Assembly: GCA_000505065.1 (NCBI GenBank) | Contig: AWSN01000001.1 | Coordinates: 385-64,384 of the forward strand | Direction of reading: 5' to 3' | Length of the DNA: 64,000 nt | Source: Parcubacteria bacterium RAAC4_OD1_1 | GTDB lineage: Bacteria; Patescibacteriota; Minisyncoccia; Phycocordibacterales; UBA9973 | Part shown: in pieces, positions 1 to 64,000 of the stretch | How positions within the stretch are numbered: position 1 is the stretch's first letter | How the letters are laid out: every line of letters begins with the position of its first letter | Notes under the pieces: generated by a model | What the model was told of the DNA's origin: nothing | The model's database searches: none | Seen by the model: the letters and a program-made list of their open reading frames with translations, nothing else | Translations under genes and position numbers: made by a program

Positions 1-1556
1 ATCCAAAAGTAAAAATTTTTCATTTTTACAATAACACTGGTAATGCGGTTAGAGGAAGAAATAAGGGAATAAAAGAAGCAAAAGGAGAATTTATTGCTTT
101 TCAAGATAGTGATGATATTGCAGAGAAAGATCGTATAGAAAAATCGATTCAATTTATTAAAAAATATAAAGTTGATATTGTTTATGGAGGCTGGCGTGCT
201 ATTTTAGATGGCACAAGATTAGATACAGGTTTAGTTGATGGGCAAAAAATTTTTAGTCCAGATTGTGATTTTGATACTTTAAAAAATATTTGTGTTCCAT
301 GTCAAAGTACTGTAATGGTTTATAAAAAAGTGTTACATAATGTCGGTGGCTTGAATCCAATAATGAGATATCGTGAAGACCATGAACTCTGGTTAAGATT
401 GGCCTATTTTGGTTATAAATTTAAAGCAATTCCACAAATTCTAACAAACCTTCGTTTAAACAAAAATAATAATGAATTAAATTTCAAAAAAGATGACAAT
501 CATTGGCTTGATTTAATGTTTAAAGAATATAATAAAAAGGGGGTAATTTCTCCCAAAATAGTATATATTATTCCAGGAACTGGAATATCTGGGGGTGTTT
601 CCGTAATCATGTATCATCTTAATGGCTTATTAAATAGAGGGTATGATGTTTCTGTTGTTTCTATGGATAATAAAACATCTATAGATTGGTTTCCGAATCA
701 AAAAGTACCAATTATTCCACTTAGTGATTTGTTTGATGTTAATAAAAATTATGTTTTTAATAATATAGATATTTTGGTTGCTACTCATTGGTCCACATTT
801 GATAAAATATTGAAAATTGAAAGTAAAAGAAAATTATATTTTATTCAGTCAGATGAGCGTGATTTTGAAAATGGTGAAAAATATAAAAAAGAAGTTCAAA
901 AAACTTATGAATATAAAGGTAATCAAAATATAGAATTTTTTACCATGGCAAAATGGATACAAAGATGGCTTAAAGAAGAATTTAATAGAGATTCTATCTA
1001 TATACCAAATGGGCTGGATTTAAGTTTATTTAAACAAACAAATGTTTTTGAAAAAGGAGGCAGAAAGACCCGAGTTTTATTAGAAGGACCAATTAATATT
1101 CCATTTAAAGGAATGGAAAATGCTTTTAATGTTGTCAAAAATTTAGATTGTGAAGTTTGGGCAATTTCTAGTCACGGTAAACCAAAACCAGAATGGAGAT
1201 GTGATAAATTTTTTGAAGGAGTTAATTTGTCTGATATGCCAAAATTATATTCAAGTTGCGATATTCTTTTAAAAATGAGTGAAGTTGAAAGTTTCTCATA
1301 TCCTCCATTAGAGATGATGGCTTGTGGTGGTGTACCAGTAATAAAAAATGTTAGAGGTATAGATGAGTATGCAAAAGATAACTTTAATTGTCTTATTGTT
1401 AATAATAATGAAGAAGCAAAAAAATCAATAGAAAAATTAATTTCTGATAAAGTTTTTTATAATAAATTGAGAAATAATGCATTAGAGACAGCAAATAGGT
1501 TTAATTGGGATAATGCTATAGATATTTTAGAGAAAGAAGTTATAAATAAAAATTAA
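1..1556 (+). CDS. fused glycosyltransferase, GT2-like N-terminal half plus GT4-like C-terminal half (5' partial; ORF is open from window edge)
   Basis: Frame of ORF 315..1556 stays open back to nt 3 with no stop. The upstream part reads ...GEFIAFQDSDDIAEKDRI... (GT2 DxD region) and ...EDHELWLRLAYFGY (GT2 C-terminal motif). The downstream half carries the GT4-type ...FSYPPLEMMACGGVPVI... E-x7-E region. Confidence 0.7.
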   Translation, partial: PKVKIFHFYNNTGNAVRGRNKGIKEAKGEFIAFQDSDDIAEKDRIEKSIQFIKKYKVDIVYGGWRAILDGTRLDTGLVDGQKIFSPDCDFDTLKNICVPCQSTVMVYKKVLHNVGGLNPIMRYREDHELWLRLAYFGYKFKAIPQILTNLRLNKNNNELNFKKDDNHWLDLMFKEYNKKGVISPKIVYIIPGTGISGGVSVIMYHLNGLLNRGYDVSVVSMDNKTSIDWFPNQKVPIIPLSDLFDVNKNYVFNNIDILVATHWSTFDKILKIESKRKLYFIQSDERDFENGEKYKKEVQKTYEYKGNQNIEFFTMAKWIQRWLKEEFNRDSIYIPNGLDLSLFKQTNVFEKGGRKTRVLLEGPINIPFKGMENAFNVVKNLDCEVWAISSHGKPKPEWRCDKFFEGVNLSDMPKLYSSCDILLKMSEVESFSYPPLEMMACGGVPVIKNVRGIDEYAKDNFNCLIVNNNEEAKKSIEKLISDKVFYNKLRNNALETANRFNWDNAIDILEKEVINKN

Positions 1557-1603
1557 TCTTATTTATAAATTTATAAAATAATCCCAAAAATAGTTAATTT
1601 CAT

Positions 1604-2566
1604 ATGTCCCCCAAAATTTCAATTATCATTCCCACTTACAATGGTGAGAAGTACATACAGAAAGCGATTGAGAGTGTTTTGAATCAAACATTTAAGGATT
1701 TTGAGGTTATTGTTGTAGATGATTTTTCTAAAGATAATACAGTTTCAGTAATTGAGGAATTACAAAAAAAGGATGAAAGGATAAAAATTATCTGTTTAAA
1801 TGAAAATTCTGGTGGCCCAGCTAAACCAAAGAATGAAGGTTTTAAAATTGCAAAAGGGGAGTACGTGGCTTATCTAGATCAAGATGATGAATGGCTCAAA
1901 GAAAAATTGGAAGAGCAGATTAAATTTTTTGAAGATTCAAAAGATAAAAATTTAGGGTTAGTCTATTGTGGAGGGAATCTTGTAGATGAAGATAATAAAT
2001 GTTTTAGTCAATATATTCCCAAAATGAAAGATAATCCATTTCCAGAGATGCTGTTGAGGAATCCAATATATAGTAATAGTAGTGTTCTTATAAAGCGTGA
2101 AGTTATAGAGAGGGTGGGAGAGAGAGATGAAAATATGAAGTATTCAGAAGACTTCGATATGTGGATTCGTGTCGCTAAATCTGGGTATGGTATTGGGGTT
2201 ATATCTAAACCATTGTTTAATTATTTTTTTCATAAAAATAATGTTACAAAAACGATAAATCAAATTCTTAAAGTAAAAGATATGGAATATCTTTTTAATA
2301 AAAATGAAGACATATATAGAAAGTATAATTATACCCACATTGGATTTTTTAGAATTGGAGTAATGTATTATCTAGCAGGGGATTCAAAGGAAAGTAGGAA
2401 ATTCTTTATAAAATCTATAAAAACAAATAAAATTTTTTTACCAGTATATTTTGGATATATTCTTTCATTATTCGGGGATTTTGGCAAAAGAATTATTTAT
2501 TTCCTTATATTCTTGTATCGTATAGCAAAAGGGAAAAGATATTTAATTTTTAAAAAGAATAATTAG
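1604..2566 (+). CDS. family 2 glycosyltransferase
   Basis: N-terminus ISIIIPTYNGEKYIQKAIESVLNQTFKDFEVIVVDDFSKDNT, then YLDQDDEW (DxD) and ED.DMW motifs. Typical GT2. Confidence 0.8.
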   Translation: MSPKISIIIPTYNGEKYIQKAIESVLNQTFKDFEVIVVDDFSKDNTVSVIEELQKKDERIKIICLNENSGGPAKPKNEGFKIAKGEYVAYLDQDDEWLKEKLEEQIKFFEDSKDKNLGLVYCGGNLVDEDNKCFSQYIPKMKDNPFPEMLLRNPIYSNSSVLIKREVIERVGERDENMKYSEDFDMWIRVAKSGYGIGVISKPLFNYFFHKNNVTKTINQILKVKDMEYLFNKNEDIYRKYNYTHIGFFRIGVMYYLAGDSKESRKFFIKSIKTNKIFLPVYFGYILSLFGDFGKRIIYFLIFLYRIAKGKRYLIFKKNN

Positions 2567-2586
2567 ATAAACAAAAAAAGAAGGGG

Positions 2587-2763
2587 TTAACTCTTCTTTT
2601 TTAATTCAATTTTAATTTTGAATGTGTGTTCTGTTTTGCATTTGAACTTAAAAGTCTTTGTGTCTTTTTCAAAATTTGTCTTATCTGAAATAAGGGCACA
2701 AAGGACCTGCTTTTTACATTCTGGGCAATACTCCAGAAATGTATAACTTTTTTCTCCTTCCAT
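2587..2763 (-). CDS. small Cys-containing protein (58 aa), possible zinc-ribbon-like; not in ORF track
   Basis: Minus-strand ATG at 2761-2763. Reads MEGEKSYTFLEYCPECKKQVLCALISDKTNFEKDTKTFKFKCKTEH..., stop at 2587-2589. It fills an otherwise empty 300-bp gap between convergent and divergent genes. No homology claimed. Confidence 0.25.
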   Translation of the reverse strand: MEGEKSYTFLEYCPECKKQVLCALISDKTNFEKDTKTFKFKCKTEHTFKIKIELKKKS

Positions 2764-2875
2764 AATAACCTCCTTTTTTGTCTATACTAGTACTTTCTCA
2801 AAAATAAGCAAGAAACCTTTAATAAGAAGATAACTCATTGCAATAAATTTATATTGATGTGATAATATAAATGTA

Positions 2876-3376
2876 ATGGAAAAAGATATTAATAATATAG
2901 CATTTATAGATGGTCAAAATTTATATTTGGGAACAAAACAGGATGGATGGTCTGTTGATCTTACTAAATTAAGAATATATTTAAAAGATAAATATAAAAT
3001 TAAAGATGCTTACTATTTTTTGGGTTATTTAAATGAGGAAAATAATGAACTATATAAGCAAATACAAAAATCAGGATTTATAGTTGTGTTTAAGGAACAC
3101 AATGAATATGCTCTAACAAAAAAGAAAGGAAATGTTGATACTGATATAGTTTTTGAAATAATGAAAAGTATGATTGATAATAATTTTAATAAAATAGTTT
3201 TAGTTTCTGGAGATGGGGATTATAAAAAGGTTGTAGATTATCTTATAGAAAAAGATAGATTTGAAAAGATTTTATTTCCAAATATTAAGTTTGCTTCATC
3301 TTTATATAAAAAATTAGGTAATAATTTCTTTACCCATCTTGGAAGGGAGGATGTTAAAATTAAAATAAAGAATTAG
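2876..3376 (+). CDS. NYN-domain (LabA-like, PIN-like) protein
   Basis: IAFIDGQNLY... and ...VLVSGDGDY motifs typical of the NYN/DUF88 family. Confidence 0.65.
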   Translation: MEKDINNIAFIDGQNLYLGTKQDGWSVDLTKLRIYLKDKYKIKDAYYFLGYLNEENNELYKQIQKSGFIVVFKEHNEYALTKKKGNVDTDIVFEIMKSMIDNNFNKIVLVSGDGDYKKVVDYLIEKDRFEKILFPNIKFASSLYKKLGNNFFTHLGREDVKIKIKN

Positions 3377-3479
3377 ATAAAAAGAAAAGGGTGCCTAAGG
3401 CACTAACACCCTTCGGACCCCTTTTCGTATTGATGTTTATATTATATACCCATATGATATAAGTGTCAATGTTATGTAT

Positions 3480-3501
3480 ATAAATAATCTCTAACGGGGT
3501 T
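3480..3501. repeat. 22-bp direct repeat copy A (ATAAATAATCTCTAACGGGGTT), also the left arm of the hairpin CTCTAACGGGG-TTCA-CCCCGTTAGAG (3490-3516)
   Basis: Exact 22/22 match to 3763-3784. Flanks the GIY-YIG gene. Confidence 0.7.
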
Positions 3502-3516
3502 CACCCCGTTAGAGAT
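3490..3516. terminator. hairpin (11-bp stem) overlapping the stop codon of the GIY-YIG gene; likely bidirectional terminator between NYN and GIY-YIG genes
   Basis: Perfect inverted repeat CTCTAACGGGG/CCCCGTTAGAG with a 4-nt loop. AT-rich flanks. Confidence 0.4.
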
Positions 3517-3763
3517 AGGAAGCGCCTAATCTATTTTTAAGATATCGCTTACCAATTCCAGATTTTAAATAAATTTCTCTTGATCTAGCTTTCTCTTCTA
3601 ATAAACATGCTTCATAATAAATAACTTCAAATGGTCCTTTTCCTTTTGTATAAGTAGAATAACCTCTATTGTGTTGTGTAAGGCGCTTCCGTAAGTCTTT
3701 TGTATTTCCAGTGTATAATTTACCATCTTTTTTACTTTTTAATATATATGTGTAATAAAACAT
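3509..3763 (-). CDS. stand-alone GIY-YIG nuclease-domain protein (COG2827/YhbQ-like)
   Basis: YYTYILKSKKDGKLYTGNTKDLRKRLTQHN...GPFEVIYYE matches the GIY-(x10)-YIG motif plus the conserved R and E. 84 aa. Confidence 0.8.
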   Translation of the reverse strand: MFYYTYILKSKKDGKLYTGNTKDLRKRLTQHNRGYSTYTKGKGPFEVIYYEACLLEEKARSREIYLKSGIGKRYLKNRLGASYL

Positions 3764-3784
3764 AAATAATCTCTAACGGGGTTA
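3763..3784. repeat. 22-bp direct repeat copy B (ATAAATAATCTCTAACGGGGTT)
   Basis: Exact copy of 3480-3501. Overlaps the GIY-YIG start codon (3761-3763) and the stop codon of the sugar transferase (3782-3784). Confidence 0.7.
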
Positions 3785-5089
3785 ATGTGTAAAAATTATG
3801 ATAATTGTGCGGAGGATTATGCCGATGTCTATGAATATATTTCTGTTCTTTATGTAGTATAAGTCATATTCAAACTTTTCTTTAGATTCATCTATTGTTT
3901 TTGCATAGTGGTACTTGATCTGTGCCCAGCCAGTGAACCCAGGGGTTATGGTGTGTCTCATATTGTAGTGGGGGATTTCTTTTTCTAATTTCTCCACAAA
4001 TTCTGGTCTCTCTGGTCTGGGTCCTACGAGAGTGATGTCTCCTTTTAAAATGTTTATCATTTGGGGAATTTCATCTATATGAAGTCTCCTTGTTATGTTT
4101 CCGATACGAGTTATACGAGGATCATCTTTACCTGTGGACCATTTAACCCCATCTCTTTCTGCATTTATAGACATAGATCTCAACTTGTATAATTTGAAAA
4201 TTTTACCATTTAGACCTACTCTTGTCTGGGTATAAAATATAGGGCCTTTATCTTCTAGATAAATAAGTAATCCACAAATAATTAAAACAGGGGATAATAC
4301 AATAAGTAAAATTAAAGAAAAAACTATATCTAAAATTCTAGAGAATATATAGTATAAAATATCTTTTTTAATATTTATATTATTTGTTATAAATTCTGTG
4401 TTTATATATTCAACGGGTATTTTGTAAAGATATTTCTCATAAGCGGTCGCTGTATCCATAACCTCGATATTTCTATTGTGTAAATCAAGTAAAAATTTTT
4501 CACCAACATCCTTTTTGTTATCTATAATTATAATCGTGCCATCTATAAGTAAATCATCTTTCAAATCCTCAACCTTACTACTTAAAGATATCTTTTTTGA
4601 TAGTCCGGTTTGGGGATTGATATCTATTAGTGTCTCCAATTCTTTTAAATATTTAGATTCTCCTATTAAGATGGTGTTTTTTGTAAAAGTTTTTGCAAAA
4701 AGACTGTAAATGATTCTTCTAAAAATAAAAGAAAATAATCCAAAAAGTCCAACTTGAATGAAAAGGTTTACCTTGGGAGAGATACCAAACATGGGAACAA
4801 AATAAAAGAACATAAGCCCCACAACAAAAGATGTGAAGAGAGCAAAGAACCATCTTTTTAAAAATGGAATAGTCGGCTTGATGGAAATTAGATCATAAAG
4901 ACCAAATATATAAAATATATTTACCCAAAAAACATAGAGTATAAGAAATGGCAGAGCATGAGTGCTAAATGCCCAAGAGTATAAACTGCTATCAAATCTG
5001 ATAAATATAAGTGATATGAAAGCAATTAAAAAAGAAAAGAAGTCACCCAATATTATAAATAAAACTCTATTCATCCCGTTAGAAATCAT
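3782..5089 (-). CDS. polyprenyl-phosphate sugar phosphotransferase (bacterial sugar transferase family, WbaP/CpsE-like)
   Basis: Five N-terminal TM segments. C-terminal ILDIVFSLILLIVLSPVLIICGLLIYLEDKGPIFYTQTRVGLNGKIFKLYKLRSM...DEIPQMINILKGDITLVGPRPERPE is the PF02397 signature. Confidence 0.85.
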   Translation of the reverse strand: MISNGMNRVLFIILGDFFSFLIAFISLIFIRFDSSLYSWAFSTHALPFLILYVFWVNIFYIFGLYDLISIKPTIPFLKRWFFALFTSFVVGLMFFYFVPMFGISPKVNLFIQVGLFGLFSFIFRRIIYSLFAKTFTKNTILIGESKYLKELETLIDINPQTGLSKKISLSSKVEDLKDDLLIDGTIIIIDNKKDVGEKFLLDLHNRNIEVMDTATAYEKYLYKIPVEYINTEFITNNINIKKDILYYIFSRILDIVFSLILLIVLSPVLIICGLLIYLEDKGPIFYTQTRVGLNGKIFKLYKLRSMSINAERDGVKWSTGKDDPRITRIGNITRRLHIDEIPQMINILKGDITLVGPRPERPEFVEKLEKEIPHYNMRHTITPGFTGWAQIKYHYAKTIDESKEKFEYDLYYIKNRNIFIDIGIILRTIIIIFTH

Positions 5090-5253
5090 ATATGTTGTAT
5101 TACCAATAATAATTATATTTAGACTTAAATAATATTTTGATTAAATATTTTCCATCACAAACGGGAGTCTAATGACTTCCTATTTCTAACGGGATAAATA
5201 TTCTTTATTTTACCACATTTTGATATTTATATGTATTTTGGTATTATGGGGTT

Positions 5254-5349
5254 ATGTTTAGTAAACACACATTAAAAGTTATATTTGCTTTTGGTTTAGT
5301 TATCGCGTTTAGCCTTATTATCCTAGTCTTTCTAGACGGGAAGAAGTAA
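5254..5349 (+). CDS. possible 31-aa hydrophobic peptide (MFSKHTLKVIFAFGLVIAFSLIILVFLDGKK)
   Basis: Short ATG ORF with one TM-like segment in the intergenic region upstream of rplJ. No other support. Confidence 0.15.
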   Translation: MFSKHTLKVIFAFGLVIAFSLIILVFLDGKK

Positions 5350-5357
5350 AATAGCAT

Positions 5358-5385
5358 TTGACAAATCCTGTGTATTTGCTACAAT
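5358..5385 (+). promoter_or_regulatory. sigma70-type promoter for rplJ-rplL (TTGACA, 16-nt spacer, TACAAT)
   Basis: TTGACA at 5358-5363 and TACAAT at 5380-5385. Near-consensus -35/-10 about 130 nt upstream of the rplJ ATG. Confidence 0.55.
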
Positions 5386-5514
5386 ATAAATATAGCCGTA
5401 GAAAGCGAGTGGCCCAAAGCCTTAATCTCTCGCCGAGGTCGAAAAACTCTTTAAAGGAGTTTGACTACGTGTACGGCCCTTATCGGGGCTTTTTTTAATT
5501 TAAAACAAATTATT
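5386..5514 (+). promoter_or_regulatory. ribosomal protein L10 leader (candidate L10(L12)4 autoregulatory structure with attenuator-like hairpin GCCC-uuauc-GGGGC followed by U7)
   Basis: GC-rich structured leader (GCCGTAGAAAGCGAGTGGCCC...GGCCCTTATCGGGGCTTTTTTT) immediately upstream of rplJ. Analogous to the rplJ leader in other bacteria. Confidence 0.4.
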
Positions 5515-6000
5515 ATGATTTCAAAACAAAAAAAAGAAGAGGTTGTAAGCGAATTGAAAGATTCTCTTAAGGATGCCAAATCAATTGTTTTTGTAAAATT
5601 CGATAGACTAAAGGTAGGAGATGTGAATAGTCTTCGCAGAAAATTACAAAAAGAAAATGTTGGATACTCTGTATCAAAGAAAACTCTACTAAAGCGTGTG
5701 CTAGATACAAAAGGAATAGAAGGTGAACTACCTGAAATACCTGGGCAGATAGCTATCGCTTATGGAGAAGACTTACTTACTCCAGCCAGAGAAGTGTTTA
5801 ATTTCTCTAAAGCTTTAAAAGAGAATGTTTCAATCGTCGGTGGAGTTTTTGAAGGGAAGTATAAGAATAAAGATGAGATGATGTCCATTGCAAATATTCC
5901 TTCTCTACAAGTTCTACGTGGAATGTTTGTGAACCTTATCAATTCACCAATACAAAGATTTGCAGTGGTTATGAATGCTATTGCAGAGAAAAAGGGATAA
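5515..6000 (+). CDS. rplJ: 50S ribosomal protein L10
   Basis: MISKQKKEEVVSELKDSLKDAKSIVFVKFDRLKVGDVNSLRRKL... matches L10. The ORF-track start at 5461 is a TTG extension running through the leader hairpin, so the first ATG (5515) is used. Confidence 0.85.
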   Translation: MISKQKKEEVVSELKDSLKDAKSIVFVKFDRLKVGDVNSLRRKLQKENVGYSVSKKTLLKRVLDTKGIEGELPEIPGQIAIAYGEDLLTPAREVFNFSKALKENVSIVGGVFEGKYKNKDEMMSIANIPSLQVLRGMFVNLINSPIQRFAVVMNAIAEKKG

Positions 6001-6024
6001 ATTATAAATTAATTAAATAAAATT

Positions 6025-6420
6025 ATGGATACAGAAAATAAAGTAGTAGAAGTTCCTGCAAAATTCAAAGACATAGTTTCTAAAATAGAAGAAATGTCTG
6101 TTATCGAATTACACGAACTCGTAAAAGTATTAGAAGAAAAGTTTGGAGTCTCAGCTTCTGCAGTAGCAGTCGCAGGACCTGCAGTAGCAGGGGAAGTAGC
6201 AGAAGCAAAGTCTACATTTGATGTAGAACTTACAGCATCTGGTGAACAAAAGATTGCAGTTATGAAAGTTGTCAAAGAAGTTCTTGCTCTTGGACTTAAA
6301 GAAGCAAAAGACTTGGTTGACGGAGCACCAGCAGTCCTTAAAGCAGGTATGAAAAAAGAAGAAGCAGAAGAACTAAAGAAGAAACTTGAAGAAGTTGGAG
6401 CTAAAGTCACCCTCAAATAG
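6025..6420 (+). CDS. rplL: 50S ribosomal protein L7/L12
   Basis: N-terminal dimerisation region, Ala/Val/Glu-rich hinge, and C-terminal ...[56 protein letters not shown]. Confidence 0.95.
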
Positions 6421-6427
6421 GGTGACT

Positions 6428-6624
6428 TTAGAGCCGGACCGCGACGGCGGGAGGCGGGTGAGGAAGCGAATACTTGAAGTTTCCGCAAGACCTTGAATAT
6501 TTTTTAATAAAAATGTGAAAGGTGTACAGAATCTGTAAGATTCGCGGAAATTTTCAACAGAAAATTATCCGTGACAAGGTGACTTTGAAATAAAATCATT
6601 TTGGTACTGGGATTACATCTCACA
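6428..6624 (+). other. GC-rich non-coding stretch after rplL (candidate small RNA or vestigial leader), ends at the intrinsic terminator 6625-6650
   Basis: No ORF. Local GC is far above background (CCGGACCGCGACGGCGGGAGGCGGGTGAGGAAGCG). Long-range complementary TTTCCGC(6479-6485)/GCGGAAA(6544-6550). Direct repeat GGTGACTTT at 6421 and 6578. Confidence 0.25.
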
Positions 6625-6650
6625 AAAAACACCCTTTACAGGGTGTTTTT
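6625..6650 (+). terminator. rho-independent terminator (AAAAACACCCT-TTAC-AGGGTGTTTTT)
   Basis: 7-bp GC-containing stem flanked by an A-run and a T-run. Confidence 0.65.
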
Positions 6651-6670
6651 TGTGGCATATAATAGACCTC

Positions 6671-7285
6671 ATGGAAACACTAGCAAAACTTTTTGGAGGG
6701 CACGCAAGAATAAAAATTATGCGACTTTTCCTTTTGAATGAAAATAATTTTGAAATAGAAGATATCGTGAGTCGTACTAGAGTAACAAAAGGTAATGTAA
6801 GAAAAGAGATCAATGCTCTTTCTGGTATGGGATTTATAAGGAGTAAAAATATAACCAAAGAAGGTTCTCGTGGTGCTAAAAAGAAAATACAAACATGGTA
6901 TTTGAATAATTCTTTTGGATATTTGGGGCCAATAAAAGATTTACTAATAGATCCTAATCTTTTGGTGGAAGATAACTTTTTAAATAGATTTAAATCTATT
7001 GGTAAGATTAAACTTCTTGTGATCTCGGGTGTATTCATTGGGGATTCTCAAAGTAGGGTAGATGTATTAATTGTTGGAGATAAATTAAAGAAAAATATTT
7101 TACAGCAAGTTATTAAAAGTTTGGAGTCAGAAATAGGGAAAGAGCTTATTTATGTTGTCTTTGATTCAGCAGAATTTAAATATAGACTCGATATGTATGA
7201 TAAACTTGTTTGTGACATCCTAGATCTTCCTCACGAGAAGCTTATAGATATTGGGCAACTTTCTACATATATTTCTAAAAAATAA
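6671..7285 (+). CDS. winged-helix (ArsR/MarR-like HTH) domain protein, putative transcriptional regulator
   Basis: N-terminal LAKLFGGHARIKIMRLFLLNENNFEIEDIVSRTRVTKGNVRKEINALSGMGFI is wHTH-like. The track start at 6650 is TTG inside the terminator, so ATG 6671 is used. Confidence 0.45.
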   Translation: METLAKLFGGHARIKIMRLFLLNENNFEIEDIVSRTRVTKGNVRKEINALSGMGFIRSKNITKEGSRGAKKKIQTWYLNNSFGYLGPIKDLLIDPNLLVEDNFLNRFKSIGKIKLLVISGVFIGDSQSRVDVLIVGDKLKKNILQQVIKSLESEIGKELIYVVFDSAEFKYRLDMYDKLVCDILDLPHEKLIDIGQLSTYISKK

Positions 7286-7292
7286 AATAAGA

Positions 7293-7316
7293 ATGCCCCG
7301 GCCGAAGGCCGGGGCA
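7293..7316 (+). terminator. hairpin ATGCCCCGGCC-GAA-GGCCGGGGCAT
   Basis: Perfect 11-bp GC-rich stem directly after the stop codon. Weak T tail (GTTTCC). Confidence 0.5.
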
Positions 7317-7421
7317 TGTTTCCCCCTATACCCAAATTCTTTATAGAATGATATAATAATATTGTACTTGGAAGGGTCGAACTTTGTAAGTATCTTATTA
7401 TTTTTTGTATTTAATTTAATT

Positions 7422-8114
7422 ATGTCTTTAATACAAACATGGGGAGACGTCTTTAGCACATCTCTCATAAATCTATGGCAAGGGTTCATTGGTTTTGTTC
7501 CAAATTTATTGGGTGCAATAATTCTTTTTATAATTGGCTGGGTCGTAGGCTCTGTCGTTGCAAAAGCAATTACACATTTACTCGATATGGTAAAACTCAA
7601 CAAGCTTTTTGAAAGTGCAGGGGTAGAAGGTTTTGTTGCGAGAGCGGGCCTCAAGCTTAATGTCAGTGGTTTTATTGGTGCTATAGTCAAATGGTTTTTG
7701 ATTGTGGTCTTTCTAATGGCATCACTTGAAATAATTGGTCTCACACAAGTAAATGACTTTCTACGTGAAGCAGTGCTTTACTATTTACCAAAAGTTATTA
7801 TTGCAGCATTTGTGCTTATTATTGCTACCGTCATTGCTGATGCAATGAAGAAGCTTGTGCTTGCTTCTGCAAAAGCAGCAAATGTAAAGTCTGCAAATAT
7901 GCTAGGGTCTATTACTCTTTATGCAATCTGGATTTTTGCATTTATCATTGCTTTAGCTGAGCTTGGAATCGCAAGTGCATTTATGCAAATACTATTTACA
8001 GGGTTCATAGCAGCGCTTGCTATCGCACTTGGGCTTGCATTTGGAATTGGAGGTAAAGATGTCGCAGCGAAAATTTTAACAAAAATTTCTAACGATGTTT
8101 CTTCTAAAGAATAG
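7422..8114 (+). CDS. multi-pass membrane protein with repeated 'conserved TM helix' segments (MscS-associated TM_helix-like)
   Basis: Repeated segments such as KWFLIVVFLMASLEIIGLTQVNDFL and AIWIFAFIIALAELGIASAFMQIL. The track start at 7362 is TTG, so ATG 7422 is used. Confidence 0.45.
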   Translation: MSLIQTWGDVFSTSLINLWQGFIGFVPNLLGAIILFIIGWVVGSVVAKAITHLLDMVKLNKLFESAGVEGFVARAGLKLNVSGFIGAIVKWFLIVVFLMASLEIIGLTQVNDFLREAVLYYLPKVIIAAFVLIIATVIADAMKKLVLASAKAANVKSANMLGSITLYAIWIFAFIIALAELGIASAFMQILFTGFIAALAIALGLAFGIGGKDVAAKILTKISNDVSSKE

Positions 8115-8146
8115 GAATATTCTTAAGAAAAAATAAGTTAGATAAA

Positions 8147-8179
8147 CTGCCCCGCAGGCAAAGCCTGCGGGGCAGTTTT
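8147..8179 (+). terminator. rho-independent terminator CTGCCCCGCAGG-CAAAG-CCTGCGGGGCAG + TTTT
   Basis: 12-bp perfect stem followed by a T-run. Confidence 0.7.
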
Positions 8180-8341
8180 AAGTATAGATTTAAGAGCTTG
8201 ACCCCCACACCTATATTTTTATTTTTTGCTTCACAAAATTGTATTTTTTCATATTAATTATAGTTAGAAAATAATCCTTATATTTCAAGCTTAAAATGTC
8301 TCTTTTTAGAGGTTATAAAAATATGGGTGTGGGGGTTGACT

Positions 8342-8370
8342 TTATTTTTAATTTCGTATATCATACCAAG
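8342..8370 (+). promoter_or_regulatory. candidate rRNA promoter (TTGACT ... TATATCAT), embedded in a 17-bp inverted repeat pair (8196-8212 / 8330-8347)
   Basis: TTGACT at 8342-8347 with an A/T-rich -10-like element about 17 nt downstream. It is 290 nt upstream of the 23S 5' end. A hairpin TCCGC-TCTAAAG-GCGGA + T7 lies at 8440-8462 inside the leader. Confidence 0.3.
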
Positions 8371-8656
8371 CACGATGTTAATAAGTCAAAAACAGTTGAA
8401 AAAGCGGTAAGAGTAATCTCTAAACGGTTTTACTTTTGTCCGCTCTAAAGGCGGATTTTTTTATTAAAGACATCGAGATGATATTTGAAAACTGAATGCT
8501 GTTCTAGCCCACTGTTATCCTATATTTTTAGGGTCTTTTAATCGGGCTGGAAACAGAGACGCAAAATTAGATATTTTTATTTGTTAAGGAAGCGGTTCCT
8601 TTGTTTAAAAATATCGCATTTTGATTTTTATCAAAATGGTTTTCAAATTTCCTAAT

Positions 8657-12078
<3,422 letters not shown>

Positions 12079-12195
12079 ATTAGGAAATTTGGAAATATTA
12101 TATTTGCGTCCGTCGCCCGACAATTTATTTGTTTAGGGTTATAGCATTCAGTTTTCAGGTATTATCAAATACTTGGATGTAAATTCCATTATTGT

Positions 12196-12306
12196 GTCTT
12201 GGTGATTCGTCGCAGTGGCCACACCTCTTTCCATTCCGAACAGAGAAGTTAAGCACTGTAGAGCTGATGATACTCAATTTAGGGGAAAGTAAGCAGTCGC
12301 CAGGAC
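12196..12306 (+). rRNA. rrf: 5S ribosomal RNA
   Basis: ...CCACACCTCTTTCCATTCCGAACAGAGAAGTTAAGCACTGTAGAGCTGATGATACT...GGGGAAAGTAAGCAGTCGCCAGGAC. Terminal helix GTCTTGGTG/CGCCAGGAC. Confidence 0.85.
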
Positions 12307-12342
12307 AGAGTAATGGAATTTTTTTATTGAATAAAAATAACA

Positions 12343-12384
12343 AAACCCCATACTTGGGAGCTCAGCTCCCAAGTATGGGGTTTT
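12343..12384 (+). terminator. long hairpin AAAACCCCATACTTGGGAGC-TCA-GCTCCCAAGTATGGGGTTTT terminating the rRNA unit; core is REP-1
   Basis: 19-bp perfect stem with A-run/T-run flanks. Central 21 nt are identical to the palindrome copies at 32.8 and 33.0-33.5 kb. Confidence 0.65.
12353..12373. repeat. REP-1 palindrome copy 1 (CTTGGGAGCTCAGCTCCCAAG)
   Basis: Exact 21-mer. Four full copies plus one partial copy in the window. Confidence 0.8.
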
Positions 12385-12436
12385 GACTTTTGTATTTTAT
12401 GGGTATATAAAGTAGATAAATTTAAAATATATTACC

Positions 12437-13009
12437 ATGAAAACATTTGCTATTTTAGGAGCAATTGTTTCTCTAATTGGAGATATTTTATTATTGAAAT
12501 TATTATTAAAAAAAAGATACATAGATCAGAGTTTTCTAACTTTTCTTCTTTGGGGATTTATGGATGGTATAACATCTATAATAATATTTAGAGAAAATGG
12601 AAATTTTTTATTACCATTTAGTTGTTCTCTGGGGTCGTTTGTAATTTCTTATTTTCTTTTATCAAAAGATAGTTTTTCTTTTGGCAAAGAAGAATATTTT
12701 ATATTGGTCTTATCTTTCTTGTTTATTTTTATTTGGTTTACTTTTGGAGGAATTGCAGGAATAATTGCTTCATCTTTAGCTTTATTTTTAGCTAGTATTC
12801 TTCAGATAAAAAAATCTTGGAAAAACCCTAGATCAACTCCAACTTCTGTTTATATTATTTTTCTTTTTTCCACAATATTGTCATATTTGGGTGGAGGAGA
12901 GGATTTTATAAAAGAAAGATTATATTCAGTTGTTGCTTTTTTAATAATATTTTTAATAATAATTTCTTCTCAGAAGAGAAATATTGCTAAGTTTATTGGG
13001 GACTTATAA
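12437..13009 (+). CDS. hypothetical polytopic membrane protein (190 aa)
   Basis: Five or six hydrophobic segments. No recognisable motif. Confidence 0.45.
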   Translation: MKTFAILGAIVSLIGDILLLKLLLKKRYIDQSFLTFLLWGFMDGITSIIIFRENGNFLLPFSCSLGSFVISYFLLSKDSFSFGKEEYFILVLSFLFIFIWFTFGGIAGIIASSLALFLASILQIKKSWKNPRSTPTSVYIIFLFSTILSYLGGGEDFIKERLYSVVAFLIIFLIIISSQKRNIAKFIGDL

Positions 13010-13067
13010 ATCCGTTCTTGTGAAAATGAGGCGGATTTTTGTTTATTTATGTGATATAATAATTATT

Positions 13068-13844
13068 ATGTCATGGGCAAGCAAAAGAAAAACTTTATAT
13101 GTGAGTATTGTTTTGGGTATTATAATAATAATAATTTTTGCCTTTATTTATCCTGTTATATTTAAAGAGCCAACTTGTCGTGATGGAAAACAAAATGGAA
13201 GTGAGACGGGGATAGATTGTGGAGGTGCTTGTTCTTTGGTTTGCAAAGAAGAATCAAGAGATCCTGTCGTTTTGTGGAGTAGGGCTTTTCCTGTAATAGA
13301 TGGAAATTATAATTTTGTTGCTTTAGTTGAGAATAAAAATAGGGATGCATCTCTTATGGAGGTTTCTTATGAATTTAAAGCTTATGATTCTTCTAATAAA
13401 TTTATAGGAAGAAGAGAAGGGAAAACTTTTCTCCCACCTAATGAACGTTTTGCTATTTTTGAGCCGAGATTTAAGGCTCTCGATGGAGAGATTAAAACTG
13501 TTTCTTTTGAGTTTGTACCTCCTTATGTTTGGTTTAAAAAAGAACCCAAGATACAGTCTTTACCTATAAAGGTTGATAATATAACTCTTGAAAACGAATC
13601 AATTTCTCCACTTTTGCGTGCTCGAGTGGTCAATGATTCTAATTACGATTTACCTTCTTTTTCTGTTGTTGCTATAGTTTATAATATAGATGGCAATGCT
13701 ATCAACGTATCTAAAACTGTTAAAAATGGAATAAAAAGTGGGGAAAGTATAGAAGTTTATTTTACTTGGCCCGTACCTTTTTTAGAAACGGTAGTTTCAT
13801 TTGATGTTTTACCTTTGTTTGATCCTTTCACCTTACCTTTTTAA
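13068..13844 (+). CDS. hypothetical N-terminally membrane-anchored protein with Cys-rich segment (TCRDGKQNGSETGIDCGGACSLVCKEE)
   Basis: The track start at 12984 is TTG. The first ATG at 13068 gives MSWASKRKTLYVSIVLGIIIIIIFAFIYPVIF (signal-anchor). Confidence 0.45.
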   Translation: MSWASKRKTLYVSIVLGIIIIIIFAFIYPVIFKEPTCRDGKQNGSETGIDCGGACSLVCKEESRDPVVLWSRAFPVIDGNYNFVALVENKNRDASLMEVSYEFKAYDSSNKFIGRREGKTFLPPNERFAIFEPRFKALDGEIKTVSFEFVPPYVWFKKEPKIQSLPIKVDNITLENESISPLLRARVVNDSNYDLPSFSVVAIVYNIDGNAINVSKTVKNGIKSGESIEVYFTWPVPFLETVVSFDVLPLFDPFTLPF

Positions 13845-13848
13845 TAGA

Positions 13849-14988
13849 ATGATTCAAAATAAAAATATTTTTAATAAAATTTCATCAGGAATAGATTGGC
13901 CTCTTATTATTTTTATAGCTCCAGTTTTAGTTTTTGGGCTTATTACAATGAATTCTTTTACTGGGGAGTCTTTACTTTTTAATCATCAGCTTATCTGGAT
14001 AGGGATATCTTTTATAGTTTTATTTTTTCTTTCTTTTTTTGATTTTAGATTTTTAAAAAGGACAGATGTTTTGGTTTCTTTATTTTTATTCTTTTCTTTT
14101 CTTTTAATACTTTTATTTTTTATAGGGCATATAGCTAAAGGTGCTCAATCCTGGTTTTCTTTTGGTGGATTTTCTTTTCAACCATCAGATATGATGAAGC
14201 TTGTCGTAATTCTTATGCTTGCTAAATACTTTTCTCGTAGGCATGTAGAGATAGAGAACTTCAAACATCTTTTTATATCAGGTCTTTATGCTTTCATACC
14301 ATTTCTGTTGGTTTTTCTACAACCAGATTTTGGTGGAGCGATAATTATTTTTCTAATTTGGTTTGGGATGATACTTGTTTCTGGTGTATCTAGAAAACAT
14401 CTTTTAGTTATTTTAAGTATTTTACTTATTTCTTTTGGTTTACTTTGGGGTTTTGTTTTTAAGTCTTATCAAAAGGCTAGAATTATAAGTTTTATTAATC
14501 CAATGTCTGATCTGCAGGGTTCGGGGTATAATGTATATCAGTCTACTATTGCTGTCGGAAGTGGACAGGTGTTTGGGAAGGGAGTAGGATTTGGGACACA
14601 GTCTAGATTGCAATTTTTACCAGAGTATGAGACAGATTTTATTTTTGCAGCATTCTCTGAAGAGTGGGGGTTTGTTGGTGTGATAATTTTATTTATCTTA
14701 CTTGGACTTATTGTATGGAGAATACTACATATATCAACACTTGGAACTTCAAATTTTGAAATTTTGTATGGGGCAGGATTAGCTATTTACCTTATGAGTC
14801 ATTTTATTATTAACATAGGGATGAACATAGGGCTTATGCCTGTCACGGGTATAACCTTACCATTTATGAGCTATGGGGGGTCGCACTTACTGACAGAATT
14901 CATAGGAATTGGTATATTGATGGGTATGAGTAGATATAAGAGAGTAGCTCATAAAGATGATATGAGAAACGAATTTTTAGGAATATAG
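13849..14988 (+). CDS. SEDS-family peptidoglycan polymerase (FtsW/RodA)
   Basis: 10 TM segments. ...QPSDMMKLVVILMLAKYFSRR...QPDFGGAIIIFLIWFGMILVSGV...GSGYNVYQSTIAVGSGQVFGKGVGFGTQSRLQFLPEYETDFIFAAFSEEWGFVGV... are canonical SEDS motifs. Start chosen after the upstream stop (13844). Confidence 0.85.
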   Translation: MIQNKNIFNKISSGIDWPLIIFIAPVLVFGLITMNSFTGESLLFNHQLIWIGISFIVLFFLSFFDFRFLKRTDVLVSLFLFFSFLLILLFFIGHIAKGAQSWFSFGGFSFQPSDMMKLVVILMLAKYFSRRHVEIENFKHLFISGLYAFIPFLLVFLQPDFGGAIIIFLIWFGMILVSGVSRKHLLVILSILLISFGLLWGFVFKSYQKARIISFINPMSDLQGSGYNVYQSTIAVGSGQVFGKGVGFGTQSRLQFLPEYETDFIFAAFSEEWGFVGVIILFILLGLIVWRILHISTLGTSNFEILYGAGLAIYLMSHFIINIGMNIGLMPVTGITLPFMSYGGSHLLTEFIGIGILMGMSRYKRVAHKDDMRNEFLGI

Positions 14989-14997
14989 TTGATATTT

Positions 14998-15056
14998 CCA
15001 TAGGTCCGACCTATGGACAAAGTTTTAAAATAAAAGCCCATAGGTCGGACCTATGG
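14998..15056. repeat. REP-3 doublet: two inverted copies of palindrome CCATAGGTC(C/G)GACCTATGG (14998-15016 and 15038-15056) separated by 21 nt (REPIN-like)
   Basis: The two units are reverse complements of each other, differing only at the central base. The stem CCATAGG/CCTATGG is shared with REP-2 at 61 kb. Confidence 0.6.
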
Positions 15057-15098
15057 AAACAAATAAAAATTCTCAAAGTAAGGCTTTGGGAAAATAAT

Positions 15099-15929
15099 AT
15101 GCAAATTATTGATGGACGAAAAATTAGAGATGAGATTTTAGAAGACTTAAAAAAAGAAGTTGAAGAGCTTTCTTTTATGCCAATTTTCTGTGATATTTTA
15201 GTAGGGAGCGATTCAGTTTCAGCGTCTTATGTTCGTATAAAAGCAAAGACTGCTGAATCTATTGGTATAAAATTTAGAACCGCAGAATTTGATGAGAATA
15301 TAACCACTGAAGAGCTTATTGCTGAGATAGAGAATCTAAATAAAGTTCCTTATATGTGTGGAATTATTGTTCAGCTTCCTCTTCCTTATCATATAGATAG
15401 AGAAAGAGTTTTAAATGCCATTGATCCTAATTTAGATGTGGATTGTTTAGGAGAAATCGCCAACAATAAATTTTATAATGGGGAAGATGTGATGGGGTAC
15501 CCCACAGCGCTTTCTTGTATGCATATACTTGATAATTTAAATTTAGATTTAAAAGAAAAAAATATTTTAGTTTTAGGACAAGGAAAATTAGTTGGTCTTC
15601 CAGTCTCATATCTTTTAAAAGAAAGAAGTTTGAATGTGAATGTTGTAAATAGTAAAACCGAAAATACAGAAGAATTAATTAAAAATGCAGATATTATAAT
15701 TTCTGCTATTGGGCAAGGTGGTTATATAAAAGGTGATATGATTAAAAAAGATGTGATTATAGTAGATGCAGGGACTTCTGAAGACAATGGCTCTGTGGTG
15801 GGGGATGTGGATTTTCCATCTGTTTCTCTTTATGCATCTCATATTACTCCTACTCCTGGTGGAGTGGGGCCTATTACAGTTGCAATGCTCCTTAGGAATG
15901 TATTACAAGTAGCAAAGAATAAAAAATAA
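15099..15929 (+). CDS. folD: bifunctional methylenetetrahydrofolate dehydrogenase/methenyl-THF cyclohydrolase
   Basis: MQIIDGRKIRDEILEDLKKEVEEL...YVRIKAKTAESIGIKF...PLPYHIDRERVLNAIDPNLDVDCL...GGVGPITVAMLLRNV. Confidence 0.9.
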   Translation: MQIIDGRKIRDEILEDLKKEVEELSFMPIFCDILVGSDSVSASYVRIKAKTAESIGIKFRTAEFDENITTEELIAEIENLNKVPYMCGIIVQLPLPYHIDRERVLNAIDPNLDVDCLGEIANNKFYNGEDVMGYPTALSCMHILDNLNLDLKEKNILVLGQGKLVGLPVSYLLKERSLNVNVVNSKTENTEELIKNADIIISAIGQGGYIKGDMIKKDVIIVDAGTSEDNGSVVGDVDFPSVSLYASHITPTPGGVGPITVAMLLRNVLQVAKNKK

Positions 15930-15931
15930 TT

Positions 15932-16456
15932 ATGAATAATGATATATTTTTTTTATTATATAATTTATCTCACAAAAATTATTTTTTAGATAAATTTTTT
16001 ATTTTTTGTGCAGAATATTTTATCTTTGTGGTTGTTATTTTTTTGTTTTTATTTATTTTTATAAAACATAAAAATAATATTAGAAATGGTTTAAAAAAGA
16101 TTATTTTTATAATATCTCCAGCTGCAATAGGGTGGGCATTTACTGATGTACTTAAGAGTATTTTTGATACACCAAGACCATTTATGGTTTTTGAAGAAGT
16201 TAAACCAATATTTTTACATGGGGGATTGGATTCTTTTCCATCTGGACACTCCACTTTTATGGCAGCGCTTTCTTTGTCGGTATTTTATTTTAATAAAAAA
16301 ATAGGAATTACATTTTTTATAGCAACTTTAATTATTGGTATTTCGAGAATTATCTCAGGGGTTCATTTCCCGATCGATATAATAGGAGGATTTTTTATAG
16401 GAATTATATTTACATTTATTTTTGAAGAAGCATTTAAAAACAGAAATAAGTTTTAA
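15932..16456 (+). CDS. PAP2-family phosphatase (undecaprenyl-diphosphatase/lipid phosphatase-like)
   Basis: KSIFDTPRPF...SFPSGHSTFMAALSL...SRIISGVHFPIDIIGG is the PAP2 tripartite motif. Confidence 0.75.
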   Translation: MNNDIFFLLYNLSHKNYFLDKFFIFCAEYFIFVVVIFLFLFIFIKHKNNIRNGLKKIIFIISPAAIGWAFTDVLKSIFDTPRPFMVFEEVKPIFLHGGLDSFPSGHSTFMAALSLSVFYFNKKIGITFFIATLIIGISRIISGVHFPIDIIGGFFIGIIFTFIFEEAFKNRNKF

Positions 16457-16472
16457 TTTTTTGGGATAATAT

Positions 16473-16507
16473 AAAACCCCGCGAATGTAATCGTTCGCGG
16501 GGTTTTA
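16473..16507 (+). terminator. rho-independent terminator AAAACCCCGCGAA-TGTAATCGT-TCGCGGGGTTTT
   Basis: 9-bp GC-rich stem with A/T flanks. Confidence 0.65.
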
Positions 16508-16614
16508 GGAGATTATTTTTATTTATAAGTATATTATACCATATTTATTAGTAAAAATCAATATATAGATTTTTAATTGATTTTTAATGGAAAAAGGGCT
16601 AAAATAGGCCTATT

Positions 16615-18030
16615 ATGTGGAAAATAAGAATTAAAGCTTTGGTTATATTAATAATTGGTGTCGGTATCGGTTTATTCGTTTATCAATCAGAAATGAGTAG
16701 TAAGATACTTACTTCTAGTAAAGAAAGTGGAGAAGTTGTAACTGATCCTTTTAAATGGACTGCGAGATTTCCATTTAAATTAGGACTTGATCTTTCAGGT
16801 GGGACACATTTGGTGTATAAAGCAGATGTATCACAGATAGAACAATCAGGAATAGCTGATTCTATGAGTGCACTTCGTGATGTTATTGAACGCAGGGTTA
16901 ATGCTTTTGGTGTCGGAGAGCCTAGTATTCAAATTCAAAATAGTGGATTTTCAAATCAAGGAGAAGAGCGTCTTATTGTTGATCTTCCTGGGGTGACTGA
17001 TGTTTCAAAAGCCATAGAAATGATTGGTCAAACTCCAATGCTTGAATTTCGTACAGAAAATCCAAATACAGATATTGTCACTCAGAACGTTAAGGTTGAT
17101 GAAAACGGTAATGCTTTTATTGATTCAAATATACAATATCTTAGCACAGAGCTTACAGGGAAATATCTTGATAAGGCATTACTTGAATTTGATCCTACAA
17201 CAGGAGAGCCTATAGTTTCTCTTATTTTTGATAGTGAAGGTTCAAAGTTGTTTGAAAAAATAACAAGTGAAAATGTCGGCAAAACAGTTGCAATATTTTT
17301 AGATGGACAAGTTATTTCTGCTCCTGTAGTCAATGAATCAATCTCTGGAGGGCGCGCTCAGATATCTGGAAACTTTACTCCAATAGAAGCAAAAACTTTA
17401 GTAGGAAGGCTTAATTCGGGAGCACTTCCAGTACCTATTTCACTCATTTCAACAGAAACAATTGGACCATCTTTAGGTGGAGAAGCTACGGAAGCTGGAG
17501 TAAAAGCAGTAATTATTGGATTTCTTGCTATAGCAATATTTTTAGTATTTTGGTATAGATTACCAGGATTGGTTGCTATTATTGCACTTTCTATGTATGT
17601 AATTGCAATGCTTGCAATATTTAAACTTGTTCCTGTCACATTGACGGCTGCCGGAATTGCTGGATTTATTATTTCTATCGGTATTGCTGTTGATGCAAAT
17701 GTTCTTATCTTTGAACGTATCAAAGAAGAGCTTCGTAGTGGAGATGGAGTTGGGGATTCAATTCATCATGGATTCAAGCGTGCATGGCTTTCAGTTAGAG
17801 ATTCAAACATCTCAAGTATTATCACAGCTATAATTCTTTACTGGTTTGGAACTTCTCTTATAAAAGGATTCGCTCTCGTTTTCTTGATTGGAGTAATCGC
17901 TTCTCTTGTTTCTGCTGTTTCTGTCACAAGATTATTTCTTTATGCTCTTGATATCAAAAAGAAAAACAAATTTACAGAATTTATTTTCGGGTCGGGTTTT
18001 AGTAATGCTAAACAAGTTATTAAAGCCTAG
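16615..18030 (+). CDS. secD: protein translocase subunit SecD
   Basis: LGLDLSGGTHLVYKAD...VIERRVNAFGVGEPSIQ...TETIGPSLG...SIHHGFKRAW... Confidence 0.9.
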   Translation: MWKIRIKALVILIIGVGIGLFVYQSEMSSKILTSSKESGEVVTDPFKWTARFPFKLGLDLSGGTHLVYKADVSQIEQSGIADSMSALRDVIERRVNAFGVGEPSIQIQNSGFSNQGEERLIVDLPGVTDVSKAIEMIGQTPMLEFRTENPNTDIVTQNVKVDENGNAFIDSNIQYLSTELTGKYLDKALLEFDPTTGEPIVSLIFDSEGSKLFEKITSENVGKTVAIFLDGQVISAPVVNESISGGRAQISGNFTPIEAKTLVGRLNSGALPVPISLISTETIGPSLGGEATEAGVKAVIIGFLAIAIFLVFWYRLPGLVAIIALSMYVIAMLAIFKLVPVTLTAAGIAGFIISIGIAVDANVLIFERIKEELRSGDGVGDSIHHGFKRAWLSVRDSNISSIITAIILYWFGTSLIKGFALVFLIGVIASLVSAVSVTRLFLYALDIKKKNKFTEFIFGSGFSNAKQVIKA

Positions 18031-18053
18031 CTTTATAAACTTAACTTAATTAT

Positions 18054-18941
18054 ATGTTTATTGTAAAAAATAAAAAAATATTTGTAATAATCTCTGCTGT
18101 TTTAATTATCCTATCAATCTTTTCTATAAGTTATTTTGGAATAAATTTTGGAATAGATTTTAGGGGAGGTTCACTTCTTGAAATAAAATATGAAGGGATA
18201 AGACCAGACCAAAAATCTGTCGAAGAATCAATAAAAAGTTTATCTTTAGGTGGTGCCATTATTCAGCCAATGGGGGGAGATGGCTATAGTATCAAAATGA
18301 AAGACCTTACAGACGGAGAGAAGAATTTAATTTTAGAATCTTTGGGTAAAGATGCATTAGAAGAAAGTTTTACTTCTATCGGTCCATCTGTTGGAAATGA
18401 GCTTGTTAGGAAATCAATAATTTCTTTTATTCTTGTTGCTTTAGGGATAATCTTTTGGATAGCATTTTCTTTTAGACAAGTTTCAAAACAAGTTTCTTCT
18501 TGGAAGTATGGAGTAATAGCAATCATAGCTCTTATTCATGACACTATTATACCTACTGGAATCTTGGCATTTCTTGGATATTTGAATGGATTTGAAGTTG
18601 ATACTTTATTTGTTGTAGCGATACTTACAATACTTGGACTTTCTGTTTCAGATACTATTGTGGTATTTGATCGTATTAGAGAAAATATTAGAATTGGACA
18701 TTTTAAAACTTTTGAAGAAACAGTAGGGAATAGCTTGAAACAAGTTTATAAAAGATCACTCGCTACTTCTTTTACTGTCATTGTGGCGCTTCTAGCACTT
18801 GTATTTTTTGGTCCAGAAAGCACTAGGATGTTTTCCATAATTCTTGCTATTGGAATGTTTTTTGGGACGTATTCATCTTTGTTTTTGGCAAGTCCACTTT
18901 TAGTGATGTGGAATAATTTTCAGAATAAAAATAATAAATAA
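18054..18941 (+). CDS. secF: protein translocase subunit SecF
   Basis: GIDFRGGSLLEIKYE...LIHDTIIPTGILAFLG...VVFDRIREN... Confidence 0.9.
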   Translation: MFIVKNKKIFVIISAVLIILSIFSISYFGINFGIDFRGGSLLEIKYEGIRPDQKSVEESIKSLSLGGAIIQPMGGDGYSIKMKDLTDGEKNLILESLGKDALEESFTSIGPSVGNELVRKSIISFILVALGIIFWIAFSFRQVSKQVSSWKYGVIAIIALIHDTIIPTGILAFLGYLNGFEVDTLFVVAILTILGLSVSDTIVVFDRIRENIRIGHFKTFEETVGNSLKQVYKRSLATSFTVIVALLALVFFGPESTRMFSIILAIGMFFGTYSSLFLASPLLVMWNNFQNKNNK

Positions 18942-18961
18942 TAAATTATAAATACGGATAA

Positions 18962-18994
18962 GGTCCCGCCCCAGCCTTTGGCTGGGGCGGGACC
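18962..18994 (+). terminator. hairpin GGTCCCGCCCCAGCC-TTTG-GCTGGGGCGGGACC after secF
   Basis: Perfect 14-bp GC-rich stem. Weak T tail. Confidence 0.5.
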
Positions 18995-19055
18995 CTGTGT
19001 TATAATGGATATATAATATTTAAAGTCGTTTTATTAATTTAATTTTTGAAAATTT

Positions 19056-19622
19056 ATGATAGTTTTATATATAATTTTAGGTGTTATAGTTTTACTTGGA
19101 TTTTATTTGGTTGCTAAATATAATGGTTTTATTACTCTTAGAAATCGTACAGAGGAAGCTTGGGCAGATATTGATGTACAGCTTAAGCGTCGTTATGATC
19201 TTATTCCAAATCTTGTAAATACAGTTAAGGGTTATGCATCACACGAGAGTAGCGTTTTTGAAAAGGTAACAGAAGCTCGCGCTAACTCAATTAATGCTGA
19301 AGGAAAAGGAGATAAAGCAGGTATCGCACAAGCAGAGAATATGCTCTCTGGAGCGCTCAAATCTTTGTTTGCTATTGCAGAAGCTTACCCAGATTTAAAA
19401 GCCAATACAAACTTCCTAGAGCTTCAAAAAGAGCTTGCTGATACAGAGAATAAAATAATGGCTTCACGTAGATTTTACAATGGTAATGTCCGTGATTTTA
19501 ACACTGGTGTTCAAATGTTCCCAGCAAGTATCGTAGCTTCTATGTTTAATTTTAAAGCATTAGAATTCTTTGAACTTGAACAAGACGATATTGCAAAAAA
19601 TCCAGTTGAAGTTAAGTTTTAA
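19056..19622 (+). CDS. lemA: LemA family protein
   Basis: N-terminal TM, then KYNGFITLRNRTEEAWADIDVQLKRRYDLIPNLVNTVKGYASHE...RRFYNGNVRDFNT. Confidence 0.8.
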   Translation: MIVLYIILGVIVLLGFYLVAKYNGFITLRNRTEEAWADIDVQLKRRYDLIPNLVNTVKGYASHESSVFEKVTEARANSINAEGKGDKAGIAQAENMLSGALKSLFAIAEAYPDLKANTNFLELQKELADTENKIMASRRFYNGNVRDFNTGVQMFPASIVASMFNFKALEFFELEQDDIAKNPVEVKF

Positions 19623-19624
19623 AT

Positions 19625-20518
19625 ATGGCGACACTTTATACACATCAAGGACAAAATGTTAGAAAAACATGGTTACTTATGACTACGTTTTTCATCATAG
19701 TTATTGCAATAGGATTTATTTTTGCAAGGATTTATGATAATGCAAGTATCCTTGTTTTCTTTGTTATCTTTTCTGTTTTGATGAATATTATAAGTTATTG
19801 GTATTCTGACAAGATTGCACTTTCTTTAGCTAAAGCTCATCCTGTGACTCGAGAAAAATATTTTGATTTATATAATCTAGTAGAAAATTTATCTATCACA
19901 GCAGGGCTTCCGATGCCTAAGATATATGTGATAGAGGATTCTTCTCCAAATGCTTTTGCAACAGGGAGAAATAAAGATCATGCAGTGGTGGCTGTGACAA
20001 CAGGACTTTTGGCAATTCTTAATAAAACAGAATTGGAAGGTGTGATTGCTCACGAGCTTGCTCATATAGGGAATAAAGATATGCTTGTTTCTACTGTGGC
20101 AGTTGTTTTGGCGGGGTTTGTCTCTATTATATCTGATATGCTTATTCGCGGGGCGATATTTGGTGGAGGAGATAATGATAATCGTGGTAATGGAATTATC
20201 GCTATTGTGGGGATTTTAGTTGCTATACTTGCACCTATTTTTGCGACTTTAATTCAATTTGCAATTTCAAGAAAAAGAGAATATTTGGCTGATGCAACAG
20301 GAGCTTTGCTTACGCGCTACCCAGAAGGACTAGCTTCTGCACTTGAGAAGATATCTTTAAATGCAAGACCTATGAGAGTCCAGTCAGGTGCAATAGCTCA
20401 TCTTTATATTTCTAACCCAAAAGGGGATGGAGCTTTTGCTAAAAAAGTTGGTCATTTATTTTCTACACATCCTCCTGTTCTAGATAGAATAAATAAATTA
20501 AGAGGAAGTTTAAGCTAA
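19625..20518 (+). CDS. htpX: M48 zinc metalloprotease HtpX
   Basis: Four TM segments. HELAHIGNKDM (HExxH) and ...EYLADATGA... (distal E). Confidence 0.85.
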   Translation: MATLYTHQGQNVRKTWLLMTTFFIIVIAIGFIFARIYDNASILVFFVIFSVLMNIISYWYSDKIALSLAKAHPVTREKYFDLYNLVENLSITAGLPMPKIYVIEDSSPNAFATGRNKDHAVVAVTTGLLAILNKTELEGVIAHELAHIGNKDMLVSTVAVVLAGFVSIISDMLIRGAIFGGGDNDNRGNGIIAIVGILVAILAPIFATLIQFAISRKREYLADATGALLTRYPEGLASALEKISLNARPMRVQSGAIAHLYISNPKGDGAFAKKVGHLFSTHPPVLDRINKLRGSLS

Positions 20519-20627
20519 TTTTGCTTTTCTTTAAATTTCTAGTATTATAGGACCCAGATGTTCTTCGTATATTCTAATATCAATTTATTGATATTAGATC
20601 AATATTACCTTCTTTTTGGAAGGTATT

Positions 20628-20714
20628 GGAGAGGTGCGTGAGTGGTTTAAACGGCAGTCCTGGAAAGACTGTGTATGAGAAATCGTACCGGGAGTTCGAA
20701 TCTCCCCCTCTCCG
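20628..20714 (+). tRNA. tRNA-Ser (anticodon GGA), long variable arm, no encoded CCA
   Basis: GGAGAGG-TG-CGTGAGTGGTTTAAACGGCAG-TCCTGGAAAGACTG(anticodon loop CT-GGA-AA)-long extra arm TGTATGAGAAATCGTACC-GGGAGTTCGAATCTCCC-CCTCTCC-G. Close to E. coli tRNA-Ser. Confidence 0.85.
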
Positions 20715-20785
20715 CAGAGTCGTGCTAGCACGAGATACCTAGAAAATAGCTCCTTGAAAGGGCTATTTTTTGTTATAATAAAAAT

Positions 20786-21850
20786 ATGAATTCAGAAGTA
20801 AAAAACGATTATATCGAAAAAGCCTTAAATGAACTTATTACCGAAATTGGAGTAAAAGATTTTGCAGATGAAGATAAATTAGTTTATCTTATTGAATATA
20901 AAAAAGTAAAAGAAGCAATAAAAGAAATTGCTTTGTATTTGGGATTACCTATTGAAGTAAAAATTTCTTATGTCCCAAAAGGATATCGTCCAACAGGTAA
21001 TGATGGTTTTTCTAGTACACATCTTGTAAAAACAGATAATTACAATAGAGGTGTCGGTGGAATAACAGCACAAGTTTCTATTCCATCAAATTTACCTTTT
21101 TATGGAACACCTAGTATGGTCAACTTTCCTATAAATGTTAAATTAAGTGAAAATTGTGCAGAAAACCCAAAAACTCTCATATCTATAATGGCGCACGAAT
21201 TATCTCACATCGTATTAAATTCAATGTGGCATAAAGAAAAAGAAAATGAATTTTATACAGATCTAACAGCAATGATTTTAGGATTCGCAAAGATAATGAA
21301 AACTGGCAGAAAAGTTGTTAAAACGACCCAAGTTTTAAATACTATACACACAGAAACTACAACTTATGGATATCTTTCAGATGATAATTTTAAATATGCA
21401 TTTGATAAAATAAAATTAATATTGAAAAAGCAAAAAGCTGAAGTAAGATCATTAAAAAGAGATGCTGATAAATTTAGTTTAAAATTGAAGGAAGCAAAAA
21501 AGTATTCTCAATATTTTAATAAATATCTAGAGTATTTAGGTAAAAATCCTAGTAATAAAATTTCACAAGAAGATGGACAAAAAATAAGTTCATTTTATCA
21601 GCATGACTATACTGGAAATTTTCAATCATTTATTAATAATAATGATCTTTTAGTCAAAGACGTATTAAAATATTCAGAAAATATTAAAACTTATTCAGAC
21701 AGGAGTATTGAAATGGTTAAAAAATACAAAAGACAAATTGAGTCTTCGTTTTTAGAATTAAATAAACAAAAGCTTTTAATTAAAAAAGATGTTGACTTAT
21801 TAGGTAAGTATATTGGATTTTTTGGTAAAATAAAATTATATTTTAAATGA
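20786..21850 (+). CDS. hypothetical protein with HExxH motif (MAHELSHIVLNS...), possible metallopeptidase-like; cargo gene 1
   Basis: 354 aa. Single HELSH motif followed by a coiled-coil-rich C-terminal half. No secretion signal. Confidence 0.5.
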   Translation: MNSEVKNDYIEKALNELITEIGVKDFADEDKLVYLIEYKKVKEAIKEIALYLGLPIEVKISYVPKGYRPTGNDGFSSTHLVKTDNYNRGVGGITAQVSIPSNLPFYGTPSMVNFPINVKLSENCAENPKTLISIMAHELSHIVLNSMWHKEKENEFYTDLTAMILGFAKIMKTGRKVVKTTQVLNTIHTETTTYGYLSDDNFKYAFDKIKLILKKQKAEVRSLKRDADKFSLKLKEAKKYSQYFNKYLEYLGKNPSNKISQEDGQKISSFYQHDYTGNFQSFINNNDLLVKDVLKYSENIKTYSDRSIEMVKKYKRQIESSFLELNKQKLLIKKDVDLLGKYIGFFGKIKLYFK

Positions 21851-22410
21851 AAATAAAAAGAATTCTAAATGATTTAGAATATGAAATAGTTGATCAAATA
21901 TTAGTTGCTGAAATATGCTTTAATATTTGTAAGACAACTCCTATTATTAACGGAAGAGGTAGTGATTTTATACCTTTTTATTATAATTTAAATTTTTCTA
22001 AAGGGATAATAACTCTTCACAGTTTGCTCTTATCTAAACAATTTGATGAAATAACAATTAAAAATTATTTAAAACAATATAAAACTGAACATCCACTAAA
22101 AAATATAGAAGAATTTGAATGTGAGTTAAGTAAATTATCTAAGGAATGTAAAGATATATTACCTATTTCTTTAAGAAATAAAATTTGTGCACACATAGAT
22201 CAAGGTTTTACACATGTAGATTTTACAAATGCTTATATCTACCCATCAGCAATAGAAATTTATATTAATTTAATAATAAAATTAAAGAAATTATTTTTTA
22301 ATTTTTGTGGACATGCAGAATATGACCGCCCATTTGATAATATTCTGGAACAAAGTAAATTTATAACAAAAATAATTATTAATAACTCCTCAAATGACTA
22401 CAATCTATAA
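21847..22410 (+). CDS. hypothetical protein (187 aa); cargo gene 2, translationally coupled (ATGA overlap) to gene 1
   Basis: Start codon overlaps the upstream stop by 4 nt. Cys/His-containing (CELSKLSKECK, CAHIDQGFTH, CGHAEYDRP). Confidence 0.5.
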   Translation: MKIKRILNDLEYEIVDQILVAEICFNICKTTPIINGRGSDFIPFYYNLNFSKGIITLHSLLLSKQFDEITIKNYLKQYKTEHPLKNIEEFECELSKLSKECKDILPISLRNKICAHIDQGFTHVDFTNAYIYPSAIEIYINLIIKLKKLFFNFCGHAEYDRPFDNILEQSKFITKIIINNSSNDYNL

Positions 22411-22411
22411 T

Positions 22412-23734
22412 TTAATATCTATCTAAAACTATTTTTTTATTTTTCAACAAAATCTTACTTTTTAAACACCCAAGTAGTTCTCTCTTCTCAGCATCTGTTC
22501 CATCTCTTAATACATACTTAGCATATCCTCGAATATCAATATTTGATATTTTTACTTTTTCTTTATTGCCAAGGAAGAAGTTTTGCATTTTAGAGAATCT
22601 TTCTATGTCTTCTTTAATCTTTTCCTTAACTTGGATTTCGTTAATATCTATTTTTTCAATTAATTCCTCAAATTGTTTCAATATTTCTTTCTCTTCTGTA
22701 TATCCACATTTACAATCTGTCCCTCTGGCTTTAGTGCAACCATAATATACATATCTAGTTATTGTTCCATTCTTGTATTTCTTAAACTTTTCATCTGCAC
22801 ATATTCCAGACCCACAAAGTCCACAAGTCATCATTTTAGTGAAAGCGAATTCTTTACCCTCTACTCTTAGTACTTGGCTCTTAATCTGTTCTTGAACTAA
22901 ATTAAATAATTCTTTAGTTATTAAAGGTTCATGTTTTCCTGTGTACCAATTGCCACTCTTTTTTGGATATTCAAATACTCCATAATAGAAGGGATTATCT
23001 AGTATTTTGTATATATTACCTAGACTAAGATGTTTCTTTCCATTAAAAGTTCTGAAGTTTAGGTCAAATCGAAGCCAATTATATAACTTTCTCCCACTCC
23101 AATGTTCATATGCAACTTTCTCAAACATTTTCTTGATTGTTAGTGCTCGTTCAGGATCTAATATTGCTTGGCATTTTCTATCTGTTCTTTTTTCATTTAA
23201 GTACCCAGTCGGTGCCACTCCTGGTCGCAGTCCCATTTCACATCTAGTTCGTAATCCTCGTTTAACATTTACACTTTTATTATCATTCTCTAGTTTTGCT
23301 TGAGAACATAGAATCATTAATAAAAACTTTTCATTTGGTGAGTTTTTAAAATGTTGCCCATATGTTCTGATTTCTAAAAGTAACTGTTGATCCATTAAAT
23401 CTACTACTGATCCAAGATCACCTGCATTTCTTGAAAGTCTATCTGGTGCCCAAGTAAGTATTCCATTAAATCGTCCACGTCGTATATCTTCCAATATTTC
23501 TTTGTATACTGGTCGCTGTCCTGATTCTTTGGCACTATGTGATTCTCTTCTAATTTCCACTACCTCCAAACCATCTCGTTCAGCAAGTTGTAACATTTCT
23601 TTAACCTGTGAATCGATAGAGAGCACCTGTCTTTCTTCAGATTCTGTTGATTTACGAGCATATAGCACATATTTAATTTTTGGTGCTTGAACTAATATTT
23701 CCTTATTAATCCTAGCTGTTGCATATGTTTCCAT
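22412..23734 (-). CDS. large serine recombinase (resolvase/invertase N-domain + recombinase domain + zinc-ribbon)
   Basis: KYVLYARKSTESEERQVLSIDSQ (catalytic Ser region), ...ILTWAPDRLSRN..., and C-terminal CGLCGSGICADEKF...YVYYGCTKARGTDCKCG zinc ribbon. 440 aa. Confidence 0.85.
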   Translation of the reverse strand: METYATARINKEILVQAPKIKYVLYARKSTESEERQVLSIDSQVKEMLQLAERDGLEVVEIRRESHSAKESGQRPVYKEILEDIRRGRFNGILTWAPDRLSRNAGDLGSVVDLMDQQLLLEIRTYGQHFKNSPNEKFLLMILCSQAKLENDNKSVNVKRGLRTRCEMGLRPGVAPTGYLNEKRTDRKCQAILDPERALTIKKMFEKVAYEHWSGRKLYNWLRFDLNFRTFNGKKHLSLGNIYKILDNPFYYGVFEYPKKSGNWYTGKHEPLITKELFNLVQEQIKSQVLRVEGKEFAFTKMMTCGLCGSGICADEKFKKYKNGTITRYVYYGCTKARGTDCKCGYTEEKEILKQFEELIEKIDINEIQVKEKIKEDIERFSKMQNFFLGNKEKVKISNIDIRGYAKYVLRDGTDAEKRELLGCLKSKILLKNKKIVLDRY

Positions 23735-24548
23735 ATACCAATGGTGTCAGAGAATAATAGTATTGCTAAGTCTATGCAGAATTAGGGATTCGTCGCATAA
23801 TCGTATTGAAAATAGTGACATTTATATGTAACCTTATATGTCTAAGTACTGTCACTTTTGTCACTTTTTGAAGTCGCACGAGATACGTCGTTATGGTAAT
23901 ATAAAATTATTAGAAATAATGTTACAGGGCTTATCGGGGAAAGGTCCTAACACGAGGAACACCGCAAAAAAACAAAATCGGGTTTCCCTCGAAAAAATGC
24001 GGCGTCGCGAAGCGACGACGATTGGATTTCCACTAATTTATCTTTTTCATTTTCCACTAACATCCATTTAGCCCAATCGAGTGGCAAAGAAACTTTTTTG
24101 ATTTCATTTATTTTATTGATTAATAATTGGGGTTCATTTTCTACTCTAACTTCTAGTTTTTCCGCGGAAAAAAGTGTATTATATATACATATAGTAGTTA
24201 GTTAATACTAATTATTGTTTTGTGTATATTATTAATCAATAGTTTTTTAAATCAATATAAAATTCTATTATTAGAAATAAATTTTAATAATAGAAAATTA
24301 TAATATGAAATATCAAAAATACACGCTTAGTTTTTTATTTTTATTAATGTTTGTAATTGCTACTCCTTCTTTATATGAGGAATTTTAGAGGTGTGTTAAT
24401 GCAGAATAATCTTGGTTTTAGAGTAGGAGATACTATACAAGTGATAAGTAAAATAATGGAAGATAATACTATCCAAGCTGTATTAATGTGTAAAGTTAAT
24501 TTACCAAAGGGTATTAGAAATATTAATAATTAATTAAAATAAAATAAA

Positions 24549-25382
24549 ATGAAATCTAAATTTGCATTTCTTTTGATTCTAGTCTTCTCATTTTTATTAA
24601 TCTCTCCTCCAATGTTTGCCTCTACAAGTGATGGAACAATAGACTCAACATATAAATATGCATGGGGCGAGAATGTCGGCTTTATAGATTTTGGCTCTAC
24701 GGCAGGAGCAGTACATGTTACAGATACAGCACTCTCTGGCTCCGCGTACGGAGAGAATATTGGATGGATAAATCTATCTACTGTTACAAATAATAATGAA
24801 GGAACTCTCTCTGGCTATGCTTGGGGAGAGAATGTAGGATTTATTGATTTTTCTAAAGTTACTATCGGTACGGATGGTGTATTTTCTGGCTCTGCATATG
24901 GCGAAAATATTGGATGGATAACATTTGGAACTACAGATAATAAAGTAGTAACAGATTGGAAACCAGCAAGCTCTAGAATTACAACCCATCACTCTTTTTC
25001 AGGTTCATTAATAAGACCAATAGTAACTCCTATAACTCCACCAATAACAACACCACAAGTTACACCTACTACCCCCTGTCTAAATGGAGCTTTATTTAAT
25101 ACAAATACTGGTTTTCCTTGTTCTGTTAATACTTCTAATCCTTCGGACGGGCAAGTAACTCTTACAAATATTACTCGTAATTTGAAACTTACCATTCCTC
25201 TTATGAATGGCCCTGACATCAAAGACTTGCAAACATACTTAAATACTCATTCATACAATTGTGGAATAGTTGACGGAATATTTGGCAATAAAACCAAACA
25301 AGCTGTTATTAAATTCCAACTAGCTAATCAATTAAAAGGGGATGGAGTCGTCGGCCCCATGACGAGAAGTAAATTAAAATAA
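24549..25382 (+). CDS. secreted tandem-repeat protein with C-terminal peptidoglycan-binding (PG_binding_1-like) domain
   Basis: Signal peptide. Four repeats of about 30 aa (YAWGENVGFIDF / SAYGENIGWINL). C-terminus LQTYLNTHSYNCGIVDGIFGNKTKQAVIKFQLANQLKGDGVVGPMT. Confidence 0.55.
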   Translation: MKSKFAFLLILVFSFLLISPPMFASTSDGTIDSTYKYAWGENVGFIDFGSTAGAVHVTDTALSGSAYGENIGWINLSTVTNNNEGTLSGYAWGENVGFIDFSKVTIGTDGVFSGSAYGENIGWITFGTTDNKVVTDWKPASSRITTHHSFSGSLIRPIVTPITPPITTPQVTPTTPCLNGALFNTNTGFPCSVNTSNPSDGQVTLTNITRNLKLTIPLMNGPDIKDLQTYLNTHSYNCGIVDGIFGNKTKQAVIKFQLANQLKGDGVVGPMTRSKLK

Positions 25383-25395
25383 TTATTAATAACCT

Positions 25396-25419
25396 TGAGC
25401 TAGGCAAGACCTAGCTCAG
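25396..25419. terminator. hairpin TGAGCTAGG-CAAGA-CCTAGCTCA between convergent-less genes
   Basis: Perfect 9-bp stem. The loop and top of the stem (AGGCAAGACCT) are identical to the hairpin at 28961-28985. Confidence 0.4.
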
Positions 25420-25427
25420 AAAACAAT

Positions 25428-26399
25428 ATGAAAAAACTTTTAAAAACAATTCCATACATAATCATTGCAGTATTAGTCGGAGTAACAGTAGCCTATGCAG
25501 GGACACTTACTCCCCCAGGAGCACCTGCCAAGTCTATGAAGTCACTCTCTGACTTATATGAACTTGTAAATACAGGAGCCAATACTCCCTCTACTGACTT
25601 CACTACTCCATCTACCGTCGCTTCTACTATGACATCTATCGGAGATGTATATGACACTCTTAAGACAAAAATAACAGATATAGACTCTACAAAGATACTT
25701 ACAGGAACTACGATATTTGGAAAAGCTGGAAGTGCGAGTGCTGGAGGTGTCAATTTAGTAAACATGTTCAATGGAACCTGTGGAAATGGAGCAGGTGCTT
25801 GCCCATCTGGAGAATTTACTGGAGGGACCCAAGCTCTCGGAGGAGTTGATGATGCTAACTCTGGCCCAGATATTCCATTAACACCACCAACCGATAGATA
25901 TGAAACTACTTGGACAGCTTGTAATGTTGGGAATAGTTACTGTGGGACAGAAGACACAGGAGCAAATATGAAAGACGAAGCTACAGGATTAGTCTGGAGT
26001 TATCCATTAAAAGGACTAGGTGGAGCAACTTTCGACACAGTAGCCCCAACTCCTGATCCGTATTGTCTATCTGCTACTTATGATGCATTGAGTTGTTATT
26101 GGGATACAGACACTTACTACTCTTGGGATGCTTCAAGAGTAGATAATGATAGTAAAACAGCACAACAGCTTTGTTCTGATCATACCGGCTGGTCTCTTCC
26201 TCATCAGAAACAACTCATGCAAGCTTATATTGATGGTGGATATGGCAATCTTGACCCAGTAGGTGTCGATCGCAATTACTGGTCGGCTACTACCCATTCG
26301 TACTATGCGAACTACGCGTGGGGCATCAATTTGCCGTATGGCTACACAGACACCTACACTAAGTTCAACAACAATAATGTTCGTTGTGTCCGAGAATAG
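25428..26399 (+). CDS. secreted protein with C-terminal DUF1566/Lcl-C-like domain
   Basis: Signal/anchor MKKLLKTIPYIIIAVLVGVTVAYA. C-terminal ...CSDHTGWSLPHQKQLMQAY...NYWSATTH...NNNVRCVRE matches the W(R)LP...L...VRCVR pattern of DUF1566. Confidence 0.5.
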   Translation: MKKLLKTIPYIIIAVLVGVTVAYAGTLTPPGAPAKSMKSLSDLYELVNTGANTPSTDFTTPSTVASTMTSIGDVYDTLKTKITDIDSTKILTGTTIFGKAGSASAGGVNLVNMFNGTCGNGAGACPSGEFTGGTQALGGVDDANSGPDIPLTPPTDRYETTWTACNVGNSYCGTEDTGANMKDEATGLVWSYPLKGLGGATFDTVAPTPDPYCLSATYDALSCYWDTDTYYSWDASRVDNDSKTAQQLCSDHTGWSLPHQKQLMQAYIDGGYGNLDPVGVDRNYWSATTHSYYANYAWGINLPYGYTDTYTKFNNNNVRCVRE

Positions 26400-26477
26400 G
26401 TTTCGCTTTGGTGCATTAGTAGAGCGTAGTAGAAAAATTAAAATTAATATTAAAATCTATGCTATAATATAAAAATT

Positions 26478-27173
26478 ATGGAAAATACAACAAATAACAT
26501 TATAAACAGTAAGAAGTTTCTAGGGATTGCTATTATTATTTTTGCAGTTTTATTATCAGTCGCTTTCTTTTTTGCAGCTATGGGATTTTCTAAACAAGGT
26601 TCCTATGTCGAAGTAAAAGGACTTTCTGAGAGAATTGTAAAAGCAGATACTGCTATATGGTCAATGACATTTGAAGTAAAATCAAATAATGTTGAGCAAA
26701 TGTATTCCGAAATAGAGAAGAATATTACAGCTATTAAAACATTTTTAAAAAGTAAAGGGTTTGAAGATAGTGAAATAAATATTGCTCCAGCAAACATTTA
26801 CCAAGATACTTATGGAAATGCTAATTTCAGATATAATGCAAACAATCAAATTTCTGTTTATACAAAGAAAGTTGATCTAGCGAAAATCACTTCCGCAGAT
26901 ACTCTTCCTTTGATGAAAAGTGGAGTAGTGCTTAACCAAAGTAATGTTTCTTTTGAATTATCAGATATAAACAGTATCAAACCTGAAATGCTAGCTGAAG
27001 CAGTAGAAAATGCTAAAAATACTGCAAATCAATTCGCAGAAAATTCTCTTTCGTCTGTCGGGAAAGTTTCTCGTGGAAATCAAGGAGTTTTTGATATCAC
27101 AGAAAAAGATCCTGGTTCTCCTGAATATAAGAAGATACGTTTAGTTTCCACATTAAGATTTCTTTTGAAATAA
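26478..27173 (+). CDS. SIMPL-domain (DUF541) protein
   Basis: N-terminal TM, then ...VEVKGLSERIVKADTAIWSMTFEV...AVENAKNTANQFAE..., typical of the SIMPL/YggE family. Confidence 0.5.
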   Translation: MENTTNNIINSKKFLGIAIIIFAVLLSVAFFFAAMGFSKQGSYVEVKGLSERIVKADTAIWSMTFEVKSNNVEQMYSEIEKNITAIKTFLKSKGFEDSEINIAPANIYQDTYGNANFRYNANNQISVYTKKVDLAKITSADTLPLMKSGVVLNQSNVSFELSDINSIKPEMLAEAVENAKNTANQFAENSLSSVGKVSRGNQGVFDITEKDPGSPEYKKIRLVSTLRFLLK

Positions 27174-27179
27174 ATTTTT

Positions 27180-27347
27180 ATGATAGAAAATAATATACAA
27201 ATAATTTGGGTATCACTTCTTGCCCTTGGTCTAGTCAAGGTCATAATAATTGTTGTTATTATTGGTATTTTATCCAAGATTCAGCCAATACTTGGACTTC
27301 TTGCTTCAATACTTTTTATCGCTTATTTACTTCATTGGATAGGCTAA
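27180..27347 (+). CDS. possible small two-TM membrane protein (55 aa); not in ORF track
   Basis: MIENNIQIIWVSLLALGLVKVIIIVVIIGILSKIQPILGLLASILFIAYLLHWIG fills the gap between SIMPL and the methyltransferase. Confidence 0.25.
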   Translation: MIENNIQIIWVSLLALGLVKVIIIVVIIGILSKIQPILGLLASILFIAYLLHWIG

Positions 27348-27353
27348 TAAGGT

Positions 27354-28043
27354 ATGTCTCATCAGGGTAATATTTGGGATAGAGAATATAATAATCCAAA
27401 GTTTGTCACAAAAAATGATGGTCCACAGGCGGACACGTTGCGTTTTTTGAAGTTTCTTAAAAAAGAAAAGAAAGTAAAATTAGAAAATCTAAATATCCTT
27501 GATCTTGGTTGCGGAACAGGTAGGAATTCAAATTATTTGAGTGGTTTGGGAAATAGTGTAATAGGAATTGAAATCTCTAAAACTGCTTTAAATCTAGCCA
27601 AAACTCGTTCTGTCCAAACCCAGTTTGGACGAGTGGAATATATTCTTGGTGATATAGGGGAGCCATATAATGTAGATGATAATTGGGCTGATGTGATACT
27701 TGATGTGACATCTTCTAATTCTCTAAATGAAAAAGGAAGAGAAGTTTATTTATCTGAAATGAATAGAGTCCTTAAAAAGGGTGGGTATATTTTTGTGCGT
27801 GCACTTTGTAAAGATGGAAATAAAAATGTAAAAAACTTATTAAAGAATAATCCTGGTAAAGAATACGACACTTATGTGATAAAAGAGATAGGTCTTACCG
27901 AGAGAGTATTTTCACGAGAAGATTTTATAAAAACTTACAGTAGATATTTCAAAATTTTAAAATTAGAAAAGAAAACAAATTATACGACATTTAATGATCG
28001 CATTTACAAGCGTGATTACTTCATTGCTTATATTCAAAAATAA
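27354..28043 (+). CDS. class I SAM-dependent methyltransferase
   Basis: ILDLGCGTGRNSNYL (motif I) and ...DVILDVTSS... (motif II region). Confidence 0.7.
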   Translation: MSHQGNIWDREYNNPKFVTKNDGPQADTLRFLKFLKKEKKVKLENLNILDLGCGTGRNSNYLSGLGNSVIGIEISKTALNLAKTRSVQTQFGRVEYILGDIGEPYNVDDNWADVILDVTSSNSLNEKGREVYLSEMNRVLKKGGYIFVRALCKDGNKNVKNLLKNNPGKEYDTYVIKEIGLTERVFSREDFIKTYSRYFKILKLEKKTNYTTFNDRIYKRDYFIAYIQK

Positions 28044-28172
28044 TTTTAATCATATTTTGGCGAGATTTGATATACTAAATAAGCTTACCTTTTTAAAAGG
28101 AATAGTGTTATAATATACATAGTAGTAGTTTTTAGGTCATTATTAGTTTATTAATTTTTAAATTATAAAAAT

Positions 28173-28937
28173 ATGAAAAATAAAATTTCGATTGTTATAA
28201 CATTTGTTATGGTTTTGTTATTAGTTTTTGTTTCTTCTAGTATTCAAGCAGAAGAAAAAAATACTAAAAGTGGTGGTTTGGAAATAGAAAATCAATTAAA
28301 AACAGAATTGTCTAATCAAGGGGAAAATACACAACTTCAAGTTGAAAATAAAATTGAACTTCAAGTTGGAACCGATGTTGATTCTAGTATTGATGTTAAT
28401 GTAAAAGGTAAATCAAATTTGAATGATGAAAATGAATCTGTTGGAGATGAAGATGAATCTAATAAAACAGATAAAGATAATTCAAACAATAAGGATGAAG
28501 AAGAAAGAAAGGTGAAGAGCGAAGAGCATAGAAGTATGGTATCAATAGCTGTAAAAGAAATGCTTAGTGTAGCAAATAGAATTGGAGGAATAGGCGAGCA
28601 AGTTCGGGTTATTGCTCAAAATCAAGTAAAGGCTCATCAAGAACTAGAAGTAAAATTAGAATCAGTTCAGACCAGGAGTAATTTTTCAAAGTTTTTTATA
28701 GGTCCAAAATATAATGAAATAAATGATTTAAAAAACCTTTTAACTCAAAATAAAGAACAGATAAAAGAATTAAACAAAATAAAATTAGAAGTTTCTAATG
28801 AGAGTGAACAGCAGATTTTAGCAGAACAAATTTCTCTTTTAGAAAAAGTTAACCTAGAAATAGAGAGTTCTCTTCAGGCAGAAGCAGAAAGTTTTAGTTT
28901 GTTTGGTTGGGTATCAAAAATATTTATCAAAAAATAA
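28173..28937 (+). CDS. secreted acidic coiled-coil protein, hypothetical
   Basis: Signal peptide. E/K/N-rich low-complexity sequence. Extended -10 TGTTATAAT at about 28106-28114 upstream. Confidence 0.45.
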   Translation: MKNKISIVITFVMVLLLVFVSSSIQAEEKNTKSGGLEIENQLKTELSNQGENTQLQVENKIELQVGTDVDSSIDVNVKGKSNLNDENESVGDEDESNKTDKDNSNNKDEEERKVKSEEHRSMVSIAVKEMLSVANRIGGIGEQVRVIAQNQVKAHQELEVKLESVQTRSNFSKFFIGPKYNEINDLKNLLTQNKEQIKELNKIKLEVSNESEQQILAEQISLLEKVNLEIESSLQAEAESFSLFGWVSKIFIKK

Positions 28938-28960
28938 TTTTAACATTTAATTTTATTTAA

Positions 28961-28985
28961 CAGAGTAAGGCAAGACCTTACTCTG
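28961..28985 (+). terminator. rho-independent terminator CAGAGTAAGG-CAAGA-CCTTACTCTG + TTTTATTT
   Basis: Perfect 10-bp stem plus T-run. Followed by extended -10 (GGTGTTATAAT) for murI. Confidence 0.6.
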
Positions 28986-29026
28986 TTTTATTTAACTATA
29001 AAAAGGATAGGTGTTATAATACTTTT

Positions 29027-29815
29027 ATGGATAAAAAGGGAAGTATTGGAGTTTTTGATTCAGGGCTCGGAGGGCTCTTTGTTTTAAAGCATTTAAAAGA
29101 GGAATTACCTGACTATGATTATATCTTCTTGGGGGATCAGGCCAATATGCCCTATGGTGATAAGACTAAAGATGAGTTATTTTTACTTGCCACAAAAGCT
29201 TTGGATTTTCTTTATGGAGAGATGAATTGTATGGGGGTGATCCTTGCTTGCAACACCATAAGCTCGACTATTTATGATAGACTCCGCGAATGGAAAGATG
29301 AAAAATATTTTGGGAGAATTCTTTTTGGAATTGTCCGCCCGACAGTAGAATCTTTTGATCCTGATGAAAAGACGGTAATATTTGCAACTCCACGGACGTG
29401 TGAATCAGAAGTTTATGAAGAATTTTTTAAAAATCATATTAAAGATTATATAAAAATTCCAATGAAAGATTTGGCTTATAAGATAGAAAATAAAGAAGAA
29501 ACTTTGTCATACATAGAGTCATTTAAAAAATTAGTGGATGGTAGTATTACAAAAGGGGCACTGCTCTGTACACATTATGGGATAAAGAAAGATGATTTCA
29601 AAAAAGCATTTCCTAAAATTAAAAATTGGATATACCAAGAAGAGCTTATCCCTAATTATCTGCGAGAATATTTTAAAGAATTCCCGGAGAGAGAAGAATT
29701 CTTTTCTAAAAATAGAAAATTGGAAATATATACGACCAAAGAAAATGAGAATTTTAATGATTTTGCAAAAAAGTGGTTTGGGGTGGATTTAAGAATAAAT
29801 TTAATTAATAAATAA
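29027..29815 (+). CDS. murI: glutamate racemase
   Basis: IGVFDSGLGGLFVLKHL..., ...ILACNTISS..., ...CTHYG... Confidence 0.85.
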   Translation: MDKKGSIGVFDSGLGGLFVLKHLKEELPDYDYIFLGDQANMPYGDKTKDELFLLATKALDFLYGEMNCMGVILACNTISSTIYDRLREWKDEKYFGRILFGIVRPTVESFDPDEKTVIFATPRTCESEVYEEFFKNHIKDYIKIPMKDLAYKIENKEETLSYIESFKKLVDGSITKGALLCTHYGIKKDDFKKAFPKIKNWIYQEELIPNYLREYFKEFPEREEFFSKNRKLEIYTTKENENFNDFAKKWFGVDLRINLINK

Positions 29816-29818
29816 TAT

Positions 29819-32803
29819 ATGACTAATAAAGATTTTGAAAAAAAGATTTCTCTACTTAACGAAAGACAGAGAGAAGCTGTAGAGGCTATCGAAGGCCCTG
29901 TGATGGTGGTGGCAGGCCCTGGAACTGGAAAGACAGAAATCCTTTCTCTTCGAATTGGAAATATTTTAAAAAATACTGACACTCCACCAGAATCTATTCT
30001 TTGTCTTACTTTTACAAATTCAGGTGTTTCTGCTATGAAAGAAAGGCTTGAAAGATATATTGGGAAAAGAGGTAGAGAAGTGACTATTTCTACATTTCAT
30101 GCTTTTTCAATATCTCTTATTGAAAAGTATTATGACTTGCTTGATTTTAAGAAAATTCCTGAATTACTTTCAGATGAAGACGCAATTTTCCTTGTGGATG
30201 ATATTCTAAACGAAAATGAATGGGAATATATAAGCCCACTTTCAAACAGGGTAACTTATTTTGGAGAATTAAAACACCTAGTTTCTAATTTAAAAAGAGA
30301 AAGAATTTCCGCAGATACTTTTATGTCTTATATTGATATGGATATTAATGATTTGAAAAATAATCCTGATAGTATATCGACAAGGGGAGATAGTAAGGGT
30401 GAATTTAAAAAAGAAGTTTTGAAAAAGATTGAATCATTAGAAAGAACTAAAGAAGTTGTAGAATTTTATAAGATTTATGAAGACAAGAAAAAGGCAAATT
30501 CTCTAATGGATTATGATGATGTGCTTGATTATGCAGTTTCTTTGGTAGAAAATTTCTCTAATGTGAGAGATGATATTCGTGAGGAGTATCTTTATATACT
30601 TGTAGATGAACATCAAGATTCTAGTGGAGTTCAAAATGATTTTATAAAAGCAATCTGGAGTGGTGTTGAATCCCCAAATATATTTGTGGTGGGGGATGAT
30701 CGCCAGCTTATATATGGATTTTCTGGAGCCAACATTTCTTATTTTGAAGATTTTTCACATATTTTTGGTAAACCAAAACTTATAGTTTTAAATGAAAATT
30801 ATCGCTCGACAGAGCAAATACTTTCTTTGGCTGATGATATTTTACAAAGTTCTATAGCGAAAGAAAAATTAAATAGTAACTTGGGTAAAGGGCAGAAGAT
30901 AAGACTCGGAGAATACTTTTATCCTCGAGATGAGATAATAAGTGCAGGAATTTATTTTAAAGAAAAAATAAATGAAGGAGTAGATCCTAATGAATGTGCG
31001 CTTCTTGTGCCTAGGAATAGCCATGTAAAAACTGCAATAGAGATACTTATAAATATGGGACTTCCTGTTGCGTCTGATTCAAATCTCTCACTTTTTTCTC
31101 AAGTAGAATCAGATTATTTAAAGAGGTTAATGAGAGTAATTACCAATCCTTTTGATTCTCTTTCACTTTCAAAAACTTTATTAGATGAAACAAGTGGAAT
31201 AGAAAAGCTAGAAGCTCTCACTTATTTAAAAGAAAATAAAGGAGAAGAATTGAATATTGATAAACTTTTGTCTTCTAAAAAAGAAGGATTATTTGGGGAG
31301 GATAATAGTATTTATCGTTTCGGTAAAAAATTAGAAAATTGGATTAATTCTTTGAAGGGAGAAAAATTGAGCAACATTGTAAATATTTTGGGTAATGATC
31401 TTCTTGTTAAAACTTCAAAAAATAATAATGAACTTTTAAATAGAGTAGAAATTGTGAGGAGTTTTATTCATTTAGCCATTATGTTTGAAGAAAAGAATAA
31501 GAAAATTGATTTATCTTCTTTTGTAGAATATTTAGATCGTTTGGAATCCTACAATACTCATATAGAGCTTGCAAAATTTGGTGGAGATGAGGGAATAAAA
31601 GTAATGACACTTCATAAATCAAAAGGTCTTGAATATGAAGCCGTTTGGATTGCTCATATGAATGAAGAGATACTTTTGTCTTCTAAAAAAGGAGGTTTTA
31701 CTTTACCAGAAAAAATTAAAGAGAGAATGTCATTACGGAATATAGAGGATGCAAAAAGAGAGCTTTATGTAGCTATTACAAGAGCAAAAAAAATGTGCAA
31801 TATCTCATACTCTCGTGAAGGATATAATGGTGGAGATCTTGAGTTGCTTTCAATAATTAGAGATTTGCCTGATGTACATTTTGATAAGATGTCAGCTAAA
31901 GAAAATGAAGATAAAATTCTTTCCCTTGGGGCAGATATTTATACCAAGTTTGATAGGATCAAATTTGAAGGTAATGAAATAGATGAAGTTAAAAATTTAG
32001 TAAAGAAAAATTATGAAAGTATGAGAGTTTCGGTTTCGATGCTTAATAATTTCTTTGAATGCCCTTGGAAGTGGTACTTTAGAAATTTTCTTAAACTTCC
32101 AGAAGAAAAGCCAATGCATTTAGCTTTAGGGACGGTGGTGCATGCTATGATTGAGTTTGTTTTGAAATCCGATGATTTTCCTAAAGAAAATGAACTGAAA
32201 TTAAAAATAGAAAAAGAATTTAAAAAAGAAGGCATAGAAAATAAAATTGATTTAAAAAGACTTTCAAAAAAGGCTGAAATTGCAATAACAGAATGGATAA
32301 ATAATTATTATAAAAAATTAAATAAAGATTATAAATCAGAAAGGTCTGTGTCTGTATCCTCAAAAGAATTTCCCAATCTTACAATGTATGGCAAGATTGA
32401 CCTTACAGAATATCTGGGTGATAGAGAAATAATGGTGACAGATTTTAAAACAGGAAATTCAAAAACTAAAAATATGATAGAGAAGATAAGTGAGGATGGA
32501 AGGATGTCTGACTTAATGCGTCAACTGGCAATGTATTCATATCTTTTAGAAGGGGATGAAAAGAATGTAAGAGTTGTAAAATCAAGACTGCTATTTCTAG
32601 AAGAAGATATAGAAAATAAAAATGCATTATACGAGACATTAATAGATCAAGAAAAAATTGATTTATTAAAGAGAGATATAAAGGATTACGATGAATCTTT
32701 GAAAAGTGGTGAATTTGTAAACAATGAATGTCATTTTAAGCCATACGGTTCTCTAAATAATGAATGTGAATACTGCAAACTCGCTAACCAACTATTTCAG
32801 TAA
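29819..32803 (+). CDS. UvrD/PcrA-type SF1 helicase fused to C-terminal RecB/Cas4-like PD-(D/E)xK nuclease with Cys cluster (AddA/AddB-like single polypeptide)
   Basis: Walker A AGPGTGKTE, DEHQD (motif II), ...VMTLHKSKGLEYEAVWIAH... (motif V/VI region). C-terminal ...YGKIDLTEYLGDREIMVTDFKTG... and CHFKPYGSLNNECEYC. Confidence 0.8.
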   Translation: MTNKDFEKKISLLNERQREAVEAIEGPVMVVAGPGTGKTEILSLRIGNILKNTDTPPESILCLTFTNSGVSAMKERLERYIGKRGREVTISTFHAFSISLIEKYYDLLDFKKIPELLSDEDAIFLVDDILNENEWEYISPLSNRVTYFGELKHLVSNLKRERISADTFMSYIDMDINDLKNNPDSISTRGDSKGEFKKEVLKKIESLERTKEVVEFYKIYEDKKKANSLMDYDDVLDYAVSLVENFSNVRDDIREEYLYILVDEHQDSSGVQNDFIKAIWSGVESPNIFVVGDDRQLIYGFSGANISYFEDFSHIFGKPKLIVLNENYRSTEQILSLADDILQSSIAKEKLNSNLGKGQKIRLGEYFYPRDEIISAGIYFKEKINEGVDPNECALLVPRNSHVKTAIEILINMGLPVASDSNLSLFSQVESDYLKRLMRVITNPFDSLSLSKTLLDETSGIEKLEALTYLKENKGEELNIDKLLSSKKEGLFGEDNSIYRFGKKLENWINSLKGEKLSNIVNILGNDLLVKTSKNNNELLNRVEIVRSFIHLAIMFEEKNKKIDLSSFVEYLDRLESYNTHIELAKFGGDEGIKVMTLHKSKGLEYEAVWIAHMNEEILLSSKKGGFTLPEKIKERMSLRNIEDAKRELYVAITRAKKMCNISYSREGYNGGDLELLSIIRDLPDVHFDKMSAKENEDKILSLGADIYTKFDRIKFEGNEIDEVKNLVKKNYESMRVSVSMLNNFFECPWKWYFRNFLKLPEEKPMHLALGTVVHAMIEFVLKSDDFPKENELKLKIEKEFKKEGIENKIDLKRLSKKAEIAITEWINNYYKKLNKDYKSERSVSVSSKEFPNLTMYGKIDLTEYLGDREIMVTDFKTGNSKTKNMIEKISEDGRMSDLMRQLAMYSYLLEGDEKNVRVVKSRLLFLEEDIENKNALYETLIDQEKIDLLKRDIKDYDESLKSGEFVNNECHFKPYGSLNNECEYCKLANQLFQ

Positions 32804-32813
32804 ACTTGGGAGA

Positions 32814-32834
32814 ACTTGGGAGCTCAGCTCCCAA
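32814..32834. repeat. REP-1 palindrome copy 2 (preceded by a 9-nt partial duplicate CTTGGGAGA at 32804-32812)
   Basis: Exact CTTGGGAGCTCAGCTCCCAAG, 30 nt upstream of the RAYT-1 start. Confidence 0.8.
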
Positions 32835-32864
32835 GTTAAATGAAATAAAATTTTTATATAAATT

Positions 32865-33527
32865 ATGAGAAATTTAAAATTTGCAAATAAAGAATATTAT
32901 CATATTTATAATAGAGGAACAGACAAAAGAGATATCTTTTTAGAGAAAGAAGATGTCTGGCGTTTTTATAAAAGTTTGATTTTACTGAATTCTGTAGAAA
33001 AGATAGGGAGTTTATATGAAAATTCATTTAAAAAGAAGAATAAAATTAAACTTGGGAGCTCAGCTCCCAAGTTAGTGAATATTGTGGCTTATTGTTTAAA
33101 TCAAAATCATTTTCATTTAATTTTAGAGCAAGTAGCTGATAATGGTATTTCAAAATTTATGCATCGCTTATCTACTGGATATACTAATTATTTTAATGAG
33201 AAAAATAAAAGGACCGGATCTTTATTTGAAGGGAGATATAAAGCTAAACATATATCTTCAAATGAATACTTACTTCATTTAGGGGTGTATGTGAATTTAA
33301 ATGATAGGGTACATAAAGGAATGAATAAGGAGTGGATGAAAGAATTACCCTTTTCTAGTTTTAATGAATATGTAAATAAAAATATAAAAGGTATATGTAA
33401 GAAAGATATAATTCTTGGTCAATTTAAAAATGAGAAAGATTTTATTAAATACTGTCTTGAAGTTTTGCCAATTATAAAAAAAAGAAAGGAAGATTTAAAA
33501 GAGTTCAAAAATATCTGTATAGAATAA
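32865..33527 (+). CDS. REP-associated tyrosine transposase (IS200-like, COG1943 Y1/HUH family), RAYT-1
   Basis: YHIYNRGTDKRDIFLEKEDVWRFYKSL..., ...VAYCLNQNHFHLIL (HUH), ...KRTGSLFEGRYKAKHISSNEYLLHLGVYVNLN... (catalytic Tyr region). Flanked by inverted REP-1 copies. Confidence 0.65.
   Translation: MRNLKFANKEYYHIYNRGTDKRDIFLEKEDVWRFYKSLILLNSVEKIGSLYENSFKKKNKIKLGSSAPKLVNIVAYCLNQNHFHLILEQVADNGISKFMHRLSTGYTNYFNEKNKRTGSLFEGRYKAKHISSNEYLLHLGVYVNLNDRVHKGMNKEWMKELPFSSFNEYVNKNIKGICKKDIILGQFKNEKDFIKYCLEVLPIIKKRKEDLKEFKNICIE
33051..33071. repeat. REP-1 palindrome copy 3, located in frame inside RAYT-1 (encodes KLGSSAPKL)
   Basis: Exact 21-mer. 21 nt is 7 codons, so the reading frame is preserved. The paralogue RAYT-2 lacks these residues at the aligned position. 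Confidence 0.8.
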
Positions 33528-33529
33528 TC

Positions 33530-33550
33530 ACTTGGGAGCTGAGCTCCCAA
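33530..33550. repeat. REP-1 palindrome copy 4, inverted orientation (CTTGGGAGCTGAGCTCCCAAG)
   Basis: Central CTGAG versus CTCAG shows it is the reverse complement of copies 1-3. Lies 3 nt after the RAYT-1 stop. Confidence 0.8.
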
Positions 33551-33606
33551 GTGAATGGATTTTGGTGTAAATTTGAAAATAAGTTTAAAAATGCTATATT
33601 ATAAAG

Positions 33607-34329
33607 ATGGAAGAGGATATTAAAAAATATAAAAAAGGAAGTTTGCATCCACTCACACTAATAACCAATGAGGCAGTTTCTATATTTAAAGATCTTGGTT
33701 TTGTGGTAGAGGTGGGCCCTGAGCTCGAAGATGAATGGTATAATTTTGATGCACTTAATGTCCCTAAGGATCACCCAGCTCGTGATATGCAAGATACATT
33801 CTTTATTAAAGGTCAGAAAGAAAAAGTTCTTCGTACTCATACTTCGAATACCCAGATAAGATTTATGGAAGAATTAGTAAAGAGTGGAGGAGTGCCACCT
33901 TTTGCTATTGTTGTCCCCGGGAAAGTTTTCAGAAATGAATCAACGGATGTAACTCACGAGATGCAGTTTTATCAGATAGAGGGGCTTATGATAGGAGAAG
34001 ATATTTCTGTTGCTCATATGAAGGGTGTGCTTCTTGAATTTTTTAAAAGATTTTTTGATGGGGAAGAAGTAGATATTCGTTTGCGACCATCTTTCTTTCC
34101 TTTTGTGGAGCCAGGATTTGAAATAGATTTGAAGAAAGGAGATAAATGGATAGAGTTACTTGGTGCAGGAATGGTTCACCCAAATGTCTTAAAAAATTGT
34201 GGAATTGATGGGGAAAAATATCAAGGTTTTGCTTTTGGTATAGGACTCGACAGACTTATGATGATGAAGCTAAAAATTTCAGATGTTAGACTTTCTTATC
34301 AGGGAGATTTAAGACTTAATCAATTTTAA
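33607..34329 (+). CDS. pheS: phenylalanine--tRNA ligase alpha subunit (short form, 240 aa)
   Basis: ...HPARDMQDTFFI..., ...LRTHTS..., ...FRNE..., ...FPFVEPGFEID..., ...GAGMVHPNVL... are class II aaRS motifs 1-3. Confidence 0.85.
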   Translation: MEEDIKKYKKGSLHPLTLITNEAVSIFKDLGFVVEVGPELEDEWYNFDALNVPKDHPARDMQDTFFIKGQKEKVLRTHTSNTQIRFMEELVKSGGVPPFAIVVPGKVFRNESTDVTHEMQFYQIEGLMIGEDISVAHMKGVLLEFFKRFFDGEEVDIRLRPSFFPFVEPGFEIDLKKGDKWIELLGAGMVHPNVLKNCGIDGEKYQGFAFGIGLDRLMMMKLKISDVRLSYQGDLRLNQF

Positions 34330-34332
34330 TTT

Positions 34333-36270
34333 ATGAAGATTAGTTACAATTGGCTTAAAAGATATATAAAAGAAATTCCAAAAGAAGAAGATTTAGTAAA
34401 TCTTATTACATTTAAAATTTGTGAATTGGAATCTGTGGAAAAATCACCAAATGGTGATACTGTTTTTGATATGAAAATTTTACCAGATAGGGCGCATGAT
34501 TTGCTTTCTCATTATGGTGTTGCCAAAGAAATTGCTGGGATTTTGGGGATAAATATAACAGAGATTGATCAGAATATTCATTCTGAGAGCACGAATATTT
34601 CCTTGCTAGGAAATAACTCTCTCCGGCCAAGTCGGCCTGCGCAAGGCTCTCCAGAAGAACATTCCGCTTCGCTTACTTCAGGATTTGAAGATTTAAAAAT
34701 TGACGTAGAATCTCCTTTATGTAGAAGATATATGGGGAGAATAATTAGAGATATTGAGATTGGAGAATCTCCTTTGTGGATGAAAGAATTGCTCGAAAGT
34801 GTGGGACAGAGAAGTATAAATAACATTGTAGATATAACAAATTTTATACTTTTTGACAAAGGACAACCAATTCATGCTTTTGATTTAGATAAACTAGAAA
34901 GTGAAAAATTAATAGTGAGAAATGCCAAAATTGGAGAGAAGATAAATTTGCTTTCATATGAAAATTTAGGTAAAGAAAGAATTGTAGAATTAAGTGAGAA
35001 TAATTTAATAATCGCAGATGAAAAAGACCCGGTGGCTATCGCCGGAGTAAAGGGTGGCACAAAAGCTGAAGTAGATAAAAATACTAAAAATATTTTGATA
35101 GAGGTGGCAAATTTTGATCCAGTCTCTGTAAGGAAAACTGCAAGAGGTTTTGGTATTCAGACCGATGCTGTAAAAAGATTTGAGAATGAAATTATTCCTG
35201 ATTGGTGTAGCCCTGTGATGAATGAAGTTTCTTCTTTAATATTGGAAACTTGTGAGAATGCAAAATTAGAAAATATTGTAGATTTATATAATGAGAAAAA
35301 AGAAGAGAGGAAAATCACTTTCAATAGAGGATACATATCTAAAGTTTTGGGAGTAGAAATTAAAAATGAAGAAATAGAGAAAATTTTAAAAAATTATAAT
35401 TACAAATATAACTTTTTGCACAAGTCCGACTTGTGCGAAGTTGATATGTGGGAGATGGTGGTGCCGAAAGAAAGATTAGATATTAGTGGTGGGCACGATA
35501 TGGCAGAAGAGATAGGTAGAGTTTATGGGTATGACAAAATAGCATCTGTTTTGCCTGATTTGAAACTAAATCATAAAGATAGTGATACTTGGACAAAAAT
35601 TTGTTTAGCTAAAAATAAACTTGTAGAAGATGGCTATAAAGAAGTAATGACTTATGCTTTGGTAGAAAAAGGAGAAGTCGAAATAATGGCTAGTGCTTCG
35701 GATAAAAATTTCTTACGTACAAATTTATTAGATGGACTTAATAAATCTTATGAATTAAATAGACTCAATGCTCCGTTTTTAGAAATGCCAGAAATTAAAA
35801 TTTTTGAAGTTGGGACTGTGTTTACAAAAGATGGAGAAGAAATGCGTGTGGCTTATGTTGATAAAAAAAATAAAATTGAGATGAGTTTGGATAAATTTAT
35901 AGAAAAAGAATTTTCATCAGATTTTTTGCGGGAAAAGGCCTTGCCTTTAGAATCCCCAAGGCAAGGCCTTGAGGAGCAAAAAACTTTCAAGCTCTGGAGT
36001 AATTATCCATTCATAACGCGTGATGTCGCTGTGTGGGTGTCTACAGAAAAAGATGGAGAAGAACTTTATAAAATATTAAAAGAAAATGGGGGAGAATTGC
36101 TTATAAAAGATCCATACCTTTTTGATAAATTTACAAAAGGTGAAAAAACTTCATATGCATATCGATTAATTTTTCAATCTTATGATAGAACTTTGAATGA
36201 TGATGAAATAAATGAAATTTTGAATAGAATTTATGAGAAAATTAAACTAAATGGATGGGAGATAAGATAA
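34333..36270 (+). CDS. pheT: phenylalanine--tRNA ligase beta subunit (short form, 645 aa)
   Basis: N-terminal MKISYNWLKRYI, B3/4 and B5-like regions. C-terminal FDV-domain ...ITRDVAVWV.... Contains three GC-rich palindromic islands in frame. Confidence 0.8.
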   Translation: MKISYNWLKRYIKEIPKEEDLVNLITFKICELESVEKSPNGDTVFDMKILPDRAHDLLSHYGVAKEIAGILGINITEIDQNIHSESTNISLLGNNSLRPSRPAQGSPEEHSASLTSGFEDLKIDVESPLCRRYMGRIIRDIEIGESPLWMKELLESVGQRSINNIVDITNFILFDKGQPIHAFDLDKLESEKLIVRNAKIGEKINLLSYENLGKERIVELSENNLIIADEKDPVAIAGVKGGTKAEVDKNTKNILIEVANFDPVSVRKTARGFGIQTDAVKRFENEIIPDWCSPVMNEVSSLILETCENAKLENIVDLYNEKKEERKITFNRGYISKVLGVEIKNEEIEKILKNYNYKYNFLHKSDLCEVDMWEMVVPKERLDISGGHDMAEEIGRVYGYDKIASVLPDLKLNHKDSDTWTKICLAKNKLVEDGYKEVMTYALVEKGEVEIMASASDKNFLRTNLLDGLNKSYELNRLNAPFLEMPEIKIFEVGTVFTKDGEEMRVAYVDKKNKIEMSLDKFIEKEFSSDFLREKALPLESPRQGLEEQKTFKLWSNYPFITRDVAVWVSTEKDGEELYKILKENGGELLIKDPYLFDKFTKGEKTSYAYRLIFQSYDRTLNDDEINEILNRIYEKIKLNGWEIR

Positions 36271-36306
36271 ATCCCCACATCATCAAAGTTATCCACAATT
36301 TTTATC

Positions 36307-36350
36307 AAAATCACCATCAAAATCTATATGATTTTGATGGTGATTTTGAT
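36307..36350. promoter_or_regulatory. perfect 18-bp inverted repeat CAAAATCACCATCAAAAT-N8-ATTTTGATGGTGATTTTG abutting an extended -10 (TGATATAAT, 36349-36357) upstream of the giant gene; candidate operator
   Basis: Seen directly. Palindrome-to-ATG distance is about 19 nt. Confidence 0.4.
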
Positions 36351-36368
36351 ATAATATAATTGTATTTT

Positions 36369-39300
36369 ATGTTCAAAAAAGATAACAAATTAAAAGAAAA
36401 AATAAGTAAAATATTGCCACGTTTTTCTGTGCATTATGTTGCTTATTCTGTCTCATTTCTTTTTGTTGTTTTTTCTATTATTCACATTGTGTCTGCTACG
36501 ACTCCAAACCCAGGGCATCCTTGGAGTGAACTTGGTGATGGAGTCTTTTCTGTGACTTACAATCAGACTGCTCCACGTACTTATACATTTCCAGATGCAA
36601 ACGCAACTGTACTTACTACCAATGCCCCTGTGACTGTGGCTCAGGGAGGGACAGGACTTACAACAATTGCATCAGGATCAATCCTTGGTGCTAATTTAGC
36701 AAACACACTTTCTGCCATCACTTCTACAACAGGGACAAAAGTTCTTACAAATACAGATGGAACAATTAGTTGGGAAAATGAGCCAGACTCTATGGTTTAC
36801 CCATCTGCTGGGATTGCGGTTTCTACTGGCTCTGCATGGGGGACATCGATCACATCATCATCTCTATTAATTTCAAATATTTCAGATGAAGTTGGAACCG
36901 GGTATTTAGTCTTTAATGATTCACCATCTTTCACAACAAAAATTACAACACCACTTATACTCGGTGGAACTTCTACTACACAAGATTTATCTTTCCAAAC
37001 AACATCTGGTATTGGAGCAACAGGTGCTGATATGCATTTCAAAGTAGGGAATAATGGAGCAACTGAAGCGATGACGATTTTGAATAATGGGTATGTGGGA
37101 ATCGGGACGACGGGGCCAAGCGATAAGTTATCTGTAATAGGAGGAAATATTGCAATAGATGCTAGTTCAAAAATATATAATGGATCAGCTGCGGATAGTG
37201 CCGGTATAAGATTTCCAAGTTCTGTTACAGATATTGCTGGTTATAATGGAATAATATTTAGATCTAGCACAGTCGGAATAGCATCACAGACAGAAAGAAT
37301 GAGAATAACAAATACTGGCTCCGTCGGTATTGGGACGACGGCACCTACAGCGGTACTTCACCTAAAAGCAGGAACTGCAACAGCGGGAACTGCACCGCTT
37401 AAATTAACAAGCGGAGTAAATTTAACAACAGGAGAAGCAGGGGCAATGGAATACGATGGTGTAGAATTATATTTCACACCAAGTGGAACAACAAGAGAAA
37501 CTATTGCATATCTTTCTGATCTAACATCTGGATTAACTGGATATGTACCTTATACTGGTGCAACTACAAATGTAGATTTAGGGGTTCATAACTTAACTGT
37601 TGATACAAATACTTTGTTTGTTGATTCTGTGAATCATAGGGTGGGAGTGGGGACGACGACGCCAACTTATCTTTTGACTTTGAAAAGTCCAGCTTCTAAT
37701 ACAATATCTTTTTCTCTTGAAAAAACAGGAGCAACAACAACACCAGCATTGACTGCTTACGAGGGTTCTTCAACTCAAGGAGTAATGAATTTTTATGATA
37801 ACGGAAGTGCAATAGGAGCAAAAATACAAGGATATGGTGATTCATATTTTAACGGCGGCAACGTCGGAATTGGAACGACCTCTCCATTCTCTCCTGCATC
37901 AATAAATAAAGTGTTGAATATATACAAAGATACTGGTAGTGTTGGTCTTAATTTATCCGTTGGTCTTGAAGATTACGAAATAGCAAACGTTGCTGGTGAT
38001 TTGTGGTTTATAGATGATAATTCTACAAAAATAGTTGTAAAGAATACATCTGGCAACCTCCTCATTAACACTACAACCGACAACGGAGTTGACAAATTGC
38101 AGGTTAACGGCTCATTATCCACAGTAGGAAATGTGAGAGTTAATAAAAGAACAGATGCTTATAGGTATGTTGATATTTATAGTGATAATGTATATGGGTA
38201 TATACAAGTTAAAAGAGGAGATACAGATGCTGTAAGAGAATTAATTTTACAACCATCTGGTAGTTCTGTCGGTATCGGCACCACATCTCCCACCGCTGTA
38301 CTTCACCTAAAAGCTGGTACAGCCACCGCAGGCACTGCACCACTTAAACTAACAAGCGGAGTAAATTTAACAACAGGAGAAGCAGGAGCAATGGAATACG
38401 ATGGGACGGATCTTTTCTTTACCCCATCTACCACAAGAGAGACAGTAGCATTCTTGAGCGACATTACGGCTTCTGCTCATAATCCCGTCACTCTAGGTAC
38501 AGCAAACGGTCTCTCACTATCTACTCAACAACTCTCTTTAGCTCTAGCTTCTACTTCTACAACCGGTGCTCTTTCTTCTACAGACTGGAATACATTTAAC
38601 AACAAACAAGCAACTCTAGTATCTGGAACAAACATTAAAACAATCAACAGTGCTTCACTTCTAGGTAGTGGAGATATCGCTTTACAAACTCCACTTGTCG
38701 CTGATACTGATTACTTAACTCCAGGGACAGCAAGTTCTACGTATGCTCTTGCAACTAATGGTACATATTATATAGAAGGAACGGGGACTGTCGCTGGGAC
38801 ATGGCTCGGAAGTCATCCAAATATAACTTCGTATTATGATGGTTTGACTGTTCGATACTACACACCAATTGCTGGAGCTGCTACAACAACTTTAAATATA
38901 AATAGTCTTGGGGCCAAAACTATTTATTATGCTGGTGCAACCAAACTCACTACTCATTACCCAGCTTTGTCTGTTATTACTTTGACTTATTCTGCAACAC
39001 AAAATGGAGGGTCTTGGTTTGTTCAACCTTTTTATGCTGATGGGAATGAATCTTATACAGTTAGATGGAGCTCTACTCTTCAAGCCGGAGCTCCTATCTA
39101 TGATTACAAATTGGTAATGTTTGGAGCAAGTGATGGAAAAGTTTATCCTTTAACATTAGAAACAGGAACGGCTACAACGAAAACAGTTTCTAGTGTTGAA
39201 TTCAATCCAATGTCACCAGTTTTGTATTATGGTTCTACTACTGATATTGCTCTTGATGGAACATCTGCTTCTTATTGGTATGAAGGTGTGACTTCTGCTA

Positions 39301-42300
39301 ACTTACATTACACTGCAAACCAAGCTTCTGGGTGGACGGCATATACACCAATTTATATTAAAGGAACGATAACTTCTAGTGGAAATTTCTTACTAGCTGG
39401 AGCTGGAACTGTTGGCGGTACGGCTTTCTTAACTCAAACTCTTCCGACTACAGAAGATGGATTTGTTTATATGCTTTTGGGTCATACTTACAATACAACC
39501 ACTGCCTTTAGATTGACAACCAGCCATCCGATTTATGAATATAAAGGAGGAAAATTAAGACCATATACAAATGAAGCAGATACGTTAGATAGTGTCCTTG
39601 TAAGAGGAGCAACAACAGATGAGACCCCAACATTTTCAAATGCAACTTATTCAGCATTGTTTACGGGGGGAAATGTCGGGATTGGGACGGCGACACCAGG
39701 GGCGAAATTGCACATATCATCTGCAAGTGATAGTGATATTTTACTTGAAACGACAGGTACGAGCACAGGAGCAAGATTAAGATTAAAAAATTCTGCGAGT
39801 GAGTGGTATTTATACAACAATCAAGCAAATGGAATTTTGAAGTTTTATGCTGGAGCAGATAAATGGACTTTGGATACGAGTGGTAATGTTATACAAACAG
39901 GAAATTTGATAGTTCAGGGAACTGGGAACACAACAATAGCTGGCTCCGTCGGGATAGGCACCACCACTCCCACCGCTGTACTTCACCTAAAAGCTGGAAC
40001 TGCGACCGCAGGCACTGCTCCACTTAAATTAACAAGTGGAATAAACTTAACAACACCAGAAGCAGGAGCAATGGAATACAATGGAACAAGTCTATTCTTC
40101 TCTCCATCTACAACAAGATATCAAATACCATTTGCAACAGGAACAAATACAATATTCTTCACAACAACAGGAGCAACTAATGTCACACTTCCTACAACAG
40201 GAACACTTGCAACAACTGCAAATATTCCTACCGCTGCTAACCCATCAGCTACAATCGGACTCACAGCTGTAAATGGATCCGCTACAACATTTATGCGTTC
40301 TGATTCTGCTCCAGCTCTATCTCAAGCAATCGTTCCTACATGGACAGGAATACATACATTTAGTGCAATCCCTGCCTTCAACGGAGGAACATCTGGCTCC
40401 ACTGCTCCATTTAGTGTTGATTCAAATACTTTAGTTTCAAATTTGAATGCTGATTTGTTGGATGGACATGATACTGCATACTTCCAAACAGCACTTACGA
40501 ATCCTGTCACAGGGACGGGGACACTAAATTATGTTCCAAAGTTTACAGCTACAGGAACTACAATAGGCAACTCCTTAATTTTTGATAATGGAACGAATGT
40601 GGGGATTGGGACGACGACATTAACTGAAAAATTAACCATATCAGGAAATATAGATTTACCCGCTACTAATAATTGGAGGTATATTAAAAATTCTGCAACT
40701 AATGGTGGGCTTAGAATTGGTACAGGTAATAGTTCGGGGGTCTATACAGATGGTATAGAGGTTAGTTCTGGTGGCAGTTATGTTAAATTAAATCATAATA
40801 CGACAGTTACTGGAAATTTATATACTACAGGCAACGTCGGCATAGGGACGACGGCACCATTGAGTGCTCTAAATGTTGCAGGACTCACAGGAATTAATTG
40901 GGTAACTGCGGGCAATTCATATGGACTTGTTACTATTGGTACGCAAGGCACAATGGGAGGTGCTTTGTGGGTCAATACACCATCACTAAACGCCAGTAAT
41001 GCATCAGGTTTGGGAATAACTGGTTCATATGATGCCTCAAAAGTTTCTGTAGTTAATGTTAATGCGTATGGAGTGTATGCTGCTACCTACGGCTCAGCAT
41101 TAGCATTTTCAACTTCTAACGGAACTGCTTTGTCAGAGTGGATGAGAATTGATAAAAACGGCAACGTCGGGATTGGGACGACAAACCCATCAGCAAGATT
41201 AACTATTCAAACTGCGAATGCATCTTCTACTGGTGGTATTCGATTATTAGGAATAACTACTCCTACTGATATAAGTTATTGGGGGGAAACAGAATTGGCG
41301 ATGCAGTATGGTGGTGTTTATAAAAATGTAATTAATAATAATGGGGTTTCTTATTTTAATGGAGGTAACGTAGGAATTGGAACGACCTCACCAACAGCAG
41401 CTCTTCATTTAAAAGCCGGCACCGCCACCGTAGGCACTGCACCACTTAAACTAACCGCAGGTACAAACCTCACTACCGCTGAAGCAGGGGCAATGGAATA
41501 CGATGGGACAGATTTATTCTTTACTCCATCTACAACTAGAGAAACAGTAGCATTTATGAGCGATCTAACATCTGGGTATATCCCTTACACAGGAGGAACT
41601 TCAAATGTAGATTTAGGAGCTCATAATCTTACAGTAGATACAAATACATTATTTGTAGATAGTGTGAATCATAGGGTGGGGGTGGGGACTACTTCACCTG
41701 CTTACAAACTTGATGTGAATGGAGTTATGAGATTATCAACAACCACAGGTGATGTCTTTAGACTAGAAGGAAGCACCACTAATGGATATACAGATTTATT
41801 ATTTACTGGTAATGGAAATAATAATTATATATATAGTTTTGGTAGTTCTTATACTACAAATGGTAGATATGTTGGTGGCTCACAACTTATTGATGCTACT
41901 GGTTCTGGTGGTTTAGGTTTGGCAGCTTCAGCAACAGCAGGGACTATAAGATTTTATACTAATGCAAATAATGAGAGAATGAGGATAGATTCTTCTGGCA
42001 ACGTTGGTATTGGGACTACAACGCCAGACGGAAAATTAAACATAAGTAATGGTAGTATGAATACTTCTCGTGAGTCTGTAAACCATTATAGAGATGTAAT
42101 ACATTATAGTGGTGCTGCTTCTGTTACAGGAACGATGCAGATTACTATGCCATCAACAAAATTATGGTCTAATACAATGATGACAGTAACTATTAAGGGG
42201 TATAATTATAGTGCCCATGGAGCATGGGAAGCTGTTATTTCTGGATACAATTATAGCTCTACTTCACAGTGGTATAATTATACCGCTGAAATTAAAGGTA

Positions 42301-45300
42301 AAGCTCCATTTACTTCTATTAGACTTGCAAGTAATGGCACGAGTAATGTTATTTTACTTGGCACAACAACTACAGTTTGGGTTTATCCAAAAATAGAAGT
42401 CACTGATGTGATTACAGGCTATAGTAGTAATACAGGTTGGGGAGAAGGTTGGTCTATTACTCCAATTATAGATGAAGCTGCAATTGTAAATGCTGTTACT
42501 CCAACTATTCCGTATTTCTTAAATAATGTAGGCAATCTTGGGATTGGAACGACGACGCCGGGTACAAAACTTGATGTTGTGGGTGGTGCAATACGAACAG
42601 ACAATCAATTAATTTCTACAATTGTTACGGGGACATCTCCACTTTCTGTTGCTTCAACAACTTTAGTTTCTAATTTGAATGCAGATTTGTTGGATGGATT
42701 GCATGCTTCATCGTTTGTTACTTCTAGTAGTATTTCAGGAACACAAAATTATGTTTCTAAATTTAATGCCGCAGGGACGGGAGTAGTTAATTCACAGATT
42801 TTTGATAATGGAACGAATGTGGGGATTGGGACGACCAATCCTGATAGTTTTCTTGATGTAAGTGGTAGTGCTTCGGGAGGTAAAAGTCTTAGATTAAGAA
42901 GTGGTGATTCAGCAGGTACTCCTGCAGATTCTACTCAAATTCTTTTTTCTTATGGAGGAACTAATGAGTATTCTCATAATATAAGAACAAGACATGACTC
43001 TGGAGCTGCGGCTAACAATGCAATCGATTTTTATACATGGAATTATGGAGTAGATACATCTACTACAACAGGAACAAAACACATAATGACATTAGGTGGA
43101 ACAGGTAATGTCGGGATTGGGACGACGAGTCCACAGGCAAAATTGCACGTTTCAGGGAATTCATTTTTAGGTACATATTATGCAAACAATACAGCTATTA
43201 CTGATGCAGAAGTTATTACTGCTGGAGAAAATAAAATACTTAGTAATTTAACAAGAGGTAACTTAGATATAACAATGACATCTGTTCTTAATCCTGCTCC
43301 TGACTATGGTGCTTCTTTAACTTTTACTACTAATGCAGGTAATTATGGTACCGGTTATTATTATGTTGGTGGAGCTATTAAAACAGGTAGAACGAGTGGT
43401 GCTAATCAAAACCAAGCGCAATACATGTCGTTTTATACTAATAATGGTACTTCTTTGAGTGAAAAATTAAGAATTACACATGATGGCAACGTCGGAATTG
43501 GGACGACAAGTCCAGAAAGTATTTTACATCTTAGTAAGAGTGCCGCTGGCACATCAGGTCCTATTTTATTCTTAGATAATCCTTCTGCTTCTACTCTTGG
43601 TAGTTCTAGTGATATTAATTTTGCAACTTGGTCTGGAGAGTCTGCTACTACACCTGGAGCAAAAATAAGTTTAGTTAACACAGCGGCTGGAAGTGGTGCT
43701 AATGCTTTTACTTTTTATACTAAAAATACAAGTGGAGTTGTCGCAGAAAGAGTTAGGTTTGATTCACAGGGTAATGTCGGAATTGGAACGACGGGGCCGG
43801 GTACAAAACTTGATGTTGTGGGTGGTGCAATACGAACAGACAATCAATTAATTTCTACAATTGCTACGGGGACATCTCCACTTTCTGTTGCTTCAACAAC
43901 TTTAGTTTCTAATTTGAATGCTGATTTGTTGGATGGGATTAGTTCTACAAGTTTATTTAATAATATGGGACAAAATCATTCAGCACAAACAGATTTTAAT
44001 TCTATAACAGATTTTGGTACAAGATTTGTACAAGGTATTACAAATGGACCAGGGACAGGTTCATCACAATTTTATAGTTTGAATCTTGGCTTGGGAAATG
44101 ATTATGCATTTAGTTCATATGCAATGCAAATTTCAATTCCTAGATATACTGGAACTGATAAATATATATCATTTAGAACAAGAGAAGCTGGAGTATGGGG
44201 AACTTGGTCAAAAATAAGTGCAGGATATGCAGATACAGCAGGAAATGCAGATACTGTGGATGGATTACATGCGAGTGCATTCCAAACAGCACTTACGAAT
44301 CCTGTCACAGGGACGGGGACATTAAATTATATTCCAAAGTTTACAGCTACAGGATCTACAATAGGCAACTCCTTAATTTTTGATAATGGAACGAATGTGG
44401 GGATTGGCACAGCAACACCTAATCAACAACTTGAAATTACTAAAAACTTTAGATTGCCCGCCACCACTTATAATGCTGGTTCTCCCTATGGAATAATTTA
44501 TAAAGATGGGAATAGGTTTATTCACGACTTTAATTACGGAAATAATGGGACAGTGACGACTGCTGGACAGAATACTTTTATAGGTGTTAATGCTGGGAAT
44601 TTGACTATGGGTAGTACTGCTACATCAGTTTCCCATTCGTCATATAATACAGCGGTAGGTTATGTTTCTCTCTATTCCAACACCACAGGATACGCTAACT
44701 CTGCTATGGGGCATTATTCTCTTTTTGCTAATACCACAGGATACGCTAACTCTGCACAGGGGGTTAATTCTCTCTACTCCAACACTGGAGGATACAATAA
44801 CTCTGCTGTGGGATATTATTCTCTCTATTCCAACACTACAGGAAACCACAACTCCGCAATGGGTGTTAATTCTCTCTACTCCAATACTACAGGCTGGTAC
44901 AACTCAGCATTAGGTTATCAAGCAGGAAGATATATTGCTGATGGAACAACAGGTAGAACTACAGGTAACAACGGACTATATCTCGGATACAATTCTAAAG
45001 CTAGTGCAGATGGGACAACTAATGAAATAGTGATAGGGTATAATACTATAGGTGCTGGAAGTAATACCGCTGTCTATGGTAATACTTCAATGACTAAGCA
45101 TATATTTAGTAATGGTAACGTCGGTATTGGGACGACAAGTCCGGGGGCTATTTTATCTTTAGGTAGTTCTGCTGCTTATCAAAAGCTTTTAGTTTTTGAA
45201 TCTGGAAATACAAAAGCTGGCTTCGGACTTACTCCAACTGGAGATTTTAGATCTTTTACTCCAACAGGGACTACTTTGTCTTTTGGTCATATGTCTACTA

Positions 45301-47501
45301 CTGACGGTTCTACTTATTCAGAAAATATGAGTATTAATTCTTCTGGAAAAATTTTAATGGGTGCAACTTCCGACGCTTCAACATCTAGATTATATGTTTC
45401 AGGATCTACTACTTCAAATGGATCAACGACTGCTATTGCGGGTATCTTGGGAGATTATTCATTAAGTAATGGTGGAGGAGCAAGCTATGTACAAGTTGGT
45501 AATAGATTTGTTATCACAAATAGTCCTACTACAAATCCAAATACTGCTGTTGGAGAAATTGTAAGAATGGTAGACAATACAACTCTTGCAAATTTAGTTA
45601 GAGGTCTTGATATTACATCTAATGGAGGTACGAATACTGCAGGGACAAATACAGGACTCCGTGCAAGTGGTGCAACATTTGGTATCCAAGGTGTGACCAC
45701 AGCTCTCGCTGGAGGGGTGTCAGTACCTGCTGCTATTTATGGAGAAAGTACAGGAACAACCCAAGGAGATATCCTTAGACTTTATTCAGATACTGTGACA
45801 TCTGCTCCTTCTTTTGCAACATTCTACCATAATACAAGTACATTTACGGGGACTGGTCTCCTTATGGATTTTGCAACAGGTTCAGGATCGTTTACTGGAA
45901 ATTTTGCGGATTTTCAGAAGAATAATGCATCCTTATTTAAGGTCACCAATACGGGTGTTGTAAGTATGGGTCTTAGTGCTACTTCTTCTACAACAGCAGT
46001 ATGTTCTAGTTTGGCTACTTCTACTTCTCCAACTGCAGGAATTGCTTATGAAATCCGTGATTGTAGTGGAACCCCTGTCGCTGACTATGCCGAGATGTAC
46101 CCAGTTGAAGAAGATGTAACTTATGGAGATATAGTTATAGCAGGAAGTGAGATGATAAATACTTATGATACTACAAATGGAGAAATAGACTGGGATAAAG
46201 TAAAAGCAAAAATTCCTAAATTAAAGAAATCAAGTAAAGCTTATGATAGAAAGGTTGTGGGAGTGGTGTCAGATAACTATGGGGATTTTAGTTCGGTGGG
46301 TTATAACCTAAAAGATGAAGACAATCCTAAACCAATAGCGCTTAATGGGCGTGTGCCTGTAAAGATTTCTCCAAATTCTTCTTCTATACAAATAGGGGAT
46401 TATATTACTACTTCTAATGATATAGGTAAAGGAATGAAGGCTATAAAGGCAGGCTTTGTGATAGGTAAAGCACTTGAATCTTGGGATAATTCAAATCCTA
46501 CAGAAACAATTATGATATATGTAGAGCAGGGATATTATAATGGTGAATCTATTTCTGATTTTCTTGGAATTGTTATAAATGAATCTCCTGTTGATACTGA
46601 AAATATTGAAGTCACCGAAGATGATTCATCTATACTTATTTTAGACAAGCTTCTTTCTTATAAAGAAGAAATAGATACAGAAAATTTATCAGAAATATTT
46701 ATGGACAGACTTGTCGCTGGACTTGAAATAATAACTCCTCGTGTAGTTACAAATAACCTTTATATTAAAGAGGAATTTACAATAGATGGTTTATCTTTCT
46801 TTAATGGAGATTCCACTTTTGCAAATAGTGTCTTGTTTAAAGATATTGTTTCTTTTGAAGTTCCTCCATTATTCAATAAAGATACAGCTGGGTTTGCTAT
46901 TATAAGAGAAGGAGCCTCCCGTGTGAGAATCACTTTTGAAAACTCATATGTTTCTACACCAGTTGTGACATCTTCTGTTTCATATGAAGGAGAAGAAGGT
47001 AATAGCGAGATAGATACAAATTTATTCTTTGAAGAAGATATAAAATACGTTATAACAGAAAAAAGTCAGGACGGATTTACTATTGTCCTTAACAAAGAAG
47101 CTCCATTTGATGTAAAATTCTCTTGGATAGCACTCTCTGTTAAAGATTCAAATATTTTTGAAGGATTAATTGGAGGAATTGAATTTGATAATATATCAAA
47201 TGTAAATAATATTGAAGAACCTAATATATCTTTAGATGGAGAAGTTGCAGGAGAAATAATAACTGAGAATTTATCTGAAAATACTACAGGGGAAGTTTTA
47301 AATGAAGAAGTAATTATTGAAACGATAGAAGAATCATCAATGACAGAAGAACCTATGGTAAATATAAATGAGGAAGTTATAATAGAAGAAGGTGGAACAA
47401 TAAACGAAGTTGTACCTACTGAGACAGATACAAGTATAGATACAAGTACAGATACAAATACAAGTACAGATACTACTAGTCAAGAAGAAGTTGTAATTTA
47501 A
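36369..47501 (+). CDS. giant (about 3,710 aa) secreted/anchored repeat protein, tail-fiber/trimeric-adhesin-like
   Basis: N-terminal TM anchor. About 20 copies of G(N/S)VGIGTTxPxxxLxV. Four copies of a roughly 55-aa unit AVLHLKAGTATAGTAPLKLTSGVNLTTGEAGAMEYDG..LFFTPSxTTRET. 15-aa YadA-head/phage-fiber-like repeats (YSNTTGYANSAMG...) at about 44640-44900. Acidic C-terminus. The track start (36360) is TTG, so ATG 36369 is used. Confidence 0.8.
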   Translation: MFKKDNKLKEKISKILPRFSVHYVAYSVSFLFVVFSIIHIVSATTPNPGHPWSELGDGVFSVTYNQTAPRTYTFPDANATVLTTNAPVTVAQGGTGLTTIASGSILGANLANTLSAITSTTGTKVLTNTDGTISWENEPDSMVYPSAGIAVSTGSAWGTSITSSSLLISNISDEVGTGYLVFNDSPSFTTKITTPLILGGTSTTQDLSFQTTSGIGATGADMHFKVGNNGATEAMTILNNGYVGIGTTGPSDKLSVIGGNIAIDASSKIYNGSAADSAGIRFPSSVTDIAGYNGIIFRSSTVGIASQTERMRITNTGSVGIGTTAPTAVLHLKAGTATAGTAPLKLTSGVNLTTGEAGAMEYDGVELYFTPSGTTRETIAYLSDLTSGLTGYVPYTGATTNVDLGVHNLTVDTNTLFVDSVNHRVGVGTTTPTYLLTLKSPASNTISFSLEKTGATTTPALTAYEGSSTQGVMNFYDNGSAIGAKIQGYGDSYFNGGNVGIGTTSPFSPASINKVLNIYKDTGSVGLNLSVGLEDYEIANVAGDLWFIDDNSTKIVVKNTSGNLLINTTTDNGVDKLQVNGSLSTVGNVRVNKRTDAYRYVDIYSDNVYGYIQVKRGDTDAVRELILQPSGSSVGIGTTSPTAVLHLKAGTATAGTAPLKLTSGVNLTTGEAGAMEYDGTDLFFTPSTTRETVAFLSDITASAHNPVTLGTANGLSLSTQQLSLALASTSTTGALSSTDWNTFNNKQATLVSGTNIKTINSASLLGSGDIALQTPLVADTDYLTPGTASSTYALATNGTYYIEGTGTVAGTWLGSHPNITSYYDGLTVRYYTPIAGAATTTLNINSLGAKTIYYAGATKLTTHYPALSVITLTYSATQNGGSWFVQPFYADGNESYTVRWSSTLQAGAPIYDYKLVMFGASDGKVYPLTLETGTATTKTVSSVEFNPMSPVLYYGSTTDIALDGTSASYWYEGVTSANLHYTANQASGWTAYTPIYIKGTITSSGNFLLAGAGTVGGTAFLTQTLPTTEDGFVYMLLGHTYNTTTAFRLTTSHPIYEYKGGKLRPYTNEADTLDSVLVRGATTDETPTFSNATYSALFTGGNVGIGTATPGAKLHISSASDSDILLETTGTSTGARLRLKNSASEWYLYNNQANGILKFYAGADKWTLDTSGNVIQTGNLIVQGTGNTTIAGSVGIGTTTPTAVLHLKAGTATAGTAPLKLTSGINLTTPEAGAMEYNGTSLFFSPSTTRYQIPFATGTNTIFFTTTGATNVTLPTTGTLATTANIPTAANPSATIGLTAVNGSATTFMRSDSAPALSQAIVPTWTGIHTFSAIPAFNGGTSGSTAPFSVDSNTLVSNLNADLLDGHDTAYFQTALTNPVTGTGTLNYVPKFTATGTTIGNSLIFDNGTNVGIGTTTLTEKLTISGNIDLPATNNWRYIKNSATNGGLRIGTGNSSGVYTDGIEVSSGGSYVKLNHNTTVTGNLYTTGNVGIGTTAPLSALNVAGLTGINWVTAGNSYGLVTIGTQGTMGGALWVNTPSLNASNASGLGITGSYDASKVSVVNVNAYGVYAATYGSALAFSTSNGTALSEWMRIDKNGNVGIGTTNPSARLTIQTANASSTGGIRLLGITTPTDISYWGETELAMQYGGVYKNVINNNGVSYFNGGNVGIGTTSPTAALHLKAGTATVGTAPLKLTAGTNLTTAEAGAMEYDGTDLFFTPSTTRETVAFMSDLTSGYIPYTGGTSNVDLGAHNLTVDTNTLFVDSVNHRVGVGTTSPAYKLDVNGVMRLSTTTGDVFRLEGSTTNGYTDLLFTGNGNNNYIYSFGSSYTTNGRYVGGSQLIDATGSGGLGLAASATAGTIRFYTNANNERMRIDSSGNVGIGTTTPDGKLNISNGSMNTSRESVNHYRDVIHYSGAASVTGTMQITMPSTKLWSNTMMTVTIKGYNYSAHGAWEAVISGYNYSSTSQWYNYTAEIKGKAPFTSIRLASNGTSNVILLGTTTTVWVYPKIEVTDVITGYSSNTGWGEGWSITPIIDEAAIVNAVTPTIPYFLNNVGNLGIGTTTPGTKLDVVGGAIRTDNQLISTIVTGTSPLSVASTTLVSNLNADLLDGLHASSFVTSSSISGTQNYVSKFNAAGTGVVNSQIFDNGTNVGIGTTNPDSFLDVSGSASGGKSLRLRSGDSAGTPADSTQILFSYGGTNEYSHNIRTRHDSGAAANNAIDFYTWNYGVDTSTTTGTKHIMTLGGTGNVGIGTTSPQAKLHVSGNSFLGTYYANNTAITDAEVITAGENKILSNLTRGNLDITMTSVLNPAPDYGASLTFTTNAGNYGTGYYYVGGAIKTGRTSGANQNQAQYMSFYTNNGTSLSEKLRITHDGNVGIGTTSPESILHLSKSAAGTSGPILFLDNPSASTLGSSSDINFATWSGESATTPGAKISLVNTAAGSGANAFTFYTKNTSGVVAERVRFDSQGNVGIGTTGPGTKLDVVGGAIRTDNQLISTIATGTSPLSVASTTLVSNLNADLLDGISSTSLFNNMGQNHSAQTDFNSITDFGTRFVQGITNGPGTGSSQFYSLNLGLGNDYAFSSYAMQISIPRYTGTDKYISFRTREAGVWGTWSKISAGYADTAGNADTVDGLHASAFQTALTNPVTGTGTLNYIPKFTATGSTIGNSLIFDNGTNVGIGTATPNQQLEITKNFRLPATTYNAGSPYGIIYKDGNRFIHDFNYGNNGTVTTAGQNTFIGVNAGNLTMGSTATSVSHSSYNTAVGYVSLYSNTTGYANSAMGHYSLFANTTGYANSAQGVNSLYSNTGGYNNSAVGYYSLYSNTTGNHNSAMGVNSLYSNTTGWYNSALGYQAGRYIADGTTGRTTGNNGLYLGYNSKASADGTTNEIVIGYNTIGAGSNTAVYGNTSMTKHIFSNGNVGIGTTSPGAILSLGSSAAYQKLLVFESGNTKAGFGLTPTGDFRSFTPTGTTLSFGHMSTTDGSTYSENMSINSSGKILMGATSDASTSRLYVSGSTTSNGSTTAIAGILGDYSLSNGGGASYVQVGNRFVITNSPTTNPNTAVGEIVRMVDNTTLANLVRGLDITSNGGTNTAGTNTGLRASGATFGIQGVTTALAGGVSVPAAIYGESTGTTQGDILRLYSDTVTSAPSFATFYHNTSTFTGTGLLMDFATGSGSFTGNFADFQKNNASLFKVTNTGVVSMGLSATSSTTAVCSSLATSTSPTAGIAYEIRDCSGTPVADYAEMYPVEEDVTYGDIVIAGSEMINTYDTTNGEIDWDKVKAKIPKLKKSSKAYDRKVVGVVSDNYGDFSSVGYNLKDEDNPKPIALNGRVPVKISPNSSSIQIGDYITTSNDIGKGMKAIKAGFVIGKALESWDNSNPTETIMIYVEQGYYNGESISDFLGIVINESPVDTENIEVTEDDSSILILDKLLSYKEEIDTENLSEIFMDRLVAGLEIITPRVVTNNLYIKEEFTIDGLSFFNGDSTFANSVLFKDIVSFEVPPLFNKDTAGFAIIREGASRVRITFENSYVSTPVVTSSVSYEGEEGNSEIDTNLFFEEDIKYVITEKSQDGFTIVLNKEAPFDVKFSWIALSVKDSNIFEGLIGGIEFDNISNVNNIEEPNISLDGEVAGEIITENLSENTTGEVLNEEVIIETIEESSMTEEPMVNINEEVIIEEGGTINEVVPTETDTSIDTSTDTNTSTDTTSQEEVVI

Positions 47502-47558
47502 TTATTAGAATAATTTATATAATTCCTATTTTGATGTTGGTATAGTATAATCATAAAT

Positions 47559-50500
47559 ATGTTTTATCAGAATAAAAAATTAAAAAGAAAAATATTTAAA
47601 AATATAAAAATTGGTATTTTTGTATTTTCTTTTATGTTTACTTCTTTGTTTTCTTATTTACCTAATTTAAATACAAATGAAGTAAAAGTTGCCGAAGCTT
47701 ATGTAGGTACAAGAGTAAAAACTGTTGAATTCTTTGCTGGGCAGTATGCTTCTAGTACACTTGCTAATGCTGGAGTACAGAATAATTTTGAAGTACAGAA
47801 TGTAGAAATATCAGAAACTAATGTAGATATTATAAATTCTTATATTGAATTTTCTGCTCAAGTAGGGGCCAATGCTTCTACTACCATTACAGAAGGACTT
47901 CTTTATTTTAGTGCTTGTGCTGGTACTTCTTGTACACCTGCTACTCCTGCTATGGTTATGAACACAGCAGGTTTAGGGACAAGTACAGGAGAGTCTCAAA
48001 CAATAAGACTTCGAACTAATATTGCTACTGCTGGTACTGATACGGATATTTTTTCTACTTTCACAGGAGGGGCTTTTTCTTTTCAAGTTGGGTATTGTAT
48101 AGATGGAGCATCAGGAACTGATGGATCGACTTGTAATGGGACAGTTGCAGCTAGTATCCAAAGTGCTAATGCTAAACTTGTGACAACTTATACTTATGAT
48201 GACACATCTACATATCAAACTAATACAGTTATTTATCCACTTGAGTCTAACACCACAGGGCCTGTCGGGTCAAAGACTATAGTCCAAGCATCTTGTACTA
48301 TGGACTCAAACTGTCCTAAATTTAGTTATAATACGAACATCCCAGAATTATCATCTCAAGTATCTCAATTTTTTCATACTCAATTCTTTGGTGGATCAGT
48401 CTCAACGACAACTGATCATCAATTTCAAGCACAAGTAGATGGTAATACTTCTGGAAGTACGATGTATTTTGAGCAAGCACTTTCTGATAATGGGGGAGCC
48501 ATGGATTATCTTGTCAGTGGGCTTGATGGGTATGAGAACAATACAGCTCAACAGCTTGAAACTCGTGTGAATGGCAATGCTTATGTGCTTGGTGGAGAAA
48601 ATTATGTGACATACAAATACCCCAATAGCGCAGGAGTAAAAACAAAAACAATAGTGCTCCCAGTAGGAGAGGTGCAGACAGTCGGGTCTATTACAAAGTC
48701 ATCTCTTGTGGGTCCAACTGTAAAATTTCCTGAAACTGGAGTAAGTATCAAAAAGGCTTGGTTTAGAGTACACACTAGTGCTGGAGGGCAGACTACAGCA
48801 TCTAATTTAAATATTACAACAAAAGTAGGTTCTAATACAGAATCTTTAGCAACGGCGTACTCTATCGGCGGTACGCTTGAGGGTGTTTCTGATGATGGGT
48901 ATTTTATTCATATGATTCCTTCATCAGATTATTCCCACTTAGAAACTGCCAATATAGATACAGGAATTCCTGTCCAAATGTCGGCTCAATGGTCTACTCC
49001 ATATGGAGCAGTGTCTGGTGAACTTGTGATCACATATACTTATACAGGAGATACAAATGGATTTAATACTACACAAAGACTTTTTGCAGGTCAAAGTACA
49101 ACAACAGCATCAACAACATTTTCTGCTCCTACTGGGGCTGTTGGAGGAATTGTGGATCCATATATATATCAAGGTATAGGGAATGCATCTATCCTTGGGG
49201 TTTCTCTTAAAATGGATGGTAAAGATACATCCGCAACTGCTAATCAAACAGTGGGTGCTAATATGTCAGTTTACCCTAATGCCTGTACAAGTTCAGATAC
49301 TTTTAATTCAACCACACTTACAGATACACAAATCACAAAAGTTTCTCTCTTTAAAGAGATAACAGGTGTTGTGACAAACAACAATACAACGACTTACACA
49401 CCTTGTTATAATAGTAGTCAAGCAACTATCTTTAATGGAACAGTAGCCATAACTACGATGGTAGATTTTAGAGAAGTTGTTGCTTCTGGTGGTACTGAAA
49501 CTACAATAAATGTAGGAGGTATTGATTATAAGGTTCACACATTTCTTTCATCTGGAACTTTTACTGTCACTAGTGGTGGTGGTATTGAGTATTTGGTTGT
49601 TGGAGGAGGGGGAGGTACTGAAAATAATAATGCTGCTGTTGGTGGTGGTGGAGCTGGTGGTGTATTAACAGGATCAACTTCAACAGATGCAGGTTCTTAT
49701 TCTATAACTGTAGGAAGTGGTGGTCTTGGGTATTTTGGTGGAACACCAGGACAAGGGCAACAAGGAGGATCTAGTAGTATTGGTTCTTTAGTTGTTGCGA
49801 CAGGTGGAGGAGCATCCAATAGTTTACCAAACGGGGGATCAGGTGCTGGAGGTACTGCTTATTCATCTTCATATGGTCCTGGAGGTACTGGAATTGCAGG
49901 ACAAGGATATCCTGGTGGTGCAGCTTCGGCAACACGTAGAGCCGGTGGAGGAGGTGGTGCTTCACAAGCTGGAGGAAATTCAGGAATAAATAACTATGGT
50001 GGTGATGGTGGTGATGGAATACAAAGTAGTATAAATGGAACTGCTACATACTATGGTGGTGGAGGTGGTGGTGCTGGATATACAACTAACGGTCAGGGTG
50101 ATGGTGGTTTGGGTGGTGGTGCAAATGGATCATATGGTGCACCAACTTCAAATCAAAATGGAACTCCTAATACTGGTGGTGGAGGAGGTGGTTCAAAACT
50201 TTTTAGTTCTACTGTTAGATCTGGTTCTGGTGGTTCAGGTATTGTCATAATAAGGTATCCTATGAGTACAGAACCTTCTTTTTCTCAACTAGATTATAGA
50301 TTTTTTGAGAATGAAGATGGAAATTTTGTTTATTCATCTTTAGGAAGTCAAAATACTAATGTCTCACTTTCTCAATCTGGGGAAGACTTTAGATTAAGAA
50401 TGCTTTTAAAAATAGAAAATTATAATATGACCGTTGAAAAGAGTCACTTTAAATTACAATTTTCAGAGAAGTCTGGTTCTTGTGATACTTCTTTTGTTGG

Positions 50501-51293
50501 TGAAAATTATATGGATGTATCTTATGATACTGATATTTCTTTTAAAGATAATTTTTATTCAAATGATGGAGTTGCTTTTACAAGCAATGCTCTTGATCCG
50601 ACAGTCGCAGGAACTATCGTAAATCAATCATATGTAGAATCAAATCCTTCAACTAATTTATCTGTTATTAATATTGGTCAATATGGTATGTGGGATTTCT
50701 CTTTGTATGATAAAAGTGTAAGCAATAGTAGCTCTTATTGTTTAAGAGTTGTTAAAGCAAATAATGAACTTTTAGATACTTATTCTTTTATCCCAGAAAT
50801 AACGACAGCTGTATATAGAAGCCGTGGAGGCGGAATCAGGCATATTGCAAATCCTTTATGTATGGATGGTATAGATAATGATTCAGATACATATATAGAT
50901 GGAAATGATTCGAATTGTCATATTAATGGGGTTTTAAGTAATAGTTATATTACTGATTGGAATTCTGAGACTGTTTCCCCTGTAATAGCAGAAGGAGGAA
51001 CTGTAGATGGAGGAGAAGAAGTTACTTTACCAGCTTGTAGTGATTGGATAGATAATGATTCTGATACTGATATAGATAATCTTGACCCAGGTTGCCACTT
51101 AGATGGTAATATAAATAATACTTACATTCCAGAACACAATTCAGAAACTGTCGCTCCTGTTTCAAATACAGGAGGAACTTCCGGAGATGATTCTGGTGAT
51201 CTTGGTTATTTAAATAATAAATTAATATTTCAATTTACTTCTTTAAAGAATCTCAAAAATTTATTACTCGCGATGGTTTTAAGACCCTTTTAA
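47559..51293 (+). CDS. 1244-aa N-anchored Thr/Ser/Gly-rich surface protein with a roughly 230-aa poly-Gly-rich block and two C-terminal Cys-flanked DxDxD (Ca-binding-like) modules
   Basis: Gly block ...GGGGGTENNNAAVGGGGAGG...SGSGGSGIVIIRY (about 49590-50260). Repeated C(M/S)D(G/W)IDNDSDT(Y/D)ID..D..CH(I/L)(N/D)G...NSETV(S/A)PV at about 50850-51170. Confidence 0.7.
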   Translation: MFYQNKKLKRKIFKNIKIGIFVFSFMFTSLFSYLPNLNTNEVKVAEAYVGTRVKTVEFFAGQYASSTLANAGVQNNFEVQNVEISETNVDIINSYIEFSAQVGANASTTITEGLLYFSACAGTSCTPATPAMVMNTAGLGTSTGESQTIRLRTNIATAGTDTDIFSTFTGGAFSFQVGYCIDGASGTDGSTCNGTVAASIQSANAKLVTTYTYDDTSTYQTNTVIYPLESNTTGPVGSKTIVQASCTMDSNCPKFSYNTNIPELSSQVSQFFHTQFFGGSVSTTTDHQFQAQVDGNTSGSTMYFEQALSDNGGAMDYLVSGLDGYENNTAQQLETRVNGNAYVLGGENYVTYKYPNSAGVKTKTIVLPVGEVQTVGSITKSSLVGPTVKFPETGVSIKKAWFRVHTSAGGQTTASNLNITTKVGSNTESLATAYSIGGTLEGVSDDGYFIHMIPSSDYSHLETANIDTGIPVQMSAQWSTPYGAVSGELVITYTYTGDTNGFNTTQRLFAGQSTTTASTTFSAPTGAVGGIVDPYIYQGIGNASILGVSLKMDGKDTSATANQTVGANMSVYPNACTSSDTFNSTTLTDTQITKVSLFKEITGVVTNNNTTTYTPCYNSSQATIFNGTVAITTMVDFREVVASGGTETTINVGGIDYKVHTFLSSGTFTVTSGGGIEYLVVGGGGGTENNNAAVGGGGAGGVLTGSTSTDAGSYSITVGSGGLGYFGGTPGQGQQGGSSSIGSLVVATGGGASNSLPNGGSGAGGTAYSSSYGPGGTGIAGQGYPGGAASATRRAGGGGGASQAGGNSGINNYGGDGGDGIQSSINGTATYYGGGGGGAGYTTNGQGDGGLGGGANGSYGAPTSNQNGTPNTGGGGGGSKLFSSTVRSGSGGSGIVIIRYPMSTEPSFSQLDYRFFENEDGNFVYSSLGSQNTNVSLSQSGEDFRLRMLLKIENYNMTVEKSHFKLQFSEKSGSCDTSFVGENYMDVSYDTDISFKDNFYSNDGVAFTSNALDPTVAGTIVNQSYVESNPSTNLSVINIGQYGMWDFSLYDKSVSNSSSYCLRVVKANNELLDTYSFIPEITTAVYRSRGGGIRHIANPLCMDGIDNDSDTYIDGNDSNCHINGVLSNSYITDWNSETVSPVIAEGGTVDGGEEVTLPACSDWIDNDSDTDIDNLDPGCHLDGNINNTYIPEHNSETVAPVSNTGGTSGDDSGDLGYLNNKLIFQFTSLKNLKNLLLAMVLRPF

Positions 51294-51324
51294 AATTTCT
51301 TTTTTAAAAGTATAATATATATGT

Positions 51325-51747
51325 ATGAAAAGAAATAAATTAATAAATTTTCTTTTAGTTTTTGTTATCATTGGGGTTCTTTCTCTGGGAGGATATTTTT
51401 ATTATAAATTAAATCAATTAGAAAAAGATACAAATATAAGTGGAGACAAAGAGATTAAGAGTCTTATCTTAAAAGTAGAAAGATTATATTTAATTCCAAA
51501 TGATGAAGTCCCTACGATTGCCACAGTGACAGATCCTAAAATACTTAAAGACAAGTCTTTTTTTACTCTAGCAGAAATAGGGGATAAGGTCCTTATTTAT
51601 ACAAAGTTTGGTAAGGCTATACTCTATAGACCTAGTATAAATAAAATTGTTGAAGTTGTTTCTGTTGGTATTGATAATAAATTAGATTTTAGTAAAAGTG
51701 AGAACGTTGAAAATCAAGAAGAAATAGATAATAAAGATGATGAATAA
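51325..51747 (+). CDS. small N-anchored hypothetical protein (140 aa)
   Basis: Single N-terminal TM, acidic C-terminus. Confidence 0.45.
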   Translation: MKRNKLINFLLVFVIIGVLSLGGYFYYKLNQLEKDTNISGDKEIKSLILKVERLYLIPNDEVPTIATVTDPKILKDKSFFTLAEIGDKVLIYTKFGKAILYRPSINKIVEVVSVGIDNKLDFSKSENVENQEEIDNKDDE

Positions 51748-52723
51748 TTTATTTAAAAATATTTTTATAAAAATTTCTGTATTTTTAGTTTTATTTTTAC
51801 CACTTCATTCTTTTGCAGTTCTTTCTTGCTCTATTACTACTTCTGCTTTGTGTTCAGGGACGGTACTTCTTCGTATGTCAAGTAGTGACAATGCTCACGC
51901 TGAGCTCCCAAGTGAATCTACGATAGTTTATGATAATAATGTGGTTTGTTGTACAGGAGTGCCACAACTTTCAAATTCTTGTGCTGAATCTAATAAAGAA
52001 ATTTTTGCAAAATTATCTGGAGTGACGAATGCTCACGTAGAAGAAAATACACAATCAAATTATGTAAACAATGCTTGCATAGCTAGTACTTATGCTGGAG
52101 ATGAGATCACAGTAGGGTACCAGCCAAATGATTGTACTGGGTACGACACAATACTCTTTTCAATGTCTAATACTCCTACGAATTCTCAAGTAGGATCTCC
52201 GTCTTCATATAATAATAAAGTTTGTGCAAAAGTTTTTACGCAATCTATAACATTTAATATAAGTAATTATTCTGCTGGATTTGGGTATCTTTCTCCTTCG
52301 GGGATAAGATATGCTACTTCTGATGGGTTGGGTAGTTCTGTGGAAACAGAAGCTTACAATGTGGATATTAGCACCAATGCTTCTTCTGGTTATACTTTGT
52401 ATGTAAGAGGAGATACTTTAAAGAATGGATCTTATACTATAGATCCTATAGGTGGAACCAACATAACACCATCTCCTGGGTCAAATGCTTTTGGATTAAG
52501 AGCTGTAGCGACAGGGGGCAATGGTATAGTTTCTTCACCTTATGATGGGACTGGTTTTGCTTATGATGCTACAAATGCTACTCCCTCTGAGATAGGTTTT
52601 GCTACTTCGGGGAATGGTTTAAATACAGATTATTCTATTAGGTCTGTGGCCACTATTGATGATATTTTAAACTATGGTCTTTATTCAACTAACCTTACTT
52701 ATATAGTTGTCCCCAACTTTTAA
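51737..52723 (+). CDS. secreted Cys/Ser/Thr-rich hypothetical protein; contains a half REP-1 copy in frame (51901-51917)
   Basis: Signal peptide. TGAGCTCCCAAGTGAAT encodes AELPSE. Confidence 0.5.
   Translation: MMNNLFKNIFIKISVFLVLFLPLHSFAVLSCSITTSALCSGTVLLRMSSSDNAHAELPSESTIVYDNNVVCCTGVPQLSNSCAESNKEIFAKLSGVTNAHVEENTQSNYVNNACIASTYAGDEITVGYQPNDCTGYDTILFSMSNTPTNSQVGSPSSYNNKVCAKVFTQSITFNISNYSAGFGYLSPSGIRYATSDGLGSSVETEAYNVDISTNASSGYTLYVRGDTLKNGSYTIDPIGGTNITPSPGSNAFGLRAVATGGNGIVSSPYDGTGFAYDATNATPSEIGFATSGNGLNTDYSIRSVATIDDILNYGLYSTNLTYIVVPNF
51901..51917. repeat. partial REP-1 (TGAGCTCCCAAGTGAAT), identical to the right half plus flank of copy 4
   Basis: 17/17 match to 33539-33555. Confidence 0.6.
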
Positions 52724-52820
52724 AAATCTGTGGATAACTATATTTTTAAATATTTATTTGTGATATAATACAAGTGTATAATTTATTTTGTTATTTTATT
52801 ATTAATTAATTTATTCAAGT

Positions 52821-53948
52821 ATGATTAAAAAAATTGTTAGTCTCGTAGTTATGACTTCTTTTGTTTTAACTATGACAGGAGTTTTTCCTCTTACCTTGAT
52901 GGCTGCATCTATATCTTCTTCTAAGGCAACATTTGGTAGGTTGAAGGCCTCAACTCCTTCTGATTCTGTTATTATTCAGTTTGTTTCTCCAACGGGGATA
53001 CAGACAGGTGGTGCAGATACCATCTCTTTAACTTTTTCCTCCGATTTTACAGTAGCTCCTGAAGCTGTTGCTAATTTTGATGTAGGACTTGGAAATAGTG
53101 GAGTATGTTCTTCTGCTACATATACAGATGAAATAATTTCTTTGACTGCTTCTGCTACTGACTGGGGAGTTGACGTGACGGGCAATGTTATAACTTTTAG
53201 TCCAGAGACTGATGATGTTTTAACTGCTGGATATTGTATTAGGATTGAAATGGGGACGGCTGCTACAACAGGTGGGGCAGGCTCGGCAAGTACAATAACA
53301 AACGGACTAGCTGACGATGACGATACTATCACAATAGCTGGTGGTTTTGGAGATACTGGAGTTATGACTGTAGATATAGTAGATGATGATCAAGTGACAG
53401 TTACAGCAACAGTGAATCAAACAATGACTTTTGATCTAGATACTTCAGTTACAGATAGTGAGACAGATGCACCTTATACTGTACCACTTGGAGTTCTCTC
53501 TTCTTCATCTGTTAAAGTTTCAGGATCTACCGATTCTGTAAATATGATAATTGCAGAAGGTAATACAAATGCTTCAGGAGGTATGAATGTCACAGTTAAA
53601 AATGCTAATGGGGCAAATGGTTTAGTTTCAACTTCTACTCCAGCTGATAGAATAGAAAGTGCAACAGGCACAATGATAGCAGGGACAGAGAATTATGGTC
53701 TTTGCGTAGCTTCTGCTTCTTTGGCTGGTTTTACTAGAGCAACTGCTTATAATACAAATTGTGCATTAAACTCAGAGACAAATGCCATAATAGGTCTTAC
53801 TACAACCACTGCAGATTTGCTAACATCTTCTGCTCCTATATCAAGTGCTCATGCTGAAATAGTAGTAAACGCTGCTATTGCTGGAGCAACACCTGCACAT
53901 ACAGATTATACAGATACACTTACATTTATCGCTACTGCAAGTTATTAA
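52821..53948 (+). CDS. secreted Thr/Ser/Ala-rich hypothetical surface protein (375 aa)
   Basis: Signal peptide MIKKIVSLVVMTSFVLTMTGVFPLTLMAA. Low complexity. Confidence 0.5.
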   Translation: MIKKIVSLVVMTSFVLTMTGVFPLTLMAASISSSKATFGRLKASTPSDSVIIQFVSPTGIQTGGADTISLTFSSDFTVAPEAVANFDVGLGNSGVCSSATYTDEIISLTASATDWGVDVTGNVITFSPETDDVLTAGYCIRIEMGTAATTGGAGSASTITNGLADDDDTITIAGGFGDTGVMTVDIVDDDQVTVTATVNQTMTFDLDTSVTDSETDAPYTVPLGVLSSSSVKVSGSTDSVNMIIAEGNTNASGGMNVTVKNANGANGLVSTSTPADRIESATGTMIAGTENYGLCVASASLAGFTRATAYNTNCALNSETNAIIGLTTTTADLLTSSAPISSAHAEIVVNAAIAGATPAHTDYTDTLTFIATASY

Positions 53949-53964
53949 TCGCAAGAGATTTATT

Positions 53965-54990
53965 ATGTCAAAAAAATTAATTTTAAGGTTGCTAATACTT
54001 GTTTTTGTCCTTGCCTTAGGTGGTATTTCGAAGTCTCAAGCTATGACCATAACTCCTGTTAGATACGAACTTTCTGGTAATAAAGGTGATACAGTTTCCA
54101 AAGAAATAACCTTGATTAATGATGATGATGCTCCTGTTGTTTATTATTCTTCTTTTGCAAATTTTGAAGCTCAGGGTGAAAGTGGTAGTGCTGCTTTCAT
54201 AGAGAGACCCACAGAAGGCATAGGGACTTGGATGAGGACAGAAAGATCTGTCACTGTGTATCCTGGTGAACAAAAAACAATTGACTTTAGTATAGATATA
54301 CCAAATGATGCAGAATCAGGGGGTCACTTTGGTGTTATTTTTTGGGGGACATCTCCAGAAGATGTTGAAGACAATAAACAGCTTGCTGTTAGTGCCAAGA
54401 CCGGTCTTATCGTTTTGCTTTCTGTAAATGGAGATGTAAAAGAGGCTGGGGGACTTATTGAATTTGATACAAAAGATAGTAAATTTTGGTACAATACACT
54501 TCCTGTAAACTTTTATTATAGATTTAGAAATGATGGAGGTGACAGAATTAAACCAGAAGGGAAAATAAAAATTAAAAGTTTTTTATTTATTCCTGTTAAA
54601 AAGATAGATGCTAATCCAATGGATGGTAATATCTTACCAAATAGTACTAGAAAGTTTTCTATTGATTGGGTGAAATACACAAGACCAAAAGATAATGAAC
54701 CTCGTGAAGGATTAGTTGGTTTGTTCTTTGACAAAGTTGTTTATCAATGGAAAAATTTTGCTCTTGGTATTTATTCTGCTAAGTTAGATATAGCTTACGG
54801 TACACAAAATGAAAAAGCTGAAAAGGTTGCCTATTTCTTTGTTTTTCCTTGGCAACTATTTATATGTTTAATAATAATAATTATCATTATTTTTATTGGT
54901 GGTAAAAAATTAATCAAGAAATACAATAGCTATATAATAAATAAAGCTCATTCTCAAATGCAACTACCTACAAATGAGAACCATGTTTAG
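53965..54990 (+). CDS. cell-surface protein with signal peptide and C-terminal TM anchor (DUF916-like architecture)
   Basis: MSKKLILRLLILVFVLALGGISKSQA signal. C-terminal ...FFVFPWQLFICLIIIIIIIFIGGKKLIKK. The track start at 53878 is a TTG extension. Confidence 0.45.
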   Translation: MSKKLILRLLILVFVLALGGISKSQAMTITPVRYELSGNKGDTVSKEITLINDDDAPVVYYSSFANFEAQGESGSAAFIERPTEGIGTWMRTERSVTVYPGEQKTIDFSIDIPNDAESGGHFGVIFWGTSPEDVEDNKQLAVSAKTGLIVLLSVNGDVKEAGGLIEFDTKDSKFWYNTLPVNFYYRFRNDGGDRIKPEGKIKIKSFLFIPVKKIDANPMDGNILPNSTRKFSIDWVKYTRPKDNEPREGLVGLFFDKVVYQWKNFALGIYSAKLDIAYGTQNEKAEKVAYFFVFPWQLFICLIIIIIIIFIGGKKLIKKYNSYIINKAHSQMQLPTNENHV

Positions 54991-55876
54991 CAAGATTTCA
55001 ATTAAGAAAATAACTATCTTATTTGTTTTAGTTTTTTTTTCGTGTCAAATTTTTGCTGATGATATAATTTCAAATATTTCTATTTCTGCTATTGTAAATC
55101 CAGTAGATGGAGGAGGTGGTGGAGGTGGCGGTGGCGGAGGAGGCATACATATACCCACAGTAGTTAATTTTTCTGGTATGGCTTACCCAATGTCTCGAGT
55201 TTTTATTTTAAAAGATGGTAAAATGGCGGTTAGCACAATAGCAGATATTAATGCGAATTTTTCTGTTTCTATTTCAAATCTTTCTACAGACACTTATAAT
55301 TTTTCTGTTTATGGAGAAGATACAAATGGAAGAAAATCATCTTTTTTTACATTTCCAGTATATATAACATCTGGGACGACTGTAAATATTGGTAATATTT
55401 TTCTTTCTCCAACTATAGATATTGATAAAATAGAAGTTAAAAAAGGTGACAATTTGGCTATCTTTGGTCAAAGTGTACCCAATAGTGAAATTACTATTTT
55501 GATCTCTTCTGGAGTAGAATATTTTTTTAATGTAGCATCAAATAATTTTGGAGCATATTTATACAATCTAGATACTTCTATTTTAGAATTAGGAAAATAT
55601 CAAACTAAATCCAAATCAACTATTTTTAATCAGATAAGTCCTTATTCTAGTCCACTTTCATTTATTGTTGGGCATATAAATAGAAAGAATGAATTACCAA
55701 ATTGTTCTTCTTTGCGAGGTGATTTAAATTGTGATAATCACGTGAATCTTATAGATTTTTCTATTATGGCGTATTGGTATAGAAAAGAAAATCCATTACC
55801 AAGAGTAGATCTTAGTAACGATGGCAGGATAACTTTAGTTGATTTTTCTATAATGGCATTTAATTGGACTGGTTAG
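54974..55876 (+). CDS. secreted protein with poly-Gly linker and C-terminal dockerin-like domain
   Basis: Signal peptide. G12 run (55115-55150). C-terminal duplicated Ca-loop/helix segments DLNCDNHVNLIDFSIMAYWY ... DLSNDGRITLVDFSIMAFNW fit the dockerin DxNxDGx(I/V)xxxDxxxh repeat pair. Confidence 0.55.
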   Translation: MRTMFSKISIKKITILFVLVFFSCQIFADDIISNISISAIVNPVDGGGGGGGGGGGGIHIPTVVNFSGMAYPMSRVFILKDGKMAVSTIADINANFSVSISNLSTDTYNFSVYGEDTNGRKSSFFTFPVYITSGTTVNIGNIFLSPTIDIDKIEVKKGDNLAIFGQSVPNSEITILISSGVEYFFNVASNNFGAYLYNLDTSILELGKYQTKSKSTIFNQISPYSSPLSFIVGHINRKNELPNCSSLRGDLNCDNHVNLIDFSIMAYWYRKENPLPRVDLSNDGRITLVDFSIMAFNWTG

Positions 55877-55900
55877 TAAATTAGCAAAATAATTAAAATT

Positions 55901-56779
55901 ATGAAAAAAATATTTATATTATCTATAATAATATCATTAGGGATCTGTCTTAAAATAGAAGCTTCTTCTTTATTTTTAGATTTATCAAAAGAAGAAGTTT
56001 CTGTGGGTGAACAATTTTATGTTGATATTGTGCTAGATACACAAGGTAAAAGTATAAATGGTATTAATTCTAGTTTTTCGTTTAATAATGATTTATTTAG
56101 ATTAGTTAGGATAGAGGATTCTAAATCAATGATAAACTATTGGATAGATAAACCAAGTGATAATAATTCTGGCAGGATTGATTTTTCTGGTATAATAGTA
56201 AATGGATTTGATGGAGTGATAGATCCTTTTAATTTAGAAAATAAACTTCCAGGAATTATTTTAAGAATAGTTTTTGAGCCTTTATCTTCTGGAACTCATT
56301 CGTTTGATCTTTATGAAGCATCGGCTACATTAAATGATGGTAATGGGACGATTCTTGATTTAGATGATAATCATTTGTCTATTAATATTTTAGATTCAAT
56401 AAAAGATATTTCTATTCCAGTAGAATCAAGCACTCCTCAAATCTCATTTGAAATTATTAAAGAAAAAGATCTTTATGATAATAAATATGTTATAATTTTC
56501 AATGCGACAGACGAAAGTTCTGGGATTCGTGAAGTTTTAATAAAAGAAGGTTTTAGGAAATGGAAGCAAGTTGAGAGTCCGTATTTATTGAAAGATCAAT
56601 CAAGAAAGAGCAAGATAGTTTTAAAAGCAATCAATTTAACTGGTGGCTCTATGGAGCTTAAGATTGATCCAGTATATAAGAATAATATATCGATTTATTT
56701 ATTATCTATATTTGTCATTCTTATTTTGTTTTTAGTTTTTATAAAATATGTCAAGAATAAAAAACAACAGCCTTTATAA
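55901..56779 (+). CDS. membrane-anchored protein with one cohesin-like domain
   Basis: Signal peptide. About 140-aa module VSVGEQFYVDIVLDTQGKSINGINSSFSFNNDLFRLVRIEDS...SGRIDFSGIIVNGFDG...GIILRIVFEPLSSGTHSFDL...ATLNDGNGT resembles type-I cohesin. C-terminal TM ISIYLLSIFVILILFLVFIKYV. Confidence 0.5.
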   Translation: MKKIFILSIIISLGICLKIEASSLFLDLSKEEVSVGEQFYVDIVLDTQGKSINGINSSFSFNNDLFRLVRIEDSKSMINYWIDKPSDNNSGRIDFSGIIVNGFDGVIDPFNLENKLPGIILRIVFEPLSSGTHSFDLYEASATLNDGNGTILDLDDNHLSINILDSIKDISIPVESSTPQISFEIIKEKDLYDNKYVIIFNATDESSGIREVLIKEGFRKWKQVESPYLLKDQSRKSKIVLKAINLTGGSMELKIDPVYKNNISIYLLSIFVILILFLVFIKYVKNKKQQPL

Positions 56780-58784
56780 AGTATTTATATCTTCATTTTT
56801 CGTAGCCTTATTCTTTTTGAGTTACAATCAAGCTTTTTCTGCTGATATAAGAATGGTGTCTACTTTTCATAATTATAAGGTGGGTGATACTATAAAAATA
56901 AATGTAAATGTAAATAGTAAGACTTCTGTTAATGCAGTTTCTGGTGTTATAAATTTTCCGACAGATAAAGTCTCACTTTCTAGTGTTTCTAAAGATGACT
57001 CTATTATAAGTTTGTGGGCCAAAGATCCTGTTTTTTTAAATGATAATGATGGAAGTATCTCATTTGAGGGGATTATTTTAAATGGATTTATAGGTAAAGA
57101 AGGACAAATTTTAACTCTTAATTTTAAAGCTAAAAAAGAGGGAACGGTCAATATTTATTTTAATTATGCTTCTGTTTTAGCTAATGATGGTAATGGATCT
57201 GAAGTTGTTGAAGAAAAAAAATCAATAACTATAAACATAAAAGAAACATTTATTGTGCTTGGTGAAAAATTATCAGAAGCACAAATAGAAGAAGGATCTA
57301 AAGATGAAATACTTAAAATAGTTGAAATACCTAAAGAAGCTATTTTGAAAATAAGAAAAATTGAAGAGATCAACAAAATTCCAGTTAACAATCTTGTTAT
57401 TTTATTTGGTTTGTTGGTTATCCTTATTTTATTTTTAATAATAATATATGGGATATATTATATTTCTAAATTTAAAAAGTATATAAGAAAAAGGTTTTTT
57501 ATTTTTATATTTCTGTTTTCTTTACTATCACCATTACCATCTTTTGCTAATGATATAATAAATCTAAATGCCCCTTCTCTTTTACCAAGGTCAGAATTAT
57601 TTATTTCTCCTCGAACTGGTGATTTTATCGTTGGCTCTACTTTTGATGCTCCCATATATATAAATACTCTTGGAAATGATGTAAATGCTATTAGTGTCAA
57701 AATAAAATTTGACCCGAGAAAACTTTCTATTATAAGACCATCGGGAGGAAAATCTATTTTTGGTATTTGGGTAGAACCTCCTAGTTATGATAATCAAAAA
57801 GGGACAGCTAGCTTGGTAGGGGTTATCCCTGATGGTATAGTTTCTAGTTCTGGTCTTGTGGCTACTATTACTTTCAAAGTTTTATCTTCTGGGGATACGA
57901 ATGTATTTATATCAAATGATTCGAGTGCTAATATGAATGATGGATTAGGGACTCCAGTACGTTTGAGTTTGGGTAATGCATATTATAATTTTACACCAAA
58001 GATTCCAGATGGAGTTCTTGTCTTTTCCGATACACATCCAATGGAAGGTCATTGGTATAATAACAATTCTCCAATTATAAGATGGGAAAATAGTGATACG
58101 ACAGAAGGGTTTAATGTAATTCTTGATAATAATCCTAATACCATTCCTTCGACATCTATACTAACAACAAATTCATCAATTTCATATGAAAATTTAAAAG
58201 ATGGAGTGTGGTATTTGCATGTTAGAGAAAAGAATAAAGAAGTATGGGGGAATCCTTCTCATTTTCAAATAAAAATAGATACAAACAAACCCGCATTATT
58301 TAAACCAGAAGCTAGTATTTTAGAAGAGATTTCTGGGACAAGAAAGTATTCACTTTCTTTTGTCACTACCGATTCATTATCAAATATAAGCCATTATGAA
58401 GTTGGAACCATTGAAAAGAAAAATGAAATAGAGATTGCTTCACCAGTTTTTATTGAAACCGAGAGTCCTTATATTGTACCAAACACTACAGAAGATAGTA
58501 TGAGAGTAATAGTTCGAGCTTTTGACTTTGCTGGTAATATGCAAGAAGCATATGTAGATCTTTATCCAGGATATACTTTATTTAAAAGTTTTAAAAAATA
58601 TGGAGCATATTTACTTGGATTTTTAGTAATATTTATGCTATTTGAGCTTCTATTCCATTATCTTTTTGGGCACCATATTTTGTCTCACGTAAAGAAAGCC
58701 TATTATTACTTCAAGGGAATGTCTGATTATCCCAAAGAAGAAGAAAAACCGACAGAAGAATCTGTAAATAATATTGATAAATAA
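56748..58784 (+). CDS. membrane-anchored protein with two cohesin-like domains and a C-terminal TM segment
   Basis: Modules at about aa 30-150 (YKVGDTIKINVNVNSKTSVNAVSGVINFPTDKVSL...GSISFEGIILNGF...GQILTLNFKAKKEGT) and about aa 270-400 (GDFIVGSTFDAPIYINTLGNDVNAISVKIKFDPRKLSI...GTASLVGVIPDG...ATITFKVLSSGDT). Internal and C-terminal TM segments. Confidence 0.5.
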   Translation: MSRIKNNSLYKVFISSFFVALFFLSYNQAFSADIRMVSTFHNYKVGDTIKINVNVNSKTSVNAVSGVINFPTDKVSLSSVSKDDSIISLWAKDPVFLNDNDGSISFEGIILNGFIGKEGQILTLNFKAKKEGTVNIYFNYASVLANDGNGSEVVEEKKSITINIKETFIVLGEKLSEAQIEEGSKDEILKIVEIPKEAILKIRKIEEINKIPVNNLVILFGLLVILILFLIIIYGIYYISKFKKYIRKRFFIFIFLFSLLSPLPSFANDIINLNAPSLLPRSELFISPRTGDFIVGSTFDAPIYINTLGNDVNAISVKIKFDPRKLSIIRPSGGKSIFGIWVEPPSYDNQKGTASLVGVIPDGIVSSSGLVATITFKVLSSGDTNVFISNDSSANMNDGLGTPVRLSLGNAYYNFTPKIPDGVLVFSDTHPMEGHWYNNNSPIIRWENSDTTEGFNVILDNNPNTIPSTSILTTNSSISYENLKDGVWYLHVREKNKEVWGNPSHFQIKIDTNKPALFKPEASILEEISGTRKYSLSFVTTDSLSNISHYEVGTIEKKNEIEIASPVFIETESPYIVPNTTEDSMRVIVRAFDFAGNMQEAYVDLYPGYTLFKSFKKYGAYLLGFLVIFMLFELLFHYLFGHHILSHVKKAYYYFKGMSDYPKEEEKPTEESVNNIDK

Positions 58785-58884
58785 GGTTATTTGGGAATAT
58801 TATTTGCTTTATTTAATCATATTTTTATGATAGAATATAAGTATACAAAACCATTTTTTTAAATGGATATTTAATTTTTAATTT

Positions 58885-60981
58885 ATGGCTAAAGAAGAAA
58901 AAAATAAAAAAGATAATGTGAAATATGGAGCAGAACAGATTTCAGTTCTTGAAGGTCTTGAGCCTGTGCGTCGTCGTCCTGGTATGTATATTGGTTCGAC
59001 GGGTATAGATGGACTTCATCATTTAGTCTGGGAAATTTTCGACAACTCTCGTGATGAAGCTATGGGAGGGTATTGTGACCATATTGAGGTTGTACTTTTG
59101 CCAGATAATTCTGTGAGAGTAACTGATAATGGTCGTGGAATTCCTGTTGAGATTCATCCAAAGACAAAAGTTTCAGCACTTGAAACTGTAATGACTACTC
59201 TCCACGCTGGAGGAAAATTTGGGGGTGATGATAGTGGGTATAAAGTTTCTGGTGGGCTTCATGGAGTGGGAGCTTCTGTTGTAAACGCACTTTCTATTTA
59301 TACAAAAGCCGAAGTTCATAAAGATGGTGGCAAATATATGCAGGAATATACTCAAGGTAAAAAGAAAGCTAATGTTAAAAAAGTTGCAACTTCTAAAAAT
59401 CATGGGACTATAATTTCTTTTAAACCTGACGAAGAAATATTTAAACAAATTAAATTTGATTGGAATACAATAATAAATCATCTAAGACAGCAGGCTTACC
59501 TTGTTAAGGGTCTTCGGATAGATATCATTGATGCAAGAGAATGGGACCCTATAACAGGAGGAAAGGGTAAATCAAATGATTATGAAAATGTTTTTTGGTT
59601 TAGGGAATTAGATTTAGAATTACCCTCGACTTCATTTTATTTTGAAGGAGGTCTTGTTTCTTTAGTAAAATATTACAATAAGTTAGAAAAGCCAATCCAC
59701 TCATCTGTGTTTTATATAGAAAAGGAGATTGATAGTGTTGGGGTTGAGGTAGCGCTCCAATATGTAGATGATATAGATTCACAAATAATTCCTTTTGCAA
59801 ACAATATTTATAATAACGAAGGAGGTACACATGTGACTGGATTTAAAACTGCTCTCACTCGAGTGCTCAATACTTATGGCAAGAAGAATAATTTAATCAA
59901 AGAAATAGACGGTGGACTTACGGGGGATGATGTCTTAGAAGGTTTGGTTGCTGTTGTATCTGTTAAATTACGTGAAATACAATTTGAAGGTCAGACAAAA
60001 GGAAAACTCGGTTCGACAGAAGCTCAAGGTGCAGTCGCTACTGTTTTCGGAGATGCGTTCTCTAGCTTTTTAGAAGAAAATCCAGATGAAGCAAAAGCTA
60101 TTATAAGTAAATCTTTACTTGCTCTTCGTGCTAGAAAAGCTGCAAAAGCAGCCAAAGATTCAGTGCTTAGAAAAGGAGCATTAGAAGGAATGACTCTTCC
60201 GGGGAAACTTGCTGATTGCCAAGTTAAAGATGCTGAAAATGCAGAGATTTTTATAGTAGAGGGAGATTCTGCTGGTGGTACTGCTAAAATGGGTCGTGAC
60301 AGAAAAACTCAAGCTATTCTTCCGCTTCGTGGAAAAATTTTAAACATAGAACGTGCAAGATTAGATAGGATGCTAGGAAGTGAGCAAATTAAAAATCTAG
60401 TAATAGCTATGGGTACATCAATAGGAGATACTTTTGATTTAGAAAAAATAAGATACCACAAAATAATTATAGCTACTGATGCGGATGTGGATGGTGCTCA
60501 CATTAGGACTCTTATTCTTACTCTTATGTATAGATATTTTAGGCCAGTGCTTGATGCAGGTTATATATATATCGCTCAGCCACCATTATTTAAAATAAAA
60601 AAAGGTAAAGAAATTTTTTATGCTTATTCAGATGAAGAAAGAGACAAGATACTCGGTAAAGAAGCTTCTCATTTAGAAGAATTATTAGTTGAAGAAGGTG
60701 AAGAAGTAAATAATTCTGAAGAGGCTGAAAACGAAAATGAAGAGAAATCAGAAAAGAAAAGTTCCAAGATTCACATTCAAAGATATAAAGGTCTCGGAGA
60801 AATGAATGCCGAAGAGCTCTGGGAGACAACAATGGATCCATCAAATAGAGTGTTGAAACAGGTTACGATTGATGACGCAGAAGAAGCAAATAAAGTGTTT
60901 GATATGCTTATGGGTAGTGAGGTTCCACCTCGTAAATCATTCATCCAATCTAACGCCAAAATGGCAAGATTAGACGTATAA
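58885..60981 (+). CDS. gyrB: DNA gyrase subunit B
   Basis: ...GLHHLVWEIFDNSRDEAMGG..., ...GGLHGVGASVVNALS..., ...EGDSAGG..., ...PLRGKILN..., ...IATDADVDGAHIRTL... Confidence 0.95.
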   Translation: MAKEEKNKKDNVKYGAEQISVLEGLEPVRRRPGMYIGSTGIDGLHHLVWEIFDNSRDEAMGGYCDHIEVVLLPDNSVRVTDNGRGIPVEIHPKTKVSALETVMTTLHAGGKFGGDDSGYKVSGGLHGVGASVVNALSIYTKAEVHKDGGKYMQEYTQGKKKANVKKVATSKNHGTIISFKPDEEIFKQIKFDWNTIINHLRQQAYLVKGLRIDIIDAREWDPITGGKGKSNDYENVFWFRELDLELPSTSFYFEGGLVSLVKYYNKLEKPIHSSVFYIEKEIDSVGVEVALQYVDDIDSQIIPFANNIYNNEGGTHVTGFKTALTRVLNTYGKKNNLIKEIDGGLTGDDVLEGLVAVVSVKLREIQFEGQTKGKLGSTEAQGAVATVFGDAFSSFLEENPDEAKAIISKSLLALRARKAAKAAKDSVLRKGALEGMTLPGKLADCQVKDAENAEIFIVEGDSAGGTAKMGRDRKTQAILPLRGKILNIERARLDRMLGSEQIKNLVIAMGTSIGDTFDLEKIRYHKIIIATDADVDGAHIRTLILTLMYRYFRPVLDAGYIYIAQPPLFKIKKGKEIFYAYSDEERDKILGKEASHLEELLVEEGEEVNNSEEAENENEEKSEKKSSKIHIQRYKGLGEMNAEELWETTMDPSNRVLKQVTIDDAEEANKVFDMLMGSEVPPRKSFIQSNAKMARLDV

Positions 60982-60988
60982 CACTAAA

Positions 60989-61015
60989 TTAGCCATAGGC
61001 CTTGCCTATGGCTAA
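60989..61015. repeat. REP-2 palindrome copy a (TTAGCCATAGG-CCTTG-CCTATGGCTAA)
   Basis: 8 nt after the gyrB stop. Confidence 0.8.
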
Positions 61016-61075
61016 TTTAATTTATAGACATTATTTTAAAAGAGTATTAGAATAATTAAATTTAAAACAAATATT

Positions 61076-61513
61076 ATGATATACAAAGAAAAACCAAAAG
61101 ATTTTACTCCAGATATTGAAGTAGTTGCTTGTTTGGTTGAATTTGATAATAAATTTATTTTATTACATAGACAAGACAACAAGATTCATGGTGGTAAATG
61201 GGGACAACCAGCAGGGAAGGTTGATCCATCAGATTTAAATAGTTTTGATGCTATGGTAAGAGAATTAAGAGAAGAAACTGGGATAATTACCCAAAAAGAG
61301 AATTTGATTTTTTATAAAACTTTTTTTGTTTCTCACCCAGACAGAGATTTTCTTTATCATTACTTTGTTCTGCATCTAAAAGAAAAACCAGAGATTGTTT
61401 TATCAAAAAACGAACACAAAGATTATCTTTTAGTAAAAGCAGAAGAAGCTCTCTGTATGAATTTAATCCCTGATGAGGATTATTGTTTAAAAGATTATTT
61501 TGGTATTAAATAA
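61076..61513 (+). CDS. NUDIX hydrolase
   Basis: Nudix box GGKWGQPAGKVDPSD...MVRELREETGI. Confidence 0.8.
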   Translation: MIYKEKPKDFTPDIEVVACLVEFDNKFILLHRQDNKIHGGKWGQPAGKVDPSDLNSFDAMVRELREETGIITQKENLIFYKTFFVSHPDRDFLYHYFVLHLKEKPEIVLSKNEHKDYLLVKAEEALCMNLIPDEDYCLKDYFGIK

Positions 61514-61528
61514 ATTCTTTAATTATAA

Positions 61529-61554
61529 TTAGCCATAGGCCTTGCCTATGGCTA
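61529..61554. repeat. REP-2 copy b (same orientation as a)
   Basis: TTAGCCATAGGCCTTGCCTATGGCTA, 26 nt upstream of RAYT-2. Confidence 0.8.
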
Positions 61555-61579
61555 GAGATCTTTATATAATATAGGATAT

Positions 61580-62263
61580 ATGAGTTTTAGGAATGAAAAA
61601 ATATTACCAGATGAATATTGTCATATTTATAATCGTGGTAATGGTAAAAGTAAAATATTTTTAGACAAAGAAGATTATGATCGTTTTATTAAGATTCTTT
61701 TTATTTGTAATTCAAAAAATAAATTTGTTTTTCGTGAATCTATTATAAAAAGTAAAATAAATGCATGGGATTTTGAAAGGGGGAATAGATTGGTAGATAT
61801 TGGAGCTTGGGTATTGATGCCAAACCATTTTCATATTTTATTGATTTCTTCTAGCCATAGGCAAGGCCTATGGCAAAAAGATTTAAATCCTATTTCTATA
61901 TTTATGCAAAAAGTTTCAACTGCTTATGCTATGTATTTTAATAAAAAATATAATAGAACAGGTTCGTTATTTGAAGGAAAATTTAAATTAAAAAATATCC
62001 ATAAGGAAAATTATTTAGAATATTTGTTTTCATATATACACTTAAATCCAATAAAATTAATACAAAAAGATTGGAAAGAAAATGGAATAAAAAATAAAGA
62101 TAAAGCATTAGAATATTTAAATAAGTTTAAATATTCTAGTTATTTAGATTATAAAAATCCTAATAGGACAGAAAGTAAAATATTAAATAAAGAATTTTTT
62201 CCAGAATCTTTTGATAATATAAATAATAAAGAACTAATTAATATATTTACTTCATATGTATAA
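61580..62263 (+). CDS. REP-associated tyrosine transposase (IS200-like Y1/HUH family), RAYT-2
   Basis: Paralogue of 32865..33527: YCHIYNRGNGKSKIFLDKEDYDRFIKIL..., ...GAWVLMPNHFHILL (HUH), ...NRTGSLFEGKFKLKNIHKENYLEYLFSYIHLNP... Confidence 0.65.
   Translation: MSFRNEKILPDEYCHIYNRGNGKSKIFLDKEDYDRFIKILFICNSKNKFVFRESIIKSKINAWDFERGNRLVDIGAWVLMPNHFHILLISSSHRQGLWQKDLNPISIFMQKVSTAYAMYFNKKYNRTGSLFEGKFKLKNIHKENYLEYLFSYIHLNPIKLIQKDWKENGIKNKDKALEYLNKFKYSSYLDYKNPNRTESKILNKEFFPESFDNINNKELINIFTSYV
61852..61875. repeat. REP-2 copy c, in frame inside RAYT-2 (TAGCCATAGGCAAGGCCTATGGCA encodes SSHRQGLWQ)
   Basis: Inverted orientation (loop CAAGG). The paralogue RAYT-1 is about 9 aa shorter here. Confidence 0.75.
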
Positions 62264-62274
62264 AATAACCATAG

Positions 62275-62300
62275 TTAGCCATAGGCAAGGCCTATGGCTA
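62275..62300. repeat. REP-2 copy d, inverted orientation (loop CAAGG)
   Basis: TTAGCCATAGGCAAGGCCTATGGCTA, 12 nt after the RAYT-2 stop. Confidence 0.8.
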
Positions 62301-62331
62301 GAAGATTAATTTTAATTTTATGAAGAATTTA

Positions 62332-62634
62332 TTATTTTTCCCCTTTTAATATTATTCTTTTTTCGAAACCGCCTTTTTCGTTTAGTTTATTTATTCTAAC
62401 TTCTTCAACATTGGAGAATTCGGGAAATTTTTTTAATGATTCAATTACTTCTATGATATCTGCAAGTTCTTCAGAATTTTTATCTTTTATAAATTCTTTT
62501 ATTTCCTCGTCTAATTTTTTTATTAGTTCTTCTCTGTATTCTTCTTCGTTTGCTATTCTTTCTTCATAAGGTATATTTTTTGAACTTAAATATTCGGGAA
62601 TTTTATCTCTAACTAATTTATTATATTTTTCCAT
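62332..62634 (-). CDS. MazG-like (all-alpha) nucleoside triphosphate pyrophosphohydrolase, putative
   Basis: YNKLVRDKIPE...EE..EELADIIEVIESL pattern of small house-cleaning NTP-PPases. Confidence 0.45.
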   Translation of the reverse strand: MEKYNKLVRDKIPEYLSSKNIPYEERIANEEEYREELIKKLDEEIKEFIKDKNSEELADIIEVIESLKKFPEFSNVEEVRINKLNEKGGFEKRIILKGEK

Positions 62635-62635
62635 T

Positions 62636-64000
62636 TTAATTTAATGTTCTTTCTTTGATTTCTTTTTGAATTTTTTCTAAGAAAGATTCTTTTGTTATAC
62701 CTTCTAATTTATCAGTACGAGTTTCGACTGTGATTACATTACTTTCTTTTTCTTTATCTCCAATAACAATCATATATGGGACTTTATTCATTTTAGCATT
62801 TCTTATTCTCTTACCGAGTGATTCATTGGAGTCATCGAGTTCTACTCTTATATTATTTTCTTTTAATGTTTTATATATAGACTCAGCATATTCTTTTTGA
62901 TGTTCTGAAATAGGAAGAATAGTAACTTGAACAGGGGATAACCATACAGGAAATGCTCCTGCGAAATGTTCAATCAAAAATCCAATAAAACGTTCATGTG
63001 TCCCAAGTGGAGCACGGTGGATTATGTATGGAGTTTTTTTACTGCCGTCTTTATCTGTATATTCTAACCCAAACCTTTTTCCCATATATAAATCAAGTTG
63101 ATTTGTGGATGCTGTAAAAGATCTTCCTATAGAAGAATATATTTGAAAATCCATTTTAGGTCCGTAAAATGCTGCTCCTTCATTAGCTATTTTAAATGGC
63201 ACCCCAGATGCTTTCATAGCTTCTGTTGTCATTTTTTCTGCTAATTCCCAGTCTGCTTCTTCTCCGTGGTACTTATCTATTTTTTTTGGATCACGAAGAG
63301 CTAATTCCATTTCGTATTTTTCTATCCCTAACACTTTATAGTAATATTCATGCAATTTAATTACATCAATAAATTCTTGCATGGCTTGTTCGTGAGTAGT
63401 GTATATATGTGCATCATTCATTTGCATACCACGAACTCTCATAAGCCCAAATAGACTTCCTGAATCTTCATATCTATGGCACCATCCATATTCTGCTAAA
63501 CGAAGTGGCAAGTCTTTGTAACTTTTAGGTAATGCAGAAAATACTTTGTGATGAAAAGGACAATTCATTGGTTTTATGTAATAATTTTCTTCTTCAATAC
63601 GGATAGGAGCATACATACTTTCTTTATATAAAGGTAAATGCCCAGAAGTATAGAAAAGACTTTCTTTGGTGATTATAGGAGTGGTTACTCTCTGGTAACC
63701 CCAAATCTTTTCTGTTTCTTTTGCCCAATTTTCTAATTCTTCTTTTATTATGTTTCCTTTTGGTAACCAAATAGTTAAACCTTTACCTATCTCTTCATCA
63801 AAAGTAAAAAGTTCTAATTTTTTACCAATCTCGCGATGGTCTCTCTTTTTTGCTTCTTCTTGTTGATGTATATAAGCTTCTAATTCTTCTTTAGTTTCAA
63901 ATGCGAGTCCGTATACACGAGTAAGCATTTTATTTTTTTCATCTCCACGCCAATAAGCTCCTGCTACGCGATCTAATTTCCAAGAATTTCCTTTGATGTC
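62636..64000 (-). CDS. thrS: threonine--tRNA ligase (3' portion; ORF continues beyond window end)
   Basis: ...RDHREIGKKLELF..., ...GHLPLYKESMY..., ...FRLAEYGWCHRYEDSGSLFGLMRVRGMQMNDAHIY..., ...FYGPKMDF..., C-terminal anticodon-binding domain. Reading frame is open to nt 64000 (…DIKGNSWKLDRVAGAYWRGDEKNKMLTRVYG). Confidence 0.85.
   Translation of the reverse strand, partial: DIKGNSWKLDRVAGAYWRGDEKNKMLTRVYGLAFETKEELEAYIHQQEEAKKRDHREIGKKLELFTFDEEIGKGLTIWLPKGNIIKEELENWAKETEKIWGYQRVTTPIITKESLFYTSGHLPLYKESMYAPIRIEEENYYIKPMNCPFHHKVFSALPKSYKDLPLRLAEYGWCHRYEDSGSLFGLMRVRGMQMNDAHIYTTHEQAMQEFIDVIKLHEYYYKVLGIEKYEMELALRDPKKIDKYHGEEADWELAEKMTTEAMKASGVPFKIANEGAAFYGPKMDFQIYSSIGRSFTASTNQLDLYMGKRFGLEYTDKDGSKKTPYIIHRAPLGTHERFIGFLIEHFAGAFPVWLSPVQVTILPISEHQKEYAESIYKTLKENNIRVELDDSNESLGKRIRNAKMNKVPYMIVIGDKEKESNVITVETRTDKLEGITKESFLEKIQKEIKERTLN

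Follow-up and report, generated by a model that had tools for sequence, protein, structure and literature searches.

A putative composite surface-attachment locus in a Nomurabacteria genome, with a Pam-like pilus module, a probable cohesin-dockerin anchor and accessory adhesins

Background

The nearest described counterpart of the locus considered here is the Pam pilus, described in 2026 in Candidatus Mycosynbacter amalyticus (Saccharimonadia) (Troman et al., bioRxiv 10.64898/2026.03.03.709456). The filaments of its founding members have been solved by cryo-EM. Pam pilins consist of two domains with a conserved, low-confidence linker between them; PamC and PamD are PapD/FimC-like chaperones with a C-terminal transmembrane (TM) helix; PamR, in which an RbmA-like pair of FnIII domains lies between an N-terminal strand and a C-terminal TM helix, is proposed to plug the last pilin (bioRxiv 10.64898/2026.03.03.709456). 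A tail-fibre-like protein is central in pam neighbourhoods, in which ATP-synthase genes are also found. Prevalence is highest in Saccharimonadia and Microgenomatia; the Nomurabacteria/Paceibacteria class appears nowhere in the preprint text, nor do cohesin and dockerin (bioRxiv 10.64898/2026.03.03.709456). The Pam models used below are NCBIfam NF058579 and NF058581.

The stretch of DNA analysed here, 64 kb in all and called the window, comes from the genome of an ultrasmall bacterium of the Nomurabacteria (CPR). The reading that we favour, and hold with reasonable though far from full confidence, is that it contains a composite surface-attachment locus, with a Pam-variant core (genes G3-G9), accessory genes (G1 and G2) and several promoters, and that it is not one operon. 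The core is probably a 'Pam' pilus of the CPR, in a Paceibacteria-type variant, anchored probably by a cohesin-dockerin module; it may form a filament.

Layout of the locus

The locus lies between pheT (34333-36270) and gyrB (58885-60981), both recognized with Pfam, as a preliminary description of the window had it. That description counted 11 genes; there are nine ORFs or gene calls (Table 1), or ten if G9 is divided into its two separate genes of relatives. It also stressed their common orientation: all nine are indeed on the + strand, as is almost every gene of the window, and because of this little weight can be put on co-orientation. Its picture of signal- or anchor-bearing products holds, an N-terminal hydrophobic segment being present in all nine, and so do the more particular features it picked out: a Gly-rich protein (G2), and a docking module with a cohesin-like end (Dockerin_1 in G7, Cohesin in G9).

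Table 1. Coordinates of genes and regulatory features of the locus
Feature	Coordinates	Strand	Description
TTATCCACA box 1	36289..36297	+	perfect DnaA-box 9-mer within AAAGTTATCCACA
Palindrome	36303..36351	.	perfect 22-nt arms, 5-nt loop; most likely pheST terminator/insulator hairpin
Extended -10 TGATATAAT, conserved short leader ATAATTGTATTTT and G1 ATG	36347..36371	+	from alignment of 12 upstream regions
G1	36369..47501	+	3,710-aa tail-fibre-like giant surface protein
G2	47559..51293	+	1,244-aa secreted or anchored Gly-rich protein
G3	51325..51747	+	140-aa single-pass membrane protein; overlaps G4 start
G4	51737..52723	+	328-aa minor or tip pilin candidate
Second exact GTTATCCACA box	52729..52738	-	inverted; 5 nt after G4 stop, 22 nt before G5 extended -10
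Extended -10 TGATATAAT of major-pilin (G5) promoter	52761..52769	+	
G5	52821..53948	+	375-aa major pilin candidate, two Ig-like beta domains
G6	53965..54990	+	341-aa membrane-anchored two-domain PapD-like/WxLIP-like chaperone candidate (PamC/D analogue)
G7	54974..55876	+	300-aa secreted adaptor candidate
G8	55901..56779	+	292-aa: signal peptide, cohesin-like domain, second beta domain, C-terminal TM anchor
G9	56748..58784	+	678-aa: two cohesin modules, three TM-like segments

The pilus-like module

Synteny comparison, proposed in the preliminary description, finds the genes not scattered in relatives (given L numbers here): the order of G3-G9 is kept in all those examined, with protein identities of 30-80%, and seven distinct relatives share the arrangement pilin(s)-G6-G7-G8-G9. 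This conserved module and its match to the CPR Pam pilus uphold the earlier suggestion of a cell-surface attachment apparatus. Even G3 has orthologues of 132-140 aa at the same position in L002, L005, L025 and L027.

The match to Pam is clearest in G4, in which a Cys-rich N-terminal domain (8 Cys) is joined to a Pam-type C-terminal acceptor domain. Residues 200-328 reach 59.1 bits with NF058581 (CPR_Pam_pilin_C, 'Pam pilus system pilin subunit'; curated cut-off 55 bits), and pilins at the equivalent position also pass: 69.7 bits in L027, 59.1 in L006 and 57.9 for o378 of L069. G4 is not a PamT, scoring 14.4 bits against that model's cut-off of 240 and having two domains; no PamT-type single-domain tip pilin was found in the window, and a PamT-like protein of 246 aa in the relative L027 scores 60.9 bits.

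G5 is tied to the family by a longer path. G5 and all 45 aligned members of its family fail the NCBIfam Pam models, and its direct profile match to G4 is weak (probability 12%, E 0.0025). The tie runs via o378, itself above the NF058581 cut-off, which matches G5 over its full length (BLAST E 6e-16) and the C-terminal domain of G4 (E 3e-14). In the AF2 model of G5 an N-terminal domain (30-186) and a C-terminal domain (200-375) are separated by a linker (190-197) with pLDDT <50. The strand that joins the two beta domains, DDDQVTVTATVNQ (residues 188-200), is conserved: linker windows rank second and fourth in conservation, and D188, D190, V192, A196 and V198 are invariant. The pilin fold resembles those of CsuA/B and CfaB; an LPXTG sorting signal on the pilins and a pilus-specific sortase, traits of sortase-assembled Gram-positive pili, were looked for and not found.

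The fold of G6 matches WxLIP and seven chaperones of chaperone-usher systems across both domains; it resembles PapD, FimC, CsuC and CfaA, and WxLIP is its best full-length structural match. Besides its N-terminal hydrophobic segment G6 has a C-terminal TM helix, and so displays the Pam trait of a PapD/FimC-like chaperone ending in such a helix. The Pam chaperone models find no match in G6, and its fold matches (RbmA, WxLIP, PapD-like) fit a chaperone and a PamR-like anchor alike. A chaperone role for G6 is suggested by this architecture.

G7 consists, in order, of a signal peptide, an N-terminal strand (ISISAIVN), 12 Gly residues, an Ig region matched by Big_6 and a type-I dockerin; it has no TM helix. 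Its strand recalls the G5 linker: among the 128,000 six-frame residues of the window, the motif [IV][STC][IV][STC]A.V is found at just two places, in that linker and at the mature N-terminus of G7. Among 120 G7 homologues the strand motif is found in 77, a Gly/Ser run in 92 and two dockerin loops in 115, against 0 of 120 in a control family. Both the conservation of the G5 linker strand and the motif shared with G7 are explained by donation of a strand from subunit to subunit.

This bears on another way to understand G4-G6, as a non-filamentous complex of the WxL type, in which G6 would be a WxLIP-like membrane tether and strand insertion would hold G4 and G5 on the envelope as monomers, with no polymerisation. 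WxLIP does share the architecture of G6 (a pair of Ig-like domains followed by a C-terminal TM helix), and a beta-hairpin of it is predicted to insert into its partner. Against this, no gene of the locus has a Pfam WxL, DUF916 or DUF3324 match (at E<=1 for G4 and G5, E<=0.01 for G6); G4 and relatives of G5 match the model of Pam pilins, whose founders form the filaments solved by cryo-EM; and subunit-to-subunit donation accounts for linker and motif. We consider the WxL-type complex improbable.

The remaining genes suggest how a filament of the Pam type might be held at the cell. The Dockerin_1 match of G7 is marginal (23.1 bits, cut-off 22.9); its Ca loops, DLNCDNHVNLID and DLSNDGRITLVD, are the only two in the six-frame translation of the window, and G7 is the window's only dockerin-bearing protein. 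G9 carries two Cohesin modules (G9a, 29.1 bits; G9b, 40.5; cut-off 24.1) and is an in-frame fusion, aligning to separate genes of 311 and 449 aa in L004 and L025. G8 reaches only E 0.02 with Pfam Cohesin, and none of its seven orthologues matches at 0.01; it appears to contain a cohesin-like domain by profile transitivity through the G9a cohesin family (hhalign 99.8%, E 1.6e-29). The locus would then offer three membrane-anchored cohesin modules to a single dockerin, and G7 may be anchored to G8 and G9 by this pairing. No single protein combines all the traits of a PamR-type anchor: the strand, Ig domain(s) and a dockerin end are in G7, which lacks a TM segment, and the TM anchors are on G8 and G9.

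Taken together, these parts suggest a path of assembly. Transcription would start from several extended -10 promoters, and Sec would export all components. G6, held at the membrane by its C-terminal TM helix, would cap the pilins' incomplete Ig-like C-terminal domain. Donor-strand exchange would link G5 subunits into a polymer, the linker strand VTVTATVN of each filling the groove of its neighbour, with G4 as a minor or tip subunit. The N-terminal strand of G7, on its poly-Gly tether, would plug the last pilin, as proposed for PamR, and the C-terminal dockerin would dock onto the cohesin modules of G8/G9.

Promoters, palindrome and DnaA box

The preliminary description gave the region one regulatory logic: a single co-regulated unit under a palindromic operator. 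In this perspective G1-G9 would be transcribed as one unit, under repression by a dimeric regulator bound to the palindrome CAAAATCACCATCAAAAT over the promoter. The structure itself is quite real. The reported 18-bp inverted repeat is exact (36306-36323 on the + strand, 36331-36348 on the - strand; two matches of CAAAATCACCATCAAAAT in 0 of 100 shuffles) and in truth larger, with perfect arms of 22 nt at 36303-36324 and 36330-36351, or 25 nt at 96% when extended; each arm contains two direct copies of ATCAAAATC, making four sites in all. The promoter overlap stands as described: the palindrome abuts the -10, its 3' arm covering the TG of the G1 extended -10 (36347-36355). In L008, the closest relative and the only one to keep related sequence, symmetry is maintained by two compensatory double changes, alongside two broken pairs. 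In keeping with a single unit, little DNA separates the genes, and several of them overlap.

The operator, however, is not borne out. At the place of the palindrome a hairpin is present in eight of 13 relatives, of unrelated sequence in six to seven of them (L009, L010, L012, L013, L018 and L019; A-run/T-run), and absent in five (L011, L014, L015, L016 and L017), though box, -10 and leader are kept there. The half-site conservation of a dimeric-repressor operator is thus not seen at orthologous promoters; absence of the palindrome from these was named in the preliminary description as evidence against its proposal, and as far as sequence goes it is absent. No further half-site copy was found in a promoter within the window. 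The idea of one unit fares no better: the region contains no fewer than four promoter-like -10 sites, one before G1 and others directly before G2 (TATAAT, 8 nt ahead of the ATG), G3 and G5, and is therefore not one operon; in addition, G2 is not conserved in place. A single unit under a palindromic operator is accordingly a doubtful reading, to which we give little credence.

What, then, is the palindrome? Its stem starts 33 nt past the pheT stop; as RNA it would fold into a hairpin of -33.6 kcal/mol (z = -8.4), and other genes of the window also end in hairpins. Most likely it is a terminator or insulator hairpin of pheST that happens to abut the G1 -10. A terminator scan passed it over, since the stem is not followed by a T-run (the classical U-tract); in the relatives' hairpins at this site the 3' arm includes T6-7 tracts.

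The conserved element of the G1 and G5 promoters is not the palindrome; it is a DnaA-box-like motif, present with an extended -10 in both upstream regions. Only two intergenic exact copies of the 9-mer TTATCCACA are found in the window, at 36289 and 52730, both in this region, and orthologous sites exist for each. Box 1 follows the pheT stop by 18 nt and precedes the G1 ATG by 80 nt. Of 12 GTDB relatives, 11 have it without mismatch, 66-86 nt upstream of the ATG of the G1-like gene; L016 has one mismatch. Box 2 recurs in the corresponding position in L002/3, L004/5 and L025, and L026, L027 and L006 have versions that differ at one base; in the distant L069 a box in + orientation precedes the G5-like gene. 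All 12 aligned relatives have a G1 -10 that conforms to TGNTANAAT, and in 10 of them it is identical to TGATATAAT; across the 12 aligned upstream regions TG.TA.AAT is invariant and the leader nearly so. A generic promoter scan adds nothing, because shuffles gave more sites than the window did.

The consensus DnaA box is TTATNCACA, and DnaA-box promoters are familiar from dnaA autoregulation and from DnaA-controlled genes in Bacillus subtilis. The boxes here are like these in matching the 9-mer perfectly, and even the L026 variant, TTATACACA, fits the pattern. They differ in that a single box per promoter lies ahead of surface-structure genes, in either orientation and at variable spacing (22-58 nt from box to -10). 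A scan with the pattern also retrieved promoters of ORFs with N-termini that we take to be DnaA-like. The box is probably a transcription-factor site, with DnaA the sole known candidate, and G1 and G5 may be regulated through it.

Accessory adhesins

Upstream of the module lie G1 and G2, which we regard as accessory adhesins, varying between relatives. G1 is built of an N-terminal TM anchor, a juxtamembrane module of ~100 aa and variable repeats, including 20 GIGTT motifs and four copies of a ~45-aa module. The juxtamembrane module (TPNPGHPW...RTYTFPDANAT...VAQGGTG) is kept in 10 relatives. G1 has no Pfam match beyond a weak one to H_lectin (H-type-lectin, E 0.007) near its C-terminus, and PHROG tail-fibre families match at E 5e-38 and 1e-21. 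G2 has two acidic double-disulfide repeats (acid_disulf_rpt, 42.3 bits; cut-off 41) and matches Gly_rich_2 (E 3.5e-23) and phrog_2295 (E 1e-53).

Such phage-family matches could mark G1 and G2 as remnants of a prophage tail-fibre module. Both, however, have N-terminal membrane anchors or signal peptides; no other phage genes are found in the region; composition shows no break apart from the higher GC of repeat-rich ORFs; and pheT is directly upstream of a G1-like gene in 11 of 12 relatives, with a conserved promoter. We find a prophage origin of this kind very hard to credit.

An alternative of more weight, possible though in our view unlikely, supposes that G1 and G2 are independent surface adhesins that sit beside a pilus operon in a compact genome, so that only G3-G9 is a functional unit. 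In L026 the pilus module is present and its locus lacks the giant gene; a Beta-lactamase2 gene takes the position of G2 in L002, L005, L025 and L027; G1 and G2 have promoter-like sites of their own; and no pilin domain or donor-strand motif is detectable in either. Set against this, and in favour of the link, are synteny and a common cis motif: the giant gene is usually ahead of the pilus genes in relatives (L002/L003, L005, L006, L025 and L027), the TTATCCACA box is shared by the G1 and G5 promoters, and published pam neighbourhoods have a tail-fibre-like protein at their centre. G2 has a tie of its own, residues 906-1083 being 46% identical to the N-terminal part of the Pam-type pilin o576 of L069, a fusion of a G2-like domain with a Pam pilin domain. 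A composite locus, with G1 and G2 as accessories to the pilus core, is the reading we retain.

Comparison with known systems

Chaperone-usher pili (Pap/Fim; archaic Csu; CFA/I) resemble this locus in the folds of G6 and the pilins and in the presumed sequence of donor-strand complementation followed by exchange. CPR bacteria are not known to have an outer membrane; here there is no usher either (no Usher or PapC domain in any of the nine proteins), the chaperone candidate is membrane-anchored, and each pilin is built of two domains that flank the donor strand, which in the chaperone-usher pilins is N-terminal. The WxL/WxLIP (DUF916-DUF3324) clusters of Firmicutes are similar in the Ig-Ig-TM architecture of G6 and in predicted strand insertion; they differ in sequence, to which nothing here matches, and in that WxL proteins are described as monomers bound to peptidoglycan rather than as filaments.

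With the cohesin-dockerin pairs of cellulosomes and non-cellulosomal systems the locus shares Cohesin modules and a type-I dockerin with two Ca loops, encoded side by side. It departs from them in having neither glycoside hydrolases nor carbohydrate-binding scaffoldins; small TM-anchored proteins carry the cohesins, and the sole dockerin belongs to an Ig-domain protein whose donor strand is pilin-like.

The likeness to Pam is the broadest: a CPR-specific, presumably Sec-exported system without an usher and with a tail-fibre-like gene nearby (G1); pilins of two domains, the C-terminal one an Ig-like acceptor, with a conserved donor strand between them; a PapD/FimC-like chaperone candidate with a C-terminal TM helix (G6), alike by the preprint's description; and a candidate terminator subunit with an extra N-terminal strand (G7). 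It is unlike Pam in having a single chaperone candidate where Pam has two, no tip pilin of the PamT type within the window, a major pilin family too divergent for the NCBIfam models, and no ATP-synthase genes nearby (no such domain in 20 further ORFs scanned, 0.3-33 kb, a few small ORFs being left out). The host belongs to the Nomurabacteria/Paceibacteria, and the PamR-type TM anchor appears to be replaced by a dockerin adaptor and three membrane cohesins. What is new relative to the published Pam pilus, and absent from the preprint text, is this proposed cohesin-dockerin anchoring and the Paceibacteria-type host.

Gene content and conservation

Nine ORFs, G1 to G9, lie between pheT (the pheST genes end at 36270) and gyrB, which begins at 58885; they agree with the gene calls in the source record, also nine in number, and the eleven genes of the preliminary description could not be reproduced. 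Its statement that every product bears a signal or anchor was borne out, since all nine begin with a hydrophobic signal or anchor segment. Co-orientation also holds for all nine but is uninformative, because nearly all genes of the window are on the + strand. The cell-surface apparatus it supposed is there, as a conserved attachment apparatus, but it represents a variant form of a previously described system and not a single operon. The comparison of synteny that it proposed showed the G3-G9 order to be kept in relatives (numbered loci L0xx): (G3)-(G4-like)-(one to three G5-like)-G6-G7-G8-(G9a)-(G9b), the last two being the halves of G9, at L002/3, L004/5, L006/7, L025, L026, L027 and L069.

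The surroundings are conserved as well. L025 reproduces the whole pheT...gyrB bracket, and in 11 of 12 relatives the G1-like gene has pheT as its upstream neighbour; a giant gene stands 5' of the module in L002/L003, L005, L006, L025 and L027, though not in L026. G2 is absent from the other loci examined. Four of them carry a Beta-lactamase2 gene between the giant and pilus genes; this gene is absent from the window, where G2 holds the equivalent position.

Coordinates of genes and sequence elements in the window and in relatives
Feature	Locus	Position	Strand or orientation	Length or remark
G1 (giant gene)	window	36369-47501	+	3,710 aa
G2	window	47559-51293	+	1,244 aa
G3	window	51325-51747	+	140 aa
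G4 (minor/tip pilin candidate)	window	51737-52723	+	328 aa
G5 (major pilin candidate)	window	52821-53948	+	375 aa
G6 (chaperone candidate)	window	53965-54990	+	341 aa
G7 (dockerin adaptor candidate)	window	54974-55876	+	300 aa
G8 (membrane cohesin protein)	window	55901-56779	+	292 aa
G9 (membrane cohesin protein)	window	56748-58784	+	678 aa
Box before G1	window	36289-36297		exact TTATCCACA
Box before G5	window	52729-52738	inverted	exact TTATCCACA
Box before G5-like gene	L002	8773	inverted	
Box before G5-like gene	L004	1342	inverted	
Box before G5-like gene	L025	9765	inverted	
Box before G5-like gene	L069	about 7330	+	
Palindrome, first arm	window	36303-36324		22 bp
Palindrome, second arm	window	36330-36351		22 bp
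TATAAT site before G2	window	47545-47561		
TATAAT site before G3	window	51308-51327		
Beta-lactamase2 gene	L002	1762-2754		
Beta-lactamase2 gene	L005	2870-3877		
Beta-lactamase2 gene	L025	6030-7043		
Beta-lactamase2 gene	L027	7543-8562		

The giant protein G1 has no Pfam domain and matches PHROG tail-fibre families. Its N-terminal TM anchor is followed by a module of ~100 aa that is nearly invariant across relatives; beyond it the G1-like sequences diverge. Regular-expression counts give 20 GIGTT motifs and several repeat families, and a stretch close to the C-terminus weakly matches an H-type lectin. G2 carries Gly_rich_2 and two acidic disulfide repeats. One way to connect it with the pilus is a Rosetta-stone argument: in L069 an ORF (o576, 7351-9081, - strand) joins a Pam pilin C-terminal domain to one that shares 46% identity with G2 residues 906-1083, a fusion that hints that G2-type domains work with the pilus and can be displayed on it. 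A prophage remnant comprising G1 and G2 was rejected, since the proteins have membrane anchors, their place in the chromosome is fixed and other phage genes are lacking.

The window as a whole is low in GC (about 30%), a CPR/Patescibacteria sequence. A replication origin at the region was rejected, as the cumulative GC skew climbs monotonically across it. The skew is locally inverted at a large serine recombinase gene on the minus strand (22412-23734), adjoined by two ORFs without a family match; the stretch 20786-23734 may be an integrated element. An IS200-like Y1 transposase ORF (220 aa, 32865-33527) is immediately 5' of pheS. The 23S rRNA match (8651-12086) spans 3,436 nt against a model of 2,925 nt, which implies about 500 nt of insertions; a 5S gene is at 12198-12305 and an L10 leader at 5378-5504, and the 64-kb window contains no 16S gene.

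A probable Pam-type pilus core

Pam pili were described in Ca. Mycosynbacter amalyticus in a 2026 preprint (Troman et al., bioRxiv 10.64898/2026.03.03.709456). Their pilins have two domains, joined by a conserved donor strand; PamC/D are chaperone-usher-like chaperones with a C-terminal TM helix; PamT is the tip pilin; PamR is an RbmA-like anchor that has a TM helix and one additional strand at its N-terminus; and the pam neighbourhood includes a tail-fibre-like gene. They were identified in this one cultivated Saccharimonadia parasite, and the highest prevalence is reported for two CPR classes (10.64898/2026.03.03.709456). PamA, PamB, PamE, PamT, PamC, PamD and PamR have the accessions WP_260763277-289 (NZ_CP045921.1).

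Judged by their sequences, G3-G9 probably make up a Pam-type pilus module. G4 matches NF058581, the NCBIfam ‘Pam pilus system pilin subunit’, in its C-terminal domain with 59.1 bits against a cut-off of 55, and the pilins at the equivalent position in L006 and L027 pass as well. G5 is reached through the distant locus L069: its 378-aa pilin matches G5 from end to end (E 6e-16), matches G4 in the C-terminal domain (E 3e-14) and likewise passes NF058581. Direct comparison of G4 with G5 by BLASTP was not significant, and their profile match without bridging sequences is weak; a 99.8% profile match was discarded as circular, the alignment having included a G5-like sequence. None of the 45 members of the G5 alignment matches the NCBIfam Pam models, nor did G5, G6, G8 or G3 match one at E<=10.

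Structural models add to this. That of G5, built from 45 homologues (pLDDT 88.8), has two beta domains with a low-confidence segment between them, residues 190-197 (DDDQVTVTATVNQ), which is one of the best-conserved stretches in this family. Foldseek with this model against a PDB set without Pam structures gave generic two-Ig adhesin matches only, and PDB sequence searches with G4 and G5 gave nothing relevant. G6 (pLDDT 82.4) is modelled as a pair of beta-sandwich domains with a TM helix at the C-terminus; its very large family numbers 9,257 representatives at E<=1e-3, of which 928 remain at E<=1e-30 (50% identity clusters). A sortase pilus was rejected, as neither LPXTG nor sortase is present.

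Proposed anchoring by cohesin and dockerin

G7 is laid out as a signal peptide, the strand ISISAIVN, twelve Gly, a Big_6 Ig region and a type-I dockerin. The strand pattern [IV][STC][IV][STC]A.V occurs just twice in the six frames of the window, once in the linker of G5 and once at the start of mature G7, and the two dockerin loops of G7 are the only ones within it. Strand, Gly/Ser linker and both loops are kept in seven orthologues; among the 120 best homologues the strand motif is found in 77, the Gly/Ser run in 92 and the two loops in 115, as against none of 120 control proteins with the strand motif.

Candidate partners for the dockerin lie next door. G9 has two Pfam Cohesin modules, and hhalign (99.8%) shows homology between the first of them, G9a, and the N-terminal domain of G8; a Pfam search by itself does not recognise a cohesin in G8, with no match at 0.01 for seven orthologues. 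TM anchors are found on G8 and on both halves of G9, which is an in-frame fusion of what in L004 and L025 are two separate genes (311 aa and 449 aa, with a 4-nt overlap). The junction falls around residues 235-268 (about 57450-57550); the first gene has lost its cytoplasmic tail, and the signal peptide of the second has become an internal TM segment.

One way to understand this arrangement, from sequence features and synteny, is that G7 would be the functional counterpart of PamR: its N-terminal donor strand would cap and complete the final pilin, and the dockerin would tether the filament to the membrane cohesins. Such a model could explain how the filament is retained on the cell without usher, sortase or outer membrane. 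The preprint makes no mention of cohesin or dockerin (10.64898/2026.03.03.709456), and a literature search for either in CPR pilus loci found nothing relevant; an adaptor combining donor strand and dockerin with membrane cohesins, which we infer here, would be a new point.

Promoters and control elements

The inverted repeat between pheT and G1 had been read as an operator over one co-regulated unit. The palindrome itself is as stated: the 18-mer occurs exactly on both strands, two matches that no shuffle reached, and its 3' end covers the TG of the extended -10, TGATATAAT. The arms are perfect, begin 33 nt past the pheT stop, are separated by a 5-nt loop and each contain two direct copies of ATCAAAATC; the folding energy is -33.6 kcal/mol (z = -8.4). 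Conservation does not bear the operator out. In GTDB species-representative loci encoding relatives of the G1 N-terminus, the invariant blocks of 12 aligned upstream regions are AAAGTTATCCACA and TG.TA.AAT with its leader ATAGTTGTATTTTATG; the palindrome falls outside these blocks, and is not the conserved control element of the apparatus.

A strong hairpin (z -3 to -11) does stand between box and -10 in eight loci, window included, and in five there is none; the sequences are unrelated among those loci (AAAAAACAGTA..., AAAAAGTACGC...), with the exception of the nearest relative, L008, which differs from the palindrome by two compensatory double substitutions and two broken pairs. An operator confined to the window species and L008 is conceivable. 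Hairpins also directly follow the stop codons of many other window genes; a sigma-70/terminator scan did not call the palindrome, and found fewer promoter sites than in shuffles. As its counterparts are unrelated or absent in relatives and post-stop hairpins are common in the window, the palindrome is most likely a structural element, a pheST terminator or insulator.

Other repeats were seen. In L011, L014, L015 and L017, which have no big hairpin, a perfect inverted repeat, ACAACTAT-GATATAAT-ATAGTTGT, brackets the -10 just before the G1-like ATG (e.g. L014 2965-3002); as a candidate operator it is to be preferred to the palindrome of the window. Intergenic CCATAGG/CCTATGG palindromes recur in the window (14995-15059, 61511-61573 and 61840-61888; one with perfect 22-nt arms) and may be a REP-like repeat family of the genome.

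A second perspective would place control in the box, TTATCCACA, a canonical DnaA-box 9-mer (consensus TTATNCACA). It stands 66-86 nt 5' of the G1-like ATG, exact in 11 of 12 relatives (L008-L019) and with one mismatch in L016. The sole other intergenic exact copy in the 64-kb window is inverted; it follows the G4 stop by 5 nt and lies 22 nt before a second TGATATAAT, which precedes G5. An inverted box is likewise found 86 nt 5' of the G5-like gene in L002/3 and L004/5, and 5' of that in L025, where the intergenic stretch includes a run of Ns; L026 (TTATACACA), L027 and L006 have it with one mismatch, and L069 in + orientation. Across species the spacing from box to extended -10 is 22-58 nt, in either orientation.

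G2 and G3 have TATAAT 8-9 nt 5' of the ATG, suggestive of leaderless or near-leaderless transcripts. Neither has a Shine-Dalgarno sequence, and the G1 leader is only ~12 nt. Because box and -10 precede G1 and G5, and TATAAT precedes G2 and G3, the region holds at least four promoter-like sites, of which two, those of the giant gene and the major pilin, have the conserved motif in common. The shared box lends indirect support to the co-regulation proposed earlier, but through an element other than the palindrome.

In L011 (2776-3003) and L017 (2759-2982), the interval from pheT to the G1-like gene contains two tandem cassettes (box, about 50 nt, TGNTATAAT). After the first there is nothing but a mini-ORF of 4-9 codons; the arrangement may represent a duplicated promoter or a small RNA.

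Metagenomes were scanned with the pattern box-N38-62-TGATATAAT (GTTATCCACA, 38-62 nt, TGATATAAT); the matches listed were mostly unrelated, with only L056 and L069 informative. The ORFs 3' of the cassette in L028, L029, L034 and L045, which are unrelated metagenomic contigs, are presumably DnaA-like, to judge by eye from their N-termini; there the box would accord with a true DnaA box. Also among the matches listed, the cassette is 5' of giant ORFs for large secreted proteins in the metagenomic contigs L078 and L096 (2,583 and 1,775 aa) and of one with a type IV pilin-like N-terminus in L036; noisy as the scan is, these hint at a wider surface-gene regulon. A literature search for TTATCCACA in CPR found no relevant report; the box is a first regulatory lead, a cis-regulatory candidate for CPR surface organelles, and as a DnaA-box-like motif common to the giant-fibre and pilin promoters it is a new point.

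The proposals on anchoring and on the box can be joined: in Paceibacteria G7 would plug the filament and dock it through dockerin and cohesin, with no TM subunit, while DnaA boxes would control the G1 and G5 promoters, tying them to replication or the cell cycle. We consider this combination unlikely. If true, it would provide the first cohesin-dockerin pair serving as a pilus anchor, and through the box an episymbiont would match the expression of its attachment apparatus to the state of its replication or cell cycle.

Relation to the published Pam system

On these sequences Pam-like pili would extend to Nomurabacteria/Paceibacteria, which is a new point; a recognisable but divergent version appears to be widespread there. 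ATP-synthase genes neighbour the published pam loci, and the preprint predicts them (10.64898/2026.03.03.709456), but no ATP-synthase domain was found in the 20 further ORFs scanned between 0.3 and 33 kb of the window. The inter-domain segment of G5 is highly conserved, as is reported for the Pam donor strand. The anchors would differ: PamR is held by a TM helix, whereas the Paceibacteria G7 is a putative soluble adaptor bearing a dockerin.

Follow-up and report, generated by a model that had tools for sequence, protein, structure and literature searches.

Dockerin-like modules are widespread outside cellulosomes, and in Clostridium perfringens cohesin and dockerin modules sit on secreted enzymes, joining them into toxin or enzyme complexes. 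Within cellulosomes, the anchoring scaffoldins bind the Gram-positive wall through SLH domains and recruit enzyme-laden scaffoldins. In the chaperone-usher P pili, terminators of the PapH type donate a strand and cannot accept one, and polymerisation ends at the cell-proximal end. For the Pam pilus of Ca. Mycosynbacter amalyticus, linker-strand donation between pilins has been described and PamR has been proposed as the terminator and anchor, its N-terminal β-strand entering the last pilin and being followed by two FnIII/Ig-like domains and a transmembrane (TM) tether (Troman et al. 2026, bioRxiv 10.64898/2026.03.03.709456); cohesin or dockerin is never mentioned in the text of that paper. Surface clusters with WxL and WxLIP (DUF916-DUF3324-TM) proteins are known from Firmicutes (Hassan et al. 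2023, PMC10599100).

The three genes considered here, P1, P2 and P3, are all present as co-oriented ORFs, at the stated positions, in the ORF list of the window, that is, the whole stretch of 64,000 nucleotides that was analysed. Proteins of the window carry the NCBI name Candidatus Nomurabacteria bacterium, and the tiny CPR genome that this denotes agrees with the earlier note, which had described a CPR-like genome from the sequence. The likely function of the trio is to hold a pilus of a newly described kind, or else other surface modules, at the cell membrane. We would give about an even chance to the fuller proposal, in which the three genes make up a dedicated anchoring module of Patescibacteria that works through cohesin and dockerin outside any cellulosome, with P1 as both pilus terminator and adaptor. 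The features of P1 are as follows.

54974..55876, + strand: P1, secreted dockerin-bearing putative adaptor protein, 300 aa (ORF; Pfam Dockerin_1 and Big_6)
54974..55057, + strand: signal peptide, aa 1-28 (hydrophobic segment; ...QIFA/DD site; predicted helix 9-22)
55070..55102, + strand: orphan β-strand SNISISAIVNP, aa 33-43, candidate donor strand
55109..55144, + strand: poly-glycine tether of 12 Gly, aa 46-57 (read off the sequence; kept in the family)
55157..55678, + strand: tandem pair of β-sandwich domains, Ig/FN3-like, aa 62-143 and 150-235
55703..55873, + strand: dockerin module, aa 244-300 (Pfam PF00404 at aa 249-294)
55721-55756 and 55808-55843, + strand: dockerin Ca loops (regex)

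P1, which has 1392 homologues at 50-70% identity, runs from the signal peptide through the 12-Gly run and the two Ig-like domains to a C-terminal module. Its AF2 model has a mean pLDDT of 85, reaching 90-97 in the Ig/FN3-like domains, and the matches of this body in Foldseek are tandem Ig/FN3 stalks, such as those of Bap and an ice-binding adhesin; the orphan strand is predicted at 36-41 with low pLDDT. The C-terminal module is a genuine dockerin. It contains a pair of EF-hand-like loops, each of 12 residues and with the helix DFSIMA after it (DLNCDNHVNLID and DLSNDGRITLVD), and these are the sole paired dockerin loops of the window in all six frames (regex). Although P1 passes the Pfam Dockerin_1 cutoff only marginally (23.1 bits against 22.9), a precomputed PF00404 match exists for 80 of the 120 homologues listed, and a search with the family profile finds solved dockerins, with 2y3n_B as the best match (E = 5.5e-5). 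The Ca-loop residues D250, D254, N258, D261, D279, D283 and D290 are invariant in the family, and AF2 predicts a two-helix module (helices 259-267 and 288-299, pLDDT 85-92). Globally, the proteins with this dockerin subtype are P1-like and have it at their very C-terminus.

The two genes that follow have these features.

55901..56779, + strand: P2, membrane-anchored single-cohesin protein, 292 aa (ORF; AF2; Foldseek)
55961..56389, + strand: P2 predicted cohesin module, aa 21-163 (family HMM coordinates)
56432..56668, + strand: P2 membrane-proximal FN3-like domain, aa 178-256 (AF2 strands 180-255)
56684..56755, + strand: P2 C-terminal TM helix (hydropathy 3.15; AF2 helix 263-287)
56748..58784, + strand: P3, membrane protein with two cohesins, 678 aa (Pfam Cohesin over two stretches, 60.8 bits)
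56841..57242, + strand: P3 cohesin module 1, aa 32-165 (family HMM, 136 bits)
57381..57554, + strand: P3 TM helix 1 (aa 212-238), basic loop KFKKYIRKR and TM helix 2 (aa 249-269) (hydropathy, sequence)
57591..57989, + strand: P3 cohesin module 2, aa 282-414 (family HMM 125 bits; best Pfam stretch 295-399)
58023..58583, + strand: P3 inserted β-domain and membrane-proximal FN3-like domain, aa ~426-612 (hhalign; weak DUF7195 match)
58605..58682, + strand: P3 C-terminal TM helix (hydropathy)

P3 is, by comparison with its relatives, a lineage-specific fusion of a P2-like "P3N" with a conserved "P3C" of ~430 aa. Its homologues span only the C-terminal ~60%, relatives encode P3N and P3C as separate ORFs, and at the junction TM helix 2, one of three hydrophobic helices in the protein, corresponds to the former signal peptide of P3C; the same fusion is found identically in independent assemblies. 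This origin refines the first reading of the locus. P2 is predicted to fold as a cohesin as well. Its AF2 model (pLDDT 93.2) returns solved cohesins as all of its top 44 PDB matches in Foldseek, the best being the cohesin+FN3 double module 2w1n (E = 3e-11), with TM 0.77 to 2vo8 and 0.73 to 2xdh. Against Pfam Cohesin, P2 alone reaches 15.6 bits, under the threshold of 24.1, over model positions 4-138 of 139, and only 7/45 members of its family match at E <= 0.01. The P2 and P3C families are nonetheless paralogues by hhalign (probability 100%, E = 2.8e-44) and have a membrane-proximal FN3-like domain in common, which P3 reaches after one domain more than P2. Conservation peaks common to the cohesin paralogues fall on predicted strands β3, β5 and β6 and on the β8-β9 loop. 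In sum, the earlier note was right to see a secreted protein with a duplicated C-terminal dockerin, now supported by the Pfam score and by solved dockerins, followed by two membrane-anchored proteins with one and two cohesins, a view which structure prediction upholds for P2; at the level of the Pfam cohesin model it held strongly for P3 and failed for P2 taken singly.

The best structural matches to P2 come from the non-cellulosomal pairs of C. perfringens (GH84C cohesin-FN3, 2w1n; GH33 cohesin, 2vo8), which resemble it in setting a cohesin before an FN3-like domain and in using the cohesin-dockerin pair outside cellulose degradation, whereas the trio has no enzymes, anchors its cohesins by TM helices and has a single dedicated dockerin protein from the same operon. 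The folds of the C. thermocellum anchoring scaffoldins OlpA, OlpC and SdbA (3ul4, 4dh2, 2bm3) are also matched, and they too use cohesins on the cell surface to bind a partner with a dockerin; unlike them, the trio relies on TM helices and a single ligand, and has no CBM or enzyme. The Archaeoglobus fulgidus cohesin 2xdh is non-cellulosomal and from a non-cellulolytic prokaryote, but it belongs to another domain of life and does not lie in a conserved operon of TM-anchored cohesins by pilus genes.

The gene order is itself informative. P2 comes directly after P1 in 78/80 related loci, and a P3-type gene is next in nearly all of them (the order P1-P2-P3 in 78-80/80), so that the arrangement is far above chance expectation. 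A genome scan gave at least 545 confirmed matches, and the trio, whose conservation in sister genomes had been raised as a question by the earlier note, is kept across hundreds of related genomes. Each related locus has one dockerin and 2-3 cohesins; over 1.25 Mb of these loci, paired dockerin loops are limited to P1-family ORFs and cohesins to P2, P3N and P3C ORFs, and no enzymes or carbohydrate-binding module were found there.

The genes directly upstream of the trio encode Pam-type donor-strand-exchange pilins and a chaperone-like protein.

51325..51747, + strand: p140, small membrane protein, often 5' of P1 or pilins
51737..52723, + strand: Pam-type pilin, 328 aa (NCBIfam CPR_Pam_pilin_C 59.1 bits, cutoff 55)
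52821..53948, + strand: Pam-type pilin p375, linker strand VTVTATVNQ (family matches CPR_Pam_pilin_C; motif mid-protein)
53959..54990, + strand: chaperone-like protein, membrane-anchored, 343 aa (signal peptide, two β-domains, C-terminal TM)

CPR_Pam_pilin_C is matched by 30/33 members of the p375 family, with the window copy itself under threshold. The chaperone-like gene lies directly 5' of P1 in 44/80 loci. Within its family, 11/36 members match WxLIP_PGBD and 14/36 match fn3_5 in Pfam, and the best PDB match is EfmWxLIP1 (9i25, E = 0.025). It resembles WxLIP in having two Ig-like domains and a C-terminal TM helix, yet the sequence similarity is weak and under curated cutoffs, it concerns this neighbour and not the trio, and, unlike in the WxL/WxLIP clusters, no WxL-domain proteins were detected. 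NCBIfam models gave no match indicating PamC/D or PamR kinship for the chaperone-like protein or P1. The upstream pilins and chaperone-like protein, and the pilin-like donor-strand motif of P1, had escaped the first reading.

That motif, V-x-[VI]-[ST]-A-x-V, is common to the P1 orphan strand and the pilin linker strands. It occurs in 28/58 and 5/5 pilin ORFs, mostly in the linker between NTD and CTD, and in 19/81 P1 ORFs, 17 of these with the motif right behind the signal peptide, whereas other ORFs have it at the expected rate (36/3321 vs 34.8 expected); enrichment is restricted to P1 N-termini and pilins. Among loci whose upstream sequence extends for 3 kb or more, 22/23 with an orphan-strand P1 have a chaperone gene and 21/23 have pilins, against 4/18 where P1 has an additional domain at its N-terminus (Fisher p = 1e-6), although only 14/23 of these orphan-strand P1s have the strict motif. 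A Cys-rich P1 class has chaperone genes in 13/22 loci and no motif in the 75 residues searched, and therefore the pilus link is not the whole story; since the trio is found also where pilins are not detectable, pilus anchoring cannot be its sole role.

In the anchoring model, P2 and P3 would be seated in the cytoplasmic membrane by C-terminal TM helices (and, for P3, internal ones also), each raising its cohesin over an FN3-like spacer at the outer face. P1 would be exported by Sec and its Ca-binding dockerin would dock into these cohesins, as family analogy and synteny suggest, so that P1 is kept non-covalently at the cell surface. Here its N-terminus consists of a bare β-strand on a poly-Gly tether, with the donor (linker) strand motif of Pam pilins, and this strand may enter the last pilin of the Pam type at its open C-terminal domain and cap the pilus, perhaps assisted by the adjoining membrane-anchored chaperone-like protein. 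As P1 lacks an acceptor groove, a pilus built by donor-strand exchange would end at P1 and be fastened through it to the membrane. P1, dockerin and cohesin would together perform the task proposed for single-chain PamR in Saccharimonadia, to which P1 is similar in layout (an N-terminal strand and two Ig-like domains), with pilins of the Pam type and a chaperone-like protein with a TM anchor as its neighbours; PamR, however, has its own C-terminal TM helix, where P1 has a dockerin and leaves the TM helices to separate cohesin proteins. The donor-like strand and complete Ig domains also recall PapH, whose role we infer for P1, but there is no usher or outer membrane here, and anchoring would proceed through cohesin and dockerin. 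Other lineages have FN3 or Cys-rich modules on this dockerin stalk instead.

The strongest alternative, which we consider possible though clearly the lesser prospect, is that P1 is a stalk-like protein or adhesin displayed on the P2/P3 cohesins, its strand paired in cis and its adjacency to pilins a matter of surface-gene clustering. The P1 body does resemble the adhesin stalks, its N-terminal strand is of low prediction confidence and might fold back onto its own Ig domain, and many loci have no detectable pilin or chaperone genes, P1 there having FN3 or Cys-rich N-terminal modules. Such general display does not account for the tracking of orphan-strand P1 with chaperones and pilins, for a pilin linker-strand motif that is unenriched in other ORFs, or for a P1 start that lies inside the chaperone gene. 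We think it unlikely that the domains are real but not mutual partners, with the dockerin a Ca stabiliser or a binder of host glycan or something else, and the cohesins binding the host surface or S-layer. Binding between the two is argued here by analogy, and glycan targeting has been speculated for an essential Southlakia dockerin-domain protein (Wang et al. 2023, PMC10633639), whose gene has no cohesin gene next to it. Against this, a single dockerin gene stands beside 2-3 cohesin genes in 78-80/80 loci, neither domain is found elsewhere in those loci, the P1 dockerin is extremely conserved, and positions conserved among the cohesin paralogues lie on canonical binding-sheet strands.

A minimal cellulosome-like scaffold gathering several dockerin-bearing enzymes at the cell surface is very improbable, for while cohesin and dockerin are the defining cellulosome modules and three cohesins offer potential multivalency, the window has one dockerin gene and related loci none beyond the P1 family, P1 has no catalytic domain, the dockerin subtype is restricted to P1-like proteins, and Pfam and NCBIfam searches of the island gave no match to a CBM, SLH or glycoside hydrolase. 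Of the cellulosome-style minimal docking layout proposed earlier, what survives is a dockerin beside membrane cohesins; the plug-and-play scaffold does not, there being one dockerin for 2-3 cohesins. Its accompanying description of a non-cellulolytic surface island fits a region without enzymes or CBMs, with a 3713-aa ORF and a 1244-aa Gly-rich protein upstream.

36360..51293, + strand: 3713-aa ORF and 1244-aa Gly-rich protein

The 3713-aa ORF had no match in Pfam; the 1244-aa protein matches Gly_rich_2 and phrog_2295 (E = 1.3e-53). The start of P1 overlaps the chaperone-like gene by 17 nt, and the genes overlap or abut as one tight string.

Three co-oriented, tightly packed open reading frames make up the trio considered here, as an earlier note on this DNA had described: P1, a secreted protein ending in a dockerin, P2, a membrane protein with one cohesin, and P3, a membrane protein with two.

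54974-55876, forward strand: P1, open reading frame of 300 aa
55901-56779, forward strand: P2, open reading frame of 292 aa
56748-58784, forward strand: P3, open reading frame of 678 aa

P1 begins with a signal peptide and a short β-strand, after which come 12 consecutive glycines, two Ig-like domains and a C-terminal module that holds both dockerin segments; P2 has a signal peptide and a single C-terminal transmembrane helix, and P3 has three hydrophobic helices. A promoter and terminator scan returned 59 sites against 59.4 expected from shuffled sequence, which is no excess, and as such the operon structure is read from gene overlaps and short gaps only. The DNA of the trio is identical in independent assemblies, and NCBI lists its proteins under Candidatus Nomurabacteria bacterium, so that the genome was rightly taken to be CPR-like. 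A phage origin of the trio was considered and rejected, as a PHROGs search gave no match for its proteins.

Both of the segments quoted previously as a duplicated dockerin are found at the C-terminus of P1, where they form two tandem 12-residue EF-hand-like calcium loops, DLNCDNHVNLID and DLSNDGRITLVD, with a helix after each. A dockerin loop of this kind has D at position 1, N, D or S at 3, D at 5 and D at 12, and precedes a helix. A six-frame regular-expression scan of the 64-kb window finds paired dockerin-type loops in P1 alone. The Pfam Dockerin_1 model (PF00404) scores aa 249-294 at 23.1 bits, which is marginal relative to the curated cutoff of 22.9, and is precomputed for 80 of the 120 P1 homologues listed. 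An alignment of 30 sequences shows no variation at the calcium ligands of either loop, at the DFS helix starts or at two tryptophans, and a P1-family profile searched against the PDB retrieves solved dockerins, the best being 2y3n_B (E = 5.5e-5, both loops aligned), with 5nrm_B, 1daq and 2mte following at E ~0.01. The AlphaFold2 model of P1 (mean pLDDT 85) places the dockerin helices at 259-267 and 288-299 with a pLDDT of 85-92; a Foldseek search with full-length P1 is dominated by matches to the Ig/FN3 body and is uninformative for the 57-residue dockerin. By HMM, by its two loops and by comparison with solved structures, the C-terminal module of P1 is a type I-like dockerin.

Within 55703-55732 of the window lie the codons of two cysteines, one upstream of the dockerin (C244) and one at position 4 of the first calcium loop (C253), both of which recur across the P1 family, with C253 conserved at 90% or more. 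The pair could form a disulfide staple, a feature which to our knowledge is not typical of cellulosomal dockerins.

The cohesins read earlier into the other two genes fared differently by sequence model. P3 scores 60.8 bits with Pfam Cohesin (PF00963; cutoff 24.1) over two stretches, its modules spanning aa 32-165 and 282-414, and the domain is carried by 103 of the 120 P3 homologues listed, whereas P2 by itself stays below threshold at 15.6 bits. Seven of 45 P2 family members match the model at E <= 0.01, and precomputed PF00963 is carried by none of the 120 database homologues of P2 listed. The P2 family is an unambiguous paralogue of the family formed by the C-terminal part of P3 (P3C, which like the N-terminal part, P3N, is a separate gene in relatives), the two aligning through the cohesin module with an hhalign probability of 100% and E = 2.8e-44. 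Since a P2-family profile gave weak matches to cohesin sequences in the PDB (E = 0.024), a fold prediction was needed, and here the claim held: the top 44 PDB matches returned by Foldseek for the AlphaFold2 model of P2 (pLDDT 93.2) are all solved cohesins. The best of these is the cohesin-FN3 double module of C. perfringens GH84C (2w1n, E = 3e-11), and single-module matches include 2vo8 (TM 0.77), 5nrk_A (TM 0.73) and 2xdh of A. fulgidus (TM 0.73). The fold was modelled for P2, and the P3 modules are assigned as cohesins by HMM. An FN3-like spacer and then a transmembrane helix come after every cohesin.

P3 as found here is an in-frame fusion of P3N and P3C with its junction near 57462-57494, and the same fusion is present, identical, in independent assemblies. 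Nearly all P3 homologues are ~430 aa long and match only its C-terminal ~60%, and in the closest relatives (loci L003, L005 and L006) a P2-like P3N and P3C are separate open reading frames overlapping by 4 nt. The old signal peptide of P3C has become a second, internal transmembrane helix after a short basic loop, which gives a consistent topology with both P3 cohesins outside the cell. A scan of the genome collection with a single P3C sequence gave no matches, its patterns being too specific.

Sister genomes keep the trio together, as its reading as a module had implied. Among 80 related loci retrieved (1.25 Mb), P2 directly follows P1 in 78, with P3N and/or P3C next in nearly all. Paired dockerin loops are confined to P1-family open reading frames throughout this 1.25 Mb, and cohesin modules to those of P2, P3N and P3C, with two cohesins in 56 of the 80 loci, three in 18 and one in 6. 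Database relatives of P1 comprise 1392 protein clusters at 50-70% identity, and a scan of one genome per species with the P1 alignment yields at least 545 confirmed matches, with records titled Nomura-, Kaiser-, Magasanik-, Komeili-, Vogel-, Colwell-, Uhr- and Torokbacteria, among others, in the matches listed. A library-wide search with the 58-residue dockerin returns 1667 cluster representatives; among the best 150 of these, 132 are single matches of 53-76% identity, located with few exceptions right at the C-terminal end of proteins of 44-652 aa, and the remaining 18 are low-identity tandem-repeat proteins. Among the surface modules traced in CPR/Patescibacteria, the trio ranks with the better conserved, P1 keeping 50-70% identity across many candidate phyla.

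The P1 orthologues (e.g. L009 2361-3689, L034 9216-10244, L043 9533-10720) carry swappable N-terminal modules before the poly-Gly tether, among them an FN3 domain, a Cys-rich CGDG...C module and acidic DNDGD repeats, while the Ig-Ig-dockerin body is 50-60% identical throughout the orthologues with differing N-termini.

Matches to the Pam pilin model are found in neighbours of the trio, not in the trio itself. The gene at 51737-52723 (pilin328) scores 59.1 bits with NCBIfam CPR_Pam_pilin_C (cutoff 55), and in the pilin family that includes the gene at 52821-53948 (p375) and its positional equivalents, 30 of 33 members match this model (best E = 1.2e-44). Cryo-EM of filaments from Ca. Mycosynbacter amalyticus led in 2026 to the description of the Pam pilus (Troman et al. 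2026; bioRxiv 10.64898/2026.03.03.709456). In its pilin, an N-terminal β-sandwich is joined by a linker strand to an open C-terminal Ig-like domain, which is filled by the linker strand of a neighbouring pilin, and PamR, with an N-terminal strand, two FnIII domains and a C-terminal transmembrane helix, is the proposed terminator and anchor of the filament; homologues are reported mainly in Saccharimonadia and Microgenomatia, and the text of that paper nowhere mentions cohesin or dockerin (bioRxiv 10.64898/2026.03.03.709456). Immediately upstream of P1 lies a putative chaperone gene:

53959-54990, forward strand: chaperone-like protein with a signal peptide, two β-domains and a C-terminal transmembrane helix; 17-nt overlap with the start of P1

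Similarity of its family to WxL-interacting proteins is weak but recurs; these proteins share the two-domain and transmembrane layout and act by strand insertion (PMC10599100). No NCBIfam model matches the family. The protein is a candidate counterpart of PamC and PamD, the membrane-anchored two-domain chaperones of the Pam system. Among the 80 loci, a chaperone-like gene lies directly upstream of P1 in 44, and pilin genes are present in 36.

Other genes of the island were noted in passing. Homologues of the small membrane protein p140 (51325-51747) stand directly upstream of P1 in many loci without detectable pilin and chaperone genes, sometimes as 2-3 tandem copies (L066, L071). A 1244-aa Gly_rich_2 protein (47559-51293) matches phrog_2295, a phage family (E = 1.3e-53), has acidic double-disulfide repeats at its end, and may be the 'tail fibre-like protein' reported next to pam operons (bioRxiv 10.64898/2026.03.03.709456). 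A 3713-aa open reading frame with a TTG start (36360-47501) has no Pfam match at E <= 0.01, and fragments of its homologues occur upstream of pilin genes in 15 of the 80 related loci.

Past its signal peptide and ahead of the poly-Gly run, P1 has the sequence SNISISAIVNP (family consensus VTISAQVN), and a motif of this kind is distributed among the open reading frames as follows.

Occurrence of the motif V-x-[VI]-[ST]-A-x-V, with the number expected by shuffling
pilin328 family: 28 of 58 ORFs, 4.0 expected; mostly at relative position ~0.52 (NTD-CTD linker)
p375 family: 5 of 5 ORFs, 0 expected; relative position ~0.52
P1: 19 of 81 ORFs, 2.2 expected; 17 just past the signal peptide
All other ORFs: 36 of 3321, 34.8 expected; no enrichment

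Genes upstream of P1 by N-terminal class, at loci with at least 3 kb of upstream sequence
Orphan strand and poly-Gly: chaperone gene in 22/23, pilin gene in 21/23
Extra N-terminal domain (FN3 or other): chaperone gene in 4/18, pilin gene in 4/18
Cys-rich module: chaperone gene in 13/22, pilin gene in 9/22

The difference in co-occurrence between orphan-strand and extra-domain P1 is significant (Fisher p = 1.1e-6), and of the four extra-domain loci that score positive, two (L016, L052) have sequences that look like misfiled orphan-strand forms. These counts support a putative link between P1 and the pilus, as read from gene neighbourhoods. In the chaperone-like family, a strand at the end of the first domain, LLSVNGEVKEAGG, also resembles the donor motif (53959-54990; e.g. 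L026 8845-9855), and a donor-like motif is found in 6 of 45 chaperone-like ORFs against 0.8 expected. The G1 strand of PapD-type chaperones is a complementing strand, and by analogy LLSVNGEVKEAGG could be the chaperone-like protein's own.

P1 is laid out like PamR, a strand preceding two Ig/FnIII-like domains, except that a dockerin takes the place of the transmembrane helix, such helices being found instead on the cohesin proteins P2 and P3. Given this arrangement, and given that no single-chain anchor of the PamR type was recognised among the ORFs of the island, we refer to the module as a variant. We propose that P2 and P3 display their cohesins on the outer face of the membrane, and that these would be bound in a calcium-dependent manner by the dockerin of P1, a pairing suggested by synteny only. 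The chaperone-like protein would hand over the N-terminal strand of P1, which would fill the groove of the last pilin, and because P1 has no acceptor groove of its own, it would both stop growth of the filament and tether it. If P1 instead bears an FN3 or Cys-rich module, that module is what the socket would present. We tentatively propose, as a plausible reading that falls somewhat short of probable, that in Paceibacteria-type CPR a non-covalent cohesin-dockerin joint ends a Pam-type donor-strand-exchange pilus and ties it to the cytoplasmic membrane, with the socket reused in other lineages. If true, this would be a principle of pilus anchoring distinct from ushers, sortases and single-chain transmembrane anchors.

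Beside the co-occurrence counts stand the presence of the trio at loci without detectable pilins and the low confidence with which the N-terminal strand of P1 is predicted, both of which favor a display module independent of pili; we consider this reading plausible, though less likely than the pilus anchor. That the cohesin and dockerin domains are real and do not interact we regard as quite improbable. Conservation across the cohesin paralogues, mapped onto strands numbered by DSSP order, peaks on predicted β3 (N53, 100%), β5 (W81, P85) and β6 (F95, G97, G102), the β8-β9 loop NDGxGT also being among the most conserved positions; the fit of these strands to the canonical dockerin-binding sheet (8-3-6-5) is only suggestive.

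No enzyme, CBM, SLH or LPXTG-type domain is matched in the island, no catalytic domain was found in P1, and no dockerin outside the P1 family occurs in the window or in the 1.25 Mb of related loci; the trio is anchored by transmembrane helices, not by SLH or sortase-type means. The trio is a dedicated module of one ligand and few receptors, and not a cellulosome. The cellulosome-style docking layout suggested earlier is borne out in its dockerin and cohesin domains, and a cellulosome-like enzyme scaffold is effectively excluded by the single dockerin and the lack of enzymes, CBM and SLH in the island.

CPR/Patescibacteria are thought to live attached to host cells, and the assembly and attachment of their surface structures are poorly understood. 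Cohesins and dockerins outside cellulosomes are already known, with solved examples among the fold matches of P2 (2w1n, 2vo8, 2xdh), and some homologous CPR proteins are already auto-annotated as 'cohesin domain-containing protein'. In the searchable literature we found no description of a conserved tri-gene module with membrane-anchored cohesins, none of its breadth in Patescibacteria, and no account of its physical and sequence-motif link to Pam-type pili; on dockerin or cohesin in Parcubacteria, Patescibacteria, Saccharibacteria or CPR it offered only CAZyme surveys and one relevant sentence. SEML1_0315, an essential dockerin-domain protein of Southlakia (PMC10633639), was rejected as a P1 orthologue, since it is a stand-alone protein of 927 aa with no cohesin neighbours. 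Should the proposed cohesin-dockerin anchor hold, it would supply the membrane anchor for the Pam pilus in Paceibacteria, would put the cohesin-dockerin pair to structural use, as the socket of a pilus or other appendage, in a setting remote from cellulose breakdown, and would provide a compact, genetically linked and probably high-affinity protein pair from ultra-small bacteria that is testable in vitro. Putative roles are thereby assigned to several 'hypothetical proteins' present in hundreds of metagenome-assembled genomes.

Elsewhere in the window, the 23S rRNA match (8651-12086) is 3436 nt long against a model of 2925 positions, and thus holds insertions of ~500 nt; no Rfam intron family reaches threshold in this region. 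Next comes a 5S rRNA (12198-12305); the window gave no match to 16S rRNA. Two paralogous genes resembling IS200/Y1 transposases (REP-associated tyrosine transposase-like), at 32865-33527 and 61580-62263, are 39% identical (E = 4e-31) and bracket a stretch that begins with pheST, takes in the surface island and extends as far as gyrB and a NUDIX gene.

Follow-up and report, generated by a model that had tools for sequence, protein, structure and literature searches.

A cognate REP hairpin inside the reading frame of a Patescibacteria RAYT gene evolves in concert with the hairpins that flank it

REPtrons, described in E. coli, Stenotrophomonas and Pseudomonas, are tnpA-REP (RAYT) genes flanked by inverted copies of their cognate REP (PMC2817692, PMC8266576, PMC5581495). 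A RAYT-like gene of Parcubacteria bacterium RAAC4_OD1_1, RAYT-2, is bordered in this way and has a further copy of the palindrome within its reading frame. Is this inner copy a recent accident of one genome, a peptide whose codons happen to be palindromic, or a hairpin that is kept as such? We addressed this question in a 64,000-nucleotide stretch of contig AWSN01000001.1 (the window) and in related loci, designated by L numbers. The features of the window are listed in Table 1.

Table 1. Positions of the two RAYT genes, their REP copies and neighbouring elements in the window
Feature	Position	Strand	Remarks
REP-1, upstream flank of RAYT-1	32814..32836	.	ACTTGGGAGCTCAGCTCCCAAGT
RAYT-1 coding sequence	32865..33527	+	220 aa
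REP-1, intragenic in-frame copy	33050..33072	.	KLGSSAPKL; about 58 nt before HUH codons
REP-1, downstream flank	33530..33552	.	centre base G rather than C
REP-2 copy a	60990..61014	.	loop CTT on + strand; 9 nt past gyrB stop; perfect stem 60985-61019, 16 bp
NUDIX hydrolase gene	61076..61513	+	between direct REP-2 copies a and b; Pfam NUDIX E 3.4e-16
REP-2 copy b, upstream flank of RAYT-2	61530..61554	.	loop CTT; 26 nt before ATG
-35-like TTGCCT	61542..61547	.	in loop and 3' arm of copy b
-10-like TATAAT	61565..61570	+	17 nt past TTGCCT; 9 nt before ATG
RAYT-2 coding sequence	61580..62263	+	Y1 HUH tyrosine transposase-like protein, 227 aa
HUH motif codons, H83-F84-H85	61826..61834	+	invariant, 40 aligned homologues
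REP-2 copy c, intragenic	61852..61876	.	in frame; loop AAG; perfect 9-bp stem, core 61854-61874
Codon of Y152, presumed catalytic tyrosine	62033..62035	+	motif SYIHLNP; invariant; role inferred from family
REP-2 copy d, downstream flank of RAYT-2	62276..62300	.	loop AAG; 13 nt past RAYT-2 stop

A PDB sequence search with the RAYT-2 family profile gave no match at E <= 0.01, and we therefore used a predicted structure and a fold search. In the AF2 model of RAYT-2 (pLDDT 82.9), the HUH residues lie on strand E83-90, and Y152, invariant like them among the 40 aligned homologues and by family analogy the presumed catalytic tyrosine, sits in the C-terminal helix H143-160. The top Foldseek match in the PDB is 4er8_A (E 1.1e-5, TM 0.64 on target), the REP-associated transposase of E. 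coli in complex with a REP hairpin, and the next HUH-enzyme matches are the TnpA proteins of IS608, ISDra2 and IS200. The identification of the open reading frame as a RAYT-like Y1 HUH enzyme in the initial annotation is thus borne out. The protein scores below the curated cut-offs of both Pfam Y1_Tnp (17.4 bits, cut-off 23) and NCBIfam REP_Tyr_transpos (41.7, cut-off 80), and measured by these thresholds RAYT-2 is a divergent branch. It is encoded without interruption on five contigs; its frame is therefore not an assembly artefact, and the frame disruption that the annotation had considered in corrected sequence did not appear. The window contains no near-identical second copy of RAYT-2, the sole other match being RAYT-1 at about 40%; aligned directly, the two proteins are 39% identical, rather than about 34% as first estimated. 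A scan of viral contigs for relatives returned only two distant ones (26% identity).

REP-2 is a 25-nt palindrome, TAGCCATAGGC-CTT/AAG-GCCTATGGCTA, with TTAG or CTAG as its feet and four copies starting at 60990, 61530, 61852 and 62276, against zero expected by chance (100 shuffles). As single-stranded DNA the copies fold with -10.5 to -15.6 kcal/mol (z = -4.2 to -8.1). All four had been recognised in the initial annotation, one behind gyrB, two as inverted flanks of RAYT-2 and one in frame just past the HUH motif, and the palindrome had been distinguished from that of RAYT-1. These claims hold, as does the peptide SSHRQGLWQ assigned to the inner copy; only the coordinates had been placed 1 nt too low. 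Copies b and d are mutually inverted, with loops CTT and AAG; copies a and b form a direct repeat. The inner copy, in which the final CTA is CAA, begins five residues past H83-F-H85 and encodes S-S-H-R-Q-G-L-W-Q as residues 91-99. For the copy behind gyrB, no counterpart is listed in the close relative L155, in which gyrB and the NUDIX gene are just 2 nt apart; copy a is therefore probably a local duplication. The NUDIX gene may be part of the RAYT-2 system.

The four copies lie within 1.3 kb. No other REP-2 was found in the rest of the 64-kb window, in 8 kb outside it (L001) or in 20 kb from L152, and in this census of about 92 kb of the source genome the dispersed family that had been proposed could not be shown. 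Other genomes contain the REP-2 core at places distant from RAYT genes. A contig scan gave 66 matches, mostly single and in unrelated, often G+C-rich taxa. REP doublets are present in the window, for example at 14997-15057.

A segment of the type SHRSDLW, SHRQGLW or SPRQGLG is found in frame in essentially all of the 120 closest homologues of RAYT-2 (57-93% identity), and a self-insertion particular to this gene or genome, as first envisaged, does not describe the locus. The family comprises 7,436 homologues in a word-indexed search and 11,312 representatives when clustered at 50% identity. Among 107 parsed representatives of 50%-identity clusters, 94 have 22 residues between the HUH motif and TxYxxYFN; RAYT-2 has 31, an excess of 27 nt (9 aa). 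In a simple neighbour-joining (NJ) tree computed with the insert columns masked, the RAYT phylogeny that had been suggested as a check, all RAYTs with a post-HUH hairpin, decayed ones included, form one clade, from which we infer that the insertion was a single old event. The in-frame hairpin is, on this tree, ancestral to one Patescibacteria RAYT clade. The sporadic presence among orthologues that is expected of in-frame palindromic elements was not seen, since the insert is clade-wide. The sister clade carries REPs at the flanks but lacks the insert; the flanks are therefore older than the inner copy, and the suggested 'REP birth from the gene' finds no support.

In genomes whose G+C content is 31-36%, the inner hairpin is still present at protein identities as low as about 50%. 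It has been lost in about 5 of the 29 examined loci, with gene and flanks retained. The hairpin is decayed in L081, L152, L158 and L073 and has one mismatch in L156. L158 shows intact flanks under a laxer G+C filter, the inner copy alone having drifted. Because the hairpin has decayed in several loci while gene and flanks persist, it must be dispensable. The opposite arrangement, an intact inner hairpin with no flanking hairpin detected within 130 nt, occurs in L086 and L096.

What is conserved is the hairpin together with its match to the flanks. In the loci for which DNA was available, a small sample in which hairpin detection demanded perfect stems, the seven loop-adjacent stem bases of the inner copy match the REP flanking the same gene at 7/7 positions in 21 of 21 loci, as opposed to 4.1/7 for the REPs of other loci. 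There are 17 distinct arms among these 21 loci, and the observed sum was reached in none of 100,000 permutations. In L151 a double change from CATAGG to CACAGG is present in two of the three copies, the downstream one keeping CATAGG; in L154 it is present in all three. The identity among copies ends at the edges of the palindrome. The inner and flanking hairpins are thus under concerted evolution. That the intragenic copy follows the flanks through complete turnover of the stem had been overlooked in the initial annotation.

The stem itself shows compensatory change. In a peptide-anchored alignment of 19 loci, 84.7% of cells pair, compared with 69% after shuffling and 27-48% after sliding, and changes have occurred on both sides in 10 of the 11 stem pairs. 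Some compensatory changes are synonymous, for instance TCC to TCG, which accompanies W to C. At the protein level there are 94 combinations of H with W or C and 17 of P with G, as opposed to only five mixed cases. The encoded residues form a loop after the HUH strand with pLDDT below 50, and according to the model this loop is disordered and tolerant. With a detector that uses the protein only, a stem of at least 10 bp is feasible at 83% of post-HUH sites and in 8% of control windows; we rejected palindrome compatibility of the peptide as proof of a hairpin in the absence of DNA, this criterion being too permissive.

The same design is found at a second protein site. RAYT-1 and its family, across which the peptide motif LGS[SRL]APK recurs, have three hairpins like RAYT-2, with the inner one before the HUH motif. 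A match of this pre-HUH hairpin to its own flanks is seen in RAYT-1 and in eight metagenome loci (two of them near-duplicates). The phenomenon is therefore systematic, as the initial annotation had suspected. The source assembly has at least three divergent RAYT paralogues, 39-65% identical to RAYT-2 and each with its own REP; paralogues of the same assembly retain different hairpins, which have not been homogenised with one another.

The window, L153, L155, L156, L157 and L158 share the gene order gyrB-[small gene]-RAYT-[small gene]-thrS-rpmF-nusB-rnc-smc. The shared gyrB-thrS site in these six genomes, with RAYT identities of 59-79%, indicates vertical inheritance of RAYT-2. In relatives, the NUDIX gene is one of several variable small genes found next to RAYT-2-type genes. 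The upstream REP appears to provide the -35-like element of a predicted leaderless-type RAYT-2 promoter, with the 5' end of the transcript predicted at the ATG or adjacent to it. In 32 of 36 related loci a -10-like box precedes the ATG by 4-13 nt, and where the upstream REP has a CTTG loop, TTGCCT or TTGCTT stands 16-18 nt from this box in 16 of 18 cases. An antisense promoter formed by the inner REP (in the window, TTGCCT on the minus strand, 18 nt, TAAAAT) was considered and rejected as a general feature, as it recurs only in L155 and L157 of 10 loci; the inner-REP region has no more promoter-like matches than chance would give (11, with 11.5 expected). A role of the inner hairpin as an intrinsic terminator was rejected because it is not followed by a T-run.

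We propose, with moderate confidence, that RAYT-2 is a vertically inherited gene for a REP-associated enzyme, embedded in a three-hairpin unit of which the inner copy is homogenised as a hairpin and probably serves as a cis site. One palindrome lies upstream and carries the -35-like element, an inverted second follows the stop codon, and the third is in frame within the post-HUH loop. The inner copy would have been acquired a single time, before one Patescibacteria RAYT clade began to diversify, and would since have been kept as a nucleic-acid hairpin rather than as a peptide, being repeatedly brought to full identity with the REPs that flank its own gene while the stem sequence turned over completely between lineages. 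All three hairpins may be recognised by the encoded enzyme. Because identity stops at the palindrome edges, homogenisation is likely to act on the hairpin as a unit; ordinary homologous recombination does not seem to fit this pattern. Such unit copying might proceed by enzyme cleavage and strand exchange at the hairpin borders, or by template switching between hairpins. Judging from these comparisons, the inner copy most likely serves the enzyme as a cis site through which the gene is tied to its own REP population; it might permit autoregulation, or it might preserve the current REP sequence in a copy protected by the frame. The inner copy would not be essential, given that several relatives have let it decay.

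More tentatively, and with less than even confidence, we speculate that the enzyme cuts both feet of the hairpins on single-stranded DNA and swaps the cassettes, thereby keeping a fixed set of cognate sites identical, its own gene and promoter included. If this is true, the in-frame copy would act as a mark that updates itself and links the gene with its repeat population, and it might also be an operator, sensed while the gene is single-stranded during replication; a domesticated HUH transposase would then maintain repeats by means other than transposition to new sites.

The alternative that survives best is a neutral one, which we regard as unlikely but of real weight. An old in-frame REP insertion would survive because indels would break the gene, with no function for the enzyme, and its palindromy and identity to nearby copies would be maintained without selection, by template-switch correction in quasi-palindromes and short-tract conversion between copies 300-400 bp apart. 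The losses of the inner hairpin without loss of gene or flanks agree with this, as does the predicted tolerance of the loop. REP-like hairpins are also in frame in the unrelated genes pheT and rnhB, the latter in five genomes with the loop flipped between them, and if these genomes tend in general to retain in-frame palindromes, persistence might not call for a role specific to the RAYT. However, persistence to about 50% protein identity through complete stem turnover requires active copying, paralogues of the same assembly do not homogenise each other, and the same design arose both before and after the HUH motif.

A second alternative, which we consider improbable, places the function in the mRNA, where the hairpin would act in translation pausing, stability or protein binding and its match to the flanks would be secondary. 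The drifted inner sequences of L158 and L152 still fold as RNA via G-U pairs (-11.1 and -10.0 kcal/mol), and the downstream REP directly adjoins the stop codon or overlaps with it, a position at which REPs are known to affect mRNA 3' ends (PMC3733652). But among the non-Watson-Crick cells of the inner eight pairs G-U (8) is no commoner than other mismatches (about 7, 5-nt loops excluded), and we rejected RNA-specific selection through G-U pairs in view of this lack of excess. The missing T-run speaks against such a role as well, Rfam gave only sub-threshold matches to unrelated families, and the 7/7 identity to flanking DNA, one flank being upstream of the likely transcription start, would be left unexplained by an RNA role alone.

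We give little credence to the idea that the frame-protected copy is a master from which flanking and dispersed REPs are renewed. It could account for L086 and L096, with their intact inner hairpins, and for the inner copy of L070, which is identical (25/25) to an additional copy located upstream in L152, a related locus. Yet the sister clade indicates that the flanks came first, the flanks outlast the decayed inner copy in L081, L152, L158 and L073, and in L151 it is the downstream copy that retains the more widespread CATAGG stem while the inner one has changed. A recent self-insertion of a mobile REP in this genome, to which the local duplication of REP-2, seen in the 60990 copy without a counterpart in L155, might point, is refuted by the filled in-frame position across the clade, in orthologues of 57-93% identity, and has almost no probability left. 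Least credible of all is conservation of SHRxxLW for protein function with incidental codon palindromy: the peptide persists in L158 and L081 after weakening of the stem, but in other clade members it is entirely different (PRKQGFRK, SPTLGVGE, SPKSNFG and others) with palindromy and flank match kept, synonymous changes contribute to the compensation, and the region is modelled with low confidence.

Our preferred reading, a three-hairpin unit with a homogenised inner copy, places RAYT-2 close to the REPtrons. Its fold is nearest to that of E. coli TnpA-REP (4er8); inverted short G+C-rich palindromes with a 3-nt loop border the gene, as in most related loci; and each paralogue has its own REP type, with a syntenic, vertically inherited gene and co-evolution of REP and enzyme. 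Unlike REPtrons, RAYT-2 has a third cognate hairpin in frame, evolving in concert with the flanks, and an upstream REP that bears the -35 of the predicted promoter. It also differs in lacking the GTAG head (the feet of other loci are CAGCC, TCCCC or TTTCCC, and the loci share no tag outside the palindrome) and in scoring below the curated RAYT and Y1_Tnp cut-offs, and a dispersed high-copy REP-2 population was not seen in about 92 kb. Pseudomonas REPIN-RAYT systems, in which REPIN populations of many copies are spread over the genome (PMC3116915), likewise have a single-copy domesticated RAYT with cognate co-evolving repeats, and REP doublets are shared too; by contrast, the cognate copies found here are all local to RAYT-2, and one is coding.

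With IS200/IS605 elements such as IS608 and ISDra2, RAYT-2 shares the catalytic fold and a coding sequence bordered by hairpins. The TnpA of these elements recognises hairpins as single-stranded DNA, cuts at the borders and exchanges strands, and could in principle swap a cassette. IS200/IS605 elements are multi-copy and mobile, with both end hairpins on the same strand, whereas RAYT-2 occupies one syntenic site, with inverted flanks of one palindrome and a third copy within the open reading frame. As in Rickettsia palindromic elements and intragenic GTAG/CGTC REPs, which add a few residues in a tolerant surface loop, the palindrome of RAYT-2 is in frame, and so are those in rnhB and pheT. Such insertions were reported in assorted host genes, and we found none described within a RAYT gene in the study concerned (PMC3733652). 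What sets the RAYT-2 insert apart from such elements is its position in the gene of the cognate transposase, its fixation across a deep clade and its maintained identity with the neighbouring REPs. In a non-exhaustive search of the literature we came across no account of a RAYT gene that contains its cognate REP.

The locus offers a natural test system, in which three copies of one hairpin lie within 750 bp, in the promoter, the coding sequence and the gene end, and have been rewritten many times, always jointly. This is direct comparative evidence of copying at the level of the hairpin unit, and it indicates that a DNA or RNA hairpin of the substrate class of the encoded enzyme can impose constraints on the coding sequence. 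The predicted REP-built promoter suggests a route to autoregulation. With REP-like hairpins in frame in housekeeping genes as well, in-frame palindromes may be general in these reduced genomes.

The gene for RAYT-2, a REP-associated Y1 HUH transposase-like protein, is flanked and interrupted by its cognate palindrome REP-2, TAGCCATAGGC-CTT-GCCTATGGCTA (or, with loop AAG, the complement). The window holds four copies, where none is expected by chance, and no fifth copy was found in the 64 kb with up to three mismatches allowed. The copies upstream and downstream of RAYT-2 are inverted relative to each other, while those at 60990 and 61530 share one orientation, as direct repeats with a NUDIX gene between them. 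The stem of the inner copy is perfect over 9 bp (61854-61874). In the reading frame of the gene this copy encodes SSHRQGLWQ, beginning five residues past H83-F-H85. All four copies fold as single-stranded DNA far better than shuffled controls. The reading frame is real, because the identical uninterrupted protein is encoded on five contigs. The palindromes around and inside RAYT-2 described in the initial annotation are therefore confirmed.

Hairpins and associated features (positions in the window unless a related locus, L, is named)
Feature	Position	Sequence or relation
REP-2 copy	60990-61014	9 nt 3' of gyrB stop
REP-2 copy	61530-61554	26 nt 5' of RAYT-2 ATG (ORF 61580-62263)
REP-2 copy	61852-61876	within ORF 61580-62263 (RAYT-2)
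REP-2 copy	62276-62300	13 nt 3' of RAYT-2 stop
RAYT-2 promoter-like elements	61542-61547; 61565-61570	TTGCCT, 17-nt spacer, TATAAT
Stem common to inner and flank copies	window	GCCATAGGC
Stem common to inner and flank copies	L157	CAGCCCTAGGC
Stem common to inner and flank copies	L071	TTTCCCATAGGC, 27 nt identical
Stem common to inner and flank copies	L072	GCGGAAGC
Stem common to inner and flank copies	L083	TTCCCCTACTC
Stem common to inner and flank copies	L137	AACCGGGAGGC
REP-1 copies at RAYT-1	32814, 33050, 33530	ACTTGGGAGCTCAGCTCCCAAGT
Fourth REP-1 copy, in 45-nt palindrome	12341-12385	CAAAACCCCATACTTGGGAGC-TCA-GCTCCCAAGTATGGGGTTTTG
P0059 REPs	L152 9888-9973, 10681-10703	GCATAGGT-CTG/CAG-ACCTATGC
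rnhB REP-2 core	L048 3871-3891; L036 3675-3695; L054 2534-2554; L045 213-233; L021 about 1744-1764	GCCATAGGC-CTT/AAG-GCCTATGGC
pheT hairpin (LHKSDLC)	35418-35436	GCACAAGT-CCG-ACTTGTGC
pheT inverted doublet	35931-35970	AAGGC-CTT-GCCTT ... AAGGC-AAG-GCCTT (..KALPLESPRQGLE..)
REPIN-like inverted doublet	14997-15017 + 15037-15057	TCCATAGGT-CCG-ACCTATGGA / CCCATAGGT-CGG-ACCTATGGA
Intergenic hairpins	25396-25418, 28959-28987	apex AGG-CAAGA-CCT
Other palindromes	8144-8178, 18962-18994, 7293-7317, 3487-3516, 6621-6654	11-16 bp stems
Small genes beside RAYT-2	61076-61513, 62332-62634	

RAYT-2 scores below the cut-offs of both Pfam Y1_Tnp (17.4 bits, cut-off 23) and the NCBIfam REP-associated tyrosine transposase family (41.7 bits, cut-off 80), and a PDB sequence search with the RAYT-2 family profile gave no match. 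Neither the HUH motif nor Y152 (SYIHLNP) varies among 40 homologues. The top PDB match of the AlphaFold model (pLDDT 82.9) is 4er8_A, the structure of the E. coli REP-associated transposase with a bound REP hairpin, and the next matching HUH enzymes are IS608, ISDra2 and IS200 TnpA. Of the two internal loops with pLDDT < 50, one consists of the hairpin-encoded residues 94-99. Two paralogues belong to the same assembly: RAYT-1 (32865-33527; DIC38_02625) is 39% identical to RAYT-2, and P0059 (DIC38_00110) 65%.

Hairpins occupy three fixed positions per locus, two at the gene ends (just 5' of the ATG and at the stop codon) and one 19-47 nt past the HUH codons. At all 21 loci whose inner hairpin is intact, its seven loop-proximal stem bases are the same as in a flanking REP of that locus; against the flanks of other loci the match averages 4.1 of 7. 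These loci carry 17 different arms, and the observed sum was reached in 0 of 100,000 permutations. The inner copy thus evolves in concert with its own flanks, and hairpins stay distinct between paralogues of one assembly. The double change CATAGG to CACAGG, present in two of three copies in L151 and in all three in L154, looks like copying, not parallel mutation. Sequence identity between inner and flank copies stops at the palindrome edges, and therefore the copied unit is the hairpin itself; how it is copied, and what the inner copy does, we infer. The inner hairpin is dispensable, because it has drifted in L081, L152, L158 and L073 while genes and flanks persist; L156, also with gene and flanks retained, has one mismatch. 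In L086 and L096 the inner hairpin is intact and no flanking hairpin was detected.

A 33-nt covariation alignment of 19 loci, with the peptide motif as sole anchor, has standard pairs in 84.7% of cells, compared with 69% when shuffled and 27-48% when partners are slid. Both sides have changed in 10 of 11 stem pairs; in some of them one of the two compensatory changes is synonymous, as with TCC to TCG, which accompanies W to C. In the encoded peptides H goes together with W or C (94 cases) and P with G (17 cases), against five mixed cases, as predicted from CAT/ATG and CCT/AGG pairings. In farther clade members the peptide is unrecognisable (PRKQGFRK, SPTLGVGE, SPKSNFG), yet a perfect 7-12 bp stem occurs at the same position. 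Judged from these alignments, the conserved entity at the inner site is the hairpin. G-U pairs are not over-represented among inner-stem mismatches, and therefore there is no reason to favour RNA over DNA as the selected form.

Of the 120 closest homologues (57-93% identity), essentially all have a segment of the SHRSDLW, SHRQGLW or SPRQGLG type at the inner-hairpin position, and these peptides are palindrome-encoded (HRSDLW, for instance, by CAT AGG TCC GAC CTA TGG). The spacing from HUH to the TxYxxYFN helix was parsed in 107 representatives of 50%-identity clusters and is 22 residues in 94 and more in 13; that of RAYT-2 is 31 residues, an excess of 27 nt. A neighbour-joining (NJ) tree was built, with masking of the insert columns, from 87 RAYTs whose DNA is known. 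In this tree all genes with a post-HUH hairpin, including decayed ones, fall in a single clade, and its sister clade has flanking REPs of the AGG-TCTTG-CCT type without the insert. The simplest history is one insertion, into a RAYT gene that was already REP-flanked. Given this distribution the inner hairpin is old and does not stem from a recent self-insertion.

The initial interpretation is partly supported: its impression that intragenic cognate REPs are a systematic phenomenon is correct. RAYT-1 has the same three-hairpin layout with its own palindrome, REP-1. Its inner copy lies 5' of the HUH motif and encodes KLGSSAPKL, and LGS[SRL]APK or LRSSTPK variants are widespread in the RAYT-1 family. 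Pre-HUH hairpins matching their own flanks also occur in eight metagenome loci (two near-duplicates).

RAYT orthologues of 59-79% identity share one site, in the gene order gyrB, variable small gene, RAYT, second variable small gene, thrS, rpmF, nusB, rnc and smc. Such synteny agrees with the vertical inheritance that has been described for RAYTs (PMC5581495). The upstream REP belongs to the RAYT promoter region. A -10-like box ends 4-13 nt (usually 6-7 nt) 5' of the ATG in 32 of 36 loci, a position that suggests a leaderless transcript. In 16 of 18 loci with a CTTG loop in the upstream REP, a TTGCCT or TTGCTT formed by the loop and 3' arm lies 16-18 nt from this box. Enzyme binding or hairpin extrusion at the upstream REP would then occlude the -35 element. 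The small genes beside RAYT (window, L155, L156, L157) vary, including NUDIX, AAA_18, a sigma-70 factor and hypotheticals, and the site, next to REPs, is a possible hot spot of gene gain.

RAYT genes with inverted REPs on both sides are known as REPtrons (PMC2817692, PMC8266576), and REPs within assorted host genes, as well as Rickettsia palindromic elements, have been described (PMC3733652). In the literature, incompletely covered, we found no report of a cognate REP that is conserved in frame within a RAYT gene and shows concerted evolution with the flanking copies. In contrast to classical REPtrons, the RAYT-2 REPs are without the GTAG head, the HMM scores are sub-threshold, and no dispersed high-copy REP-2 family was found in the ~92 kb examined of this genome.

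Several other hairpins were observed. P0059 is preceded by two REPs and followed by one, and its drifted inner hairpin pairs via G-U only; in the related L070, the inner copy is 25/25 identical to the extra upstream copy of L152, the P0059 locus. The fourth REP-1 copy lies inside a perfect palindrome (21-bp stem), 20 kb from RAYT-1. Five other Patescibacteria genomes have the REP-2 core in frame in rnhB (RNase HII), at one shared position, where it encodes AIGLAYG or AIGKAYG by loop orientation; the loop has therefore flipped between genomes with the stem unchanged. The hairpin and doublet in pheT (34333-36270) are both in frame, in stretches longer or variable relative to pheT of L155, L156 and L157, and the window pheT has an additional ~30-aa segment near residues 78-118. 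The intergenic REPIN-like doublet, ~45 nt 5' of an ORF beginning at 15100, has a stem like the SHRSDLW-type REPs of other RAYTs, without a matching RAYT in the window. The AGG-CAAGA-CCT apex is the REP type flanking the insert-free RAYT clade (e.g. L048, L077, L088), of which the window has no member. The other long palindromes, perfect and G+C-rich in a window of 33% G+C, have no sequence relation to REP-1 or REP-2, and some are probably terminators. A single ORF of ~3,700 aa occupies 36360-47498 on the + strand.
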